The notes under the pieces are model-generated. The model ran no database searches. It was not told the DNA's origin and saw only the letters and a program-made list of their open reading frames with translations. 48,911 nt of DNA, taken from contig JAYSRZ010000083.1 of assembly GCA_043720775.1 (NCBI GenBank), forward strand, positions 1 through 48,911. The letters are read 5' to 3'. This document shows positions 1 to 48,911 of the stretch, piece after piece. This stretch comes from Variovorax sp. Lineage in GTDB: Bacteria > Pseudomonadota > Gammaproteobacteria > Burkholderiales > Burkholderiaceae_C. The position numbers were made by a program, and so were the translations under genes. How positions within the stretch are numbered: position 1 is the stretch's first letter; each line of letters begins with the position of its first letter.

Positions 1-44
1 TGCGCAGATTCTATGCCGGCTATCGGCCTATTTGACATATAAAA
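1..44 (+). repeat. 64-bp degenerate motif, copy 1 (partial; inside aldolase CDS, antisense)
   Basis: gcgc-agattctatg-ccggctatc-ggcc-tattt-gacatataaaa; close to the right part of the 34067-34130 copy. Confidence 0.7.
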
Positions 45-272
45 CATCAATGTGTGCAAAACCATCTGTGCATGCGCCAACTCTTGCCCCACAGGCGCAC
101 CATCTTCGCAATCCAGAGTCACATCCATGACGCAAGAGCCGAACTCTTCGATGAGCTCAGCTTGCAGAGCCAGGGACTTTTTCATGCGGGCTTCCACGCC
201 GCAGTAATGATCAACCACAGGCAGCTGGAACGCAGCTGCAGATGAGCCGAGGAGTACTTCGCGGGGATGCAT
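1..272 (-). CDS. HpcH/HpaI aldolase / citrate lyase beta-like protein (5' part, runs off window start)
   Basis: Manual translation from ATG at 272: MHPREVLLGSSAAAFQLPVVDHYCGVEARMKKSLALQAELIEEFGSCVMDVTLDCEDGAPVG. DCEDG motif; this family is usually next to mdh in Burkholderiales. Not in the ORF track because it is truncated. Confidence 0.8.
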   Translation of the reverse strand, partial: MHPREVLLGSSAAAFQLPVVDHYCGVEARMKKSLALQAELIEEFGSCVMDVTLDCEDGAPVGQELAHAQMVLHTLMFYMSNRPIAGIESA

Positions 273-296
273 TTGATTTGAGAGAAGTAATTTAAC

Positions 297-418
297 GAGC
301 CGTAGCGAGCGGGTGTCAGGCTAGGCGCGGAGGGCTTCATAAACCGCAGCGTACCGAAGAGTACGTGAGGATTTATGTAGGCATCCGCAACGACGCATCA
401 CACCCGCGCAGTAGGCTT
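297..418. repeat. ~120-bp imperfect palindromic intergenic element (ERIC/REP-like)
   Basis: Ends gagccgtagcgagcgggtgt / acacccgcgcagtaggctt are imperfect inverted repeats; central hairpin cataaacc..gcgtac-cgaaga-gtacgt..gatttatg. Confidence 0.55.
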
Positions 419-1403
419 AGACAAGATGAGCCACGCCAGCTTGCTCGTCGGTCAGCTCTTTCAGCGTCAAGTTGATGCGCTCTTGGCTGAATGCGTCAAT
501 GGCCAAACCTTCAAAAATCTTGTATTCGCCGCCTTCGCAGGTCACGGGGAAGCCAAACATCACGTCTTTTGGAATGCCGTATTCGCCATTCGATGGGATG
601 CCCATCGTGACCCATTTGCCGTTCGTGCCCAGCGCCCAATCGCGCATGTGGTCAATCGCTGCATTGGCGGCCGATGCTGCGGAAGACAAACCGCGCGCTG
701 CAATGATGGCTGCGCCGCGCTTGCCCACGGTTGGCAAGAAGGTGTCTGCATTCCACACTTGATCGTTGATCATGTCTTTCACCGATGCACCGCCGATGGT
801 GGCAAAACGATAGTCGGCATACATCGTGGGCGAGTGGTTGCCCCACACGCAGAGTTTTTGAATGTCGCCCACGGCTTTGCTGGTTTTGGCAGCGATTTGC
901 GAGGCGGCGCGGTTGTGATCGAGGCGCAGCATGGCGGTGAAATTCTTGCGTGGCAAATCGGGGGCGCTCTTCATGGCGATGTAGGCATTGGTGTTGGCGG
1001 GGTTGCCCACCACGAGCACGCGCACGTTGCGTGAAGCAACTGCGTTCAGCGCCTTGCCTTGTGCGGTGAAGATCGCACCGTTGATCGACAAGAGTTCTGC
1101 GCGCTCCATGCCAGGGCCGCGCGGGCGTGAGCCTACGAGCAGGGCGTAATCCGTGTCTTTGAACGCGGTCATCGGGTCAGAATGCGCTTCCATGCCCACG
1201 AGCAAGGGGAAGGCGCAATCTTCTAATTCCATCATCACGCCCTTGAGTGCGTTTTGTGCTTTCTCATCAGGGATTTCAAGCAATTGCAAAATCACAGGCT
1301 GATCTTTGCCCAGCATTTCGCCAGAGGCGATACGAAACAACAGGGCATAGCCAATTTGGCCAGCAGCGCCGGTGACGGCTACGCGAACGGGTTTCTTGCT
1401 CAT
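417..1403 (-). CDS. mdh: Malate dehydrogenase
   Basis: [29 protein letters not shown] and WGNHS motifs; 328 aa. Confidence 0.98.
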
Positions 1404-1532
1404 GGGAGGCTCCTAGGTTTGAAGATGAAAAAACGAAAACTGGCTGATGAAACGTCTCGGTAACTTGTCGCTTTCAAGGCGTTCCAGCAAAGCCCTAGAG
1501 TTTACCCTCGAAAGCGCTGCATGGGCATTTTG

Positions 1533-1551
1533 TCTTATGTCTTATATAAGA
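1533..1551. promoter_or_regulatory. SdhR-type (GntR/HutC) operator
   Basis: TCTTATGTCTTATATAAGA, containing the palindrome TCTTATATAAGA, between mdh and the GntR gene; matches the recalled betaproteobacterial SdhR motif. Confidence 0.75.
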
Positions 1552-1558
1552 TAAACTA

Positions 1559-2350
1559 GTGAAAATTCAAGGATCTCCGCAAGCCATGGCTATTTCCCCG
1601 GACGCATACGATGCGCCCACCCTCGCACCGCTTTTCACCCCGCTATACAGCCAGATCAAAACTCTGATCTTGCAGAGCTTGCAGGCGGGCGAGTGGAAAC
1701 CGGGCGAGGCGATTCCAAGTGAAATGGATTTGGCGGCGAGATACCGCGTTAGCCAAGGCACGGTGCGCAAAGCTGTTGATGAACTAGCCGCTGAAAACTT
1801 GGTCAACCGTCGCCAAGGCAAAGGCACGTTTGTGGCCACGCATGAAGAACAGCAAGTGCAGTTTCGCTTTTTGAAGCTCGTGCCTGATGATGGCAAGCCT
1901 GGCAGTGAAGGCCCAGCAGAGCGAGAGATTTTAGAATGCAAAAAGACGCGAGCCGCGGCTGAGATCGCCAAGCTGCTTGGCATGCGCACGAGTGACGCAG
2001 TATTGCAAATCCGCCGCGTGCTCGGCTTCAAAGGAGTACCCACGATTTTGGAAGATATCTGGCTTCCCGCCGCAGCGTTCAAAGGATTAACGGCAGAGCA
2101 TTTGGCTCTCTACCCCGGCCCTTCGTATGCGCTGTTTGAGACCGAATACAACATCCGCATGCTCAGAGCTGACGAAAAAATTCGCGCTTTGTCGGCATCA
2201 ATAGAGCAAAGCTTGCTATTAAAAGTGAAGCAAGACACGCCCTTGCTCTTCGTCGAGCGCGTGGCCTTTACCTACCGCGACACCCCGATGGAGCTGCGGC
2301 GTGGCTACTACCGCACCGATACGCACCACTATTTCAACACGCTGAATTAG
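1559..2350 (+). CDS. GntR/HutC-family regulator (wHTH + UTRA), SdhR-like; start may be slightly downstream
   Basis: PLYSQIK..IPSEMDLAARYRVSQGTVRKA..QGKGTFV; UTRA C-terminus; divergent from mdh. Confidence 0.92.
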   Translation: MKIQGSPQAMAISPDAYDAPTLAPLFTPLYSQIKTLILQSLQAGEWKPGEAIPSEMDLAARYRVSQGTVRKAVDELAAENLVNRRQGKGTFVATHEEQQVQFRFLKLVPDDGKPGSEGPAEREILECKKTRAAAEIAKLLGMRTSDAVLQIRRVLGFKGVPTILEDIWLPAAAFKGLTAEHLALYPGPSYALFETEYNIRMLRADEKIRALSASIEQSLLLKVKQDTPLLFVERVAFTYRDTPMELRRGYYRTDTHHYFNTLN

Positions 2351-2862
2351 CCTTTTTTCTCGCATCCGCGACTTGAGGTTCTTTGCAAGCAACGATCTCG
2401 CGGATAAGGTGTTTTTTCTAAAATTGATGTCACCATTTTCTCGTAGAACTCTACATCGCGAGAGCCTGAATACACATCATAAACTTCATCGTTAACAAAG
2501 ATAACAACTTGTGGCGAGCCGCCAATTCCAGCAGTAGCAATTCTCATCTTATCGCCTAGTGGCTTAACACGGCCAGGTAAAAAGAACCCGCTGGGAACGG
2601 GAGAACTGACGGTTTTTGTGACAAACGTCCACTCCAGTTTAGAAAAAGCAGGCGATTTCTGCAATATCGGAAATTCGAGGCCGCGAAAAGTAATGCACGG
2701 AGGACAGTCGTTACCGCCAAAATAGACTACGTGAATATGCTGAGGCTTATTTTCAGCAGGTTGCATTGTTTTTGACGCATCTTGCGCTACCGCTATTGAG
2801 TGAGATAGAGCTATTACGCAAACCGCTAAAAACAGTTTTTTCAATAATATGTAAACTGGCAT
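2347..2862 (-). CDS. Exported hypothetical protein with thioredoxin-like CxxC
   Basis: N-terminal signal peptide (KKLFLAVCVIALSHSIAVA); VVYFGGNDCPPC; AT-richer than neighbours. Confidence 0.6.
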   Translation of the reverse strand: MPVYILLKKLFLAVCVIALSHSIAVAQDASKTMQPAENKPQHIHVVYFGGNDCPPCITFRGLEFPILQKSPAFSKLEWTFVTKTVSSPVPSGFFLPGRVKPLGDKMRIATAGIGGSPQVVIFVNDEVYDVYSGSRDVEFYEKMVTSILEKTPYPRDRCLQRTSSRGCEKKG

Positions 2863-2959
2863 TTTCTATTTCCTTGACTTTAATCTCACATTTTCTGTTT
2901 GCATTCTACATGTGAGCCATTCAACCGCCAGCACGCTAACTGATGACTTTGAAGCACCG

Positions 2960-4231
2960 CTAGAGGCGCAAATGAGCACGTCTTTGAGTCGCTAAATTGC
3001 CCTCTAGTCTTTCGGCTAAGCTACTGTAGTCTGCTCGGCTCACACCGCAACTTTGAAAGTGTTTTTGCCAACCATTGACGACGTTGACTACGCGCACGAC
3101 TTGTGCATTAGCCTCAAGCGCAGTCAAGCCGAAAAGTAGACATTGGCTCATCGCGTTATCCAAGCTGGATTCGTTTCCTTCCAAACCCACGCCGAATTCT
3201 TGCCGACCTTGGCCTGAATTGGTAGGCAACACGTCGTAAGCTGGAGACAGGCGCAAGCGGCCAAAGCGGGTGGGCTCGGTGACCAAGAGAGCATGGTTTT
3301 TCTCATGATCATCAGTGTTGTCGATCAAGATGTTGAACACCATGCGTCGAAACAGCTCATGCATGTCTTGTTGATTGATCCCATCTTTCGATATGCCGGC
3401 GCGGCGCAGCAATTGCGCGAGCGCGGGGTAGCTCAAGTCGGCCGTTTGAGCATCGGCTGATTCTGCATAAAGCGCCGTACCAGCCGAGATGCAATGAATG
3501 CGCTGGCCTCCTGCACGATCAAAGCGTTTGACGAGCAGCGCATGCTCGCCCGAGAGGCGCAGTGCCCTAGTCTCAGCCACGCGAATGCCGGCTTTTGCAG
3601 CTAAAGTCATTGCGGCATGCTCAATCAAGGGCACATCAATCGGCTCGCCATTGAAAAACTTGATCACCCATTGCTCACCATCGATCTCAATCAAGGCCTT
3701 GGGCTTAGCGCCGCCAAAGCTGCCACCTGCTAAGATCATTTGCTGCTCTAGCGCAGTGATGGGCTCTTTTGCGCTGATTTTGGCTGCCACTTCACTCAGA
3801 GCTTGTGCATCGGCTAATCGCGGTAGTGGGCTACGTGGGCGAGGGGCGTATTCTTCGCTGGAGGTGGATACGCCTAAAGCACCAAAGCGATCATCGCCCG
3901 CGTAATACAAATACTCCATGAGCGAGAGGCGAGGCGGCTTGTCAATGAACTGAATCACGCGCTCGCCCCAGCGATCGGGCCGCGCATCGTCTATCGCGCC
4001 TGCAGCCAAGCCTCTGCCTCGCGGAAAATGCTCGGCATCGATCAATGGCAAATCTTCGCTCAGTGGGAAGCCTTGCGCTAGCCATCTCGGCGCATAACGA
4101 AGAGATACGCCTTTGCCTACGGCCATGAACTGCAAATCGCCCACGAGCCGGGGGGATAAAGGATCGCCCAGAAACCATAGGCTGAGCGCATCGAATGGCG
4201 CAAGCAAGGGCTTGGGCTTGGGTGTGTTCAC
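2960..4231 (-). CDS. hipA: HipA-family toxin kinase
   Basis: GGAKPKA, KRFDR, DNTDDHEKN and LSPAYD motifs; N-terminal coupling domain (PDRWGERVI). Confidence 0.93.
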   Translation of the reverse strand: MNTPKPKPLLAPFDALSLWFLGDPLSPRLVGDLQFMAVGKGVSLRYAPRWLAQGFPLSEDLPLIDAEHFPRGRGLAAGAIDDARPDRWGERVIQFIDKPPRLSLMEYLYYAGDDRFGALGVSTSSEEYAPRPRSPLPRLADAQALSEVAAKISAKEPITALEQQMILAGGSFGGAKPKALIEIDGEQWVIKFFNGEPIDVPLIEHAAMTLAAKAGIRVAETRALRLSGEHALLVKRFDRAGGQRIHCISAGTALYAESADAQTADLSYPALAQLLRRAGISKDGINQQDMHELFRRMVFNILIDNTDDHEKNHALLVTEPTRFGRLRLSPAYDVLPTNSGQGRQEFGVGLEGNESSLDNAMSQCLLFGLTALEANAQVVRVVNVVNGWQKHFQSCGVSRADYSSLAERLEGNLATQRRAHLRL

Positions 4232-4608
4232 GGTGCGTTGCTCGATTTCGCTTGGCTGCGTGCGAGCTTAGAAGCTGCTGAGGCTTGCGCACGCCCTTTG
4301 CCCAGTTGCACGGCAGCTCTTACATCCAGCTCCAAAGCACCCCGATCATGCTCAGGCGCGGCCAACTCAGTCAGCGCCGCACTGCGCCCTATGAGCCAAA
4401 GCGCGGTGGTATACAAGCCGATGCCTACGCCTGCTTCGCCCGCTTCCATGCGCATGAGCGTAGGCACCGATGTGCCAATACGTGCTGCCCACGAGGCTAA
4501 TGATTCTTTGCGCCGCAGCCGCGCCACTGCCAAGTCTGCGCCTAGCTTGCGCAGGCCAGCGGCTGCGGCGGGAGGCATGTGGGATAGCGCAGCAGGAGAC
4601 TTTGGCAT
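4228..4608 (-). CDS. XRE/HTH antitoxin partner of HipA
   Basis: LAVARLRRKESLASWAARIGTSVPTLMRMEAG HTH; 4-nt overlap with hipA; ATG at 4608 chosen. Confidence 0.85.
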   Translation of the reverse strand: MPKSPAALSHMPPAAAAGLRKLGADLAVARLRRKESLASWAARIGTSVPTLMRMEAGEAGVGIGLYTTALWLIGRSAALTELAAPEHDRGALELDVRAAVQLGKGRAQASAASKLARSQAKSSNAP

Positions 4609-4712
4609 AACAAAGATTATATCAATTAAGCAATTTTTGTAAATATCTTTGTTTATATTTATTGAATATTTTCCATCAAACCAAGATACCAATCTTCTGG
4701 CAAACTGCTGTC

Positions 4713-4883
4713 ATGCCGGATAAAAAACAATCAAGCGCTAACTTCAAAGGTAACAAATCCTATTTGCCGAGCAAGCCCTGTGTGACTTGCGGCAAGGAGA
4801 TGACTTGGCGCAAAAGCTGGGAGAAGAATTGGGAGAGCGTGAAATATTGTTCCGAGGCTTGCAGGCGGGCAAAATCGGGTTGA
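4713..4883 (+). CDS. DUF2256-family small Cys-rich protein
   Basis: LPSKPCVTCGKEMTWRKSWEKNWESVKYCSEACRR. Confidence 0.85.
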   Translation: MPDKKQSSANFKGNKSYLPSKPCVTCGKEMTWRKSWEKNWESVKYCSEACRRAKSG

Positions 4884-4956
4884 TATATTGAATATCGTAT
4901 AAGTTGTATACGTTTGGCCAAATAAAATACGGTATTGCAAAAAAGGTAATGAATTC

Positions 4957-6444
4957 ATGAGCCAAGTCACCAATACTGTTCGCTTTGTCTTAGACGGACA
5001 AATCGTAGAAGCCCAAGGCAAGCGCCGCACGACGACTGTGCTGGATTTTTTGCGCGAAGGCTTGGATCGCAAGGGCACGAAAGAGGGCTGCGCGGAGGGC
5101 GATTGCGGGGCTTGCGTGGTGCTCGTGGGGCAATTGAACGCAGTAGGCACAGGTGTTGACTATGTGCCTGTGAACTCTTGCATGCAGCTCCTGCCTTCGC
5201 TCGATGGCAAATCCCTCAAAACTGTCGAAAGCTTAAAAAAATCTGACGGCACGCTGCATCCGATTCAAAAAGAAATGGTCGACTGCTTTGGCTCGCAATG
5301 CGGCTTTTGCACGCCGGGCATTGTGATGTCGCTCACGGGCATGGTGCAGACTAATGCTTGCCCAAGCCGTGCGCAGGTCAACGATGCACTGTCTGGCAAT
5401 CTCTGCCGCTGCACGGGCTACAAGCCCATCATTGACGCAACGATGAAGGCTTGCCAGCGGCCAGCGGCTGAGCTCAAGATTGAAGACGGATCAGACGTTG
5501 CTTTGCTCAAAGAAATTGCTCGCGATAAACAGCCAACTTTGGGGCTCGAGGGCCAGATCGTGATTCAGCCTGTGGTGCGCACGAAAAAAGGCAGCGAGTT
5601 TGTCTCGCCATCCACGGTGGATGAAGTCGCTCAATATTTGAAGGATTACCCTCAAGCCACGCTGCTCGCTGGCAGCACGGAAATCGGTTTGCAAGTGAAT
5701 AAGCAGTTTGCGCGGCCTGAGAACATTTGCTATTTGGGCAATGTCTCTGAATTGATGGCGGTGAAAGAAACTGCTGCGGCTTGGATGATCGGCGCAGCCG
5801 TTCCTCTGGAGCAAGTGATGAATTTGGTGAGCGACTCTTACGCAGATTTCGCCGAAGTGCTGCGCCGCTTCGGCTCGCCGCCGATTCGCTCGACCGCCAC
5901 ACTTGCCGGCAATATTGCCAACGGCTCGCCAATTGGCGACACCATGCCTTGCCTGATGGCTCTTGGCGCTCAGCTGCATCTGCGCAAAGGCGATAAAAAG
6001 CGCGTGGTGGCACTCGATGCTTTCTACACCGGCATGAAAACCAATGTGATGCAAGCCGGCGAATTCATCACCGCGATTGAGCTGTCCAAGCCGAAAGCGG
6101 CCAGCAAATTTAAGGCACACAAAATTAGCAAACGCTTCGATCAAGACATCTCGGCCACTTGCGCTGCGATGAGCTTTGAATTATCGAACGGCAAGCTGAA
6201 AAATGTCAAGCTCGCCTACAACGGCATGGCGCCAGCGCCTTGCCGTGCCCCGAAGATCGAGGCTGTTCTCGAAGGCAAATCACCATTCGATGTAAAGGCC
6301 GCAGAGATTGATGCAGCGATCACGGCGAGCTTCCCTGCGCGAGATGGTCTGCGTGCGACATGGGCCTATCGCTCACTCGTCGCCCGCAATCTCGTGCTCG
6401 AATTTGTGGAATCTGCCAACCCAGTTATGAAGGAAGCCGCGTAA
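4957..6444 (+). CDS. xdhA: Xanthine dehydrogenase Fe-S/FAD subunit
   Basis: GTKEGCAEGDCGAC, QCGFCTPG, GNLCRCTGY, GNIANGSPIGD, KISKRFDQDISA. Confidence 0.96.
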   Translation: MSQVTNTVRFVLDGQIVEAQGKRRTTTVLDFLREGLDRKGTKEGCAEGDCGACVVLVGQLNAVGTGVDYVPVNSCMQLLPSLDGKSLKTVESLKKSDGTLHPIQKEMVDCFGSQCGFCTPGIVMSLTGMVQTNACPSRAQVNDALSGNLCRCTGYKPIIDATMKACQRPAAELKIEDGSDVALLKEIARDKQPTLGLEGQIVIQPVVRTKKGSEFVSPSTVDEVAQYLKDYPQATLLAGSTEIGLQVNKQFARPENICYLGNVSELMAVKETAAAWMIGAAVPLEQVMNLVSDSYADFAEVLRRFGSPPIRSTATLAGNIANGSPIGDTMPCLMALGAQLHLRKGDKKRVVALDAFYTGMKTNVMQAGEFITAIELSKPKAASKFKAHKISKRFDQDISATCAAMSFELSNGKLKNVKLAYNGMAPAPCRAPKIEAVLEGKSPFDVKAAEIDAAITASFPARDGLRATWAYRSLVARNLVLEFVESANPVMKEAA

Positions 6445-8876
6445 TGAATGCTCCAACAACACTCAAGCAGTTGATGCCTGCCGCTACCGAAGGGGCTTCC
6501 ACAAGCCCGCAAGCAGAGCAGGGCACAAACCTCATTCACGAATCCGCACATCTGCACGTCACGGGCGCTGCGGTTTACACCGACGATATCCCCGAGCTGC
6601 GCGGCACGCTGTATGCAGCGATCATCATGTCGCCGGTCGCGCATGGCGAGTTGATTGGCGACGGCATTGATCGCGAAGCGATTCTCTCGATGCACGGCGT
6701 GGTTGCGGTCTATACCGCCAAAGACATTCCCGGTGAAAACAATTGCGGCCCGATCGTTCATGATGATCCGTTTCTCGCTGCAGGCAAGGTTGAATTCCTC
6801 GGGCAAGCAGTGGCGGTGGTCGTGGCCAAGGACATGCTCTACGCGCGCGAAGCCGCCAATCATGCCAAAGTGCTTGTGAAAGAGCTGCCTGCGATTCTCA
6901 CGATTGAAGAAGCGCTTGAAGCGCAATCCTTCCTTATGCCGGCCAAGGGAATTACGCGCGGCAAACCGGCCGAGGCCATTGCCGCCGCGCCCCACAAATT
7001 GAGCGGGTCAACATATTGCGGCCAGCAAGAGCAGTTTTATCTCGAAGGCCAGATCACGTATGCCGTGCCGCGTGAAGATGATCAGCTCACGCTTTATGTT
7101 TCAACGCAACACCCCGATGGCAATCAGCGCGAAGCCGCTGCCGCGCTGAACTTGACGACCAAAGACGTAGAAGTCATCTGCCGGCGCATGGGCGGCGGCT
7201 TCGGCGGCAAAGAAGGCAATGCCTCGATCTTCTCGCAATCCGCCGCGCTTGCTGCACACAAATTGCAAAAGCCCATCAAGCTGCGCGTCAACCGCGATGA
7301 CGACATGATGATCACTGGCAAGCGCCATGATTTTCGCCATGATTACACCGTGGGCTTTGACGATGAAGGCCGCATCTTAGGCGTCGATTTCATGCTCGCA
7401 TCGCGCTGCGGATACAGCATGGATTACTCCGGCCCGGTGAACAACCGCGCTGTCTTGCACATTGATAATTGCTACTACCTGCCGAACCTTAATATCATCA
7501 GCCACCGCTGCAAAACCAATACGCAAAGCGCCACTGCTTTCCGTGGCTTCGGCGGGCCGCAGGGCATGTTTGGCATTGAAACGGTGATTGAAGAAATTGC
7601 GCAGACGCTGGGTAAAGATGCGCTCGATGTGCGCAAAATCAATCTTTATCAAGAGCCTGCTGCCTCTGGCAACGCGGAGAGCATGACCACCCAATACGGC
7701 CAGAAGATTGAAGATTGGGTCGGCGATAAGCTGATCGCGCAAGTGGAGGCCGAATCTAAATACCGCGAGCGCCGCATAGCCGTCAACGCATTCAACGCAG
7801 CCAACAAAACCCGCAAGCGCGGCGTCGCCCTCGTGCCCCTCAAATTCGGCATCAGCTTCACAGCCACCATGCTCAACCAAGGCGGCGCGCTGCTCAATAT
7901 TTACATGGATGGCTCGGTGAGCGTCAACCATGGTGGCACGGAAATGGGGCAGGGCTTAAACACGAAGATGCAGCAAGTCTGCGCTGATGGCTTGGGCATA
8001 TCCACAAGCTTCGTGCGAGTCACCGCCGCGGATACACAGAAAGTGCCCAACGCTTCTGCCACCTCCGCATCGAGCGGCGCAGATATCAATGGCGCAGCAA
8101 TCATGAATGCTTGCGATCAAATGCGCGCACGCCTCGCTCCTGTGGCCGCGCGTATGTTGCAATGCGAGCCCAATGCTATTAAATTCATAGCTGGTCACGC
8201 AGTATCCACGGGCGGAAATGGCCAAAATGATCATGAAAAATCTGTGGAATGGACGAAGGTCATCAAGCAAGCATGGCTAGACCGCGTGGGGCTCTCAGTC
8301 GCCGGCTTTTACATGACGCCCGAGATCGCCTATGACTTCGAGACGCTGCAAGGTAAAGCGTTTTACTACTTCTGCTACGGCGCAGCAGTCAGCGAAGTAG
8401 AGATCGACACGCGCACCGGCGAGCTCTGGCTCAGAGCCGTAGACATCGTGCACGACGCCGGCCAAAGCATCAACCCAGCGATCGACATCGGCCAAATCGA
8501 AGGCGCGTACATCCAAGGCATGGGCTGGCTCACGATGGAAGAATGCGTGTGGGATTTGAAGGGCAAGAAAACAGCCGATGGCTTCAGCGGACGCGGAAAA
8601 TTCCTAACCCACGGCCCCAGCACCTACAAAATCCCCGTAGCCAGCGATGTGCCCGAGCATTTCAACGTGAAGCTGTTCGACAACCAAAACCTAAAGCCCA
8701 CGCCCTTCCGCAGCAAAGCCGTCGGCGAGCCACCGCTCATGCTCGCTCTATCGAGCTACTTCGCAGTGCGCGATGCGGTCAGCGCCAGCGCAGATCACAA
8801 AAAGCGAGTTGCCTTCAAAGCCCCGGCCACGCCAGAGCGCATTTTGATGGCTTGTGAGGCGTTAAAAGCGGCGTAA
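6444..8876 (+). CDS. xdhB: Xanthine dehydrogenase molybdopterin subunit
   Basis: HESAHLHVTG, RMGGGFGGKE, AFRGFGGPQG, GTEMGQGL, SKAVGEPP; ATG overlaps the xdhA stop. Confidence 0.96.
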   Translation: MNAPTTLKQLMPAATEGASTSPQAEQGTNLIHESAHLHVTGAAVYTDDIPELRGTLYAAIIMSPVAHGELIGDGIDREAILSMHGVVAVYTAKDIPGENNCGPIVHDDPFLAAGKVEFLGQAVAVVVAKDMLYAREAANHAKVLVKELPAILTIEEALEAQSFLMPAKGITRGKPAEAIAAAPHKLSGSTYCGQQEQFYLEGQITYAVPREDDQLTLYVSTQHPDGNQREAAAALNLTTKDVEVICRRMGGGFGGKEGNASIFSQSAALAAHKLQKPIKLRVNRDDDMMITGKRHDFRHDYTVGFDDEGRILGVDFMLASRCGYSMDYSGPVNNRAVLHIDNCYYLPNLNIISHRCKTNTQSATAFRGFGGPQGMFGIETVIEEIAQTLGKDALDVRKINLYQEPAASGNAESMTTQYGQKIEDWVGDKLIAQVEAESKYRERRIAVNAFNAANKTRKRGVALVPLKFGISFTATMLNQGGALLNIYMDGSVSVNHGGTEMGQGLNTKMQQVCADGLGISTSFVRVTAADTQKVPNASATSASSGADINGAAIMNACDQMRARLAPVAARMLQCEPNAIKFIAGHAVSTGGNGQNDHEKSVEWTKVIKQAWLDRVGLSVAGFYMTPEIAYDFETLQGKAFYYFCYGAAVSEVEIDTRTGELWLRAVDIVHDAGQSINPAIDIGQIEGAYIQGMGWLTMEECVWDLKGKKTADGFSGRGKFLTHGPSTYKIPVASDVPEHFNVKLFDNQNLKPTPFRSKAVGEPPLMLALSSYFAVRDAVSASADHKKRVAFKAPATPERILMACEALKAA
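8175..8240 (+). repeat. 64-bp motif, copy 2 (in xdhB; encodes AIKFIAGHAVSTGGNGQNDHEK)
   Basis: gctattaaattcatagc-tggtc-acgc-agtatccacg-ggcggaaat-ggcc-aaaat-gatcatgaaaaa. Confidence 0.85.
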
Positions 8877-8932
8877 CTGGAGTTCGTGGGGGTCGTGGCC
8901 ATTACGGCGTTTCTGATAACATCGCCGATGAT

Positions 8933-9394
8933 ATGAAGAATTCGCCCGAAATCGTGTTGGACACCAATGTGCTGGTCAGTGCCTTGCGCAGCAGCTTGGG
9001 GCCTTCGTTTGCATTGGTGCAAGCTGTACGGGATCAGCAAATCACTTTGCGCTGCAGTCCAGCTTTGTTTTTGGAATACGAAGATGTTCTCAATCGTGCG
9101 GAGCAGTTGAGCAGCTTCGGATTAAGCGCTGCGGATATTGAAGTGGTGTTGGCTGATCTGGCAACGTATGTCAAGCCGGTCATCACCCATTATCAATGGC
9201 GGCCTCAATTGCGCGATCCTTCCGATGAGATGGTGTTGGAGGCAGCAGTCAACGCTCCGGGCTCAGTCATCGTCACCTACAACCTGCGTGACTTTTCACC
9301 CGCAGCGAACTTTGGCATCAAGGTTTTTAATCCCGAGCAAACTTTTCGCTATTTTTCTTTTTCCCGGCCCACACTGAAAGGAAATCCACTATGA
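8933..9394 (+). CDS. PIN-domain toxin
   Basis: IVLDTNVLVSALRS, LRDPSDEMVLEAA, IVTYNLRDF. Confidence 0.92.
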   Translation: MKNSPEIVLDTNVLVSALRSSLGPSFALVQAVRDQQITLRCSPALFLEYEDVLNRAEQLSSFGLSAADIEVVLADLATYVKPVITHYQWRPQLRDPSDEMVLEAAVNAPGSVIVTYNLRDFSPAANFGIKVFNPEQTFRYFSFSRPTLKGNPL

Positions 9395-9639
9395 GCAGCT
9401 ACGCCCTACGTCTCCCCGAATCCTTAAAAGCTGCGTCCAAGCGAATTGCCGCCGAAGACGACACCACCATGAATCAATTCTTTGTAGTCGCTATTGCAGA
9501 AAAAATCAGTGCGATGGAAACAGCCGATTTTTTTGAGCGTCGCAGTGCTAATGCATCTAAAGCCAAGGCGGATAAAGTGTGGGCCAAAGTTGGCAGCAAA
9601 ATGCCACAGCGGCAAGACCAATGGACATCAGAATCCTGA
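9391..9639 (+). CDS. RHH antitoxin (HicB-like C-terminal RHH type)
   Basis: YALRLPESLK..MNQFFVVAIAEKISA; 4-nt overlap with the PIN gene. Confidence 0.85.
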   Translation: MSSYALRLPESLKAASKRIAAEDDTTMNQFFVVAIAEKISAMETADFFERRSANASKAKADKVWAKVGSKMPQRQDQWTSES

Positions 9640-9776
9640 TTTGATCTTTGCGATATTTGAAAGGTACGTGCTTGAAAAATATGATGGCGAAAGACCTGAG
9701 CCCTAAATGTGTACAAATCGCAAATTTCGTTGAAACCAAATAATCAATCGCCTTACAACCGCATTAAACGTAAACC

Positions 9777-10424
9777 ATGAGCAACAACGCCCTTGTTCCC
9801 AAGCAACCACCGCAGATTTCGCGCGCGACCGGTAGCCTAATAGCTAGAGGTTTAGATCAGGTATTGACGGAAACTGTGCCTGTAGCCGGCCCCAGTCCGA
9901 ATGCTGAATTTTTGCGATGTCAGAAACTTGCTGAACAAGGTAACGTTGTTGCGCAAGCGGCGTTAGCTGGCATGTATGCAGACGGTAATGGCGTAGAGAA
10001 AAATGCAGTATTTGCACTTAAGTGGTATGAAAAAGCTGCCGAGCAAGGGCATGTGGAAGCTCAATTTTTACTAGGTTTAAAGTTTGACGATGGTGATGGT
10101 GTAGTTCAAAATAGTGAAACCGCTGTCAAGTGGTGGCGAAAAGCGGCAGAGCAAGGTTTTGCAAACGCTCAACTCTATTTAGCCATGGCGTACTTGACCG
10201 GTGCAGGAACAGAAAAAAATACAGTGGATGCATTGATATGGTTGCAAAAAGCTGCTGATCAAGGCAAACCAGAAGCACAATTCCTTTTAGGCATCTACTA
10301 CCAAGGGGGCATAGTCGTAAGGCAAGATTCATTGGCTGCTGTTTATTGGTTCAAAAAAGCTGCAGTGCAGGGTCATACGCAAAGTAAAGAGAGACTTGAT
10401 CAACTTTTGAAAGAATGTAAGTGA
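9777..10424 (+). CDS. Sel1-like repeat protein (4 repeats, no signal peptide)
   Basis: Four 36-aa AQxxLxxxYxxGxGVxxNxxxAxxWxxKAAxQG repeats. Confidence 0.92.
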   Translation: MSNNALVPKQPPQISRATGSLIARGLDQVLTETVPVAGPSPNAEFLRCQKLAEQGNVVAQAALAGMYADGNGVEKNAVFALKWYEKAAEQGHVEAQFLLGLKFDDGDGVVQNSETAVKWWRKAAEQGFANAQLYLAMAYLTGAGTEKNTVDALIWLQKAADQGKPEAQFLLGIYYQGGIVVRQDSLAAVYWFKKAAVQGHTQSKERLDQLLKECK

Positions 10425-11653
10425 CTTCTTTTTTGCACGCTCTTTTTTCAAAAGAAACGCCCGAACAGGTGGAGCTAGCATCTAGATCAAAAGTGGTCGA
10501 AGTGCTGCAAACGCAAGTGGCACAACGCGAGCTTGATTTGGCAACGTTGCACGGTGAACTGCAATCGTTTAAAGCCATGTACTACCAGCGCGTTGGCTGT
10601 TTGTACCGTGACCGCGACAACCTAGAAGCTGAAGTTGCGCAATTGCTAGCATCGCTAGAGCCTGCGGACGATGCACGGCTCGCCGCAGCGCAACACGCTG
10701 CGGAGCAAGCGCAAGCGACGCAAGACGAAGTCAATGAAGCTGCTGCCCAAACTGAGGCTGCGCCGTTTAAGCCGAGTGACGAACTGAAATCAGCTTATCG
10801 TTTAGCCGCAAAAATGATGCATCCTGATCGTGGGGTAAGCGATAACGACCGCGCATATCGAAACGAGATGATGGCAAAAGTCAACGTGGCGTATGAGTGT
10901 ATGGATTTGAACGCCATCAGTCATTTAGTCAACGAGTTTCACGCCGAAGCTAATATTGGCGGCGGCATTGGGCGCGAACTTGTGATGCTCATCCGCCAAG
11001 AAGCCGCCCTTAAAAACCGTTTAAGTGCCATTGATGCTGAAATAAGCACACAGCAAAATGATGAATTGAGCAAACTGAAGATGCATTGTGAAACCAGTGT
11101 CGCAAGTGACAATCACCCTATAGAAACGCTGTGCGCCAGCTTGCAAACAGAAATCAACGCACTCAATGCCCGCGTACACGAATTGCGGCAAATCGCTACA
11201 GACAATGAAACTCAGCGACAAGACCAAGCGATGGCGGGGCAAACGCCCACGCCAAACGAGCACGACCTACAAAATGCCAGCGGCGTACACATACACCGCA
11301 CGGATCGTGGCGATTTTGTACGCAGTAAATCTGAGCTAGTGATTGCCAATGTCCTGCACGCCCTAGGCCTTGATTACTTCTATGAACGCAAAATAGAAGG
11401 TCGCAATACGGGCGGAAAAATGCTGCCTGATTTTGTGTTTATCAGCACAAAAGATGAGCTGTTAGTTTGGGAGCACTTAGGCATGTTAGACAAGCCCGAA
11501 TACCGCGAGCGTTGGGACATTAAACGCCGCTGGTACGAAGACAATGGTTTTATACAGGGTGTTAACTTTTTCGTCTCCCGCGACGAAAGTAACGGCAGCC
11601 TCGACAGCCAAGTCATTCGCAAAATTGCGCTGCTGGTAAAAGCAATGTTGTAA
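10421..11653 (+). CDS. Coiled-coil / J-domain protein fused to a C-terminal PD-(D/E)XK-like nuclease domain
   Basis: ELKSAYRLAAKMMHPDRG..MAKVNVAY (J domain, HPD intact); C-terminal VRSKSELVIANVL..YERK..PDF..VWEHLGML; GTGA overlap with the Sel1 gene. Confidence 0.7.
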   Translation: MTSFLHALFSKETPEQVELASRSKVVEVLQTQVAQRELDLATLHGELQSFKAMYYQRVGCLYRDRDNLEAEVAQLLASLEPADDARLAAAQHAAEQAQATQDEVNEAAAQTEAAPFKPSDELKSAYRLAAKMMHPDRGVSDNDRAYRNEMMAKVNVAYECMDLNAISHLVNEFHAEANIGGGIGRELVMLIRQEAALKNRLSAIDAEISTQQNDELSKLKMHCETSVASDNHPIETLCASLQTEINALNARVHELRQIATDNETQRQDQAMAGQTPTPNEHDLQNASGVHIHRTDRGDFVRSKSELVIANVLHALGLDYFYERKIEGRNTGGKMLPDFVFISTKDELLVWEHLGMLDKPEYRERWDIKRRWYEDNGFIQGVNFFVSRDESNGSLDSQVIRKIALLVKAML

Positions 11654-11946
11654 ACGGTATCAGTGGTTTAGTCCTCCTGTCAAACAACAATGCAGTGAAT
11701 GCCAAAGGATCAAGTAGCTAAATGGTGTTTGGCTTAGTCATTTAGAGCACGCACGGTCAAATCCTAATATTAGCTGACAGACCGCGAGAAAAGCTAGTAT
11801 CGCGATTTGCATCTCGCATGGGTAGCGTCAAATACAGGTTGCAAGTGCGGCCTAACTCGCAAAAGACGGGTTGTTACTAGGCATATTAAGATTGCCTCGA
11901 AAGCGTGAGTTATGGCGGGTGGGTAAATTCAGCAATTGGTGAAAAC

Positions 11947-12215
11947 GGATAGAAAATCCAAACCATGAGGACAGGCATGGCACGGGTTTGAGGCCTGTGA
12001 AGGTCCTTGATCCGTGCAAATTGGGCGATGACTGTCGCTTATATTGCGGGCTCGTTTGGCGCAAAACGTCTTCTCGTCTGGCGCACGCGCAGCCCTGCTC
12101 GGCAGCGTCCGTAGAACGCCGTTTTGCTCTTCAACCGGTGTGGACTCATCAGCTGACGCGTTGATCGAAATTGTAGTCCGGTGCGGCTTGCCCCACCAGA
12201 TCCGAGTCTGGCTCG
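11947..12215 (-). mobile_element. Degraded IS91/ISCR-like remnant (transposase C-terminal tip plus oriIS end)
   Basis: Minus strand reads EPDSDLVGQAAPDYNFDQRVS*, resembling recalled IS91-family C-termini (..QPAPDYExDQRxxW). About 200 bp later is GGTTTGGATTTTCTATCC, resembling the ISCR oriIS GxxTTGAAxTTCCTATxC. Confidence 0.55.
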
Positions 12216-12219
12216 GCTT

Positions 12220-12293
12220 GGTCGTAAGCGTCCGATGAACCCATGTTGATCTCACTGGTGCGGTAAACATGGGTTCGCCGAACGCTTATGACC
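12220..12293. repeat. 28-bp-arm inverted repeat
   Basis: ggtcgtaagcgtccgatgaacccatgtt / aacatgggttcgccgaacgcttatgacc, 4 mismatches, 18-nt loop. Confidence 0.85.
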
Positions 12294-12332
12294 CATTACG
12301 AGGCGGATGGAGATGGTTAGCGCATGGTTTTT

Positions 12333-12396
12333 ACTATTAAATTAGTAGCACTTAGCGCATTAAATACAACAGCTATCTGCTACTTTGGCTTAAAAA
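12333..12396 (+). repeat. 64-bp motif, copy 3 (intergenic)
   Basis: actattaaattagtagc-actta-gcgc-attaaataca-acagctatc-tgct-acttt-ggcttaaaaa. Confidence 0.75.
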
Positions 12397-12424
12397 TTCA
12401 TGCAGTTCGATGGAAAGAAGTCAC

Positions 12425-12658
12425 TTACACCGGCAAACCATCCACGCCCGCTTTCGCCAAAATATCAAACGCTCAATTGGCTGTACCACCTTGCACACGC
12501 GCATCCAAAAACTGCTGCGCTATTCTGCGGCAGGCAAGCTTTTCAGCCACCGCCACATTGACATATTGATTAATCGCCGCGCCATCGTTTGCCGCCGCTT
12601 GGCCCACCGCGTCGTACATGAAATGGGGAAGTCTCAAAGCTCAATTGTTGGCTTGCAT
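12425..12658 (-). pseudogene. Pseudogene of an RHH antitoxin, paralogous to 9391-9639
   Basis: MQANN*ALRLPHFMYDAVGQAAANDGAAINQYVNVAVAEKLACRRIAQQFLDARVQGGTAN*AFDILAKAG; two in-frame TGA codons. Confidence 0.75.
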
Positions 12659-12678
12659 GACTGTCTATGTTGGCATAG

Positions 12679-13086
12679 TTACTTAACGGCTCTGGGCGCC
12701 TCGGGTTTCATATCTACCGGAGTTGCGCCCAACCCTGTACTGCCCGAAGTATTGGAATAGCTTGCTTTTTTCAAGGTGCCCCTTTCGTCAATCTCAAAGC
12801 TCGCAGTACTGACACTGTAGTCACTGCCGCCTGCAAAGGCACCCACAATCGGAATAAAGGTGGCTGCCTTTGTTTGGTATTGCATACCTGTGTATGTAAT
12901 GGTTTTAACGCCGGACTGGATCATGACCGAAGTTGGTCGACCGAGCTTTTGCAAAATTTCCGTTTCTGTTGTTTTACCTTCAACAAACTGCGTTGCGGCT
13001 GATTGCGAGACTTGTACGCCAGAGGAGGCACATCCATAAAGCTGCAACATGACTGCCGCGACAGCTACCGAGATCATTTTTTTCAT
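12679..13086 (-). CDS. Lipoprotein, SmpA/OmlA(BamE)-like fold
   Basis: Signal peptide with lipobox LYGC; FVEGKTTETEILQKLGRP. Confidence 0.8.
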   Translation of the reverse strand: MKKMISVAVAAVMLQLYGCASSGVQVSQSAATQFVEGKTTETEILQKLGRPTSVMIQSGVKTITYTGMQYQTKAATFIPIVGAFAGGSDYSVSTASFEIDERGTLKKASYSNTSGSTGLGATPVDMKPEAPRAVK

Positions 13087-13345
13087 CTTTTCGTCCTGTA
13101 TACGTTACTAAATATGACCGATTCATTATGACATCAGCACTCTGCTTTTTGTTAACGGGCTGCTGTTCGGCGCATCATCGCGTCTTTAAGCCTGCCCACG
13201 TACTGCTCAAAAACTTCAAAGCCAGTCCTCCAGCCGCAACTCAGGTACTCTTGAAAAATGCTGAGGGAATGCGGGTCAAATCTTTCGTCATCACATCACC
13301 ATCTTTTTGTATTCATGCCGCTGACGCGAGCGGTGAGCTGGTGTG

Positions 13346-15421
13346 TCAGTCAACAACTCGACTGTGTGATGCACCACCAGCGCTTTTGTAGGCGGCGCGG
13401 TAGCCGCCAGCACTCTCCACATAGGCTAGCAAATCCTTAAAAAACGGATTTGAGCTGAGCGTGGATGAATCGCCGACAAGCAGCAATTTGCGTCTTGCGC
13501 GGGTCATGCCGACGTTCATTCGGCGGATGTCTGAGAGGAAGCCGATTTCGCCCTGCTGGTTGCTGCGCGTTAGCGATATGGCGATGATGTCACGCTCTTG
13601 GCCTTGGAATGAATCGACTGTGCCTACGCTGAGCAGGCGCTGCTGCAACAGGCCGTTGAGCGCGTCGTTTTGCTCGATGGCGTCTTTCAGATAGTTGATT
13701 TGGGCGCGGTAGGGGGCGATGACGCCGATGGTGAGCGGCTTTTGATCGTGCTCGGCATGATTGCAAGGCTCTAAAAGCTGGGCGAGGCGCTTGAGCAGTA
13801 AATCTGCCTCTTCGGGGTTGGCCGTGGAGCGGCTCTCAGGTATGGTGATCTCATGGAAACCAAGGCCGGCCGTGTCGATGAATTCCACGGGCAGATCGGG
13901 CGCAAAGCTCTCGTCGTAAGCCTCAAGACAAGCGCGGCGCACGCTGATGTGCGCCTCCAATTGGCCGCCATAGAACTGCTCGGAGCTGAATGCCATGATT
14001 TGCTCGTGCATGCGGTATTGCACGGTGAGCATGCGGGCTGTGGCGCTCTGGCGCTTGATGCACTTTTCAAACAATGTCTCGCGCAGGCCGCCTGCAGCAG
14101 CCTTTTCGCTTTTTACAGTGGGCGGCAACTGGTGATGATCGCCCGCCAAAATCACGCGTTCAGCCTTCGCAATCGGAATCCAGCAGCCCGGCTCTAGGGC
14201 CTGGGCGGCTTCGTCGATAAATACGGTCTCAAAGCTAAGGTGGCGAATGTTGCGATTGCTCGCGCCTACCAGCGTGCTCGTGATGACCTGCACGGATTCA
14301 ACAACGTCATTTGCTATAAAGCGCTCCAAATCGTCGGCCGCTTGAGAGAGGGTTCGCGCTTCTTCTTTGAGCAGCCGGCGCTGCTGCCGCCCTTCGAAGC
14401 CGAAATCGCGGGCATGTTTATCTCCAAGTTCGCTGGCCGTCGCGCGGTGCTGGGCGGCGGTTTGGCGCATCGCGCGCATCTTGGCGTAGCTTGGATGCGC
14501 CATGACGCGGGCATCGAGCGTGTGCTGAAGCAGCAAATCAGATACGCGGCTGGGGTTGCCCATGCGGATGACGTTAACGCCGCGCTCGGCCAGCTTTTCA
14601 GTGAGCAGATCCACGGCAGTGTTTGACGGGGCGCAGACCAACACGCGCCGCTCACGCCGCACGGTTTCCAAAATGGCCTGCACCAGCGTGGTGGTTTTGC
14701 CCGTGCCGGGCGGGCCGTGGATGATGGCGACGTCCTCGGCCGTGATCACGTGGCGCACGGCTTCGAGTTGCGAATCGTTCAGCGGGCTAGGGTAGAACAA
14801 ATCGTCGGCTTTTTGCTCGCGGAAGCTGGCCTGCTTGGCGCCCAGCAACACGTCGCGCAGCTCGGCTAGACGGTTTCCCTGAGCGCCTATTACTGCGCTG
14901 AGGGCGTATTCCATTTCGCGGTAGCTCACTTCGTCGAAGGTGAGATCAATGCCGAGCTTGCCCGCGCTCAGCTTGTTGTTTTCTAGCTTGCCGCCACCGA
15001 ACTTGCCGTCACTTTGCACCCAATCGGGCAGCTCTTCTTTGTTGGTAGCCAGCAGCAGCTTGTTGCGCTGCACACCAATAATCACGCCACTCAGCTCAGG
15101 CCGATCGTCAGCCGAGTGGCCCGGCGCATTGCTAAACAGGCAGGCATTCGCGCCCACTTGAAACAAGTGCAGGGCATGCTCGCCGGCAGGGCGCTCCAAC
15201 TCCAGCACCACTTTGCCGCCAAAGCCAAGGTCTTCGCTGGTAATGCTGATGGGATACCAAGACAGGCCGCGCCTCTGGCGCTCTTTAATGCTTGCGCTGG
15301 CGTTTTTGAGCTTGAACTGGGCCGCATCTTCCTTTTGCTCAAGTTGCATGAGTGAGTGCACGTGGCGCAACTCTTTTTTAACTGCGGAAGAATCAATGGG
15401 GATAAGGTCGAAATCTGGCAA
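13346..15421 (-). CDS. Superfamily 1 Upf1/IGHMBP2/DNA2-like helicase
   Basis: IHGPPGTGKTTT, CAPSNTAVD, IDEAAQA, AGDHHQLPP, QYRM, TVDSFQGQE, NVGMTRAR. Confidence 0.93.
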   Translation of the reverse strand: MPDFDLIPIDSSAVKKELRHVHSLMQLEQKEDAAQFKLKNASASIKERQRRGLSWYPISITSEDLGFGGKVVLELERPAGEHALHLFQVGANACLFSNAPGHSADDRPELSGVIIGVQRNKLLLATNKEELPDWVQSDGKFGGGKLENNKLSAGKLGIDLTFDEVSYREMEYALSAVIGAQGNRLAELRDVLLGAKQASFREQKADDLFYPSPLNDSQLEAVRHVITAEDVAIIHGPPGTGKTTTLVQAILETVRRERRVLVCAPSNTAVDLLTEKLAERGVNVIRMGNPSRVSDLLLQHTLDARVMAHPSYAKMRAMRQTAAQHRATASELGDKHARDFGFEGRQQRRLLKEEARTLSQAADDLERFIANDVVESVQVITSTLVGASNRNIRHLSFETVFIDEAAQALEPGCWIPIAKAERVILAGDHHQLPPTVKSEKAAAGGLRETLFEKCIKRQSATARMLTVQYRMHEQIMAFSSEQFYGGQLEAHISVRRACLEAYDESFAPDLPVEFIDTAGLGFHEITIPESRSTANPEEADLLLKRLAQLLEPCNHAEHDQKPLTIGVIAPYRAQINYLKDAIEQNDALNGLLQQRLLSVGTVDSFQGQERDIIAISLTRSNQQGEIGFLSDIRRMNVGMTRARRKLLLVGDSSTLSSNPFFKDLLAYVESAGGYRAAYKSAGGASHSRVVD

Positions 15422-15550
15422 GGCAATAGAGATTGAATCTCTTCACGTTTTGAAATAATCCGCGACTTTAACGTAGGCACGAGTTGCTGGACTGATCTGG
15501 GGGCATGGAACACCGGCGGGCTCCTTTGTGCAACGCGGAATAATCAGAAA

Positions 15551-15584
15551 TTGACAAATCTGCGCTTTTGCATAAAAATGCAAA
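15551..15584 (+). promoter_or_regulatory. Putative vapBC promoter/operator
   Basis: TTGACA at 15551 followed by the palindrome TTTGCAT-AAAA-ATGCAAA just before the antitoxin ATG. Confidence 0.55.
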
Positions 15585-15585
15585 T

Positions 15586-15900
15586 ATGCGTACCAGTATA
15601 GACTTTCCTGACCCTTTGTTTCGGACCCTGAAGGCCAGCGCGGCTATGCAGGGCATGAGCTTGCGTGATCATGTGTTGGCTTTGATTGAGCGGGGGATGC
15701 AGCAGAGTGCCATGCCAGTTAAACGTGTGCCCCGGCCTGTCTCAGACCCTCCGATGCTGGGGCCAGAGTACGAGCTGAGTGTTCATCCGGATCGCCTGCG
15801 GGGTGGCGGAGCGCAGCAATTGCTGGATGAACTGGATTTAGAGGCCTATTTGAATGTCGTGAAATATGGCAGCTCTTCGGGCGAGACTAGGCCGCTATGA
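15586..15900 (+). CDS. VapB-like RHH antitoxin
   Basis: MRTSIDFPDPLFRTLKASAAMQGMSLRDHVLALIERG; overlaps the PIN gene. Confidence 0.85.
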   Translation: MRTSIDFPDPLFRTLKASAAMQGMSLRDHVLALIERGMQQSAMPVKRVPRPVSDPPMLGPEYELSVHPDRLRGGGAQQLLDELDLEAYLNVVKYGSSSGETRPL

Positions 15901-16436
15901 ACGAAGTGCGGGATGGCATTGCTGGGCTGCCAGCAACTTGGAGCCGCGTTCGCGGAGATTTGCCTGATGTGAACGTGTGGCTGGCATTGGCTCAGCGGGC
16001 GCATCCTCATCATGCGTTGGCAAAAGCGTATTGGCAAACAGCTTCTGCGCAATTCGCGCAAGAAGCTACTTTGCTTACGAACGATCAAGTCGAATCCAAA
16101 ATTCACTTTTGCCGCACGACGATGCTCGGGCTCGTGCGCTTGCTAAGCCAAACCAGTAAGCAATATGGCAAAGAGGTGAGCTTGCAGAGCAGCTTCTCAA
16201 TCTATGAGCGTTATGCGCTTTTGGTTGAAGTTGGGTTTATTGCGGAGACTGCCAGCACGGTTGATGCCATGATGAGCTCGATGCACAACGCTTGGCCACA
16301 CTTGACGCATCGAATGTCTACCGATGTTTATCTTGCTGCTCTGGCAAAGGTCTATCGCCTGAGATTGGTCACGTTTGATCGAGATTTCAAGCGCTTTGAA
16401 TTGCCAGATATTTTGCTTTTAGAGGATGCCGTGTGA
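15897..16436 (+). CDS. vapC: VapC PIN-domain toxin
   Basis: DLPDVNVWLALA..HPHH, TDVYLAALA, LVTFDRDF. Confidence 0.9.
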   Translation: MNEVRDGIAGLPATWSRVRGDLPDVNVWLALAQRAHPHHALAKAYWQTASAQFAQEATLLTNDQVESKIHFCRTTMLGLVRLLSQTSKQYGKEVSLQSSFSIYERYALLVEVGFIAETASTVDAMMSSMHNAWPHLTHRMSTDVYLAALAKVYRLRLVTFDRDFKRFELPDILLLEDAV

Positions 16437-17278
16437 GTGCTGCTTCAAGCTTTGCAAAGTCGCCGAGCATCTGGGTCAACATCGAGCGTTTTGAGGGCTC
16501 AAGCCCGCGCGAGGTGGGGGCTTGGATGCTGGTTTCTGTAGATGCTGTTGAAGGCACGGTTGGTGGCGGGCGCTTGGAGTTTGATGCGATTGCGCATGCG
16601 CGATCCTTGTTGACTTCGCAGGCTCGCTCATTGTTGTCTGCCACGCCGTTTGTTGCTGCAGAAGAAACGCGACGCTATGCGCTCGGGCCCTCGCTTGGGC
16701 AATGTTGCGGTGGCGTGGTGTGGCTCAAGTTCGTGGGCATTGCTTCTGGAGATACTACTAAAATGATAGCACTTTGCGCGGATTCTACGAGCGCTAATGG
16801 CCTAAATCGCTTAAATATTGCTTTGTTTGGCGGCGGGCATGTGGGCAAGGCGATTGTGAATGCGCTCGCTCGTTTGCCTTGCAGCGTGCATTGGATTGAC
16901 AGCCGCGACGAGATTTTTCCTGATGCGATTCCAGCCAACGTGCAGACCGAGCATTCCGCGCCTGTGCAAGCCGCAGTGAGCGATCTCGCCGCGCAAAGCC
17001 ATGTGCTGATCATGAGCTTCTCGCATGCGGAGGATTTGGATGTGGTGGCTGCTTGCTTGCTTCGGCAGCGAGAGAAAAATGATCTGCCTTTCATCGGCTT
17101 GATCGGCAGCAAGACGAAGTGGGCGACGTTTCGGCATCGGCTGCAAGAGCGGGGGTTTTCAGATGAAGAGTTGGCGCACGTCACTTGCCCGATCGGCCTG
17201 CCCGGCATTGCAGGCAAAGAGCCTGAGGTGATTGCGGCGAGCGTTGCGGCGCAGTTGTTGCAGTTTCGCAAAATCTAA
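16433..17278 (+). CDS. xdhC: Xanthine dehydrogenase accessory protein
   Basis: GSSPRE, GTVGGGRLE, LGPSLGQCCGG, LFGGGHVG, GLIGSKTK, CPIG. Confidence 0.95.
   Translation: MSAASSFAKSPSIWVNIERFEGSSPREVGAWMLVSVDAVEGTVGGGRLEFDAIAHARSLLTSQARSLLSATPFVAAEETRRYALGPSLGQCCGGVVWLKFVGIASGDTTKMIALCADSTSANGLNRLNIALFGGGHVGKAIVNALARLPCSVHWIDSRDEIFPDAIPANVQTEHSAPVQAAVSDLAAQSHVLIMSFSHAEDLDVVAACLLRQREKNDLPFIGLIGSKTKWATFRHRLQERGFSDEELAHVTCPIGLPGIAGKEPEVIAASVAAQLLQFRKI
16754..16817 (+). repeat. 64-bp motif, copy 4 (in xdhC inter-domain region; TTKMIALCADSTSANGLNRLN)
   Basis: actactaaaatgatagc-acttt-gcgc-ggattctacg-agcgctaat-ggcc-taaat-cgcttaaata. Confidence 0.88.
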
Positions 17279-17304
17279 AAAGCACTCCAGCGTAAACTTA
17301 ACGC

Positions 17305-18591
17305 ATGCCCTTTTCAAATCTCGGATTCGAGCCTTCTGTCGTAGCAGCATTCCATCGCACTTTGCAAGGCGAAGAATTCTCCAGTGCCACGCCCGTTCAG
17401 CTTGCTTCGATTCCGGCTGTTTTGCAAGGCCGCGATGTGCTCGCTTCCGCGCAAACGGGCTCTGGCAAGACAGCGGCCTACGCATTGCCTCTTTTGCAGC
17501 TTATCGTGGGTTTAGAAGCGGCGCAAGCAGGCAGGCCGCGCTGCCTTATCCTCGTGCCTACGCGTGAGCTGGCGGTGCAGGTCGACGAGATGGTGCGCAA
17601 ATTCGCCAAATTTCTGCCTCGCAAAATCAAGCTGCTTGCAGCGTTTGGCGGCGTGGATATTGAGCCGCAAATGGCTGCATTGCGCGAGGGAATAGATATT
17701 CTGATCGCCACGCCGGGGCGCTTGCTTGATCTCGCAGATCAACGCGCTTTGAGCTTCAAATCGATTCGGTATTTCGTGCTCGATGAGGCAGATCGCTTGC
17801 TCGAATTGGGCTTCTATGATGAGTTGCAGCGCATCCTCACGCTCTTGCCAGAGAAGCGCCAGAATCTGTTTTTCTCTGCTACTTTCTCAAGCGAGATTGA
17901 AATACTGGCCGTGGCCTTGCTGCACGAGCCTGTGCGCATCGAAATTGCAGCTACTGAAAAAGAAAAGCCACAAATCGAAGAACGAGCGATTGCCGTGGAT
18001 GCCGCGCGGCGCACGCAGCTATTCAAAAAGCTCTTCATTGAAAACGATTGGGAGCGTGCGCTCGTTTTCGTCGCTCGCCAATACGATGCAGAAAAAGTGG
18101 CGATGAAGCTGCGCTCGGCTGGATTGAAAGCTGAGCCGCTGCACGGCCAGCTCACGCAGGGGAAGCGCATTCAGGTGGTGCAAGACATCAAGGCGGGGCG
18201 GATTGATGTGGTGGTGGCCACCGATCTGGCCTCTAGGGGCTTGGATATCAAAGAACTGCCAGTCGTGGTGAATTTTGATTTACCGCGCTCAGCCACCGAT
18301 TACACGCATCGCATCGGTCGCACAGGCCGCGCAGGCTTGGCTGGCTTGGCCGTGAATTTCGTGACCGTGGATATGCACGCGCATTGGCAGCTGATTTGCA
18401 AGCGCCAAGAGTTAGCCATTGAGATTGAAGAAATTGAAGGCTTTGAGCCCACTGATCAAGCATCGCCCGAGGGCGAGGCGCTCGTGCCCACGGGGCTTGA
18501 TATCCATGGCGGCATCAAAGGCAAGCGGCCTAGCAAGAAAGACAAGCTTCGCGCGGCTGCGGCGCTGGCTGCCGTTTCTAATCCTAGTTAG
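17305..18591 (+). CDS. DEAD-box RNA helicase (RhlE-like)
   Basis: AQTGSGKT, PTRELA, ATPGRL, DEAD, SAT, SRGLD, HRIGRTGR. Confidence 0.95.
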   Translation: MPFSNLGFEPSVVAAFHRTLQGEEFSSATPVQLASIPAVLQGRDVLASAQTGSGKTAAYALPLLQLIVGLEAAQAGRPRCLILVPTRELAVQVDEMVRKFAKFLPRKIKLLAAFGGVDIEPQMAALREGIDILIATPGRLLDLADQRALSFKSIRYFVLDEADRLLELGFYDELQRILTLLPEKRQNLFFSATFSSEIEILAVALLHEPVRIEIAATEKEKPQIEERAIAVDAARRTQLFKKLFIENDWERALVFVARQYDAEKVAMKLRSAGLKAEPLHGQLTQGKRIQVVQDIKAGRIDVVVATDLASRGLDIKELPVVVNFDLPRSATDYTHRIGRTGRAGLAGLAVNFVTVDMHAHWQLICKRQELAIEIEEIEGFEPTDQASPEGEALVPTGLDIHGGIKGKRPSKKDKLRAAAALAAVSNPS

Positions 18592-18766
18592 CGGCTCCAA
18601 GCCTGAAGCCAAGAGCCAAAAACCAACTGCATCCTAGGCATAAAAAGCCGCAGCTTTTTTGCCAATTCGTTCCTGTATACAATCGCGTTGTGCCGCAGCG
18701 GAGCTACTTTTAGTTCGCGGCCAGTTCTGTTTACAGCGCCCGCGGTGGTGAACAGTAGGAGATCCC

Positions 18767-20032
18767 ATGGAAGCATATTTGCTGGAATGGGCCAACCTGC
18801 TGTTGCGTTGGGTGCATGTCATCACCGCCATAGCTTGGATTGGCTCTTCGTTTTATTTCGTTTTTCTTGATAACAATCTTGAGAAACCCAAGTCGCCTGA
18901 CTTGCTGGAAAAAGGCGTGGATGGCGCGATCTGGGCGGTGCATGGCGGCGGCTTTTACAACCCGCAGAAATACCTCGTTGCGCCGAAAAAAATCCATACC
19001 AAGTTGCATTGGTTTTACTGGGAGAGCTATTCCACTTGGCTCACCGGTTTTGCGCTGTTTACGGTGCTTTATCTCTACAACGCCAGCACCTATTTGATTG
19101 ATAAATCGCTGATGGATTGGCAGCCGGGCGCAGCCATTAGCGTGGCGCTGGCTTTCCTCGTCGTCTTTTGGATGGTGTATGACTTGGTGTGCCAAGCCTT
19201 TGGCTTTCGGAAAAATGGTGAGCTGATCGTTGGCATTCTCATGATGGGTGTGGTGGCCTTCATGTGTTGGCTGGCTTGCCAATGGTTTGCGGGCAGGGCG
19301 GCTTATCTGCTCGTGGGCGCAGCGATTGCTACGGCCATGAGCGCCAATGTATTTTTCTGGATCATTCCGGGTCAGAAAAAAGTGGTGGCAGCGATGATGG
19401 AATCGAACAATGGCGGCGCGAAATACGATTCTGCTGCTTTAGCCATTCACGGCAAGCGCGGCAAGCAGCGCAGCGTTCACAACACGTATTTCACGCTGCC
19501 TGTGCTTTTTGCGATGCTGTCTAACCATTACAGCTTCATGTACACGCATGCGCACAACTGGCTGATTTTGTTTGCCATGATGGTCGGCGGCGCGCTGATT
19601 CGCCAATTCTTTGTGCAGCGCCATGGCTATCACTTAGGCAGAGCGAGCAACCCGTGGCCTTGGGCAGCGGTGGGCGTTTTTATTCTGGGCAGCGTGATCT
19701 TTGTGTTGCGGCCTAATACGGAAATTGCTACAAAATCAATAGCGCCTAGCGCAGTAGCTACGGGCGCTAATGCCTCAAAAGATATAAAAAATGCGCAGTT
19801 TGCAGAGCTCCAAGCGGTGCTCCAGGCGCGCTGCGTGCAATGCCATAACGCGCAAGTGCAAATGAAAAATGTGCGCCTTGATTCACCGGCAGCGATCAAA
19901 ATGCATGCGCAGGCGATTTACCAACAAGTCGTGATCACCAAGCAAATGCCAATGAATAACTCGACGCAGATTACGGATGCTGAGAGGGCGTTGGTAGGAG
20001 AGTGGTTTAAGGCGGGCGCGAAGGTGGAGTGA
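18767..20032 (+). CDS. puuD: Urate hydroxylase PuuD (membrane domain + cytochrome c)
   Basis: RWVHVITAIAWIGSSFYF, WAVHGGGFY, KQRSVHNTYFTLPVLFAMLSNHY, C-terminal CVQCH. Confidence 0.94.
   Translation: MEAYLLEWANLLLRWVHVITAIAWIGSSFYFVFLDNNLEKPKSPDLLEKGVDGAIWAVHGGGFYNPQKYLVAPKKIHTKLHWFYWESYSTWLTGFALFTVLYLYNASTYLIDKSLMDWQPGAAISVALAFLVVFWMVYDLVCQAFGFRKNGELIVGILMMGVVAFMCWLACQWFAGRAAYLLVGAAIATAMSANVFFWIIPGQKKVVAAMMESNNGGAKYDSAALAIHGKRGKQRSVHNTYFTLPVLFAMLSNHYSFMYTHAHNWLILFAMMVGGALIRQFFVQRHGYHLGRASNPWPWAAVGVFILGSVIFVLRPNTEIATKSIAPSAVATGANASKDIKNAQFAELQAVLQARCVQCHNAQVQMKNVRLDSPAAIKMHAQAIYQQVVITKQMPMNNSTQITDAERALVGEWFKAGAKVE
19727..19790 (+). repeat. 64-bp motif, copy 5 (in PuuD linker; ATKSIAPSAVATGANASKDIK)
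   Basis: gctacaaaatcaatagc-gccta-gcgc-agtagctacg-ggcgctaat-gcct-caaaa-gatataaaaa. Confidence 0.88.
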
Positions 20033-20102
20033 CTTTTCACACTTAACTCGTTTGACGCATAGATTTTCTCTGAGCTCGCCATCATCACGGCGCCCCCACC
20101 TC

Positions 20103-20322
20103 TGCTCGTGTCCCCCGCCGGCTTCGCCAGCTCCTCCTTTACCTCGCTGAGGTGGGTGCGCCGCGCTGATGGCTGCGAATAAAGGTCGAGTGGAAACTGT
20201 TGGAGCGCCACGTTGACCGCAAGATCGCGCTACCTGTGCGTTTTGCGTAGGTCAAGGAGGAGGCGGCGAACTTAGCTTGCCGGAGAAAAACAGCAGTCAA
20301 CGCCGCCGGGGGACACGGAGCA
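20103..20322. repeat. ~220-bp structured intergenic element with nested inverted repeats (MITE/REP-like)
   Basis: tgctcgtgtcccccg .. cgggggacacggagca outer arms; ctcctcctttacct .. aggtcaaggaggag inner arms; between convergent genes. Confidence 0.7.
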
Positions 20323-20375
20323 AAGCGCGCAGGTAGTGCGATCTCCCAGATACACAGGCGCGATAAGGCAATGCC

Positions 20376-21836
20376 TCAAACAGTAACCACACGCCTCGGA
20401 TTAAGCAGATTCTGCGGATCCAGCGCCAGCTTAATACTGCGCATCATCGAAAGCGCCACAGCCGATTTGTAATGCGGCAACTCATCGCGCTTTAAGCTGC
20501 CTATGCCATGCTCAGCGCTAATGCTGCCGCCATGTGAGAGCACGCTGTCGTACACAATTTTGTTGATCTGCGCTTCATGCTCTGCAAAGAAAAGCTTTGC
20601 ATCTGCGCTTTCCGGGCCTTGCACGTTGTAGTGCAAATTACCATCGCCGAGATGCCCGAAATTCACCAAGCGTACGCCTGAAACTGCGGTTTGAAGCAGG
20701 GCATCAGTGACATCGCAAAACGCAGGAATCTTTGATACTGGCAGAGAAATATCGTGTTTGATATTTGGCCCTTCTTGCACTTGCGCCAGAGGAATGCTCT
20801 CGCGGATATGCCATAGCGCTTTAGCTTGGGCAATGTTTTCTGATATCACCGCATCTGTGATGATCTCGGATTCAAGCGCTTGCTCCATGAGGGCCTCCAG
20901 CATTGCGCGGGCGTGAGACTCGTTTTCTGCGTCCGAGAGCTCTAAAAGCGCAGAGTAGGGCGCAGAGCTGCTGCTGCCCGGCCACATCGGCATTTTTTGC
21001 TGAGGAAAGTGTTTGACAACCAACGACAAAGCAAACTGACCCATGACTTCAAAGCCCGTCAAGCTGCTTGAGAGTTTTCTCTGCGCCAGGCTCAAGAACT
21101 TTGTGGCGGCTTCAAGCGAAGGCAAAGCCGCCCAAGCTGTGAGGCTTGCGGCGGGCAGAGGCACTAATTTCATTGTTGCTGCTGTGATGATGCCCAGCGT
21201 GCCTTCACTGCCAATCATCAAATGGCGCAAGTCGTAGCCCGTGTTGTCTTTGCGCAGGCCAGAAAGGCCTTCCAGAATCTCGCCATGCGCTGTAACGACT
21301 TCTAACCCCAAGCAAAGATCGCGGGTATTGCCAAAGCGCAGCACCTGTGTGCCGCCCGCATTCGTGCCTAAATTGCCGCCGATCGTGCAACTACCTTCAG
21401 CTGCGAGCGAGAGCGGAAAAAGAAAATCTGCATCGCGCGCAGCCTGTTGCACATTCTGCAAAATGCAACCCGCTTCAACTGTGATCGTGAGGTTTGCCGC
21501 ATCCAAAGCGCGCACGCGATTCATGCGCTGCAAACTGAGCACGACTTGTAGGCCCGAATCATCGGGCGTGGAGCCGAGCACTAAGCCGGTGTTGCCGCCC
21601 TGCGGCACGATGCTTAAGGCCAAGCCCTGCGCACGAGCGGCCGCGCAAGCTTTCACCACCGCAGCCACCTCAGCAGTGGTGCTAGGCCGCGCCACGCAGA
21701 GCGCCTGACCGCGCTCCCTGCCGCGCCAATCACTTTCATAGATTGCCAGTGCATCGGGCGTCTCGGCGGTCAGCACGTGCGCCGCGCCAATCAAGTCGCT
21801 CAGAGTTTGAAGGAATGCAAGTGGGGTGAGATTCAT
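20376..21836 (-). CDS. FAD-linked oxidase, D-2-hydroxyacid dehydrogenase (GlcD/D2HGDH-like)
   Basis: PQGGNTGL, TIGGNLGTNAGG, LRKDNTGYDL, GSEGTLG, FGHLGDGNLH, SAEHGIG. Confidence 0.92.
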   Translation of the reverse strand: MNLTPLAFLQTLSDLIGAAHVLTAETPDALAIYESDWRGRERGQALCVARPSTTAEVAAVVKACAAARAQGLALSIVPQGGNTGLVLGSTPDDSGLQVVLSLQRMNRVRALDAANLTITVEAGCILQNVQQAARDADFLFPLSLAAEGSCTIGGNLGTNAGGTQVLRFGNTRDLCLGLEVVTAHGEILEGLSGLRKDNTGYDLRHLMIGSEGTLGIITAATMKLVPLPAASLTAWAALPSLEAATKFLSLAQRKLSSSLTGFEVMGQFALSLVVKHFPQQKMPMWPGSSSSAPYSALLELSDAENESHARAMLEALMEQALESEIITDAVISENIAQAKALWHIRESIPLAQVQEGPNIKHDISLPVSKIPAFCDVTDALLQTAVSGVRLVNFGHLGDGNLHYNVQGPESADAKLFFAEHEAQINKIVYDSVLSHGGSISAEHGIGSLKRDELPHYKSAVALSMMRSIKLALDPQNLLNPRRVVTV

Positions 21837-21843
21837 GACGATG

Positions 21844-21907
21844 ACTATCAAAAAGTGAGCGCTCCACGCAGGTTCTGTATGGCCTAAATGCGAAAAATGT
21901 TTAAAAA
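21844..21907 (+). repeat. 64-bp motif, copy 6 (intergenic)
   Basis: actatcaaaaagtgagc-gctcc-acgc-aggttctgta-tggcctaaa-tgcg-aaaaa-tgtttaaaaa. Confidence 0.7.
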
Positions 21908-21913
21908 TAAACG

Positions 21914-22630
21914 CTATTGCAGCGGGCAGAGTAATGCAGTGAGTTCAACTAACGAAGCGATTTCAAGCGTCGGCTGTTTGTATGCATCAGGCCACAACTT
22001 GCCCTGCCGATTGAGCCATACCGCTTGCATGCCCGCATCAATCGCGCCCACCACATCTGCCGCTGCATCATCGCCCACATGCAACACTTCATGCGGCGCA
22101 ACGCCTGCTAATCGCGCTGCTTCATGAAATATTCGTCCGTCAGGTTTGGCCACGCCAAAACACGTGGCGCTAACTGAGGCTTTGAAATAAGTGCTAAGGC
22201 CTACTGAATCGAGCTGCGCATTGCCATTCGACAGCGAAACAAGTGCATAGAGCTTTGCGAGCGTTTGAATCGCAGGCATCGCGTCGTCGTAGTAAACCAC
22301 GCGGTTGCGCTCTGCAAAAAACACCTTGAACGCCTCATCAGCCAGAAGCGGATCATCGCCCGCGCGATACAGCGCCAACCGAATAGATTCTCTGCGGATC
22401 GCGCTCAGATCATGCGCAATCTCAGGCCTAGTTTTGAGGATCACATCATGCATGTGCTGCCTAATCTCTTGCAGCGCTGTTGGTGAGGCAAAGAGAGCTG
22501 CTGTCATCGGCGCATGCTCGCCGAGCCAATCAATGAGCGCTTTTTCTGCGCGCTCAATCACGGGCCAGATCGGCCACAGCGTGTCGTCTAAATCGAAGGA
22601 TATTGCGCGGATTTTTGAAACTTGAAGCAT
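21914..22630 (-). CDS. HAD-family hydrolase (YigB-like)
   Basis: ISFDLDDTLW, SNGN, KPD..IF, HVGDD..DVVGA. Confidence 0.92.
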   Translation of the reverse strand: MLQVSKIRAISFDLDDTLWPIWPVIERAEKALIDWLGEHAPMTAALFASPTALQEIRQHMHDVILKTRPEIAHDLSAIRRESIRLALYRAGDDPLLADEAFKVFFAERNRVVYYDDAMPAIQTLAKLYALVSLSNGNAQLDSVGLSTYFKASVSATCFGVAKPDGRIFHEAARLAGVAPHEVLHVGDDAAADVVGAIDAGMQAVWLNRQGKLWPDAYKQPTLEIASLVELTALLCPLQ

Positions 22631-22649
22631 AGCCCTGCGAGAATAACGC

Positions 22650-23774
22650 ATGGCCTTCACAAAAGAACCCGCGTATGCCCACGGCAGCGCAAATCAATAC
22701 CAATCGACCACCGCAATTCTGCTTTGCAACCTCGGCACGCCTGACGCGCCCACCGCAAAAGCGCTGCGCAGCTACCTGGGGGAATTTTTAAGTGACCATC
22801 GCGTCGTAGAAATCCCCAAGCCGATTTGGTGGCTCATTCTGCACGGCATCATCCTGCGTTTTCGCCCGGCGAAATCTGCGAAGAAATACGAAAGCATTTG
22901 GATCGCGCCCGATAAAGAAGGCCGGGGCGGCGGCTCGCCGCTCAAGGTGTGGAGCGATAAAAATGCGCTGTTGTTGCAAGGCAGCCTCGCGCAGCGCGGC
23001 CATCGGGTGCGTGTATTGCTGGGCATGCGCTACGGCAACCCCAGCATTTCAAGCCAATTGCAGGGATTGAAAGCCGAGGGCTTCAAACGTATCCTCATCT
23101 TGCCGCTCTACCCGCAATACAGCGGCCCCACCACAGCCAGCGTGTTTGATGCCGTGTACACATGGGCTGCGCAAACGCGCACCGTGCCCGAGCTGCGCTT
23201 TGTGAATCATTATCACGATCATCCTGCTTTCATTGAAGCCTTGGTGCAGCGTGTGCGAGGGCATTGGCTTGCCTTTGGCCGGGCAGACAAACTGGTGATG
23301 AGTTTCCACGGCGTGCCCGAGCGCACTTTGCAGTTGGGCGACATCTATCATTGCGAATGCCATAAAACGGCGCGCTTGCTGGCTGAGCGATTAGGCCTCA
23401 CGAAAGATCAATACAAAGTCACTTTCCAATCGCGCTTTGGCAAAGCCAAATGGCTGGAGCCCTACACCGAACCCACGCTGATCGAGATGGCAAAAGGCGG
23501 CCTGAAAAGTGTGGAAGTGATGTGCCCCGGTTTTCCGGTCGATTGCTTGGAGACACTGGAAGAAATCTCGATGGAAGCCAAGGAGGCCTTCCTGCACGCT
23601 GGCGGCAAAGAATTTAGCTACATCCCATGTCTGAATGATTCACAGTCTTGGATTACCGCTCTTGCTGATGTAGCCGAGCAGCATTTGAGTGGTTGGGATA
23701 CGAAAAGCGCGCCGAATGCGCAAGAGCTTGCGCTGCAAAAGCAAATTGCTGCAAGCATGGGCTCAAAGAGTTGA
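22650..23774 (+). CDS. hemH: Ferrochelatase
   Basis: NLGTPDAP, MRYGNP, PLYPQYS, SFHGVP, FQSRFG..WLEP, DCLETLEE, IPCLN. Confidence 0.97.
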   Translation: MAFTKEPAYAHGSANQYQSTTAILLCNLGTPDAPTAKALRSYLGEFLSDHRVVEIPKPIWWLILHGIILRFRPAKSAKKYESIWIAPDKEGRGGGSPLKVWSDKNALLLQGSLAQRGHRVRVLLGMRYGNPSISSQLQGLKAEGFKRILILPLYPQYSGPTTASVFDAVYTWAAQTRTVPELRFVNHYHDHPAFIEALVQRVRGHWLAFGRADKLVMSFHGVPERTLQLGDIYHCECHKTARLLAERLGLTKDQYKVTFQSRFGKAKWLEPYTEPTLIEMAKGGLKSVEVMCPGFPVDCLETLEEISMEAKEAFLHAGGKEFSYIPCLNDSQSWITALADVAEQHLSGWDTKSAPNAQELALQKQIAASMGSKS

Positions 23775-23808
23775 AGAATTGCCCTAAGAAAAAGTCCTGA
23801 GCGCAAAC

Positions 23809-23895
23809 AAAAAAGCCCTGAGTCTTTTGCGAATCAGGGCTTTTAAACATTGGTGCCGGAGAGATGAATTGAACACCCGACCTTCTCATTACGAA
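23809..23895. repeat. Distal att site: 87-bp direct repeat (tRNA-Thr 3' half plus terminator)
   Basis: Identical to 26983-27069 except 2 nt; identity ends at the anticodon loop. Confidence 0.95.
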
Positions 23896-24409
23896 GGTGG
23901 CTTCGCTCTTAAAAGCACTATTTTTCACTCGCAGCGTACTCGACGTTTTGAATAATTTATTCACGTTGGAGTTACGTTATGGATTCACGATTTAGTTCTC
24001 AAGTACATCATGCTGTTCAGGCTGTACCGTGTTGGTTGAAGCTTTCTTTTGAGTGGTCAGTTCGCTGGTCGCTTTACGGTACGCCAAGATTACCGTTGTT
24101 TTTTCGCAGCATTCCTCTTTTTGTGTTGTCGCCTTTAGTGAGCTGGTGTCTTCGCTGCGGGCGAAGGGGGTATGGGGGTCTCCCCCATGTCAACGCACAG
24201 ATGAGTGCTGGCCGTTTCCGGCGCATAGAAGCGGTTGCGACTCATCCGGCGCGTGCTTTGTCTGCTACGCCCTCCGGGGGGTGCTGCCTTGTCACTGACG
24301 GTAGTCCCGCGCGTGATGAGGTCGCGTTGTACAAGACTTGCCCGCGCCATGATGACGTTGTGCCTTTGAGCGCCAACACGCCTGCTGAAACGTTGTGCGG
24401 GGCGCGTGC

Positions 24410-24619
24410 ATGAAGCTAAAAGCTACTATTCCGTTTCAAAGTCCGGCCGCTAAACCCATGATCTTGGGGATCGCTGATCGGCTTTCACAAGAGCCTTTGC
24501 TGAGAATGCTTGGCCCTAAATTCAAAGTAATCGTTGATGTTGACTCTGAGCGCAAAAGAGTCACCTACTCATTCCGCGCTCCTGATCACTTCGATTCTGA
24601 CGATAAATTGTCAGATTAA
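24410..24619 (+). CDS. Small hypothetical protein of the integrative element
   Basis: MKLKATIPFQSPAAKPMILGIADRL..; co-oriented with rep/int; no recognised family. Confidence 0.4.
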   Translation: MKLKATIPFQSPAAKPMILGIADRLSQEPLLRMLGPKFKVIVDVDSERKRVTYSFRAPDHFDSDDKLSD

Positions 24620-24829
24620 CTTTGAAGTCTCTGAGTGGTTCGTGATAACATTTGTTCGAGTGTGTCGAAAGCAACTAACCCTTAGGCAAGGGACGACACT
24701 GAAATTGCTAGTCAACACATGATGATGTTGGCGAATGTACTCAAGCTCATGCTGTTGCGAATCCCCCTTTCTTTGGGTTCGCTATTTGTTTTTTCAACTT
24801 AAAGCGAACCCCAACATTTTGGAGTTCGT

Positions 24830-25969
24830 GTGTTTATTTCTAATCAAAACAGCGCAGGCGCGGCAGACTGGCTGAGCCAACGGCCAGCCTTGGCGGCCGC
24901 GTCGGAGCTGCCCCGTATAGTAACTACGGGGCGAAAGATCAACCAACACCGTTCGTTTAGAGTTGAAGGCATCGACCAAGACTCAGGCGACCAGATTTGC
25001 TCCTATCAGATGGGCTCTCAGCGCGTCTACAAGCAGTTTTTAAACTCGGTTGATGGTGCTCCTGCATCCTCGGCGTTTATTGATGCTGTGGCCTTCTCAG
25101 TGCGTCCTCCTGATGAACAATCGTACCTTTGGGTTCTCGAACAATTGAAGCAATTCATTCCTATCGAATCAATTGAACATCGTCGCGGACTTCATGGCTT
25201 TAAGTTTTCACTTCGTATTAATGGAAATCACGGAGCGATTGCATGGGGCGGTGACAATCAAAACGGCATTGTGTACGTGAGCCTTATGGGTCAAGCCTGT
25301 GCCATGGTGCGCGATTGGTTTGCGTTTCAATCGTGGCTAGAGACTCATCGCGCAGTTATCAAACGAGCTGATGCAGCGCATGACGATCATGAGGGTAAAT
25401 TCATTAGCATTGATTGGGCAATTGCTCAGTATGACGCGGATGGTTTTAATGCGGGTGGTCGAAAGCCAAAGCACAGGTGTATTGGTGATTGGCTTGATGG
25501 AAACAAAGCTGCTGAAGGCTTGACTCTTTACATTGGCAGGCGAGGCTCAGGCAAGATGGCTCGCATTTATCAAAAGGGTAAACAACTTGGTGATGCATCG
25601 AGTTCTTGGACAAGGATCGAGGTTGAGTGGACTTCACAAGATCGCGTTATTCATTACGACATTCTCACCAACCCCGGCAAGTATCTCGCTGGAGCATATC
25701 CATGCACAGGTTTTCTTAATCAAGAGCAAGACGTAATTAAGACGATTAGAAAATCTGCACAGATCGTATTTGATCATGCAGTTGAAAACGCAAAGCAGCA
25801 TGTCGGCAAGCTGGTCAACGTCATGCTTAAAGTTTTCAGCGGCGATTATGCGGAGGTCGTAACGCGTCTTATCCGTGACGGCGTGCCTGCTCGCATAGAA
25901 CCCTACAGCTATCACATTCGAGACAATCCTTCGATGCTTGATCCTCAAATGAGAGAGGCCTTCGCATGA
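24830..25969 (+). CDS. Rep_trans-family rolling-circle replication initiator / relaxase (start uncertain)
   Basis: VYVSLMGQAC, IKRADAAHD, TLYIGRRGSGKMARIYQKG (candidate catalytic Tyr), WTRIEVE. Confidence 0.88.
   Translation: MFISNQNSAGAADWLSQRPALAAASELPRIVTTGRKINQHRSFRVEGIDQDSGDQICSYQMGSQRVYKQFLNSVDGAPASSAFIDAVAFSVRPPDEQSYLWVLEQLKQFIPIESIEHRRGLHGFKFSLRINGNHGAIAWGGDNQNGIVYVSLMGQACAMVRDWFAFQSWLETHRAVIKRADAAHDDHEGKFISIDWAIAQYDADGFNAGGRKPKHRCIGDWLDGNKAAEGLTLYIGRRGSGKMARIYQKGKQLGDASSSWTRIEVEWTSQDRVIHYDILTNPGKYLAGAYPCTGFLNQEQDVIKTIRKSAQIVFDHAVENAKQHVGKLVNVMLKVFSGDYAEVVTRLIRDGVPARIEPYSYHIRDNPSMLDPQMREAFA
24910..24932 (+). other. Candidate double-strand origin (nick-site hairpin)
   Basis: Perfect hairpin gccccgta-tagtaac-tacggggc at the 5' end of rep; Rep_trans origins often lie there. 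Confidence 0.55.
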
Positions 25970-26976
25970 GCCTTTATAAACGAGAAGATTCACCCTATTG
26001 GTGGATGACATTACCAAAGATACCCGGCGAGAAAACATCGCCAAAGCGATCAACACGCACAGCCAATAAAAAACAAGCTCAGAAGATGTATGACAAACTT
26101 GTTGCACAGCGCTGGGAGATGGCGACAGGAATCAAAACATCCGACCACACATGGGACGAAGCAGTTGAGCGCTACATTCGCGAGAGCCAACACAAGCGCA
26201 CACTTGCTAATGATCACAGCATTTTGAAGTGGTTTTATCCAAAACTAGCGGGGAAAGCTCTCAAAGACATCACAAAGCCTGTGATAGACGAGATTGCGCG
26301 TAAATGTGCTCAGGGTGTCCGGCCAAGTTCTGCTAATCGCAAGATGGCTCTTGTGCGTGTCATCCTTCGAAAGGCTTGCCACGATTGGGAGTGGTTGGAG
26401 CGAGTGCCTAAAGTTCCTATGCTTAAAGACGATTCAGAGCGTATCCGATCATTGTCACTTGAGGAGTTCAACGGCTTAAAAAAACAGCTCCCGCTTCATT
26501 TGCAAGACATGGTTATTTTTTCTGTCGCTACTGGGTTGCGCCAGGCCAACGTCAAAAATTGTGAGTGGCAATGGATAACACCTGATTGCAAATACTTGAC
26601 AGTGCCCGCTGCTCAATTTAAGACTGGAAGGGTTCACACCATACCTCTTAGCGAACACGCAAAAGAGGTGTTATTCAGGCGAAAAGGTGAACACCCCACG
26701 CACGTGTTTACTTACGATGGAAAGCCAGTGGTACAGGTCAATACAAAAGCATGGCGCAATGCTTTGACGCGTGCTGGTATTGATGATTTTCGGTGGCACG
26801 ATTTGCGCCACACATTTGCAACATGGCATCGTTTGAACGGCACGGTCACACACGAATTAAAAGCGCTGGGTGGCTGGAAGAGTTCGGAAATGGCGGAGCG
26901 ATATGCACATGTTGCACCAGAACACTTGCTAAATGCAGCTACAAGGCTTGATAATATGATGTCGATTACGCTATGA
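25966..26976 (+). CDS. Tyrosine recombinase / phage integrase
   Basis: TGLRQAN, FRWHDLRHT, LGGWKS, ERYAH; ATGA overlap with rep; adjacent to the att site. Confidence 0.95.
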   Translation: MSLYKREDSPYWWMTLPKIPGEKTSPKRSTRTANKKQAQKMYDKLVAQRWEMATGIKTSDHTWDEAVERYIRESQHKRTLANDHSILKWFYPKLAGKALKDITKPVIDEIARKCAQGVRPSSANRKMALVRVILRKACHDWEWLERVPKVPMLKDDSERIRSLSLEEFNGLKKQLPLHLQDMVIFSVATGLRQANVKNCEWQWITPDCKYLTVPAAQFKTGRVHTIPLSEHAKEVLFRRKGEHPTHVFTYDGKPVVQVNTKAWRNALTRAGIDDFRWHDLRHTFATWHRLNGTVTHELKALGGWKSSEMAERYAHVAPEHLLNAATRLDNMMSITL

Positions 26977-26982
26977 GGACAG

Positions 26983-27017
26983 AAAAAAGCCCTGAGTCTT
27001 TTGCGAATCAGGGCTTT
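26983..27017. terminator. Bidirectional intrinsic terminator (duplicated at 23809-23843)
   Basis: aaaaaagccctga-gtcttttgcgaa-tcagggctttt. Confidence 0.75.
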
Positions 27018-27024
27018 TAAACAT

Positions 27025-27100
27025 TGGTGCCGGAAAGATGAATCGAACACCCGACCTTCTCATTACGAATGAGCTGCTCTACCGACTGAGCTACACCGGC
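27025..27100 (-). tRNA. tRNA-Thr (CGT)
   Basis: GCCGGTGTAGCTCAGTCGGTAGAGCAGCTCATTCGTAATGAGAAGGTCGGGTGTTCGATTCATCTTTCCGGCACCA; 76-nt cloverleaf, encoded CCA. Confidence 0.96.
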
Positions 27101-27121
27101 ATAACCGTAAATTATAGCTGA

Positions 27122-28162
27122 CTACTTTGCCTCGGCGTGATAGCGAGTAGCGCGCTCGACCTCGTTTTTACTTCCCAAAATCACGCTGACCCTCTCATGC
27201 AGCTTCATTGGCTTGATATCCATGATGCGCTGAGCGCCATTGGTGGCTGCGCCGCCGGCTTGCTCAACCAGCCAGCTCATCGGGTTGGCTTCATACATCA
27301 GGCGCAGCTTGCCGGCTTTGCCGGGCTCGCGCTTATCCCAAGGGTATAAAAACACGCCGCCGCGCGTCAAAATGCGATGCACATCGGCCACCATCGCAGC
27401 GATCCAGCGCATGTTGAAATCTTTGCCGCGAGGGCCATCTTTTCCTTCTAGGCATTCATCGATGTAGCGGCGCACGGGCGGAGCCCAATGGCGCATATTG
27501 CTCATGTTGATGGCAAATTCTTGTGTGTCTTCGGGGATGCGCACGTTGTCTTCCGTCATCACGAAGCTGCCTTGCTCGCGATCCAGCGTAAACATGACCA
27601 CGCCATCGCCCACCGTGAGCACCAGCGTGGTTTGCGGGCCGTAGATGCAGTAGCCTGCGGCGACTTGTCTTGAGCCGGCTTGGAGGAAATCTTGCTCTGT
27701 GACTGCATTTGATCCCTCGGGCTTTTTCAGCACGCTGAAGATCGTGCCGATGCTCACATTGATGTCAATATTCGATGAGCCATCGAGAGGATCAAACAGC
27801 AGCAAATATTCGCCTTGCGGATAACGGTTGGGCACGACGTAGATGCTGTCCATCTCCTCGCTGGCCATGGCTGCGAGATGGCCACCCCATTCATTGGCTT
27901 CGATCAAGACTTCGTTGGCAATGATGTCGAGCTTTTTTTGCATCTCGCCTTGGATGTTTTCTGTGTTGTTGTCCGCCGCGCCGAGCACGCCACCCAATGC
28001 GCCTTTGTTGACGGCATGGCTGATGCTCTTGCAGGCTCTGGCGACGATTTCTAGCAGCAGCCGCAGCTTTGGGGGAATATTGCCGGTTGGCGCTGCGTCG
28101 CTTTTGCTTTCGCGTTGCTTTTCTAGGAGATAGCGGGAGAGGGAGATGGGTTTATTGGACAT
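27122..28162 (-). CDS. fbp: Fructose-1,6-bisphosphatase class 1
   Basis: [30 protein letters not shown]. Confidence 0.97.
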
Positions 28163-28184
28163 ATTCTTGCTTGGGTAGACTTTT

Positions 28185-28346
28185 AACTTCCGGTACGCGA
28201 AAGACGCGAAAGTTACACGAAAGACGCTAAAAAGAAAAACAAAAGATACAAAAAGATTTGGAAAAATAGATCAAAAAAGAGAATTCACTTTGGTATTCCT
28301 TTCGCGCTTTTCGCGTAACTTTCGCGTCTTTCGCGTACCGGAAGTT
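28185..28346. repeat. 162-bp inverted-repeat element built of ACGCGAAAG-type units
   Basis: aacttccggtacgcgaaagacgcgaaagttac.. / ..gtaactttcgcgtctttcgcgtaccggaagtt around an A-rich spacer. Confidence 0.9.
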
Positions 28347-28359
28347 CAATCTCGCCTAA

Positions 28360-31101
28360 CTAAGCTGCCAATGCCCGCGAGACGACTTCGCGCACGTCGT
28401 TGCTCAAGTCACTTTTCGCTGCCACGCGCTCAATCGCATGTTTGGCAGCATCTTGATACGGCTGTGCGAGCTTCTTCCAGCGATCTAAAGCGCGGGCTAG
28501 GCGGGCTGCTACTTGGGGGTTGATGGCATCGAGTGCGAGCACTTGATCGGCCCAATACACGTAGCCGGCTGCATCAGCTCGGTGGAAAGCGGCTGGGTTG
28601 GCGCTGCAATAGCTGAAGATGAGGCTGCGGGCGCGGTTGGGGTTCTTCAAATTGAAATCGGCATGCTGCATCAGAGCGCGCACCTGCGGCAAGATGTTGC
28701 CACTCCGATCTGGGCTGCCCGCTTGCAGGGCAAACCATTTGTCGATCACCAGCGCTTCCTGTTTAAACATTGCGTGGAATTTAGCCAGCGCGGGCTCTGC
28801 GTGTGGGCTGCCGCTAGCGACCAGCGCAGACAAAGCGCCGAAGCGGTCTGTCATGTTGCTGCTCTCTTTGAAGCGCTGATAGGCTTTGCCATGCCAAACT
28901 TCGCGCGCTTGATCTTGTGAGCCTAAGCAAAGCATGGAGAGCGCAAGATTGGCTAGAGAGCGGCGGCCAGAGCTAGTCGCATCTGGCGAATAAGCGCCGG
29001 TGTCTTTGTTGGCCTCCAACGCGGCTGCCCAATCGTCGTGTAGCGCAACAGCCAAAGCTTGGCGCATGCCTTCGCGCACAGCATGAATGGATTGCGGATC
29101 AACCACGTCGAGTTGCTCTGCGATGTACGTCTCAGCGGGCAGAGTCAGGACGAGCTCTTTGAAAGCTGCATCGAGCGATGCATCGCGAAGCACATGGCGC
29201 AGAGCGGCTACATAGCGTGATGAGGCAAACAGTTTTGCATCAAATAGGCCTTCGTCGCTCGTAGATACTGCGTGAAGCGCTACTGAATTAATAGCGTTTT
29301 GCTTCAACGCAGAGAGCGCAGCTTGCATCGCCAATCGCTGTGCAGCCTCCCAGCGGTTGAAAGAATCGCTGTCGTGCGCGAGCAGCGAAAGGAGTTGATC
29401 TTCGCTGTAGTCGAATTCTAAAATCACCGGCGCTGAGAAGCCGCGAAAGAGCGAGGGCACGGGCTCAGCTGTGATGCCAATAAACTGCAAAACCTCCTGC
29501 GCCTGCGTGAGCACGATGGTGCGCGCGCTTTGCACGGCTTGCTCCTCGTGCGCGAGCTGGAGTGGCATGTCGTGGCCTGTGGCTGGGTTCACCAAACCGA
29601 GCGCCAGCGGGAGCACGAAGGGCTCTTTGCCGGGTTGGCCGGGTGTGGCGGGGCAGCTTTGCGAGAGGCTGAGCGTGTAGGTCTGCTTCGCCGCGTCATA
29701 CACGCCATGCGCTTTCACGCGCGGCGTGCCAGCTTGGCTATACCAGCGAAGAAATTGCGGCAGCAGCGTTTGCAGCGCAGAGCCAGGGTTGGCGGCTGCA
29801 ATGGCGTTGGCAAAATCATCGCAAGTTACAGCCTGGCCATCGTGCCGCTTGAAATACTCGGCCATGCCTTTGGCAAACCCCGTGCGGCCCACCAAGCTTT
29901 GCATCATGCGCACGACTTCTGCGCCTTTTTCGTAAATCGTGACGGTGTAGAAATTGTTGATCTCTGCGTATTGATCGGGGCGCACAGGATGCGCCATCGG
30001 GCCCGCATCTTCGGGAAACTGGGCTTGGCGCAATACGCGTACATCTTCAATGCGCTTCACAGCTCTGGCCGAGGGGTTGGGGCAAAGGTCTTGAGAAAAT
30101 TCTTGATCGCGGAAAACAGTGAGGCCTTCCTTCAAAGATAGCTGAAACCAATCGCGGCAAGTGATGCGGTTGCCTGTCCAATTGTGAAAATACTCGTGGC
30201 CGACGACGCTTTCAATGTTCGCGTAATCCACATCCGTGGCAGTCGCTGGGTTGGCCAACACATACTTTGTGTTGAAAATATTGAGGCCTTTGTTTTCCAT
30301 CGCGCCCATGTTGAAATCGCTCGTGGCGACGATCATGAAGCGCTCTAAATCGAGCGGCAAATTGAAGCGAGCTTCATCCCATGCGACGGAGGCCATGAGC
30401 GAATTCATGGCGTGCTCGGTTTTGTCGAGATCGCCTGCTCTGACGAAGACTTGCAGCAAATGATCTGTGCCGGAGCGAGACGTGATGCGCTGCTCTCTGG
30501 CGACGAGTTTGCCAGCGACTAATGCGAAAAGATAGCAAGGCTTCTTGTGCGGATCGATCCATTTGGCGAAATGTTTGCCCTCTGGTAGATCGCCGCTTTC
30601 TACTAAATTGCCATTGGAGAGCAAGACGGGGTAGAGCGCTTTATCTGCTCGCAGCGTGACGCTGTAAGAAGACATCACATCGGGGCGATCTAGGAAATAC
30701 GTGATGCGCCGAAAGCCTTCGGCTTCGCATTGCGTGAAAAATGTGTCTTGGCTTACATAAAGGCCGGAGAGCGATGTGTTCTTACTTGGATTGCAAGTCG
30801 TGAAAATCTCTAAATCGCACTCTGCAGGTAGACCATCGAGCACCAGCGTTTCGCCATCCATTTTGAAGGAGCAGCCCGCGCCATTCACGAGCACGCGAGC
30901 GAGATTGAGCTCTACGCCGTCTAAGCGAAGCGGCGCGTCTTGCGCGGCATCTGGATTGCGGCGAATATGCATTTTGCTGAGCACACGCGTTTTCGCGGGA
31001 TCGAGATCAAACGTGAGATCCACGGTGTCGATCCAAAAGGGTGGCGGCGCGTAGTCTTCGCGGCGAATCACGGTGGGGGTGGCTGAGCCTTCTTTAAACA
31101 T
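28360..31101 (-). CDS. pepN: Aminopeptidase N (M1)
   Basis: GAMENKG, HEYFHNWTGNR..LKEG; start MFKEG at 31101. Confidence 0.97.
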   Translation of the reverse strand: MFKEGSATPTVIRREDYAPPPFWIDTVDLTFDLDPAKTRVLSKMHIRRNPDAAQDAPLRLDGVELNLARVLVNGAGCSFKMDGETLVLDGLPAECDLEIFTTCNPSKNTSLSGLYVSQDTFFTQCEAEGFRRITYFLDRPDVMSSYSVTLRADKALYPVLLSNGNLVESGDLPEGKHFAKWIDPHKKPCYLFALVAGKLVAREQRITSRSGTDHLLQVFVRAGDLDKTEHAMNSLMASVAWDEARFNLPLDLERFMIVATSDFNMGAMENKGLNIFNTKYVLANPATATDVDYANIESVVGHEYFHNWTGNRITCRDWFQLSLKEGLTVFRDQEFSQDLCPNPSARAVKRIEDVRVLRQAQFPEDAGPMAHPVRPDQYAEINNFYTVTIYEKGAEVVRMMQSLVGRTGFAKGMAEYFKRHDGQAVTCDDFANAIAAANPGSALQTLLPQFLRWYSQAGTPRVKAHGVYDAAKQTYTLSLSQSCPATPGQPGKEPFVLPLALGLVNPATGHDMPLQLAHEEQAVQSARTIVLTQAQEVLQFIGITAEPVPSLFRGFSAPVILEFDYSEDQLLSLLAHDSDSFNRWEAAQRLAMQAALSALKQNAINSVALHAVSTSDEGLFDAKLFASSRYVAALRHVLRDASLDAAFKELVLTLPAETYIAEQLDVVDPQSIHAVREGMRQALAVALHDDWAAALEANKDTGAYSPDATSSGRRSLANLALSMLCLGSQDQAREVWHGKAYQRFKESSNMTDRFGALSALVASGSPHAEPALAKFHAMFKQEALVIDKWFALQAGSPDRSGNILPQVRALMQHADFNLKNPNRARSLIFSYCSANPAAFHRADAAGYVYWADQVLALDAINPQVAARLARALDRWKKLAQPYQDAAKHAIERVAAKSDLSNDVREVVSRALAA
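29232..29295 (-). repeat. 64-bp motif, copy 7 (in pepN; AINSVALHAVSTSDEGLFDAK)
   Basis: gctattaattcagtagc-gcttc-acgc-agtatctacg-agcgacgaa-ggcc-tattt-gatgcaaaa. Confidence 0.88.
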
Positions 31102-31121
31102 ACTTTTTCTCTTTAACTTCT

Positions 31122-31814
31122 TCAACTTTTTAGGGCAGCGATGTGCAGACTTTGCAAAAAGTCCTGCGCCATCAATTCTTCGTAATCCTTTGCGCTCGCA
31201 ATCACATGATCGCCAGCCAATTCTTGTGCGGAATGCGTGCTGCAAATTGCCACAGCCCGCATGCCGGCGCACCGCGCCGCTTCAATGCCCAGCGGCGCAT
31301 CTTCAAAGACAATTGCGTGCTTAGCCAGCGTAGATACTGCGCGAGCCGCTTCCAAAAAGATAGCAGGCTCGGGCTTGCCCGGCAGCCCCATATCGCCGCG
31401 AATAATTGCCTGCGGGTTCTGCTGCATCTTCAAATGAGACAACGCAAACTCCACATTATGGATATCGCCCGCTGTGCCCACGGCAATCTTCAAACCCAGC
31501 GCCCGAGCTTGCGCTTCAAACGCTTTAAATCCACGCACCTCCGTAAAAATCGGCGCAAACAGCTCCCGGTAAATCTGCTCTTTCTCCTCCACCAGCGGCA
31601 GGGCCTCAGCAGGCGTCATCGCGCGGCCAAACAACTCCCCCATGCATTCCGTGCCCGTGCGCCCGGTGGTGCGCCGCATGAGCTCCGCCAAATCCATCTT
31701 CACGCCATGCCGATGCGCAAACACCTCCCACGAACGCGCGTGAGAAGGCATCGAATCAATCATGGTGCCATCCATGTCGAAGATCAGGGCTTGGGTGAGG
31801 TGAGGTTTTTGCAC
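31122..31814 (-). CDS. HAD-family phosphatase (beta-PGM/CbbY-like)
   Basis: IFDMDGTMIDS, GKPEPAIF, VFEDAPLG. Confidence 0.92.
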   Translation of the reverse strand: MQKPHLTQALIFDMDGTMIDSMPSHARSWEVFAHRHGVKMDLAELMRRTTGRTGTECMGELFGRAMTPAEALPLVEEKEQIYRELFAPIFTEVRGFKAFEAQARALGLKIAVGTAGDIHNVEFALSHLKMQQNPQAIIRGDMGLPGKPEPAIFLEAARAVSTLAKHAIVFEDAPLGIEAARCAGMRAVAICSTHSAQELAGDHVIASAKDYEELMAQDFLQSLHIAALKS

Positions 31815-31849
31815 GCTTTGATTCTAAAGGGCGCACTTGTTTAATTTGC

Positions 31850-31878
31850 TTGAAATATGTATTTATAAACAGTAAAAT
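31850..31878 (+). promoter_or_regulatory. Sigma70 promoter with near-consensus LexA (SOS) box in the spacer
   Basis: TTGAAA-17 bp-TAAAAT; ATGT-ATTTATAA-ACAG at 31857-31872 (1 mismatch to CTGT-N8-ACAG). Confidence 0.6.
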
Positions 31879-31902
31879 CCTATCGTCAACTTCAATGCAC
31901 CC

Positions 31903-32742
31903 ATGAAAATCTTGCCTGCTCAATTTGATGGTCAGTCTATTCGCCGTTTGTACGACGAGGAGACGGAAACTTGGTGGTTTTCCGTGATTGATGTGGTGCA
32001 GGTGTTGACGGAGAGCGAAAACGCGCGCGATTACTGGTTCAAAATGAAAATTCGCGTCAAGTCAGAAGACGGGGCTGAACTGTCGACAAATTGTCGACAG
32101 TTGAAATTGCCCGCTGCGGACGGCAAATCGCGCCTTACCGATTGCGCCACGGCAGAAAACTTGCTGCGCATCGTTCAATCCATCCCCAGCCCCAAAGCCG
32201 AGCCCATCAAACTCTGGCTCGCCAAAGTGGGCTACGAGCGCATGCAAGAAATGGCCGATCCTGCGCTCTCGCTCAACCGTGCCCGGCAAACTTGGCAGCA
32301 GCATGGCCGCAGCGAGAAATGGATAGCGCAGCGCATGACGGGGCAGGAAACGCGCAACAAGCTCACAGACTATTGGCGCAATCACGATATCAAAGAAGGC
32401 AGTGAATTTGCCATTTTGACCAACATCATCCATCAGGAATGGTCGGGGGTCAGCGTGAAAGAGCATAAAGGCATGAAAGGCCTAAAAAGCCAAAATTTGC
32501 GGGATCACATGAGCGAAGCGGAGTTGATTTTTACGGCGTTGGCGGAGCTCTCCACTCGACAAATCGCCGAAAGTGACGACGCCACTGGCATGGTTGAGAA
32601 CAAGCAGGCCGCCATCGAGGGCGGCGGCATGGCTCGGCATGCTCGCAAACAATTGGAAAAGCGCACCGGGAAAAGTGTTGTGTCTGGCGATAGTTTCTTG
32701 GCCGGCAGCGCAGAGAGCCCGAAGAAACTGACGCGAAAGTAA
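31903..32742 (+). CDS. BRO-N domain protein (antirepressor-like)
   Basis: IRRLYDEETETWWFSVIDVV, LKLPAADGKSRLTD, IVQSIPSPKAEPIKLWLA, NLRDHM. Confidence 0.88.
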   Translation: MKILPAQFDGQSIRRLYDEETETWWFSVIDVVQVLTESENARDYWFKMKIRVKSEDGAELSTNCRQLKLPAADGKSRLTDCATAENLLRIVQSIPSPKAEPIKLWLAKVGYERMQEMADPALSLNRARQTWQQHGRSEKWIAQRMTGQETRNKLTDYWRNHDIKEGSEFAILTNIIHQEWSGVSVKEHKGMKGLKSQNLRDHMSEAELIFTALAELSTRQIAESDDATGMVENKQAAIEGGGMARHARKQLEKRTGKSVVSGDSFLAGSAESPKKLTRK

Positions 32743-32758
32743 GCCGTGCTCTGCGCGC

Positions 32759-34066
32759 TCAGCAGATAGAAAAATAAGCATTCAAAAAGCCACGAAACCG
32801 GGCTCTGCCGCCGCGTTGCGGCAGCGTTGTGAGGCGATAGTTAGGAAATCTCTGCAAGAAGCGTGCGCTAGCGATGCGGCCTTCTAGGCGGGCTAGGCTG
32901 AGGCCTGCGCATTGGTGGATGCCGTAGCCGAAGGCGAGGTGTTTGTTGGGGGTTCGGGCGAGGTTGAGTTCGTCCGGCTGATCGAAGACGGCTCTATCGC
33001 GGTTGGCTGCGCCGATGCACAGGGTGAGCAGCGTACCTGCCTTGAAATGCTGGCCGGCTAGCTCAAAATCTTTTATGGCGCGGCGGTTGCTCAGTTGGTT
33101 GCTGGATTCGAAGCGGAGGAATTCGTCTGTTGCTGTGTCCCATGCGTCAGTCAGATGAGAATTTGAAGCAATATGAGCAGTTTGCCGGCTTATTACCTGC
33201 GTGGAGTGCTCATTAATTAATAGTGCTTGTTGCAGTGCTGTTGGATGCTCTTGCAGGGCGATGAGGGCGTTGCCGATCAGATTGGTGGTGGTCTCGTGGC
33301 CAGCGTTCAAGATGAAGATGCAGTTTTGCAGGAGCTCGGTTTCCGTGAGCTGCGGCTCGGCTTGAATGAGGCGGGTGAGCACATCGTGCTCAGGATCGCC
33401 CGGATTTTTTCTGCGCTCTTGAACTAAGCTTTTCAAATAGGTTTTGAATTCACGCACGCTGCTGTGGCCGATGGCTTCTTGCTCTTTAGACAAACGCGGC
33501 TCAAGCGCGCCGAGGATGGCCAAGCTCCAGCCGCGCAGCGGGGCGCGATCCGCGTGCGGGATGCCGAGCAGATTGCCGATGATCTCTACCGGAATGGCGG
33601 CAGCAAAATCTTCGATCAAATCGCCTCCGCCTTTGTTTTCGATGCCATCCAGCAAGCGATCAACGAGTTCAATCAATCCGGCTTCCATCTCTGCTATAGC
33701 GCGGCGCGACAAAGCGCCCATGATGATTTTTCTCACCCGCGTGTGCAGCGGCGGATCATTGAAGACGAGGCTCGTGGTGTGGTGCTCGTGCAATGGCGAG
33801 CCTTGCCCATACTTTGGCGTGAACTCGGCTTGCTTGTCAGAGCTAAAAGTTTGCGCGTCTTTGTACACGCTCACCAGATCAGCATGCCGCGTTAAAAACA
33901 AGCTGCCATCGGGCATAAGACGAATCGGCTCATGCTCGCGCAGCCAGTCATACACGGGATACGGATTGGCGTAGAAATCAGCGGGCAGATCGCGAAGATC
34001 AAGGCTTTGAGCCATTTCGGCGGCTCGCTGCGCAGATACTTCGGGCGTGATGATCAATGGAGGCAT
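32759..34066 (-). CDS. Cytochrome P450
   Basis: DPPLHTRVR, AGHETT, EFLR, ANRD, FGYGIHQCAG (heme Cys). Confidence 0.95.
   Translation of the reverse strand: MPPLIITPEVSAQRAAEMAQSLDLRDLPADFYANPYPVYDWLREHEPIRLMPDGSLFLTRHADLVSVYKDAQTFSSDKQAEFTPKYGQGSPLHEHHTTSLVFNDPPLHTRVRKIIMGALSRRAIAEMEAGLIELVDRLLDGIENKGGGDLIEDFAAAIPVEIIGNLLGIPHADRAPLRGWSLAILGALEPRLSKEQEAIGHSSVREFKTYLKSLVQERRKNPGDPEHDVLTRLIQAEPQLTETELLQNCIFILNAGHETTTNLIGNALIALQEHPTALQQALLINEHSTQVISRQTAHIASNSHLTDAWDTATDEFLRFESSNQLSNRRAIKDFELAGQHFKAGTLLTLCIGAANRDRAVFDQPDELNLARTPNKHLAFGYGIHQCAGLSLARLEGRIASARFLQRFPNYRLTTLPQRGGRARFRGFLNAYFSIC
33161..33224 (-). repeat. 64-bp motif, copy 8 (in P450, different frame; LLINEHSTQVISRQTAHIASN)
   Basis: actattaattaatgagc-actcc-acgc-aggtaataag-ccggcaaac-tgct-catat-tgcttcaaat. 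Confidence 0.75.
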
Positions 34067-34130
34067 TTTTAAGTAAAAAATGGTCTGTAGCCGGCATGGA
34101 ATCTGCGCAAAGCGCTATCTTATTAGGAGT
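34067..34130 (-). repeat. 64-bp motif, copy 9 (fills the whole bug-P450 intergenic gap)
   Basis: actcctaataagatagc-gcttt-gcgc-agattccatg-ccggctaca-gacc-atttt-ttacttaaaa. Confidence 0.8.
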
Positions 34131-35131
34131 CAGTCAGCCTTGACTCTGCCTGATGTCATCACGGGTTTCCAACGTGCAATTTCGCTAGAAATCAATTGGC
34201 CATAAGCCTCGGGCGTGGTGGGCGTGGCAATCGCGCCTTCGCTGCTGAGGCGCGTTTTCATGGCTTCTGAATTGAGCGATGCGTTGATCTGGGAGTTGAG
34301 CTTCATCACCACATCGCGTGGCGTTCCTGCGGGCGCAACGACGCCGTACCATTGATCGGCCTCAAAGCCTTTGATGCCCAGCGTCTCGTTCACGGTGGGT
34401 AGATCCGGCAGGGCATCCATGCGCTTTCCCGAGGAGACGGCCAGTGCCCGCAGTGCGCCCGACTTGATGTGGGCGAGCAAAGCGGGCGCGCCGGTGAACA
34501 TGAATTGAATTTGCCCGGCCAGCAGATCGTTCACCGCAGGCGCTGTGCCGCGATAGGGGATATGAACAATTGACGTGCCGGTTTGCATCTTGAAATACTC
34601 AGTGGCGAGATTGGCGGCGCTGCCATTGCCGCCTGAGCCGTAATTCAATTTTCCAGGATTGGCCTTGAGATAGGTAACGAGATCTTTCAAATTCTTCACC
34701 GGCACGCTCGGATGCACCACGAGCACATTGGGCACGCGAGCGACCCAAGCTACAGGAGCGAAGTCTTTGATCGGGTCATACGGCAGCTTCGGATACAGCG
34801 AAGGGTTGACAGCGAGTGTGCCGATATGGCCCATCATCAGCGTGTAGCCATCGGGCGCGGCCTTGGCAGCGCGCTCCGCGCCGATGCTGCCACCCGCGCC
34901 GGCCACGTTTTCAATCACCACGCTTTGATTCCAAGCTTTCGTGAGCTCTATGCCGATGGCGCGCGCCAATATATCCGTCGTGCCGCCCGGTGTGAAGGGC
35001 ACGATCATGCGAATGGGTTTGCTGGGATAGGCCACTGCAGCAGGCGTTTGCGCTGCGGTATTTAAGGAAAAAAGGCCGATAGCGACCGCCAATACTGCGT
35101 GAAGCGCTATGAATTTAATAGTTTGATGCAT
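34130..35131 (-). CDS. Bug/TctC tripartite tricarboxylate transporter substrate-binding protein
   Basis: YPSKPIRMIVPFTPGGTTDILAR, ENVAGAGG, HIPYRG; start MHQT at 35131. Confidence 0.95.
   Translation of the reverse strand: MHQTIKFIALHAVLAVAIGLFSLNTAAQTPAAVAYPSKPIRMIVPFTPGGTTDILARAIGIELTKAWNQSVVIENVAGAGGSIGAERAAKAAPDGYTLMMGHIGTLAVNPSLYPKLPYDPIKDFAPVAWVARVPNVLVVHPSVPVKNLKDLVTYLKANPGKLNYGSGGNGSAANLATEYFKMQTGTSIVHIPYRGTAPAVNDLLAGQIQFMFTGAPALLAHIKSGALRALAVSSGKRMDALPDLPTVNETLGIKGFEADQWYGVVAPAGTPRDVVMKLNSQINASLNSEAMKTRLSSEGAIATPTTPEAYGQLISSEIARWKPVMTSGRVKAD
35059..35122 (-). repeat. 64-bp motif, copy 10 (encodes the Bug signal-peptide core TIKFIALHAVLAVAIGLFSLN)
   Basis: actattaaattcatagc-gcttc-acgc-agtattggcg-gtcgctatc-ggcc-ttttt-tccttaaata. 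Confidence 0.85.
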
Positions 35132-35138
35132 GATGACT

Positions 35139-36071
35139 TTAAGCAGCTGTGACGAACAAGGGCGTTGCCAAACGGCTGATGAGATCGAGCATGGCGCGCT
35201 GCGTGAGTGTGCTGGGGCGCTGAGCACTTGTGGCAATCGATAGTCGGGAAAGCAAGCCGTCGATCTGCGTGATCTCAAAGCGCTCTGCTGCTTGCATATT
35301 CGCCACCGCGCTTTGCGGCAGCACTGCGCAGCCCGCGCCATCGGCCACCAGTTCGAGAATAGAAGACACGCCATCAATCTCCAAAGCAATCGTGGGGCGC
35401 AGGCCGAGATCGCCCAGGCGCGTCTCCACCAAATTGCGAATCGCGTTGGGTTTCGTGGGGATCACTAATTGGAGATCTGCAATTTCAGCAAGAGAGATTT
35501 TTACGTGCTTTTCTTTTCTCGCTGCGTTGGCACTGCGTGGCGGTTTTGCCGTCTTTGAAATCGGTTTGACGAGATACAGCGCCTCTTCTAAAAGCGGCGC
35601 AAGCTCGATCTCCGGCGTTGGCATGGCGTTGTACAGCAGGGCGATATCAAGCCGACCATTGGCCAAAGCCTCCTGCATCGCGACTGACAAGCCTTCTTGA
35701 ATCGCAATGGTGGCCTGCGGCAATTGCTTCCTGAATTCGCGCACCAGCGGCACAGCCAACATTCGCGCCACGCTGGTGGGCATGCCCACAGCCACGCGGC
35801 CCGACAAGCCGCCACGCACTTTGCCCAAATCTTCTTTTGCCCGCTCCACCTGATGCAAAATCCCCCTCCCGCGCTCCAGCATCAGCTTGCCGGCCTCGGT
35901 CGGCACAGCGCCTCGCCCGTTGCGCGTGAGCAAATTCTGACGCAGCTCCACCTCAAGCAAACGCACTTGGCGCGAAAGCGCAGGCTGGGCAATGCGCAGC
36001 TGCTGGGCGGCGCGCGTGAAGCTGCCCAGCTCAGCCACGCGCACGAAGTATTCAAGTTGGCGTAAATCCAT
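35139..36071 (-). CDS. LysR-family regulator (likely regulator of the lig cluster)
   Basis: MDLRQLEYFVRVAELGSFTRAA..QPALSRQVRLLE; divergent from the lig operon. Confidence 0.95.
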   Translation of the reverse strand: MDLRQLEYFVRVAELGSFTRAAQQLRIAQPALSRQVRLLEVELRQNLLTRNGRGAVPTEAGKLMLERGRGILHQVERAKEDLGKVRGGLSGRVAVGMPTSVARMLAVPLVREFRKQLPQATIAIQEGLSVAMQEALANGRLDIALLYNAMPTPEIELAPLLEEALYLVKPISKTAKPPRSANAARKEKHVKISLAEIADLQLVIPTKPNAIRNLVETRLGDLGLRPTIALEIDGVSSILELVADGAGCAVLPQSAVANMQAAERFEITQIDGLLSRLSIATSAQRPSTLTQRAMLDLISRLATPLFVTAA

Positions 36072-36243
36072 ACTCTCAAGAATGCCTGTGAATAACCATT
36101 TTTGGCATGGGGGAACTACTGATATTGAGATTTTGGATAACTGCTAGCCTCTGATCATCTTCGTACAAAGCCGCAAAACTGAAAAAATGCGAAGACAAAA
36201 ACAAATCACTTTATTCACTCTTTTTGACCCTTGGAGACAAACC

Positions 36244-37287
36244 ATGAACGCTTCAACCCAGATGAACAAACGCCAGCTTCTGAAAGCCGGCGCAGCAGCC
36301 ACAGCGCTCGCCGCAACCGGCCAATCGCTCGCCCAAGTCGGGCCCTTGCGCTTTCATCAAATGCTGCCCGCGCAGGCCGTGATTCCCTCTAAAGCAATTG
36401 CGCCGTGGATCGCTAAAGTTGAAAAAGAATCCGGCGGCCGCTTGAAGATTCAGCAGTTCAATGCGATGGCTTTGGGCGGCACGCCGCCTCAGCTTTTTGA
36501 TCAAGCTAGAGATGGCGTGGCCGACATCACATGGACCGTGCTCGGCTACACGGCTGGCCGCTTCAACCGCTGCGAAGTGTTTGAGTTGCCTTTTATGACT
36601 TCAGGCGCAGAGAGCGGCTCGCGCGCTTTCCAAGAATACGTTGAGAAAAACGCGATGGAAGAATTTAAAGATGTGAAGCTGATTTGCGTTCACACGCACG
36701 GTGCAGGCCTGTTTCACACCAAAGAGCCGGTGACGAATATGGAGGATCTGCGCGGCATGAAAATTCGCGGCGGCTCGCGCGTGATCTCCAATATGCTCAC
36801 CAAATTAGGCGCTACGCCAGTGGGCATGCCTGTGCCTGCAGTCACAGATGCACTCTCCAAAGGCACGATCCAAGGCACGACGATTCCTTGGGAAGTCACG
36901 CCTGCGCTCAAAGTCACCGAGCTCGTGAAAAACCACACCACCTTCGCTGGCAAGCAAGGGCTTTACACGCAAACTTTCGCTGTCTCGATGAACAAAGCGG
37001 CGTATGAGAAGCTGCCGGCCGATTTGAAGAAGGTGATCGACGACAACTCAGGTATGGCCGCAGCCACCATGTTTGGCAAAGCGATGGATGAAGGCGATGC
37101 GATTGGCTTGGGCATCGCACGCGCAGCCGGAAACCGCATCATTGCGCTTGATATCGCCGAGACGCAACGCTGGAAGCGCACTGCTGGCACGGTAGAGACG
37201 GATTGGATCAAAGAGATGCAGGGCAAAGGCATTGATGGCGCGAAGCTGATTGCTGAGGCGCGCAGCTTGATTGCGAAATACGCTTAA
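36244..37287 (+). CDS. TRAP transporter substrate-binding protein DctP (no dctQM in window)
   Basis: Tat-like leader NKRQLLK; FELPF, DLRGMKIR, GATPVGMP, LPADLK. Confidence 0.9.
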   Translation: MNASTQMNKRQLLKAGAAATALAATGQSLAQVGPLRFHQMLPAQAVIPSKAIAPWIAKVEKESGGRLKIQQFNAMALGGTPPQLFDQARDGVADITWTVLGYTAGRFNRCEVFELPFMTSGAESGSRAFQEYVEKNAMEEFKDVKLICVHTHGAGLFHTKEPVTNMEDLRGMKIRGGSRVISNMLTKLGATPVGMPVPAVTDALSKGTIQGTTIPWEVTPALKVTELVKNHTTFAGKQGLYTQTFAVSMNKAAYEKLPADLKKVIDDNSGMAAATMFGKAMDEGDAIGLGIARAAGNRIIALDIAETQRWKRTAGTVETDWIKEMQGKGIDGAKLIAEARSLIAKYA

Positions 37288-37290
37288 ACG

Positions 37291-37989
37291 ATGAGCATCA
37301 CACTCAAAGGCATTTCCTCTATGGCCACGCGGGCTCTTTTGAAAGAGCTCTGCGCGGTCTATGAAAAAGCGCATGGCGTTTCGGTTCACATCGAAGCTAC
37401 TGGTGGCGTGGATGCGGCAAAAAGAGTGGCCGCCGGAGAGGCTTTTGATGTGGTGATTTTGGGCAGTGATGCGATTGACAAGTTAATCGCCAGTGGTCAT
37501 TTAGTGCAAGGCAGCCGATTCGATTTGGTGAAATCAGAGATTGCAGTCGCTACGAAAAAAGGAGCGCCTCGCGCAATGATTGCGACGGCTAATGCGCTAA
37601 AAGCTTCATTAATCGCTGCAAAAAGTATCAGCTATTCCACCGGCCCCAGCGGTGTCTATCTTGCAAGCCTGTTTGAAAAATTGGGCATCGCCGAGCAGCT
37701 CAAAACCAAAACAGTAGTGCCCCCGCCGGGCATCCCCGTGGGCAACTTGGTAGCACGAGGTGAAGTAGAAATCGGCTTCCAGCAACTCTCCGAATTGATC
37801 AACATCGAAGGCATCGAAGTGTTAGGCACGCTACCTTTCGAGATCGCCCACATCACGACATTCAGCGCGGGCATTCCCACAAATGCAAGCCCCACTTCTG
37901 CGCAAGCCGTGCGCCAATTCTTGAGCTTTGCAAACTCCGCGCAAGCCACCCCGATCAAACAATCCCAAGGCATGACTCCCGCGAATTAA
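37291..37989 (+). CDS. ModA-fold substrate-binding-like protein without signal peptide
   Basis: MSITLKGISSMAT, GGVDAAKRV..FDVV, YSTGPSG, GFQQLSEL. Confidence 0.8.
   Translation: MSITLKGISSMATRALLKELCAVYEKAHGVSVHIEATGGVDAAKRVAAGEAFDVVILGSDAIDKLIASGHLVQGSRFDLVKSEIAVATKKGAPRAMIATANALKASLIAAKSISYSTGPSGVYLASLFEKLGIAEQLKTKTVVPPPGIPVGNLVARGEVEIGFQQLSELINIEGIEVLGTLPFEIAHITTFSAGIPTNASPTSAQAVRQFLSFANSAQATPIKQSQGMTPAN
37549..37612 (+). repeat. 64-bp motif, copy 11 (in ModA-like gene; ATKKGAPRAMIATANALKASL)
   Basis: gctacgaaaaaaggagc-gcctc-gcgc-aatgattgcg-acggctaat-gcgc-taaaa-gcttcattaa. Confidence 0.7.
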
Positions 37990-38039
37990 TTGGGTTCTGA
38001 CCCCAATTAAATTTAATCGGGGTCAGAACCCAATTAATT
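37984..38039. repeat. 56-bp near-perfect palindrome (GGGGTCAGA-type REP-like)
   Basis: aattaattgggttctgacccc-aattaaatttaatc-ggggtcagaacccaattaatt. Confidence 0.85.
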
Positions 38040-38056
38040 TTGAACACTTAAAAACT

Positions 38057-39091
38057 ATGAGTCTTATCATCGACTGCCACGGCCACTACACCACTGCTCC
38101 GAAAGCGCTGGAGACTTGGCGCAACGCGCAAATAGCTGGCATCAAAGATCCGGCGCAAATGCCTCGCGCAAGCGATCTCAAAATTTCTGACGACGACATC
38201 GCGGAGACGATTGTCAATAACCAACTCAAGCTCATGAAAGAGCGCGGCAGTGATCTCACGCTGTTTTCTCCGCGCGCCAGCTTCATGGCGCATCACATCG
38301 GGGATTTCCAAATTTCCAGCACATGGGCGGCCATTTGCAATGAGCTCTGCTTTCGCGTGAGCGAGCTGTTTCCTGATCATTTCGTGCCCGTGGCGATGCT
38401 GCCGCAATCGCCGGGTGTTGATCCTAAGTCGTGCATTCCTGAATTAGAAAAATGCGTCAAAGAATATGGCGCTGTCGGTATCAATTTGAATCCCGATCCG
38501 AGCGGCGGTCACTGGACATCGCCTCCGCTGACCGATAAGCAGTGGTATCCGATTTACGAAAAAATGGTGGAGTACGATCTGCCCGCCATGATTCACGTAA
38601 GCACGAGCTGCAATGCTTGCTTTCACACCACCGGCGCGCATTATTTGAATGCCGACACCACCGCCTTTATGCAATTGCTCGAAGGCGATTTGTTCAAAGA
38701 TTTCCCGACTTTGAAATTCTTGATTCCCCACGGCGGTGGCGCAGTGCCTTATCACTGGGGGCGCTTTCGCGGTTTGGCTGACATGATGAAAAAGCCCAAG
38801 CTTGATGCGCATTTACTCGGCAACATTTTCTTTGACACCTGCGTCTATCACCAGCCCGGCATTGATTTGCTCAACACCGTGATTCCTGTAAAAAATGTGC
38901 TTTTTGCCAGCGAAATGATCGGTGCAGTGCGCGGGATTGATGAGACGACCGGCCACTACTTTGACGACACCAAACGCTACATCGACAACTCAAAAATTTT
39001 GACGGCGCAAGACAAGGCAGCGATCTTTGAAGGCAACACGCGGCGCGTGTTTTCTCGGTTGAATACGCGACTCAAAAAACAAGGAAAGTAA
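38057..39091 (+). CDS. ligJ: 4-oxalomesaconate hydratase
   Basis: [48 protein letters not shown]. Confidence 0.93.
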
Positions 39092-39093
39092 TC

Positions 39094-39777
39094 ATGTTTG
39101 AATTAGGCGTTGTTTACCGCAACATCACCCGCGCAGATCGCGCTGCCACTGACGCGCTCGCAGCGCTTGGCTCAGCCACCGTGCATGAAGCCATGGGCAG
39201 AGTCGGCCTCATGAAGCCCTATATGCGCCCCATCTATAGCGGCGCACAAGTCAGCGGTACAGCAGTGACCGTGCTCTTGCATCCCGGCGACAACTGGATG
39301 ATGCATGTTGCTGCTGAGCAAATTCACCCCGGCGATATCGTCGTGGCCGCCATCACGGCCGATTGCACCGATGGCTATTTCGGCGATTTGCTCGCCACGA
39401 GCTTCCAAGCGCGCGGGGCACGCGGCCTCATCATCGATGCGGGCGTGCGCGATGTGAAAACACTCAAGGAAATGAATTTCCCTGTGTGGAGCAAAGCCAT
39501 CAGCAGCAAAGGCACGATCAAGGCCACGATTGGCTCGGTCAACATCCCGGTCGTTTGCGCCGGCATGAGCGTGCAGCCGGGCGATGCGGTGGTGGCGGAT
39601 GATGATGGCGTCGTCGTTGTGCCCAAAGCCCTCGTGCAGAAAACTCTGGAAGCTGCTCAAGCACGCGAAGCCAATGAAGGCGAGAAGCGCAACAAACTCG
39701 CGAGTGGCATTCTGGGCCTCGACATGTACAACATGCGCCCCGCTTTGGAAAAAGCGGGTTTGAGGTATGTCGACTGA
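39094..39777 (+). CDS. ligK: 4-carboxy-4-hydroxy-2-oxoadipate aldolase
   Basis: [38 protein letters not shown]. Confidence 0.93.
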
Positions 39778-39861
39778 GAGACGATGAATCAGGGAATGCC
39801 TAGGTAGAGAAGCCGCGTCTTGAGAGTAACAATCGAAGACGTCATGCCCTAGGAGACTCTC

Positions 39862-42243
39862 TTGACATCAGCTCAAAAATACAAACAGCCATCCATGCTT
39901 CGCGCGCTTGCCATCATCGCTGCCAGCCTCTCCATTGCGGCTTGCACCAGTCTGCCCACACCCGGCAGCAGCACAAGCACGAGTGTGGCGGAAGGCAGTG
40001 TGCAAATCATCCGCACCACCTTTGGCATCCCCCACATTACCGCGCCCAATATGGAAATGCTGGGCTACGGCACGGCTTATGCGCATGCGCAAGACAATGT
40101 GTGCATGAGCCTCGATGTGATCGCCACCGTTCGCGGCCAGCGCACCGCCTATTTCGGCGCAACAGCTACGGGCGTGCTCGGCGTGCGCACGCTGCCCAAT
40201 GCCGTGATTGATGCCTTCGTGCAAGCGCATATGAATGACGCCAAGCTCTCCGCTGCATGGGAGAAAAGCAGCGCTAACAACCGCGATATGGCGCGCGGCT
40301 ATGTGGCTGGATTCAACCGCTATTTGGCCGATCATGCTGGCAAGCTGCCCGCGCAATGCAATGGCAAGCCTTGGGTGCAGCCCATGACGCTGATGGATCT
40401 ATATCGCTCTGCCGAATCCATTCAAGTGCAGGCGGGCGCCGGCGCATTGGCCGATGCAATTGCCGCTGCTACGCCGCCCGTGCGTGCTTCGTCTGCTCTG
40501 CCTGCAAGCGAATCGCTTATGCAAATCTACGCCCAAGGCGCAGCAGCGCAGATGCGCGAAGCAGGCCTGCTCGATTCGCCGCTCGGCTCCAACGCATGGG
40601 CTTTCGGCAAGCAAACCTCGGCCAATGGGCGCGGCGTGTTGTTTACCAATCCGCATTACCCGTGGGTCGGCCCCAGCCGTTTTTATCAAATGCATTTGAC
40701 GATTCCCGGCCAGCTCGATGTGATGGGCGTAGCGCTGGGTTGGACGGCAGCTGTGCAACTGGGCTTTAACAAAGACATGGCCTGGACGCACACCGTCTCC
40801 ACCGGCAAACGCTTTACTTTGCATGAACTCGCACTCGCTCCCGGCAAGCCAACGACCTATTTGATCGATGGCAAAGAGGAATCGATGGTGGATAAGAAAG
40901 TCAGCGTCGGTGGCCGTGAGCAAACCGTGTGGATGAGCCGCTTCGGCCCTGTGCTCGTGATGCCGCGCGCTGGTCTGAACTGGACAGCCGAGCGCGCCTA
41001 CGCGATTCAAGATGCCAATGCAGGCAGCCTGCGCTCCACCGATATGTATATCGAAATCGCCAAAGCAAAAAGCGTGGGCGATTTGCGCCGCTCACTGCTG
41101 GCTTTGGGCGCGCCGTTTGTGAACACACTCGCAGTAGATCGCGCGGGCGATGCGATGTATGCTGATATTAGCGGCGTGCCAGATTTAGACGCTGCCGATT
41201 TAGAGCGCTGCGCCCCGAGCCGCCCCGCTGCCGCTCTGTTGGGCGCGGCAGGCCTCGTCGTGCTCAATGGTTCGAAATCGGATTGCAATTGGAAGCGCGA
41301 CAGCGCCTCGCCTGCGCCGGGCTTGATTGCGCCATCGCGTATGCCTGTGCTGATTCGGCAAGATTGGCTGCACAACAGCAACGACAGTTTCTTCTACACC
41401 CAGCCCGCGCACACTTGGGGGCAAGTGCCCATGATGGTGGGCGACGACATCATGCGCCGCCCGCGCACGCGCTCTGGCTTGATCGAAATCCCGCAGATGC
41501 TGGCCAAAGGCAAAGTCACGCCAGCGGCAATCCATTCACAGTTTTTTGAAAACCGCCACCTGATGGCGCGCATGACGCTGCCTGATTTGCTGGCTGCTTG
41601 CTCTGCAGCGCCCAACCAAGAAGCGAAAGACGGCTGCGCTGTGCTCAAAGGTTTCCATGATGCGGGCATGATCAATGATGTGCAAGCTAAAGGCGCAGTC
41701 TTGTTCCGCGAATTCTGGCGCACGGCATCGCAGATTCCTAATGTGTATCGCCAGCCGTTTGACAAAGCTCAGCCCGTGGCCACGCCTGCGGGCCTGCGCA
41801 TGAGCGATGCCGCGACGGCTGCGCGTGTGTGGGAAGCGCTTGGTGGTGCAGTCAAGAAAATGCGAGACAGTGGGTTTGCTTTGGATGCAGGTTTGGGGCA
41901 AGTGCAGCAAGCGGTGTTCTCCAAGGAAAACATTCCTTTGCATGGCGGTGATGAGATTGAAGGCGTGCTGAATAATTTGGGTGACCGCACGCGCCCCGGC
42001 ATCACGAAAGAGGGCATTCGCATCGATTTCGGCACGAGCTACGTGACAACCGTGACGTTCGATGAGCGCGGCCCAATAGCGCAAGGCCTGCTCACCTACG
42101 GCCAAAGCACACACGATGGCTCACCGCATCAAACCGATCAACTGCGCATGTATGCCAATAAACAGTGGCCCGCCATGCCTTTCCACCCTGAGGATATTGA
42201 ACGCCAGCGCATTGCTGCTCCGCTGATTTTGCGCAAGCCCTGA
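39862..42243 (+). CDS. Penicillin acylase-family Ntn-hydrolase (PvdQ/QuiP-like), probable lipoprotein
   Basis: IIRTTFGIPHI, GSNAWAFG (nucleophile Ser), NPHYPW, HNSNDS, LTYGQS; IAAC lipobox; AGGAG before the TTG start. Confidence 0.9.
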   Translation: MTSAQKYKQPSMLRALAIIAASLSIAACTSLPTPGSSTSTSVAEGSVQIIRTTFGIPHITAPNMEMLGYGTAYAHAQDNVCMSLDVIATVRGQRTAYFGATATGVLGVRTLPNAVIDAFVQAHMNDAKLSAAWEKSSANNRDMARGYVAGFNRYLADHAGKLPAQCNGKPWVQPMTLMDLYRSAESIQVQAGAGALADAIAAATPPVRASSALPASESLMQIYAQGAAAQMREAGLLDSPLGSNAWAFGKQTSANGRGVLFTNPHYPWVGPSRFYQMHLTIPGQLDVMGVALGWTAAVQLGFNKDMAWTHTVSTGKRFTLHELALAPGKPTTYLIDGKEESMVDKKVSVGGREQTVWMSRFGPVLVMPRAGLNWTAERAYAIQDANAGSLRSTDMYIEIAKAKSVGDLRRSLLALGAPFVNTLAVDRAGDAMYADISGVPDLDAADLERCAPSRPAAALLGAAGLVVLNGSKSDCNWKRDSASPAPGLIAPSRMPVLIRQDWLHNSNDSFFYTQPAHTWGQVPMMVGDDIMRRPRTRSGLIEIPQMLAKGKVTPAAIHSQFFENRHLMARMTLPDLLAACSAAPNQEAKDGCAVLKGFHDAGMINDVQAKGAVLFREFWRTASQIPNVYRQPFDKAQPVATPAGLRMSDAATAARVWEALGGAVKKMRDSGFALDAGLGQVQQAVFSKENIPLHGGDEIEGVLNNLGDRTRPGITKEGIRIDFGTSYVTTVTFDERGPIAQGLLTYGQSTHDGSPHQTDQLRMYANKQWPAMPFHPEDIERQRIAAPLILRKP

Positions 42244-42308
42244 TGTGCTGCTGCCCGTTTGCGGGCAACAGCGAAGTGGGGCAGGCGTGTTTATATTGAA
42301 AGACAAAC

Positions 42309-43253
42309 ATGAGTCTCCCCACAGCTGTGGATTTTGTGAAAACGCCGGGTTGGCTCGATTGGTATGCTGGCCCTGCTAAACCGCGTTTTCAATTGCCGCT
42401 TGGCGCAGTCGATGCGCATTGCCATGTGTTTGGCCCGGGTGCTCAATTCCCTTTCGCGCCTGAGCGCAAATACACGCCTTGTGATGCATCGAAGGCGCAG
42501 CTCTTTGCGCTGCGTGATCACCTTGGTTTTTCCCGCAACGTGATCGTACAAGCCACTTGTCATGGCGCAGACAATTCTGCGATGGCGGATGCTTGCCGAG
42601 CAGCCGGCGGCAAAGCGCGCGGCGTGGCGACTGTGAAGCGAAGCGTGAGGGATCAAGAGTTGCAAAGTCTGCACGAAGCTGGCGTTCGCGGCGTGCGCTT
42701 CAATTTCGTCAAACGCCTCGTGGATTTCACGCCAAAAGACGAGCTCCTAGAAATCGCGCATCGCATCAAAGCACTGGGTTGGCATGTGGTGATTTATTTT
42801 GAAGCGGTGGATTTGCCCGAACTCTGGAATTTTTTTACTGCGCTGCCGACGACTGTTGTAGTCGATCACATGGGCAGGCCTGATGTGAGTAAACCGATTG
42901 ACGGCGCTGAATTCGCGCTCTTCATGAAGTTCATGCACCAGCACAGCAATGTGTGGAGCAAGGTGAGCTGCCCCGAGCGCCTCAGCATCCAAGGCCCCAA
43001 GGCTTTGAACGGGGAGCAAAATGCCTATCAAGACGTGATCCCCTTTGCCCGCCAAGTGGTGGAGGCCTTCCCAGACCGCGTGCTCTGGGGCACCGATTGG
43101 CCGCATCCGAATCTGAAAGACCATATGCCCGATGACGGCCTCTTGGTCGATTTCATCCCGCACATCGCCTCTACAGCCGAGCTGCAAAAGAAGCTGCTCG
43201 TGAGCAACCCGATGCGCTTGTATTGGCCGGAGGAAACTCAATCATGGCTTTGA
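42309..43253 (+). CDS. ligI: 2-pyrone-4,6-dicarboxylate hydrolase
   Basis: DAHCHVFGP, VQATCHG, GVRFNFVKRL, DHMGRP, WGTDWPHPN. Confidence 0.93.
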   Translation: MSLPTAVDFVKTPGWLDWYAGPAKPRFQLPLGAVDAHCHVFGPGAQFPFAPERKYTPCDASKAQLFALRDHLGFSRNVIVQATCHGADNSAMADACRAAGGKARGVATVKRSVRDQELQSLHEAGVRGVRFNFVKRLVDFTPKDELLEIAHRIKALGWHVVIYFEAVDLPELWNFFTALPTTVVVDHMGRPDVSKPIDGAEFALFMKFMHQHSNVWSKVSCPERLSIQGPKALNGEQNAYQDVIPFARQVVEAFPDRVLWGTDWPHPNLKDHMPDDGLLVDFIPHIASTAELQKKLLVSNPMRLYWPEETQSWL

Positions 43254-43299
43254 TCATTTGTCATACAATACGTGATACAAACTTCAATGGGAGTGCATC

Positions 43300-43569
43300 A
43301 TGATTTCACTACGCTTGCCGCCCGAAACTGAGTCTTTGCTATCTGTAATAGCTTTGCGCGAGCAAGTCTCCCGCAGCGAGTGGATTCGCCGTTTGATTGA
43401 TCGGCAATTGGAAACACTGAACACACCAGATCCTCACGCGCACTACGTCAAACTCACGGCAGATTTATCTGTAATGTCAAAAGCAGTCAAACGAGTCGGT
43501 GCTGCGCAGCACAGTGCCGCATTGCGCGGCAATCCACAGCTGGATCGCCGAGGTAGCAAAGCAGCATGA
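43300..43569 (+). CDS. CopG/RHH antitoxin
   Basis: MISLRLPPETE..SRSEWIRRLI; upstream gtcatacaa/gtgatacaa repeats; overlaps the PIN gene. Confidence 0.8.
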   Translation: MISLRLPPETESLLSVIALREQVSRSEWIRRLIDRQLETLNTPDPHAHYVKLTADLSVMSKAVKRVGAAQHSAALRGNPQLDRRGSKAA

Positions 43570-44003
43570 ATGCAGTGATTGTGGACACAGGCCCCTTGGT
43601 GGCTTACTTTGATCCTGCCGATCCTGATCATCAACGCGTGCATGCATGGTTTGCTAAAAGCAGTAAACGGTATGTGCTTCACAGTACGGAGGCGGTGTTA
43701 ACCGAGGCCAGCCACATGCTGGCATTTGATGTGCAGCGCCAGATCGCGTGTCTTGAATGGTCTGCACAAGTGATGCAATTGACGCATTTGCCAGCGCATG
43801 AGATGGTTCGCGTGACCGCATGGATGCGGCAGTATTCCCAAGTGCCGATGGATTTTGCAGATGCGAGTGTGCTTTGGTTGCATACGCAACTGGCCGGCTC
43901 TTCAATTTTGACTTTAGATCAGCGCGGCTTTGGTGTGTTTCGTGTGTTGGCAGATACCAAAGGGCATGGCCGCGCCAAATTCGCCAGTGTCGCTAACTTG
44001 TAA
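43566..44003 (+). CDS. vapC: VapC PIN-domain toxin
   Basis: IVDTGPLVA, TEAVLTEA, MDFADAS, ILTLDQRGF. Confidence 0.9.
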   Translation: MNAVIVDTGPLVAYFDPADPDHQRVHAWFAKSSKRYVLHSTEAVLTEASHMLAFDVQRQIACLEWSAQVMQLTHLPAHEMVRVTAWMRQYSQVPMDFADASVLWLHTQLAGSSILTLDQRGFGVFRVLADTKGHGRAKFASVANL

Positions 44004-44010
44004 TTCCACT

Positions 44011-44460
44011 ATGTCACTTAATAAACCCTATCTCGATATTCCCGGCACCACGATCTTTGATGCAGATCAAGCCCGCAAAGGCTATTGGATGAATCAGTTT
44101 TGCATGTCGCTCATGAAGGCCGAGAATCGCTCGGCTTTCAAAGCCGATGAGCGCGCCTACATGAATCGTTACGCCATGACGGAAGAGCAGAAGCTGGCCA
44201 CGCTCGCGCGCGATTTCAATCGAATGATCGCGCTGGGAGGTAATATTTATTTCATGGCCAAGCTCGGCTTCACCGATGAACGCAATTTCCAGCAAATGGC
44301 GGGCTCGATGACAGGGATGCAGGAAGATGAATACAAAGCCATGATGGTTGGCGGCGGCAGGAGTGCCGAGGGCAATCGCAGATTAGGCGAGGGCGGCGAT
44401 GCGCAGCCTGAGCGTCAGCCGCAAGGCAGTGGCAAAGGCAACTATTGGGGAAAAGCATAA
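44011..44460 (+). CDS. ligA: Protocatechuate 4,5-dioxygenase alpha subunit
   Basis: DIPGTTIFD..RKGYWMNQFCMSLMK..GGNIYFMAK. Confidence 0.95.
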   Translation: MSLNKPYLDIPGTTIFDADQARKGYWMNQFCMSLMKAENRSAFKADERAYMNRYAMTEEQKLATLARDFNRMIALGGNIYFMAKLGFTDERNFQQMAGSMTGMQEDEYKAMMVGGGRSAEGNRRLGEGGDAQPERQPQGSGKGNYWGKA

Positions 44461-45324
<864 letters not shown>

Positions 45325-45326
45325 AC

Positions 45327-45424
45327 TTCCGTGCCTTCCGTGTAATTTCCGTGTCTTCCGTGTTCTTTTTCTTGGCCGACAAAAAGAACACGGAAGACAC
45401 GAAGGATTCACGGAAGGCACGGAA
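45327..45424. repeat. 98-bp inverted-repeat element built of TTCCGTG units
   Basis: ttccgtgccttccgtgtaatttccgtgtcttccgtgttcttttt / aaaaagaacacggaagacacgaaggattcacggaaggcacggaa. Confidence 0.9.
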
Positions 45425-45444
45425 AAATTCATTAAAGGATTGAT

Positions 45445-46392
45445 ATGACGATCAACGTTGCTCTCGCTGGCGCTGGTGCTTTTGGTATCAAGCATTTAGA
45501 TGCTTTGAAACTCATCGATGATGTGAAAGTCATCTCCGTGATTGGTCGTGATTTGGCCAAGACGCAAGAAGTGGCCGATAAATATGGCATTGCGCATGTG
45601 ACAGACGATCTCGCGCAGACCTTGAAAATCAAAGAAGTGGATGCCGTGATCTTGTGTACGCCCACGCAAATGCACGCTTCGCAAACACTCGCTTGCCTCA
45701 ACGCAGGCAAACATGTGCAGGTTGAAATTCCGTTGTGCGATGTGTATTCAGAAGGCCAAGCCGTCGTCGCTGCTGCCAAAGCTGCTGGAAAAGTGGCAAT
45801 GTGTGGCCACACGCGCCGCTTCAATCCTTCGCATCAGTATGTTAATCAAAAAATCAAGAGTGGGCAATTCAATATCAGCCAAATGGATGTGCAAACCTAT
45901 TTCTTCCGCCGCACCAACATGAATGCGCTGGGGCAAGCACGTAGCTGGACGGATCATTTGCTATGGCATCATGCGGCGCACACGGTGGATCTCTTTCAGT
46001 ATCAAACGGGCAGCAAGGTCGTCAAAGCCAACGCCATTCAAGGCCCGATCCATCCCAATCTCGGCATCGCGATGGACATGAGCATCCAGCTCCAAGCCGC
46101 CAATGGCGCGATCTGCACGCTGAGCCTCAGCTTCAACAACGACGGGCCCCTGGGCACCTTCTTCCGCTACATCGGTGACAGCGCCACCTACATCGCCCGC
46201 TACGATGATTTATTCAACGGCAAAGAAGAAAAAATCGATGTGAGCCAAGTCGCAGTCAGCATGAATGGCATCGAACTGCAAGACAGAGAATTCATCTCCG
46301 CCATCCGAGAAGGCCGCGAGCCGAATGGCTCAGTTGCGCAAGTGTTGCCTTGCTACGAAGTGCTGCACAAGCTGGAGCAGCAACTGAAATGA
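45445..46392 (+). CDS. ligC: 4-carboxy-2-hydroxymuconate-6-semialdehyde dehydrogenase
   Basis: GAGAFG, TPTQMH, KHVQVEIP, GHTRRFNPSHQ, WTDHLLWHHAAHTVD. Confidence 0.93.
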   Translation: MTINVALAGAGAFGIKHLDALKLIDDVKVISVIGRDLAKTQEVADKYGIAHVTDDLAQTLKIKEVDAVILCTPTQMHASQTLACLNAGKHVQVEIPLCDVYSEGQAVVAAAKAAGKVAMCGHTRRFNPSHQYVNQKIKSGQFNISQMDVQTYFFRRTNMNALGQARSWTDHLLWHHAAHTVDLFQYQTGSKVVKANAIQGPIHPNLGIAMDMSIQLQAANGAICTLSLSFNNDGPLGTFFRYIGDSATYIARYDDLFNGKEEKIDVSQVAVSMNGIELQDREFISAIREGREPNGSVAQVLPCYEVLHKLEQQLK

Positions 46393-46598
46393 AATTGCCC
46401 ATGCAGATCAAACGAATAGCGACAGGCAACAAAGCTCTTGAAGAGCAATTTGTCGCGAACGCGGCGAGCGAGAAGATGGCGAGTGTGTTGACGCTGGCGC
46501 ATCTACAGGCTGAGGCGAAGCTGGGCAAGCGGAGAAACTTTGAGCGCTTTCTCGGCGCTGTGGCTGATGCGCCGGATGAGTTTGAAAATCGAAAGTAA
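46389..46598 (+). pseudogene. N-terminally eroded orphan RHH antitoxin, similar to 9391-9639
   Basis: EQFVANAASEKMASVLTLAHLQAEAKLGKRRNFERFLGAVADA; no toxin nearby. Confidence 0.55.
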
Positions 46599-46604
46599 AC
46601 AAAA

Positions 46605-47597
46605 ATGAAACGCCAAATTGGAATCTTCTCTGTGCAGCCTATCGGCCTTGGCTGCATGAACTTGGATCATGCTTATGGGCCATCCGTGAGCGCAGAGCAG
46701 GGCGAGCGCGTGTTGCTGGGTGCGCTGGATGCGGGCTATGATTTTTTGGATACGGCTACGTTGTATGGCGGCGGAAAGAATGAGACGCGGATTGGCGAGG
46801 TTTTAAAGAAACATCGCCACCGCTACACATTGGCCAGCAAATGCGCGATGGCGATTATTCCCGTGGATGGCAAGCTCACGCGCGTGATTGATGGGCGGCC
46901 TTCAGTTTTAAAGCAACAAGTCGAAGACAGCTTGCGCCGCTTGCAAACCGATGTGATCGATTTGTATTACCTGCACCGTTGGGATAAAAAAGTACCGATT
47001 GAGGACAGCGTGGGCGTACTCTCCGACATGGTGCGCAAAGGGCATATTCGCGCGATTGGCCTCTCAGAAGTGGGCGCGGCCACGCTGCGCAAAGCGCATG
47101 CTGTGCATCCAATTGCGGCTGTGCAAAGCGAATACAGCTTGTGGACGCGCGATCCAGAAATCGCTGTGCTGCAAACTTGCAAGAATCTGGGTGTCGGCTT
47201 TGTGGCTTTCAGCTCCGTGGCACGTAAATTCTTCGGCGGTTTGACGGATGTGAACGCACTGGATGCGAAAGACATTCGCCGCACGATGAGCCGCTTCTCT
47301 GACGACAACATGCAAAAAAATCTTGCGCTTTTGCCACCCATGCAAAAGATGGCCGATGAGCTTGGCGTGACTATTGCTCAGCTCGCGCTCGCTTGGGTGC
47401 TTGCGCAAGGCGATCACATCGTCTCCATTCCAGGCACGACAAATCCACAGCACATGAAAGATAACTTTGCTGCGCAAAACATTGCTTTAAGCGCGATGCA
47501 AATCGAGCAGCTCAATCAAATGATCAATCGCCACAATGTGAGCGGCGCTAGATATGACGCGCAATCGCAATCGGAAGTCGATACGGAGTGCTATTGA
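46605..47597 (+). CDS. Aldo/keto reductase
   Basis: GLGCMN, DTATLYG, SLRRLQTDVIDLYYLHR, IGLSE, QSEYSL, IPGT. Confidence 0.95.
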   Translation: MKRQIGIFSVQPIGLGCMNLDHAYGPSVSAEQGERVLLGALDAGYDFLDTATLYGGGKNETRIGEVLKKHRHRYTLASKCAMAIIPVDGKLTRVIDGRPSVLKQQVEDSLRRLQTDVIDLYYLHRWDKKVPIEDSVGVLSDMVRKGHIRAIGLSEVGAATLRKAHAVHPIAAVQSEYSLWTRDPEIAVLQTCKNLGVGFVAFSSVARKFFGGLTDVNALDAKDIRRTMSRFSDDNMQKNLALLPPMQKMADELGVTIAQLALAWVLAQGDHIVSIPGTTNPQHMKDNFAAQNIALSAMQIEQLNQMINRHNVSGARYDAQSQSEVDTECY

Positions 47598-47644
47598 GCT
47601 TGCCAAAGGCTTGCAATAGAGGCATGGATTAAGCTCGAGGCATC

Positions 47645-48487
47645 ATGCAGTTTGTGACCTCACACCCCGGCAGCTCACCTCTCGTGCTTGATTCACCGCA
47701 CAGCGGCACTTATTACCCGCCTGATTTTGGCTTTGCCTGTGATCTGGCTGAGCTGCGCCGCGCGGAAGATACGCATGTGGAAAAGCTCTACAGCTTTGCG
47801 GGAAGTCTAGGATGCGCGTGGATAGAGGCGCATTTTCCGCGCAGCTATTTGGATGCGAACCGCAATCTCACGGAAGTCGATCCCGATATGTTGGATGCGC
47901 CTTGGCCGCATGAGGTGGAGATGCGCGATGCGGCCGTGCTTTCCAAGCGTCGCTTAGGAAAAGGCTTGATTTGGCGGGCGACCGATGATGGAGAGCCGCT
48001 GTATGCGCGGCGCTTGAGTGTGCAAGAAGTGGAGCAGCGTATGGAGCTGTGTTGGAAGCCGTATCACGCTGCGGTGAAAGCTGCGATTGATGCGGCGCAT
48101 GCGCGGCATGGCTACAGCATTCATATCAATTGCCACAGCATGCCCGAGGTGGCAGGCAGCCACGCGACAGAGTTTCCGGGAGAAAAGCATCCCGATTTCG
48201 TGCTTGGCAACCGGGATCACAGCACATCAAGCGAGGCTACTTTGCTATTGATTCGAGAGCACTTAACGCATTGTGGATATAGCGTTTCACTCAATCATCC
48301 CTATAAAGGCGTGGAGCTAGTGCGCCGCTATGGCGAGCCTACCAAGCATCGCCATAGCGTACAAATCGAGATCAATCGCGCGCTGTATATGAACGAGAAG
48401 ACGCTTGAGATCACCGATGGCTTTGCGCCGCTGCGTGAGAATCTCAAGCAACTCATTCTCGCGCTGCAAGGCTTTGATCCGAGGTAA
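47645..48487 (+). CDS. N-formylglutamate amidohydrolase family protein
   Basis: [42 protein letters not shown]. Confidence 0.92.
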
Positions 48488-48491
48488 GCAG

Positions 48492-48911
48492 ATGGATCAC
48501 ATGGATACGATCGTGGTGGGCGCTGGTGTGGTCGGCCTAGCAGTTGCTCGCGCTATCGCGCTCACGGGGCGCGAAGTGATGGTGATTGAAAAGGAAAGCG
48601 CCATCGGGCAGGGCGCGAGCTCGCGCAACAGCGAAGTGGTGCATGGCGGGCTGTATTACGCCACGGATTCGCTCAAAGCCAAGCTCTGTGTGCGCGGCAA
48701 AGAGATGCTTTACGCGTATTGCACAGAGCGTGGTTTGCCGATAGAGCGATGTGGCAAATTGATTGTGGCCACAGACGCTTCGCAATTGCCCAAACTCTTC
48801 CAGATCGAAGCGCAGGCTGCGGCCAACGGTGTGCCAGTGCAGCGCTTGTCGCGTGAAGAGGCCAGAGCGCTTGAGCCGCAGCTTGAATGCATCGCAGCTT
48901 TGCATTCGCCC
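48492..48911 (+). CDS. FAD-dependent oxidoreductase, L-2-hydroxyglutarate oxidase (LhgO)-like, 3'-truncated by window end
   Basis: Manual translation: [52 protein letters not shown]. Confidence 0.85.

Follow-up and report, generated by a model that had tools for sequence, protein, structure and literature searches.

Why does a long, degenerate DNA motif recur in strictly fixed geometry every few kilobases, inside enzyme genes as well as between them? The question is raised by a 48,911-nt stretch of Variovorax sp. DNA (here called the window), for which the original prediction had listed 11 copies and had proposed either an old in-frame-inserting element or an extended protein-binding site. 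An uptake-sequence model was absent from these options. Each of the 11 listed copies was confirmed, in an ungapped alignment, and two more were added.

Copies in the window and across the genome

The ten listed full-length copies score 45 to 67 bits in a 66-bp frame. The remaining one (1 to 43, plus strand) is truncated by the contig start; it comprises motif positions 22 to 64, reaches 46 of 56 possible bits and lies antisense within ORF 3-272. Copies within genes were found in xdhB (8173 to 8238, plus strand, 54.7 bits), xdhC (16752 to 16817, plus strand, 67.2 bits), the urate oxidase gene puuD, past the N-terminal domain (19725 to 19790, plus strand, 65.3 bits), pepN (29232 to 29297, minus strand, 62.7 bits), a cytochrome P450 gene (33161 to 33226, minus strand, 62.9 bits) and a ModA-like gene (37547 to 37612, plus strand, 44.8 bits), and another overlaps the start region of bug (TctC; 35059 to 35124, minus strand, 67.0 bits). 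The frames of the host genes are open, and xdhB, xdhC, puuD, pepN, P450, TctC/bug and the ModA-like gene fit their families as had been stated, whereas the "aldolase" label of ORF 3-272 found no match in an NCBIfam scan. One copy is intergenic (12331 to 12396, plus strand, 65.7 bits), one fills the spacer between an HAD gene and an FAD-oxidase gene (21842 to 21907, plus strand, 52.3 bits), and one takes up all of the DNA between the stop codon of bug and the start codon of the P450 gene (34067 to 34132, minus strand, 60.3 bits). The two copies that had been overlooked lie in an HAD hydrolase gene (31301 to 31366, minus strand, 49.8 bits) and in the gene for N-formylglutamate amidohydrolase (FGase; 48242 to 48307, plus strand, 31.4 bits). 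A probable decayed copy, antisense in gntR (2168 to 2233, minus strand), scored 9.1 bits, which is under the threshold; it retains the dyad and has lost the remainder.

A matrix trained on ten window copies located 897 sites at a threshold of at least 20 bits in the 2.97-Mb genome, or one per 3.3 kb, and few sites (34) at 10 to 20 bits. The same scan gave no matches in any bin from 10 to 70 bits when the genome was reversed or triplet-shuffled, so the comparison with shuffled sequence came out in favor of a real motif. The original prediction's mention of similar sequences in Comamonadaceae was also correct. The claim of strict spacing held genome-wide, and the internal length is locked: the right half stood at offset 0 for 785 of the 795 left halves having one (98 further left halves had no scoring right half), and where a dyad accompanied a right half it stood at offset 0 in 784 of 784 cases (16 right halves had no dyad). 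Base-specific boxes at positions 2 to 4, 15 to 17, and 24 to 27 alternate with A/T tracts. The A- or T-tracts are phased at 10.5 to 11 bp, and this helical phasing continues weakly past the motif core. Positions 52 and 53 read AA or TT, seldom AT or TA, in 788 of 875 copies, and their state is the same in 94 to 96% of congener pairs.

Covariation in the 875-copy alignment was only local, within the A- or T-tracts. A hairpin signal was absent, as the dyad pairs showed no excess complementarity and long-range corrected MI did not exceed 0.036. The single Rfam match within the window was a tRNA. A structured RNA, for which a covariation check had been suggested, is therefore not indicated. The flanks are unconserved (information of at most 0.17 bits) and show no terminal inverted repeat (TIR), target-site duplication (TSD) or terminal pairing signal, in agreement with the first description.

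Placement and the case for an in-cell binder

According to CDS calls from our own ORF model, 379 of the 897 copies (42%) lie inside predicted coding sequences, 189 sense and 190 antisense, and thus have no orientation to the gene. Neighboring copies were on the same strand in 274 cases and on opposite strands in 246, and copy strand was unlinked to contig GC skew. In a complete genome, both strands were used along 2.9 Mb among the first 100 of 141 matches listed. A strand bias relative to replichore or gene, proposed as a check, was not detected in these comparisons. KOPS and Chi are likewise asymmetric, dispersed and partly in genes, but they are oriented by replichore; strands here were mixed along 2 Mb, without polarity of this type.

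The copies avoid one another at distances below 300 bp (2 of 242 versus 21 expected; 8 of 520 versus 66 to 86 expected). They favor convergent gene ends (77 versus 46 expected) and avoid divergent spacers (36 versus 70 expected), and 123 of 365 sites lie within 10 bp of a stop codon. Density was lowest in the most codon-optimized class of genes, with 29 copies per Mb compared to 105 to 261 in the other classes. The longest motif-free gaps reach 24.9 kb.

Phasing that extends beyond the core, the AA/TT rule and its stability among congeners, mutual exclusion, the enrichment at convergent ends with depletion between divergent genes, and the use of both strands along the complete genome would all suit a cytoplasmic chromosome-organizing or topology protein that wraps about six helical turns at intervals of a few kilobases. 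Its sites would be kept by ordinary selection and lost with the protein's gene. We regard this as a serious possibility but on balance a doubtful one, given that the candidate proteins do not track the motif (see below), that density is lowest in highly expressed genes, that 55 bits of motif information far exceed the 12.7 bits required to locate 897 sites, and that an organizer using hundreds of sites would have had to disappear repeatedly, leaving no trace (0 matches at 8 bits or more in 1.6 Mb of the relative G168). In strong gyrase sites (Mu SGS, pSC101 par, BIME-2), too, a helically phased arm follows a dyad, and these sites are enriched where transcription converges. Unlike them, the motif has near-invariant bases and is totally lost in relatives with indistinguishable GyrA C-terminal domains.

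The most invariant positions, T3 (99%) and A15 (100%), are 11 bases apart within the interrupted dyad and form a T-N11-A dyad. Such a dyad with further sub-sites constitutes the LysR box. The motif could accordingly be the operator of a global LysR-type regulator, with sub-sites about two turns apart, and a footprint of 60 to 70 bp would match its length. The depletion in divergent spacers, the crowding at 3′ ends, and some 900 sites that are 42% intragenic and show no orientation to the gene make this the least probable of the readings that we weighed.

Sites written over working genes and inherited

Several window copies showed how host proteins accommodate the motif. In XdhB, the copy encodes residues 567 to 588; its left part overwrites a conserved stretch, and its right part falls within a loop expanded by 8 residues (alignment to PDB 1JRO_B). 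The xdhC copy falls in an interdomain linker, and the protein exceeds its profile by about 18 residues (TIGR02964 covers 263 residues versus 245 positions). The pepN copy lies in a variable loop that is about 15 to 20 residues longer than in motif-free orthologues. The copy in the HAD hydrolase gene encodes residues 150 to 171 of the conserved core with length unchanged (TIGR01509 positions 110 to 153 match residues 146 to 189), and the ModA-like copy overwrites conserved sequence, ungapped against the G018 and G168 orthologues. Compared to a motif-free relative, a comparison that cannot separate gain from loss, 32 of 109 in-gene sites add zero length (30 without any gap), 60 add at least 4 residues, and 9 add 19 to 25 residues. 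The motif is thus written over working genes and not inserted as a fixed block.

The sites are also inherited. A total of 128 of 134 were retained in a congener, with no empty-site deletion allele among the 134, and 31 of 57 were common to other genera. The pepN site scored at least 15 bits at 11 of 12 congener pepN loci and 12.6 bits at the remaining one, and the P450 site recurs at offset 0 in a Polaromonas-labelled locus (L064). Four-fold sites under high-information positions were identical in 147 of 149 cases, compared to 2603 of 5226 (50%) in the flanks, while amino acid identity was lower at the motif (1053 of 1691, 62%) than in the flanks (10219 of 11942, 86%). Since silent sites are conserved under the motif, it is the DNA itself on which selection or drive operates. 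At inherited sites, position 18 was T in 23 of 27 other-genus copies and A or G in 27 of 27 here, and position 19 was G in 24 of 27 other-genus copies and C in 25 of 27 here. Inherited sites have thus been retuned in parallel, giving lineage dialects.

These data bear on the inserting element of the original prediction. Rickettsia RPE sequences lie in frame inside unrelated housekeeping genes, as the motif does here (PMC10969869). A domesticated or decaying relic of an ancient in-frame-inserting element (RPE, MITE or REP type) would account for the sites that add residues, including the 9 longest additions and the extended pepN loop, for the scarcity of intermediate sites, and for the high information, which is natural for a copied unit. 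However, 875 of 875 cores were unique, with a median nearest-neighbor identity of 0.76 and 2 having a neighbor at least 90% identical. Further points against such a relic are the lack of TIR, TSD and flank signals, the absence of empty-site deletions among the congener sites, the 30 ungapped sites in conserved enzymes, and a silent-site conservation that rules out neutral decay. In contrast to RPE and MITEs, the motif shows no fixed added length, hairpin covariation or young identical copies. We conclude that it is not an inserting element because all copies differ, sites persist in congeners and cross genera, and nearly a third of those compared add no length; a relic appears improbable, and insertion as the general origin is largely refuted.

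REP/BIME sequences resemble the motif in being abundant, family-restricted and often near 3′ ends or between convergent genes. Unlike these, the motif is 42% intragenic, shows no base-pair covariation, is not clustered and does not flank a RAYT gene: the sole RAYT gene of the genome (at C236) has another inverted repeat, of 31 bp, on its flanks, and the nearest motif is about 1 kb off. Searching the main text of PMC3733652 by term returned no Comamonadaceae name.

Parts of the motif have been recorded before. Table 7 of Tong et al. 2017 (PMC5217627) gives ATAGCT(N)22CAAAAG for Polaromonas naphthalenivorans CJ2 and GCTTAT(N)5AAGCG for Acidovorax ebreus TPSY, and the paper reports 114 to 125 copies, many between convergent genes. 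ATAGCT-N22 falls in register at motif position 13 in 68 of 122 copies from named genera, and is followed by a relaxed second half, C.A.AG, in 34; GCTTAT-N5-AAGCG is in register at position 25 in 3. As presented there, these are two unrelated short pairs from single genomes, mostly intergenic and with no function given, and the main text contains no 66-bp unit, family survey or evolutionary analysis.

Candidate readers and the uptake-tag reading

Silent-site conservation, locked geometry, phasing, local-only covariation and spacing exclusion uphold the proposal of an extended protein-read site that is kept despite recoding. The motif is a length-locked, lineage-tuned DNA signal, likely recognized in a bent double-stranded form by a protein complex. 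Carriers are interleaved with relatives from which it is wholly absent, even within one genus (366 matches in G291, 0 in G160).

None of the candidate readers (ComEC, ComP-like pilin, ComEA-like proteins, GyrA C-terminal domain, H-NS, RdgC, RAYT) tracked the motif. ComEC matched in 42 of 42 motif-bearing and 30 of 32 motif-poor genomes (in three pieces in the motif-rich G020), a ComP_DUS-family pilin, scored for presence only, in 31 of 32 motif-rich and 21 of 24 motif-free genomes, and short HHH_3 proteins in 16 of 24 of each. Among motif-rich versus motif-free genomes, H-NS was found in 16 versus 17 of 20, RdgC in 14 versus 13 of 20, and a coiled-coil HTH protein in 8 versus 4 of 20. No diagnostic column or indel separated the GyrA C-terminal domains of 11 motif-rich genomes from those of 10 motif-free ones. 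The nucleoid organizer and topoisomerase named as possible readers were thus not borne out by H-NS or the GyrA C-terminal domain.

A complex reading the motif would, to judge from the genomic pattern, most likely be DNA-uptake machinery. Uptake sequences of Pasteurellaceae (USS) and Neisseriaceae (DUS) are likewise dispersed in hundreds of copies, of which a third to two-thirds lie in genes; they combine a specific core with A/T tracts, phased in the USS (PMC3458573), and have lineage variants. They favor poorly conserved genes and residues (Findlay and Redfield, PMC2817400) and are conserved at the DNA level above their flanks (comparison in PMC2397512). The motif similarly occupies permissive positions of core genes: proteins at least 80% identical to a motif-free homologue carry 34 copies per Mb, compared to 359 per Mb at 45 to 60% identity. 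USS and DUS are scarce in recently acquired DNA; the motif occurs twice in a 39-kb contig bearing phage-like genes and has 0 copies in a 20-kb low-GC block of G014, but its density correlated with GC at just 0.18 over 93 contigs. The motif differs from USS and DUS in having 66 bp and 55 bits of unrelated sequence (core of 9 to 10 or 9 to 12 bp, 31 bp with tracts, in USS/DUS), in opening with a pseudo-dyad, in lacking inverted terminator pairs, and in density (about one per kb in USS/DUS).

We therefore favor, tentatively and at not far short of even probability, an uptake-sequence-like tag accumulated by molecular drive in the manner of the uptake sequences of Haemophilus and Neisseria, a model that accounts for the genomic pattern no less well than the options first proposed. 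The large coding share, the scarcity in codon-optimized genes, formation in place without added length, and ComEC matches in all 42 motif-bearing genomes also accord with it. The reader would recognize the boxes and the bendable tracts. Fragments with a better motif would be taken up and recombined more often, and motif-improving alleles would displace weaker ones where protein function allows. A second site on one fragment would contribute little, leading to exclusion; a shift in receptor specificity would retune every site, producing dialects; and once uptake bias was lost, sites would erode. Drive would produce the excess of information over that required, and repeated total loss in interleaved relatives would fit a dispensable drive better than an essential organizer.

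Some observations stand against the uptake tag. The motif has roughly double the length of the 31-bp USS and no sequence in common with USS or DUS, and competence genes do not set carriers apart from motif-poor genomes. Stepwise birth predicts sites of intermediate strength, yet these are few. An in-cell binder would account equally well for the bias toward convergent ends and away from divergent spacers. A literature search (including passages of PMC10257627) turned up no report demonstrating that Comamonadaceae are naturally competent.

The excess information, dispersal with local exclusion, dialects, rarity in viral contigs (one match in each of 22) and a patchy presence resembling that of defense systems would also suit a hard-to-forge self mark by which a defense or surveillance system tells the chromosome from incoming DNA. 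The tolerated gaps and near-empty 39-kb contig, together with the lack of linkage to any defense gene, leave this a slim prospect. More broadly, the motif may be a second code over Comamonadaceae genes, a 66-bp six-turn wrapping signal read in the cell by a candidate organizer or self/foreign-marker complex, with hundreds of conserved enzymes rewritten in place, sites co-retuned, and the signal vanishing when its reader is lost; we consider this whole picture plausible, though somewhat short of even probability.

Sequence-specific DNA uptake has been described for two bacterial families only, according to the accounts in PMC7811141 and PMC2817400. An uptake tag in Comamonadaceae would add a third such system, independent of the others and with a signal of double the length, and would show how a receptor reads six helical turns. 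It would also imply that a family widespread in water and soil is naturally competent, and the tag could be used to transform these bacteria. With a cytoplasmic reader instead, the motif would represent a chromosome-wide positioning code for which we found no close precedent. Under either reading, it offers a case in which the reshaping of hundreds of proteins by a signal at the DNA level can be measured, and for which the carrier and noncarrier relatives (G291 and G160) and the dialects provide ready-made controls.

Occurrence and anatomy of the motif

The 11 window copies listed in the original prediction were all recovered as given and aligned without gaps. A weight matrix seeded with ten of the window copies converged on a 66-bp frame, and scanning with it added two copies (31301-31366, minus strand; 48242-48307, plus strand) and a decayed one (2168-2233, minus strand). 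Across the 2.97-Mb, 610-contig source genome, 897 sites scored at least 20 bits, the majority of them more than 50 bits; intermediate scores were scarce (just 34 sites at 10 to 20 bits). Reversed and triplet-shuffled genomes yielded 0 sites in the 10- to 70-bit bins. The copy at 34067-34132 forms the whole spacer from the bug stop codon to the P450 start codon, and that at 21842-21907 likewise occupies its entire intergenic spacer. No copy was found between 21907 and 29232, around a small integrated element (24830-27100) that comprises a Rep_trans replication initiator and a phage integrase adjoining a tRNA. The 10.6 kb from 37613 to 48241, containing genes for an amidohydrolase, an RraA-like aldolase, a penicillin amidase and a LigAB dioxygenase, were also free of copies. 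Around the xanthine dehydrogenase cluster, what are probably toxin-antitoxin pairs have been inserted: a HipA-like kinase preceded by a small gene (2960-4578) and two PIN-domain genes with small neighbors (8933-9394 and 15897-16436).

Counted from the first R, positions 1 to 17 of the genome-wide matrix read RCTAY-N-AAWW-N-RR-TAGC, a pseudo-dyad corresponding to the left 17-bp pseudo-palindrome first seen in the window. They are followed by R-C-Y-Y-N (18 to 22), RCGCAG (23 to 28), W-W-T (29 to 31), TAYG (33 to 36), GCTA-like (40 to 43), GGCC-like (46 to 49), AWWT (51 to 54) and CTT-AAAA (57 to 64) elements. C2, T3, A15, G16, C17, C24, G25, C26 and A27 are 96 to 100% fixed. The internal spacing proved as strict as predicted, with a half-motif offset of 0 in 785/795 and 784/784 cases, and the length is thus locked. 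A/T dinucleotide maxima recur every 10.5 to 11 bp, with weak ones beyond the core at -8 and 75. The motif carries 55 bits of information in total, where 12.7 bits would suffice to locate 897 sites. The suggested covariation analysis detected coupling of adjacent bases (AA or TT runs); beyond four bases corrected mutual information reached at most 0.036, and complementarity of the dyad partners did not exceed the expectation from base frequencies. Intergenic, sense and antisense copies share an identical profile. This signature points to double-stranded DNA read via base contacts and shape. An RNA or single-strand hairpin was ruled out by Rfam (the sole match in the window was a tRNA), covariation and folding (60 copies had a median z of -1.2 relative to mononucleotide-shuffled controls).

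Distribution and inheritance of sites

A strict 27-bp pattern matched 68 to 350 times in each of 14/14 congeners and 1 to 21 times in 14/58 other genomes of the family. With a looser pattern, matches were obtained in 102 of 250 family genomes, 34 of which held 80 to 877 each; controls gave 0 to 3. Among the 80 loci listed out of 122, drawn from 3 of 64 parts of the sequence collection, named carriers include Acidovorax, Rhodoferax, Polaromonas, Alicycliphilus, Comamonas, Curvibacter, Giesbergeria, Hylemonella and Ottowia. The original prediction's mention of similar sequences in Comamonadaceae was correct: many genera of the family carry the motif, and the strict pattern was found in 0 of 48 genomes from other families. 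Two MAG contigs labeled Undibacterium and Asaia (loci L038 and L070) bear the full motif; the labels probably reflect mislabeling or misbinning, and these would otherwise be the first cases outside the family. Two patterns matched viral contigs only once apiece, in 1 and in 22 contigs, respectively, and a BLAST search of plasmids with one motif copy returned chance matches only.

For most genomes the label "motif-free" reflects one 26-bp pattern; it was rechecked with a looser dyad pattern for relatives G018, G160, G024 and G015, and the matrix was run over 1.6 Mb of the 2.6-Mb G168 genome and 0.29 Mb of the 2.9-Mb G018 genome. Carriers and non-carriers were interleaved in PepN and GyrA trees, in which many forks have low support. 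A single genus spans both states, with 366 matches in G291 and 0 in G160, making them a good pair for tracing the motif reader. The few matches of G160 to the looser dyad pattern look like genuine remnants.

Through both flanks (about 79% identical), 134 of 243 sites of the congener G014 could be anchored in the source genome, where 128 were present, 2 were weak and 4 had no score. Two of the latter are present at contig edges, one was replaced without deletion and one is split by a 12-bp insertion. Across 80 in-gene pairs, which were required to reach 12 bits in the source genome (a small ascertainment), four-fold sites were identical in 147/149 cases under high-information positions versus 2603/5226 in the flanks, and amino acid identity was 62% under the motif versus 86% in the flanks. 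The motif DNA is likely read by something and kept at a cost to the protein. Fifty-seven sites from other named genera, a few of which share a site, were also anchored in the source genome: 10 lay at the identical base, 21 in the same orientation within 48 bp and 1 in the opposite orientation, and 25 had no copy. At 27 shared sites, position 18 was T in 23 of the other-genus copies versus A/G in 27 here, position 19 was G in 24 versus C in 25, and position 28 was mixed versus G in 25, all three positions being left free by the search pattern. The sites are accordingly of old date, passed on by descent and retuned in concert. The motif is real, family restricted, ancient and maintained at the DNA level.

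Placement and accommodation in host genes

According to our own open reading frame model (84% coding), 379 copies lie in genes, 144 across a gene end and 374 between genes. Within genes, 189 copies run sense and 190 antisense, and on each strand a single frame predominates, presumably because the TAG/CTA triplets of the motif force the frame. A first hint of replichore polarity (33 listed G014 matches on a single strand) was an artifact of list order, and later strand tests gave no sign of the bias that had been considered. A dif pattern had no match in three genomes. Copies avoid one another: gaps below 300 bp numbered 2/242 in 800 contiguous kb of G014 (21 expected) and 8/520 in the source genome (66 expected under uniform placement, 86 with genic class kept). 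Intergenic copies were enriched in convergent spacers (77 versus 46 expected) and depleted in divergent ones (36 versus 70), and the distance to a 3' end was less than 10 bp in 123/365. In-gene density reached its minimum in the most conserved and most codon-optimized genes. The 39-kb contig C246 of the source genome, which has genes that we take to be phage-like, carries just 2 copies; no other long contig has so low a density.

The original prediction had considered an element inserting in frame. All 875 flanked cores were unique (nearest-neighbor identity median of 0.76, against 0.71 under independent columns; maximum of 0.92), and their flanks were without signal, in line with the lack of terminal repeats and target duplications noted before. 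Lengths at 109 in-gene sites were compared with orthologues in 1.6 Mb of the motif-free G168 (0 matches of at least 8 bits). Zero residues were added at 32 sites, 1 to 3 at 5, 4 to 8 at 18, 9 to 13 at 15, 14 to 18 at 13, 19 to 25 at 9 and more at 5; the change was -3 to -1 at 9 sites and under -3 at 3. Thirty of the 109 aligned gap free, and G168 DNA at the matching positions scored a median of -69 bits. The ungapped hosts include the ModA-like protein of the window and what we take to be alanyl-tRNA synthetase, DNA ligase, TsaD, CoaBC, HscA and Dxr. The comparison with G018 agreed (zero added residues in 7/25), and motif-bearing versus motif-free comparison by itself is compatible with both gain and loss. 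In the window, the HAD copy encodes conserved core at unchanged length, the XdhB copy overwrote conserved residues and added 8, and the pepN loop is about 15 to 20 residues longer than in motif-free orthologues, with the copy offset by 8 codons relative to two sister genera. Loops appear to have lengthened or taken in the motif, which would have been spelled by substitutions where structure forbade this. With unique cores, signal-free flanks and so many sites adding no residue, an inserted relic is improbable. A RAYT was rejected as mobilizer, the only one in the genome being flanked by a different repeat. That RAYT gene lies on contig C236, and its repeat, 28 bp long and palindromic, recurs in a few other places and as a head-to-head pair at 37984-38039 between the ModA-like and amidohydrolase genes; this is an ordinary REP-RAYT family, separate from the 66-bp motif.

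Candidate readers and processes

ComEC, ComP_DUS pilin and HHH_3/ComEA-like proteins did not track the motif. A ComEC match was missing in only 2/74 genomes (G067 and G124), both of which carry almost no motif (2 and 4 matches). Subtraction against G168 left 1684/3084 proteins without a match, largely because 38% of G168 lay outside the comparison; filtering by synteny left 63 genes, none of them an evident reader, and filtering for basic proteins left 86. PDB searches with the ModA-like and HAD proteins returned no match at strict cutoffs.

Among known processes, uptake-driven accumulation would fit best, and we favor it tentatively. Published uptake sequences occupy permissive parts of core genes, show stronger conservation than their flanks, are lacking in acquired DNA and combine a core with A/T tracts (PMC2817400, PMC2397512, PMC3458573, PMC7811141). 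An uptake drive would also explain why the motif holds more information than needed, why copies exclude one another, why dialects exist and why loss is clean. Counting against it are the double length and the presence of competence genes in carriers and non-carriers alike. The motif resembles uptake sequences in genomic behavior but differs in length and sequence, uptake itself being hypothesized. A self mark, an inserted relic and a LysR-type operator are weaker readings than uptake or a wrapping protein; we regard the self mark as improbable and the operator as slightly more so.

A cytoplasmic wrapping protein is possible, if doubtful: it would fit the helical phasing, the mutual exclusion of copies and the avoidance of divergent spacers, but the GyrA C-terminal domain (CTD), H-NS, RdgC and a coiled-coil HTH protein, tried as readers, did not track the motif. 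The very motif-rich G000 (the source genome), G006, G014 and G285 matched neither the H-NS DNA-binding domain nor RdgC, both of which are present in most relatives; this may reflect common ancestry or functional replacement.

Two short pairs reported by Tong et al. (2017), to which the text assigns no function, lie in register inside the motif, and the main text of PMC3733652 names no Comamonadaceae. The whole 66-bp unit is undescribed in the largely open-access literature searched.
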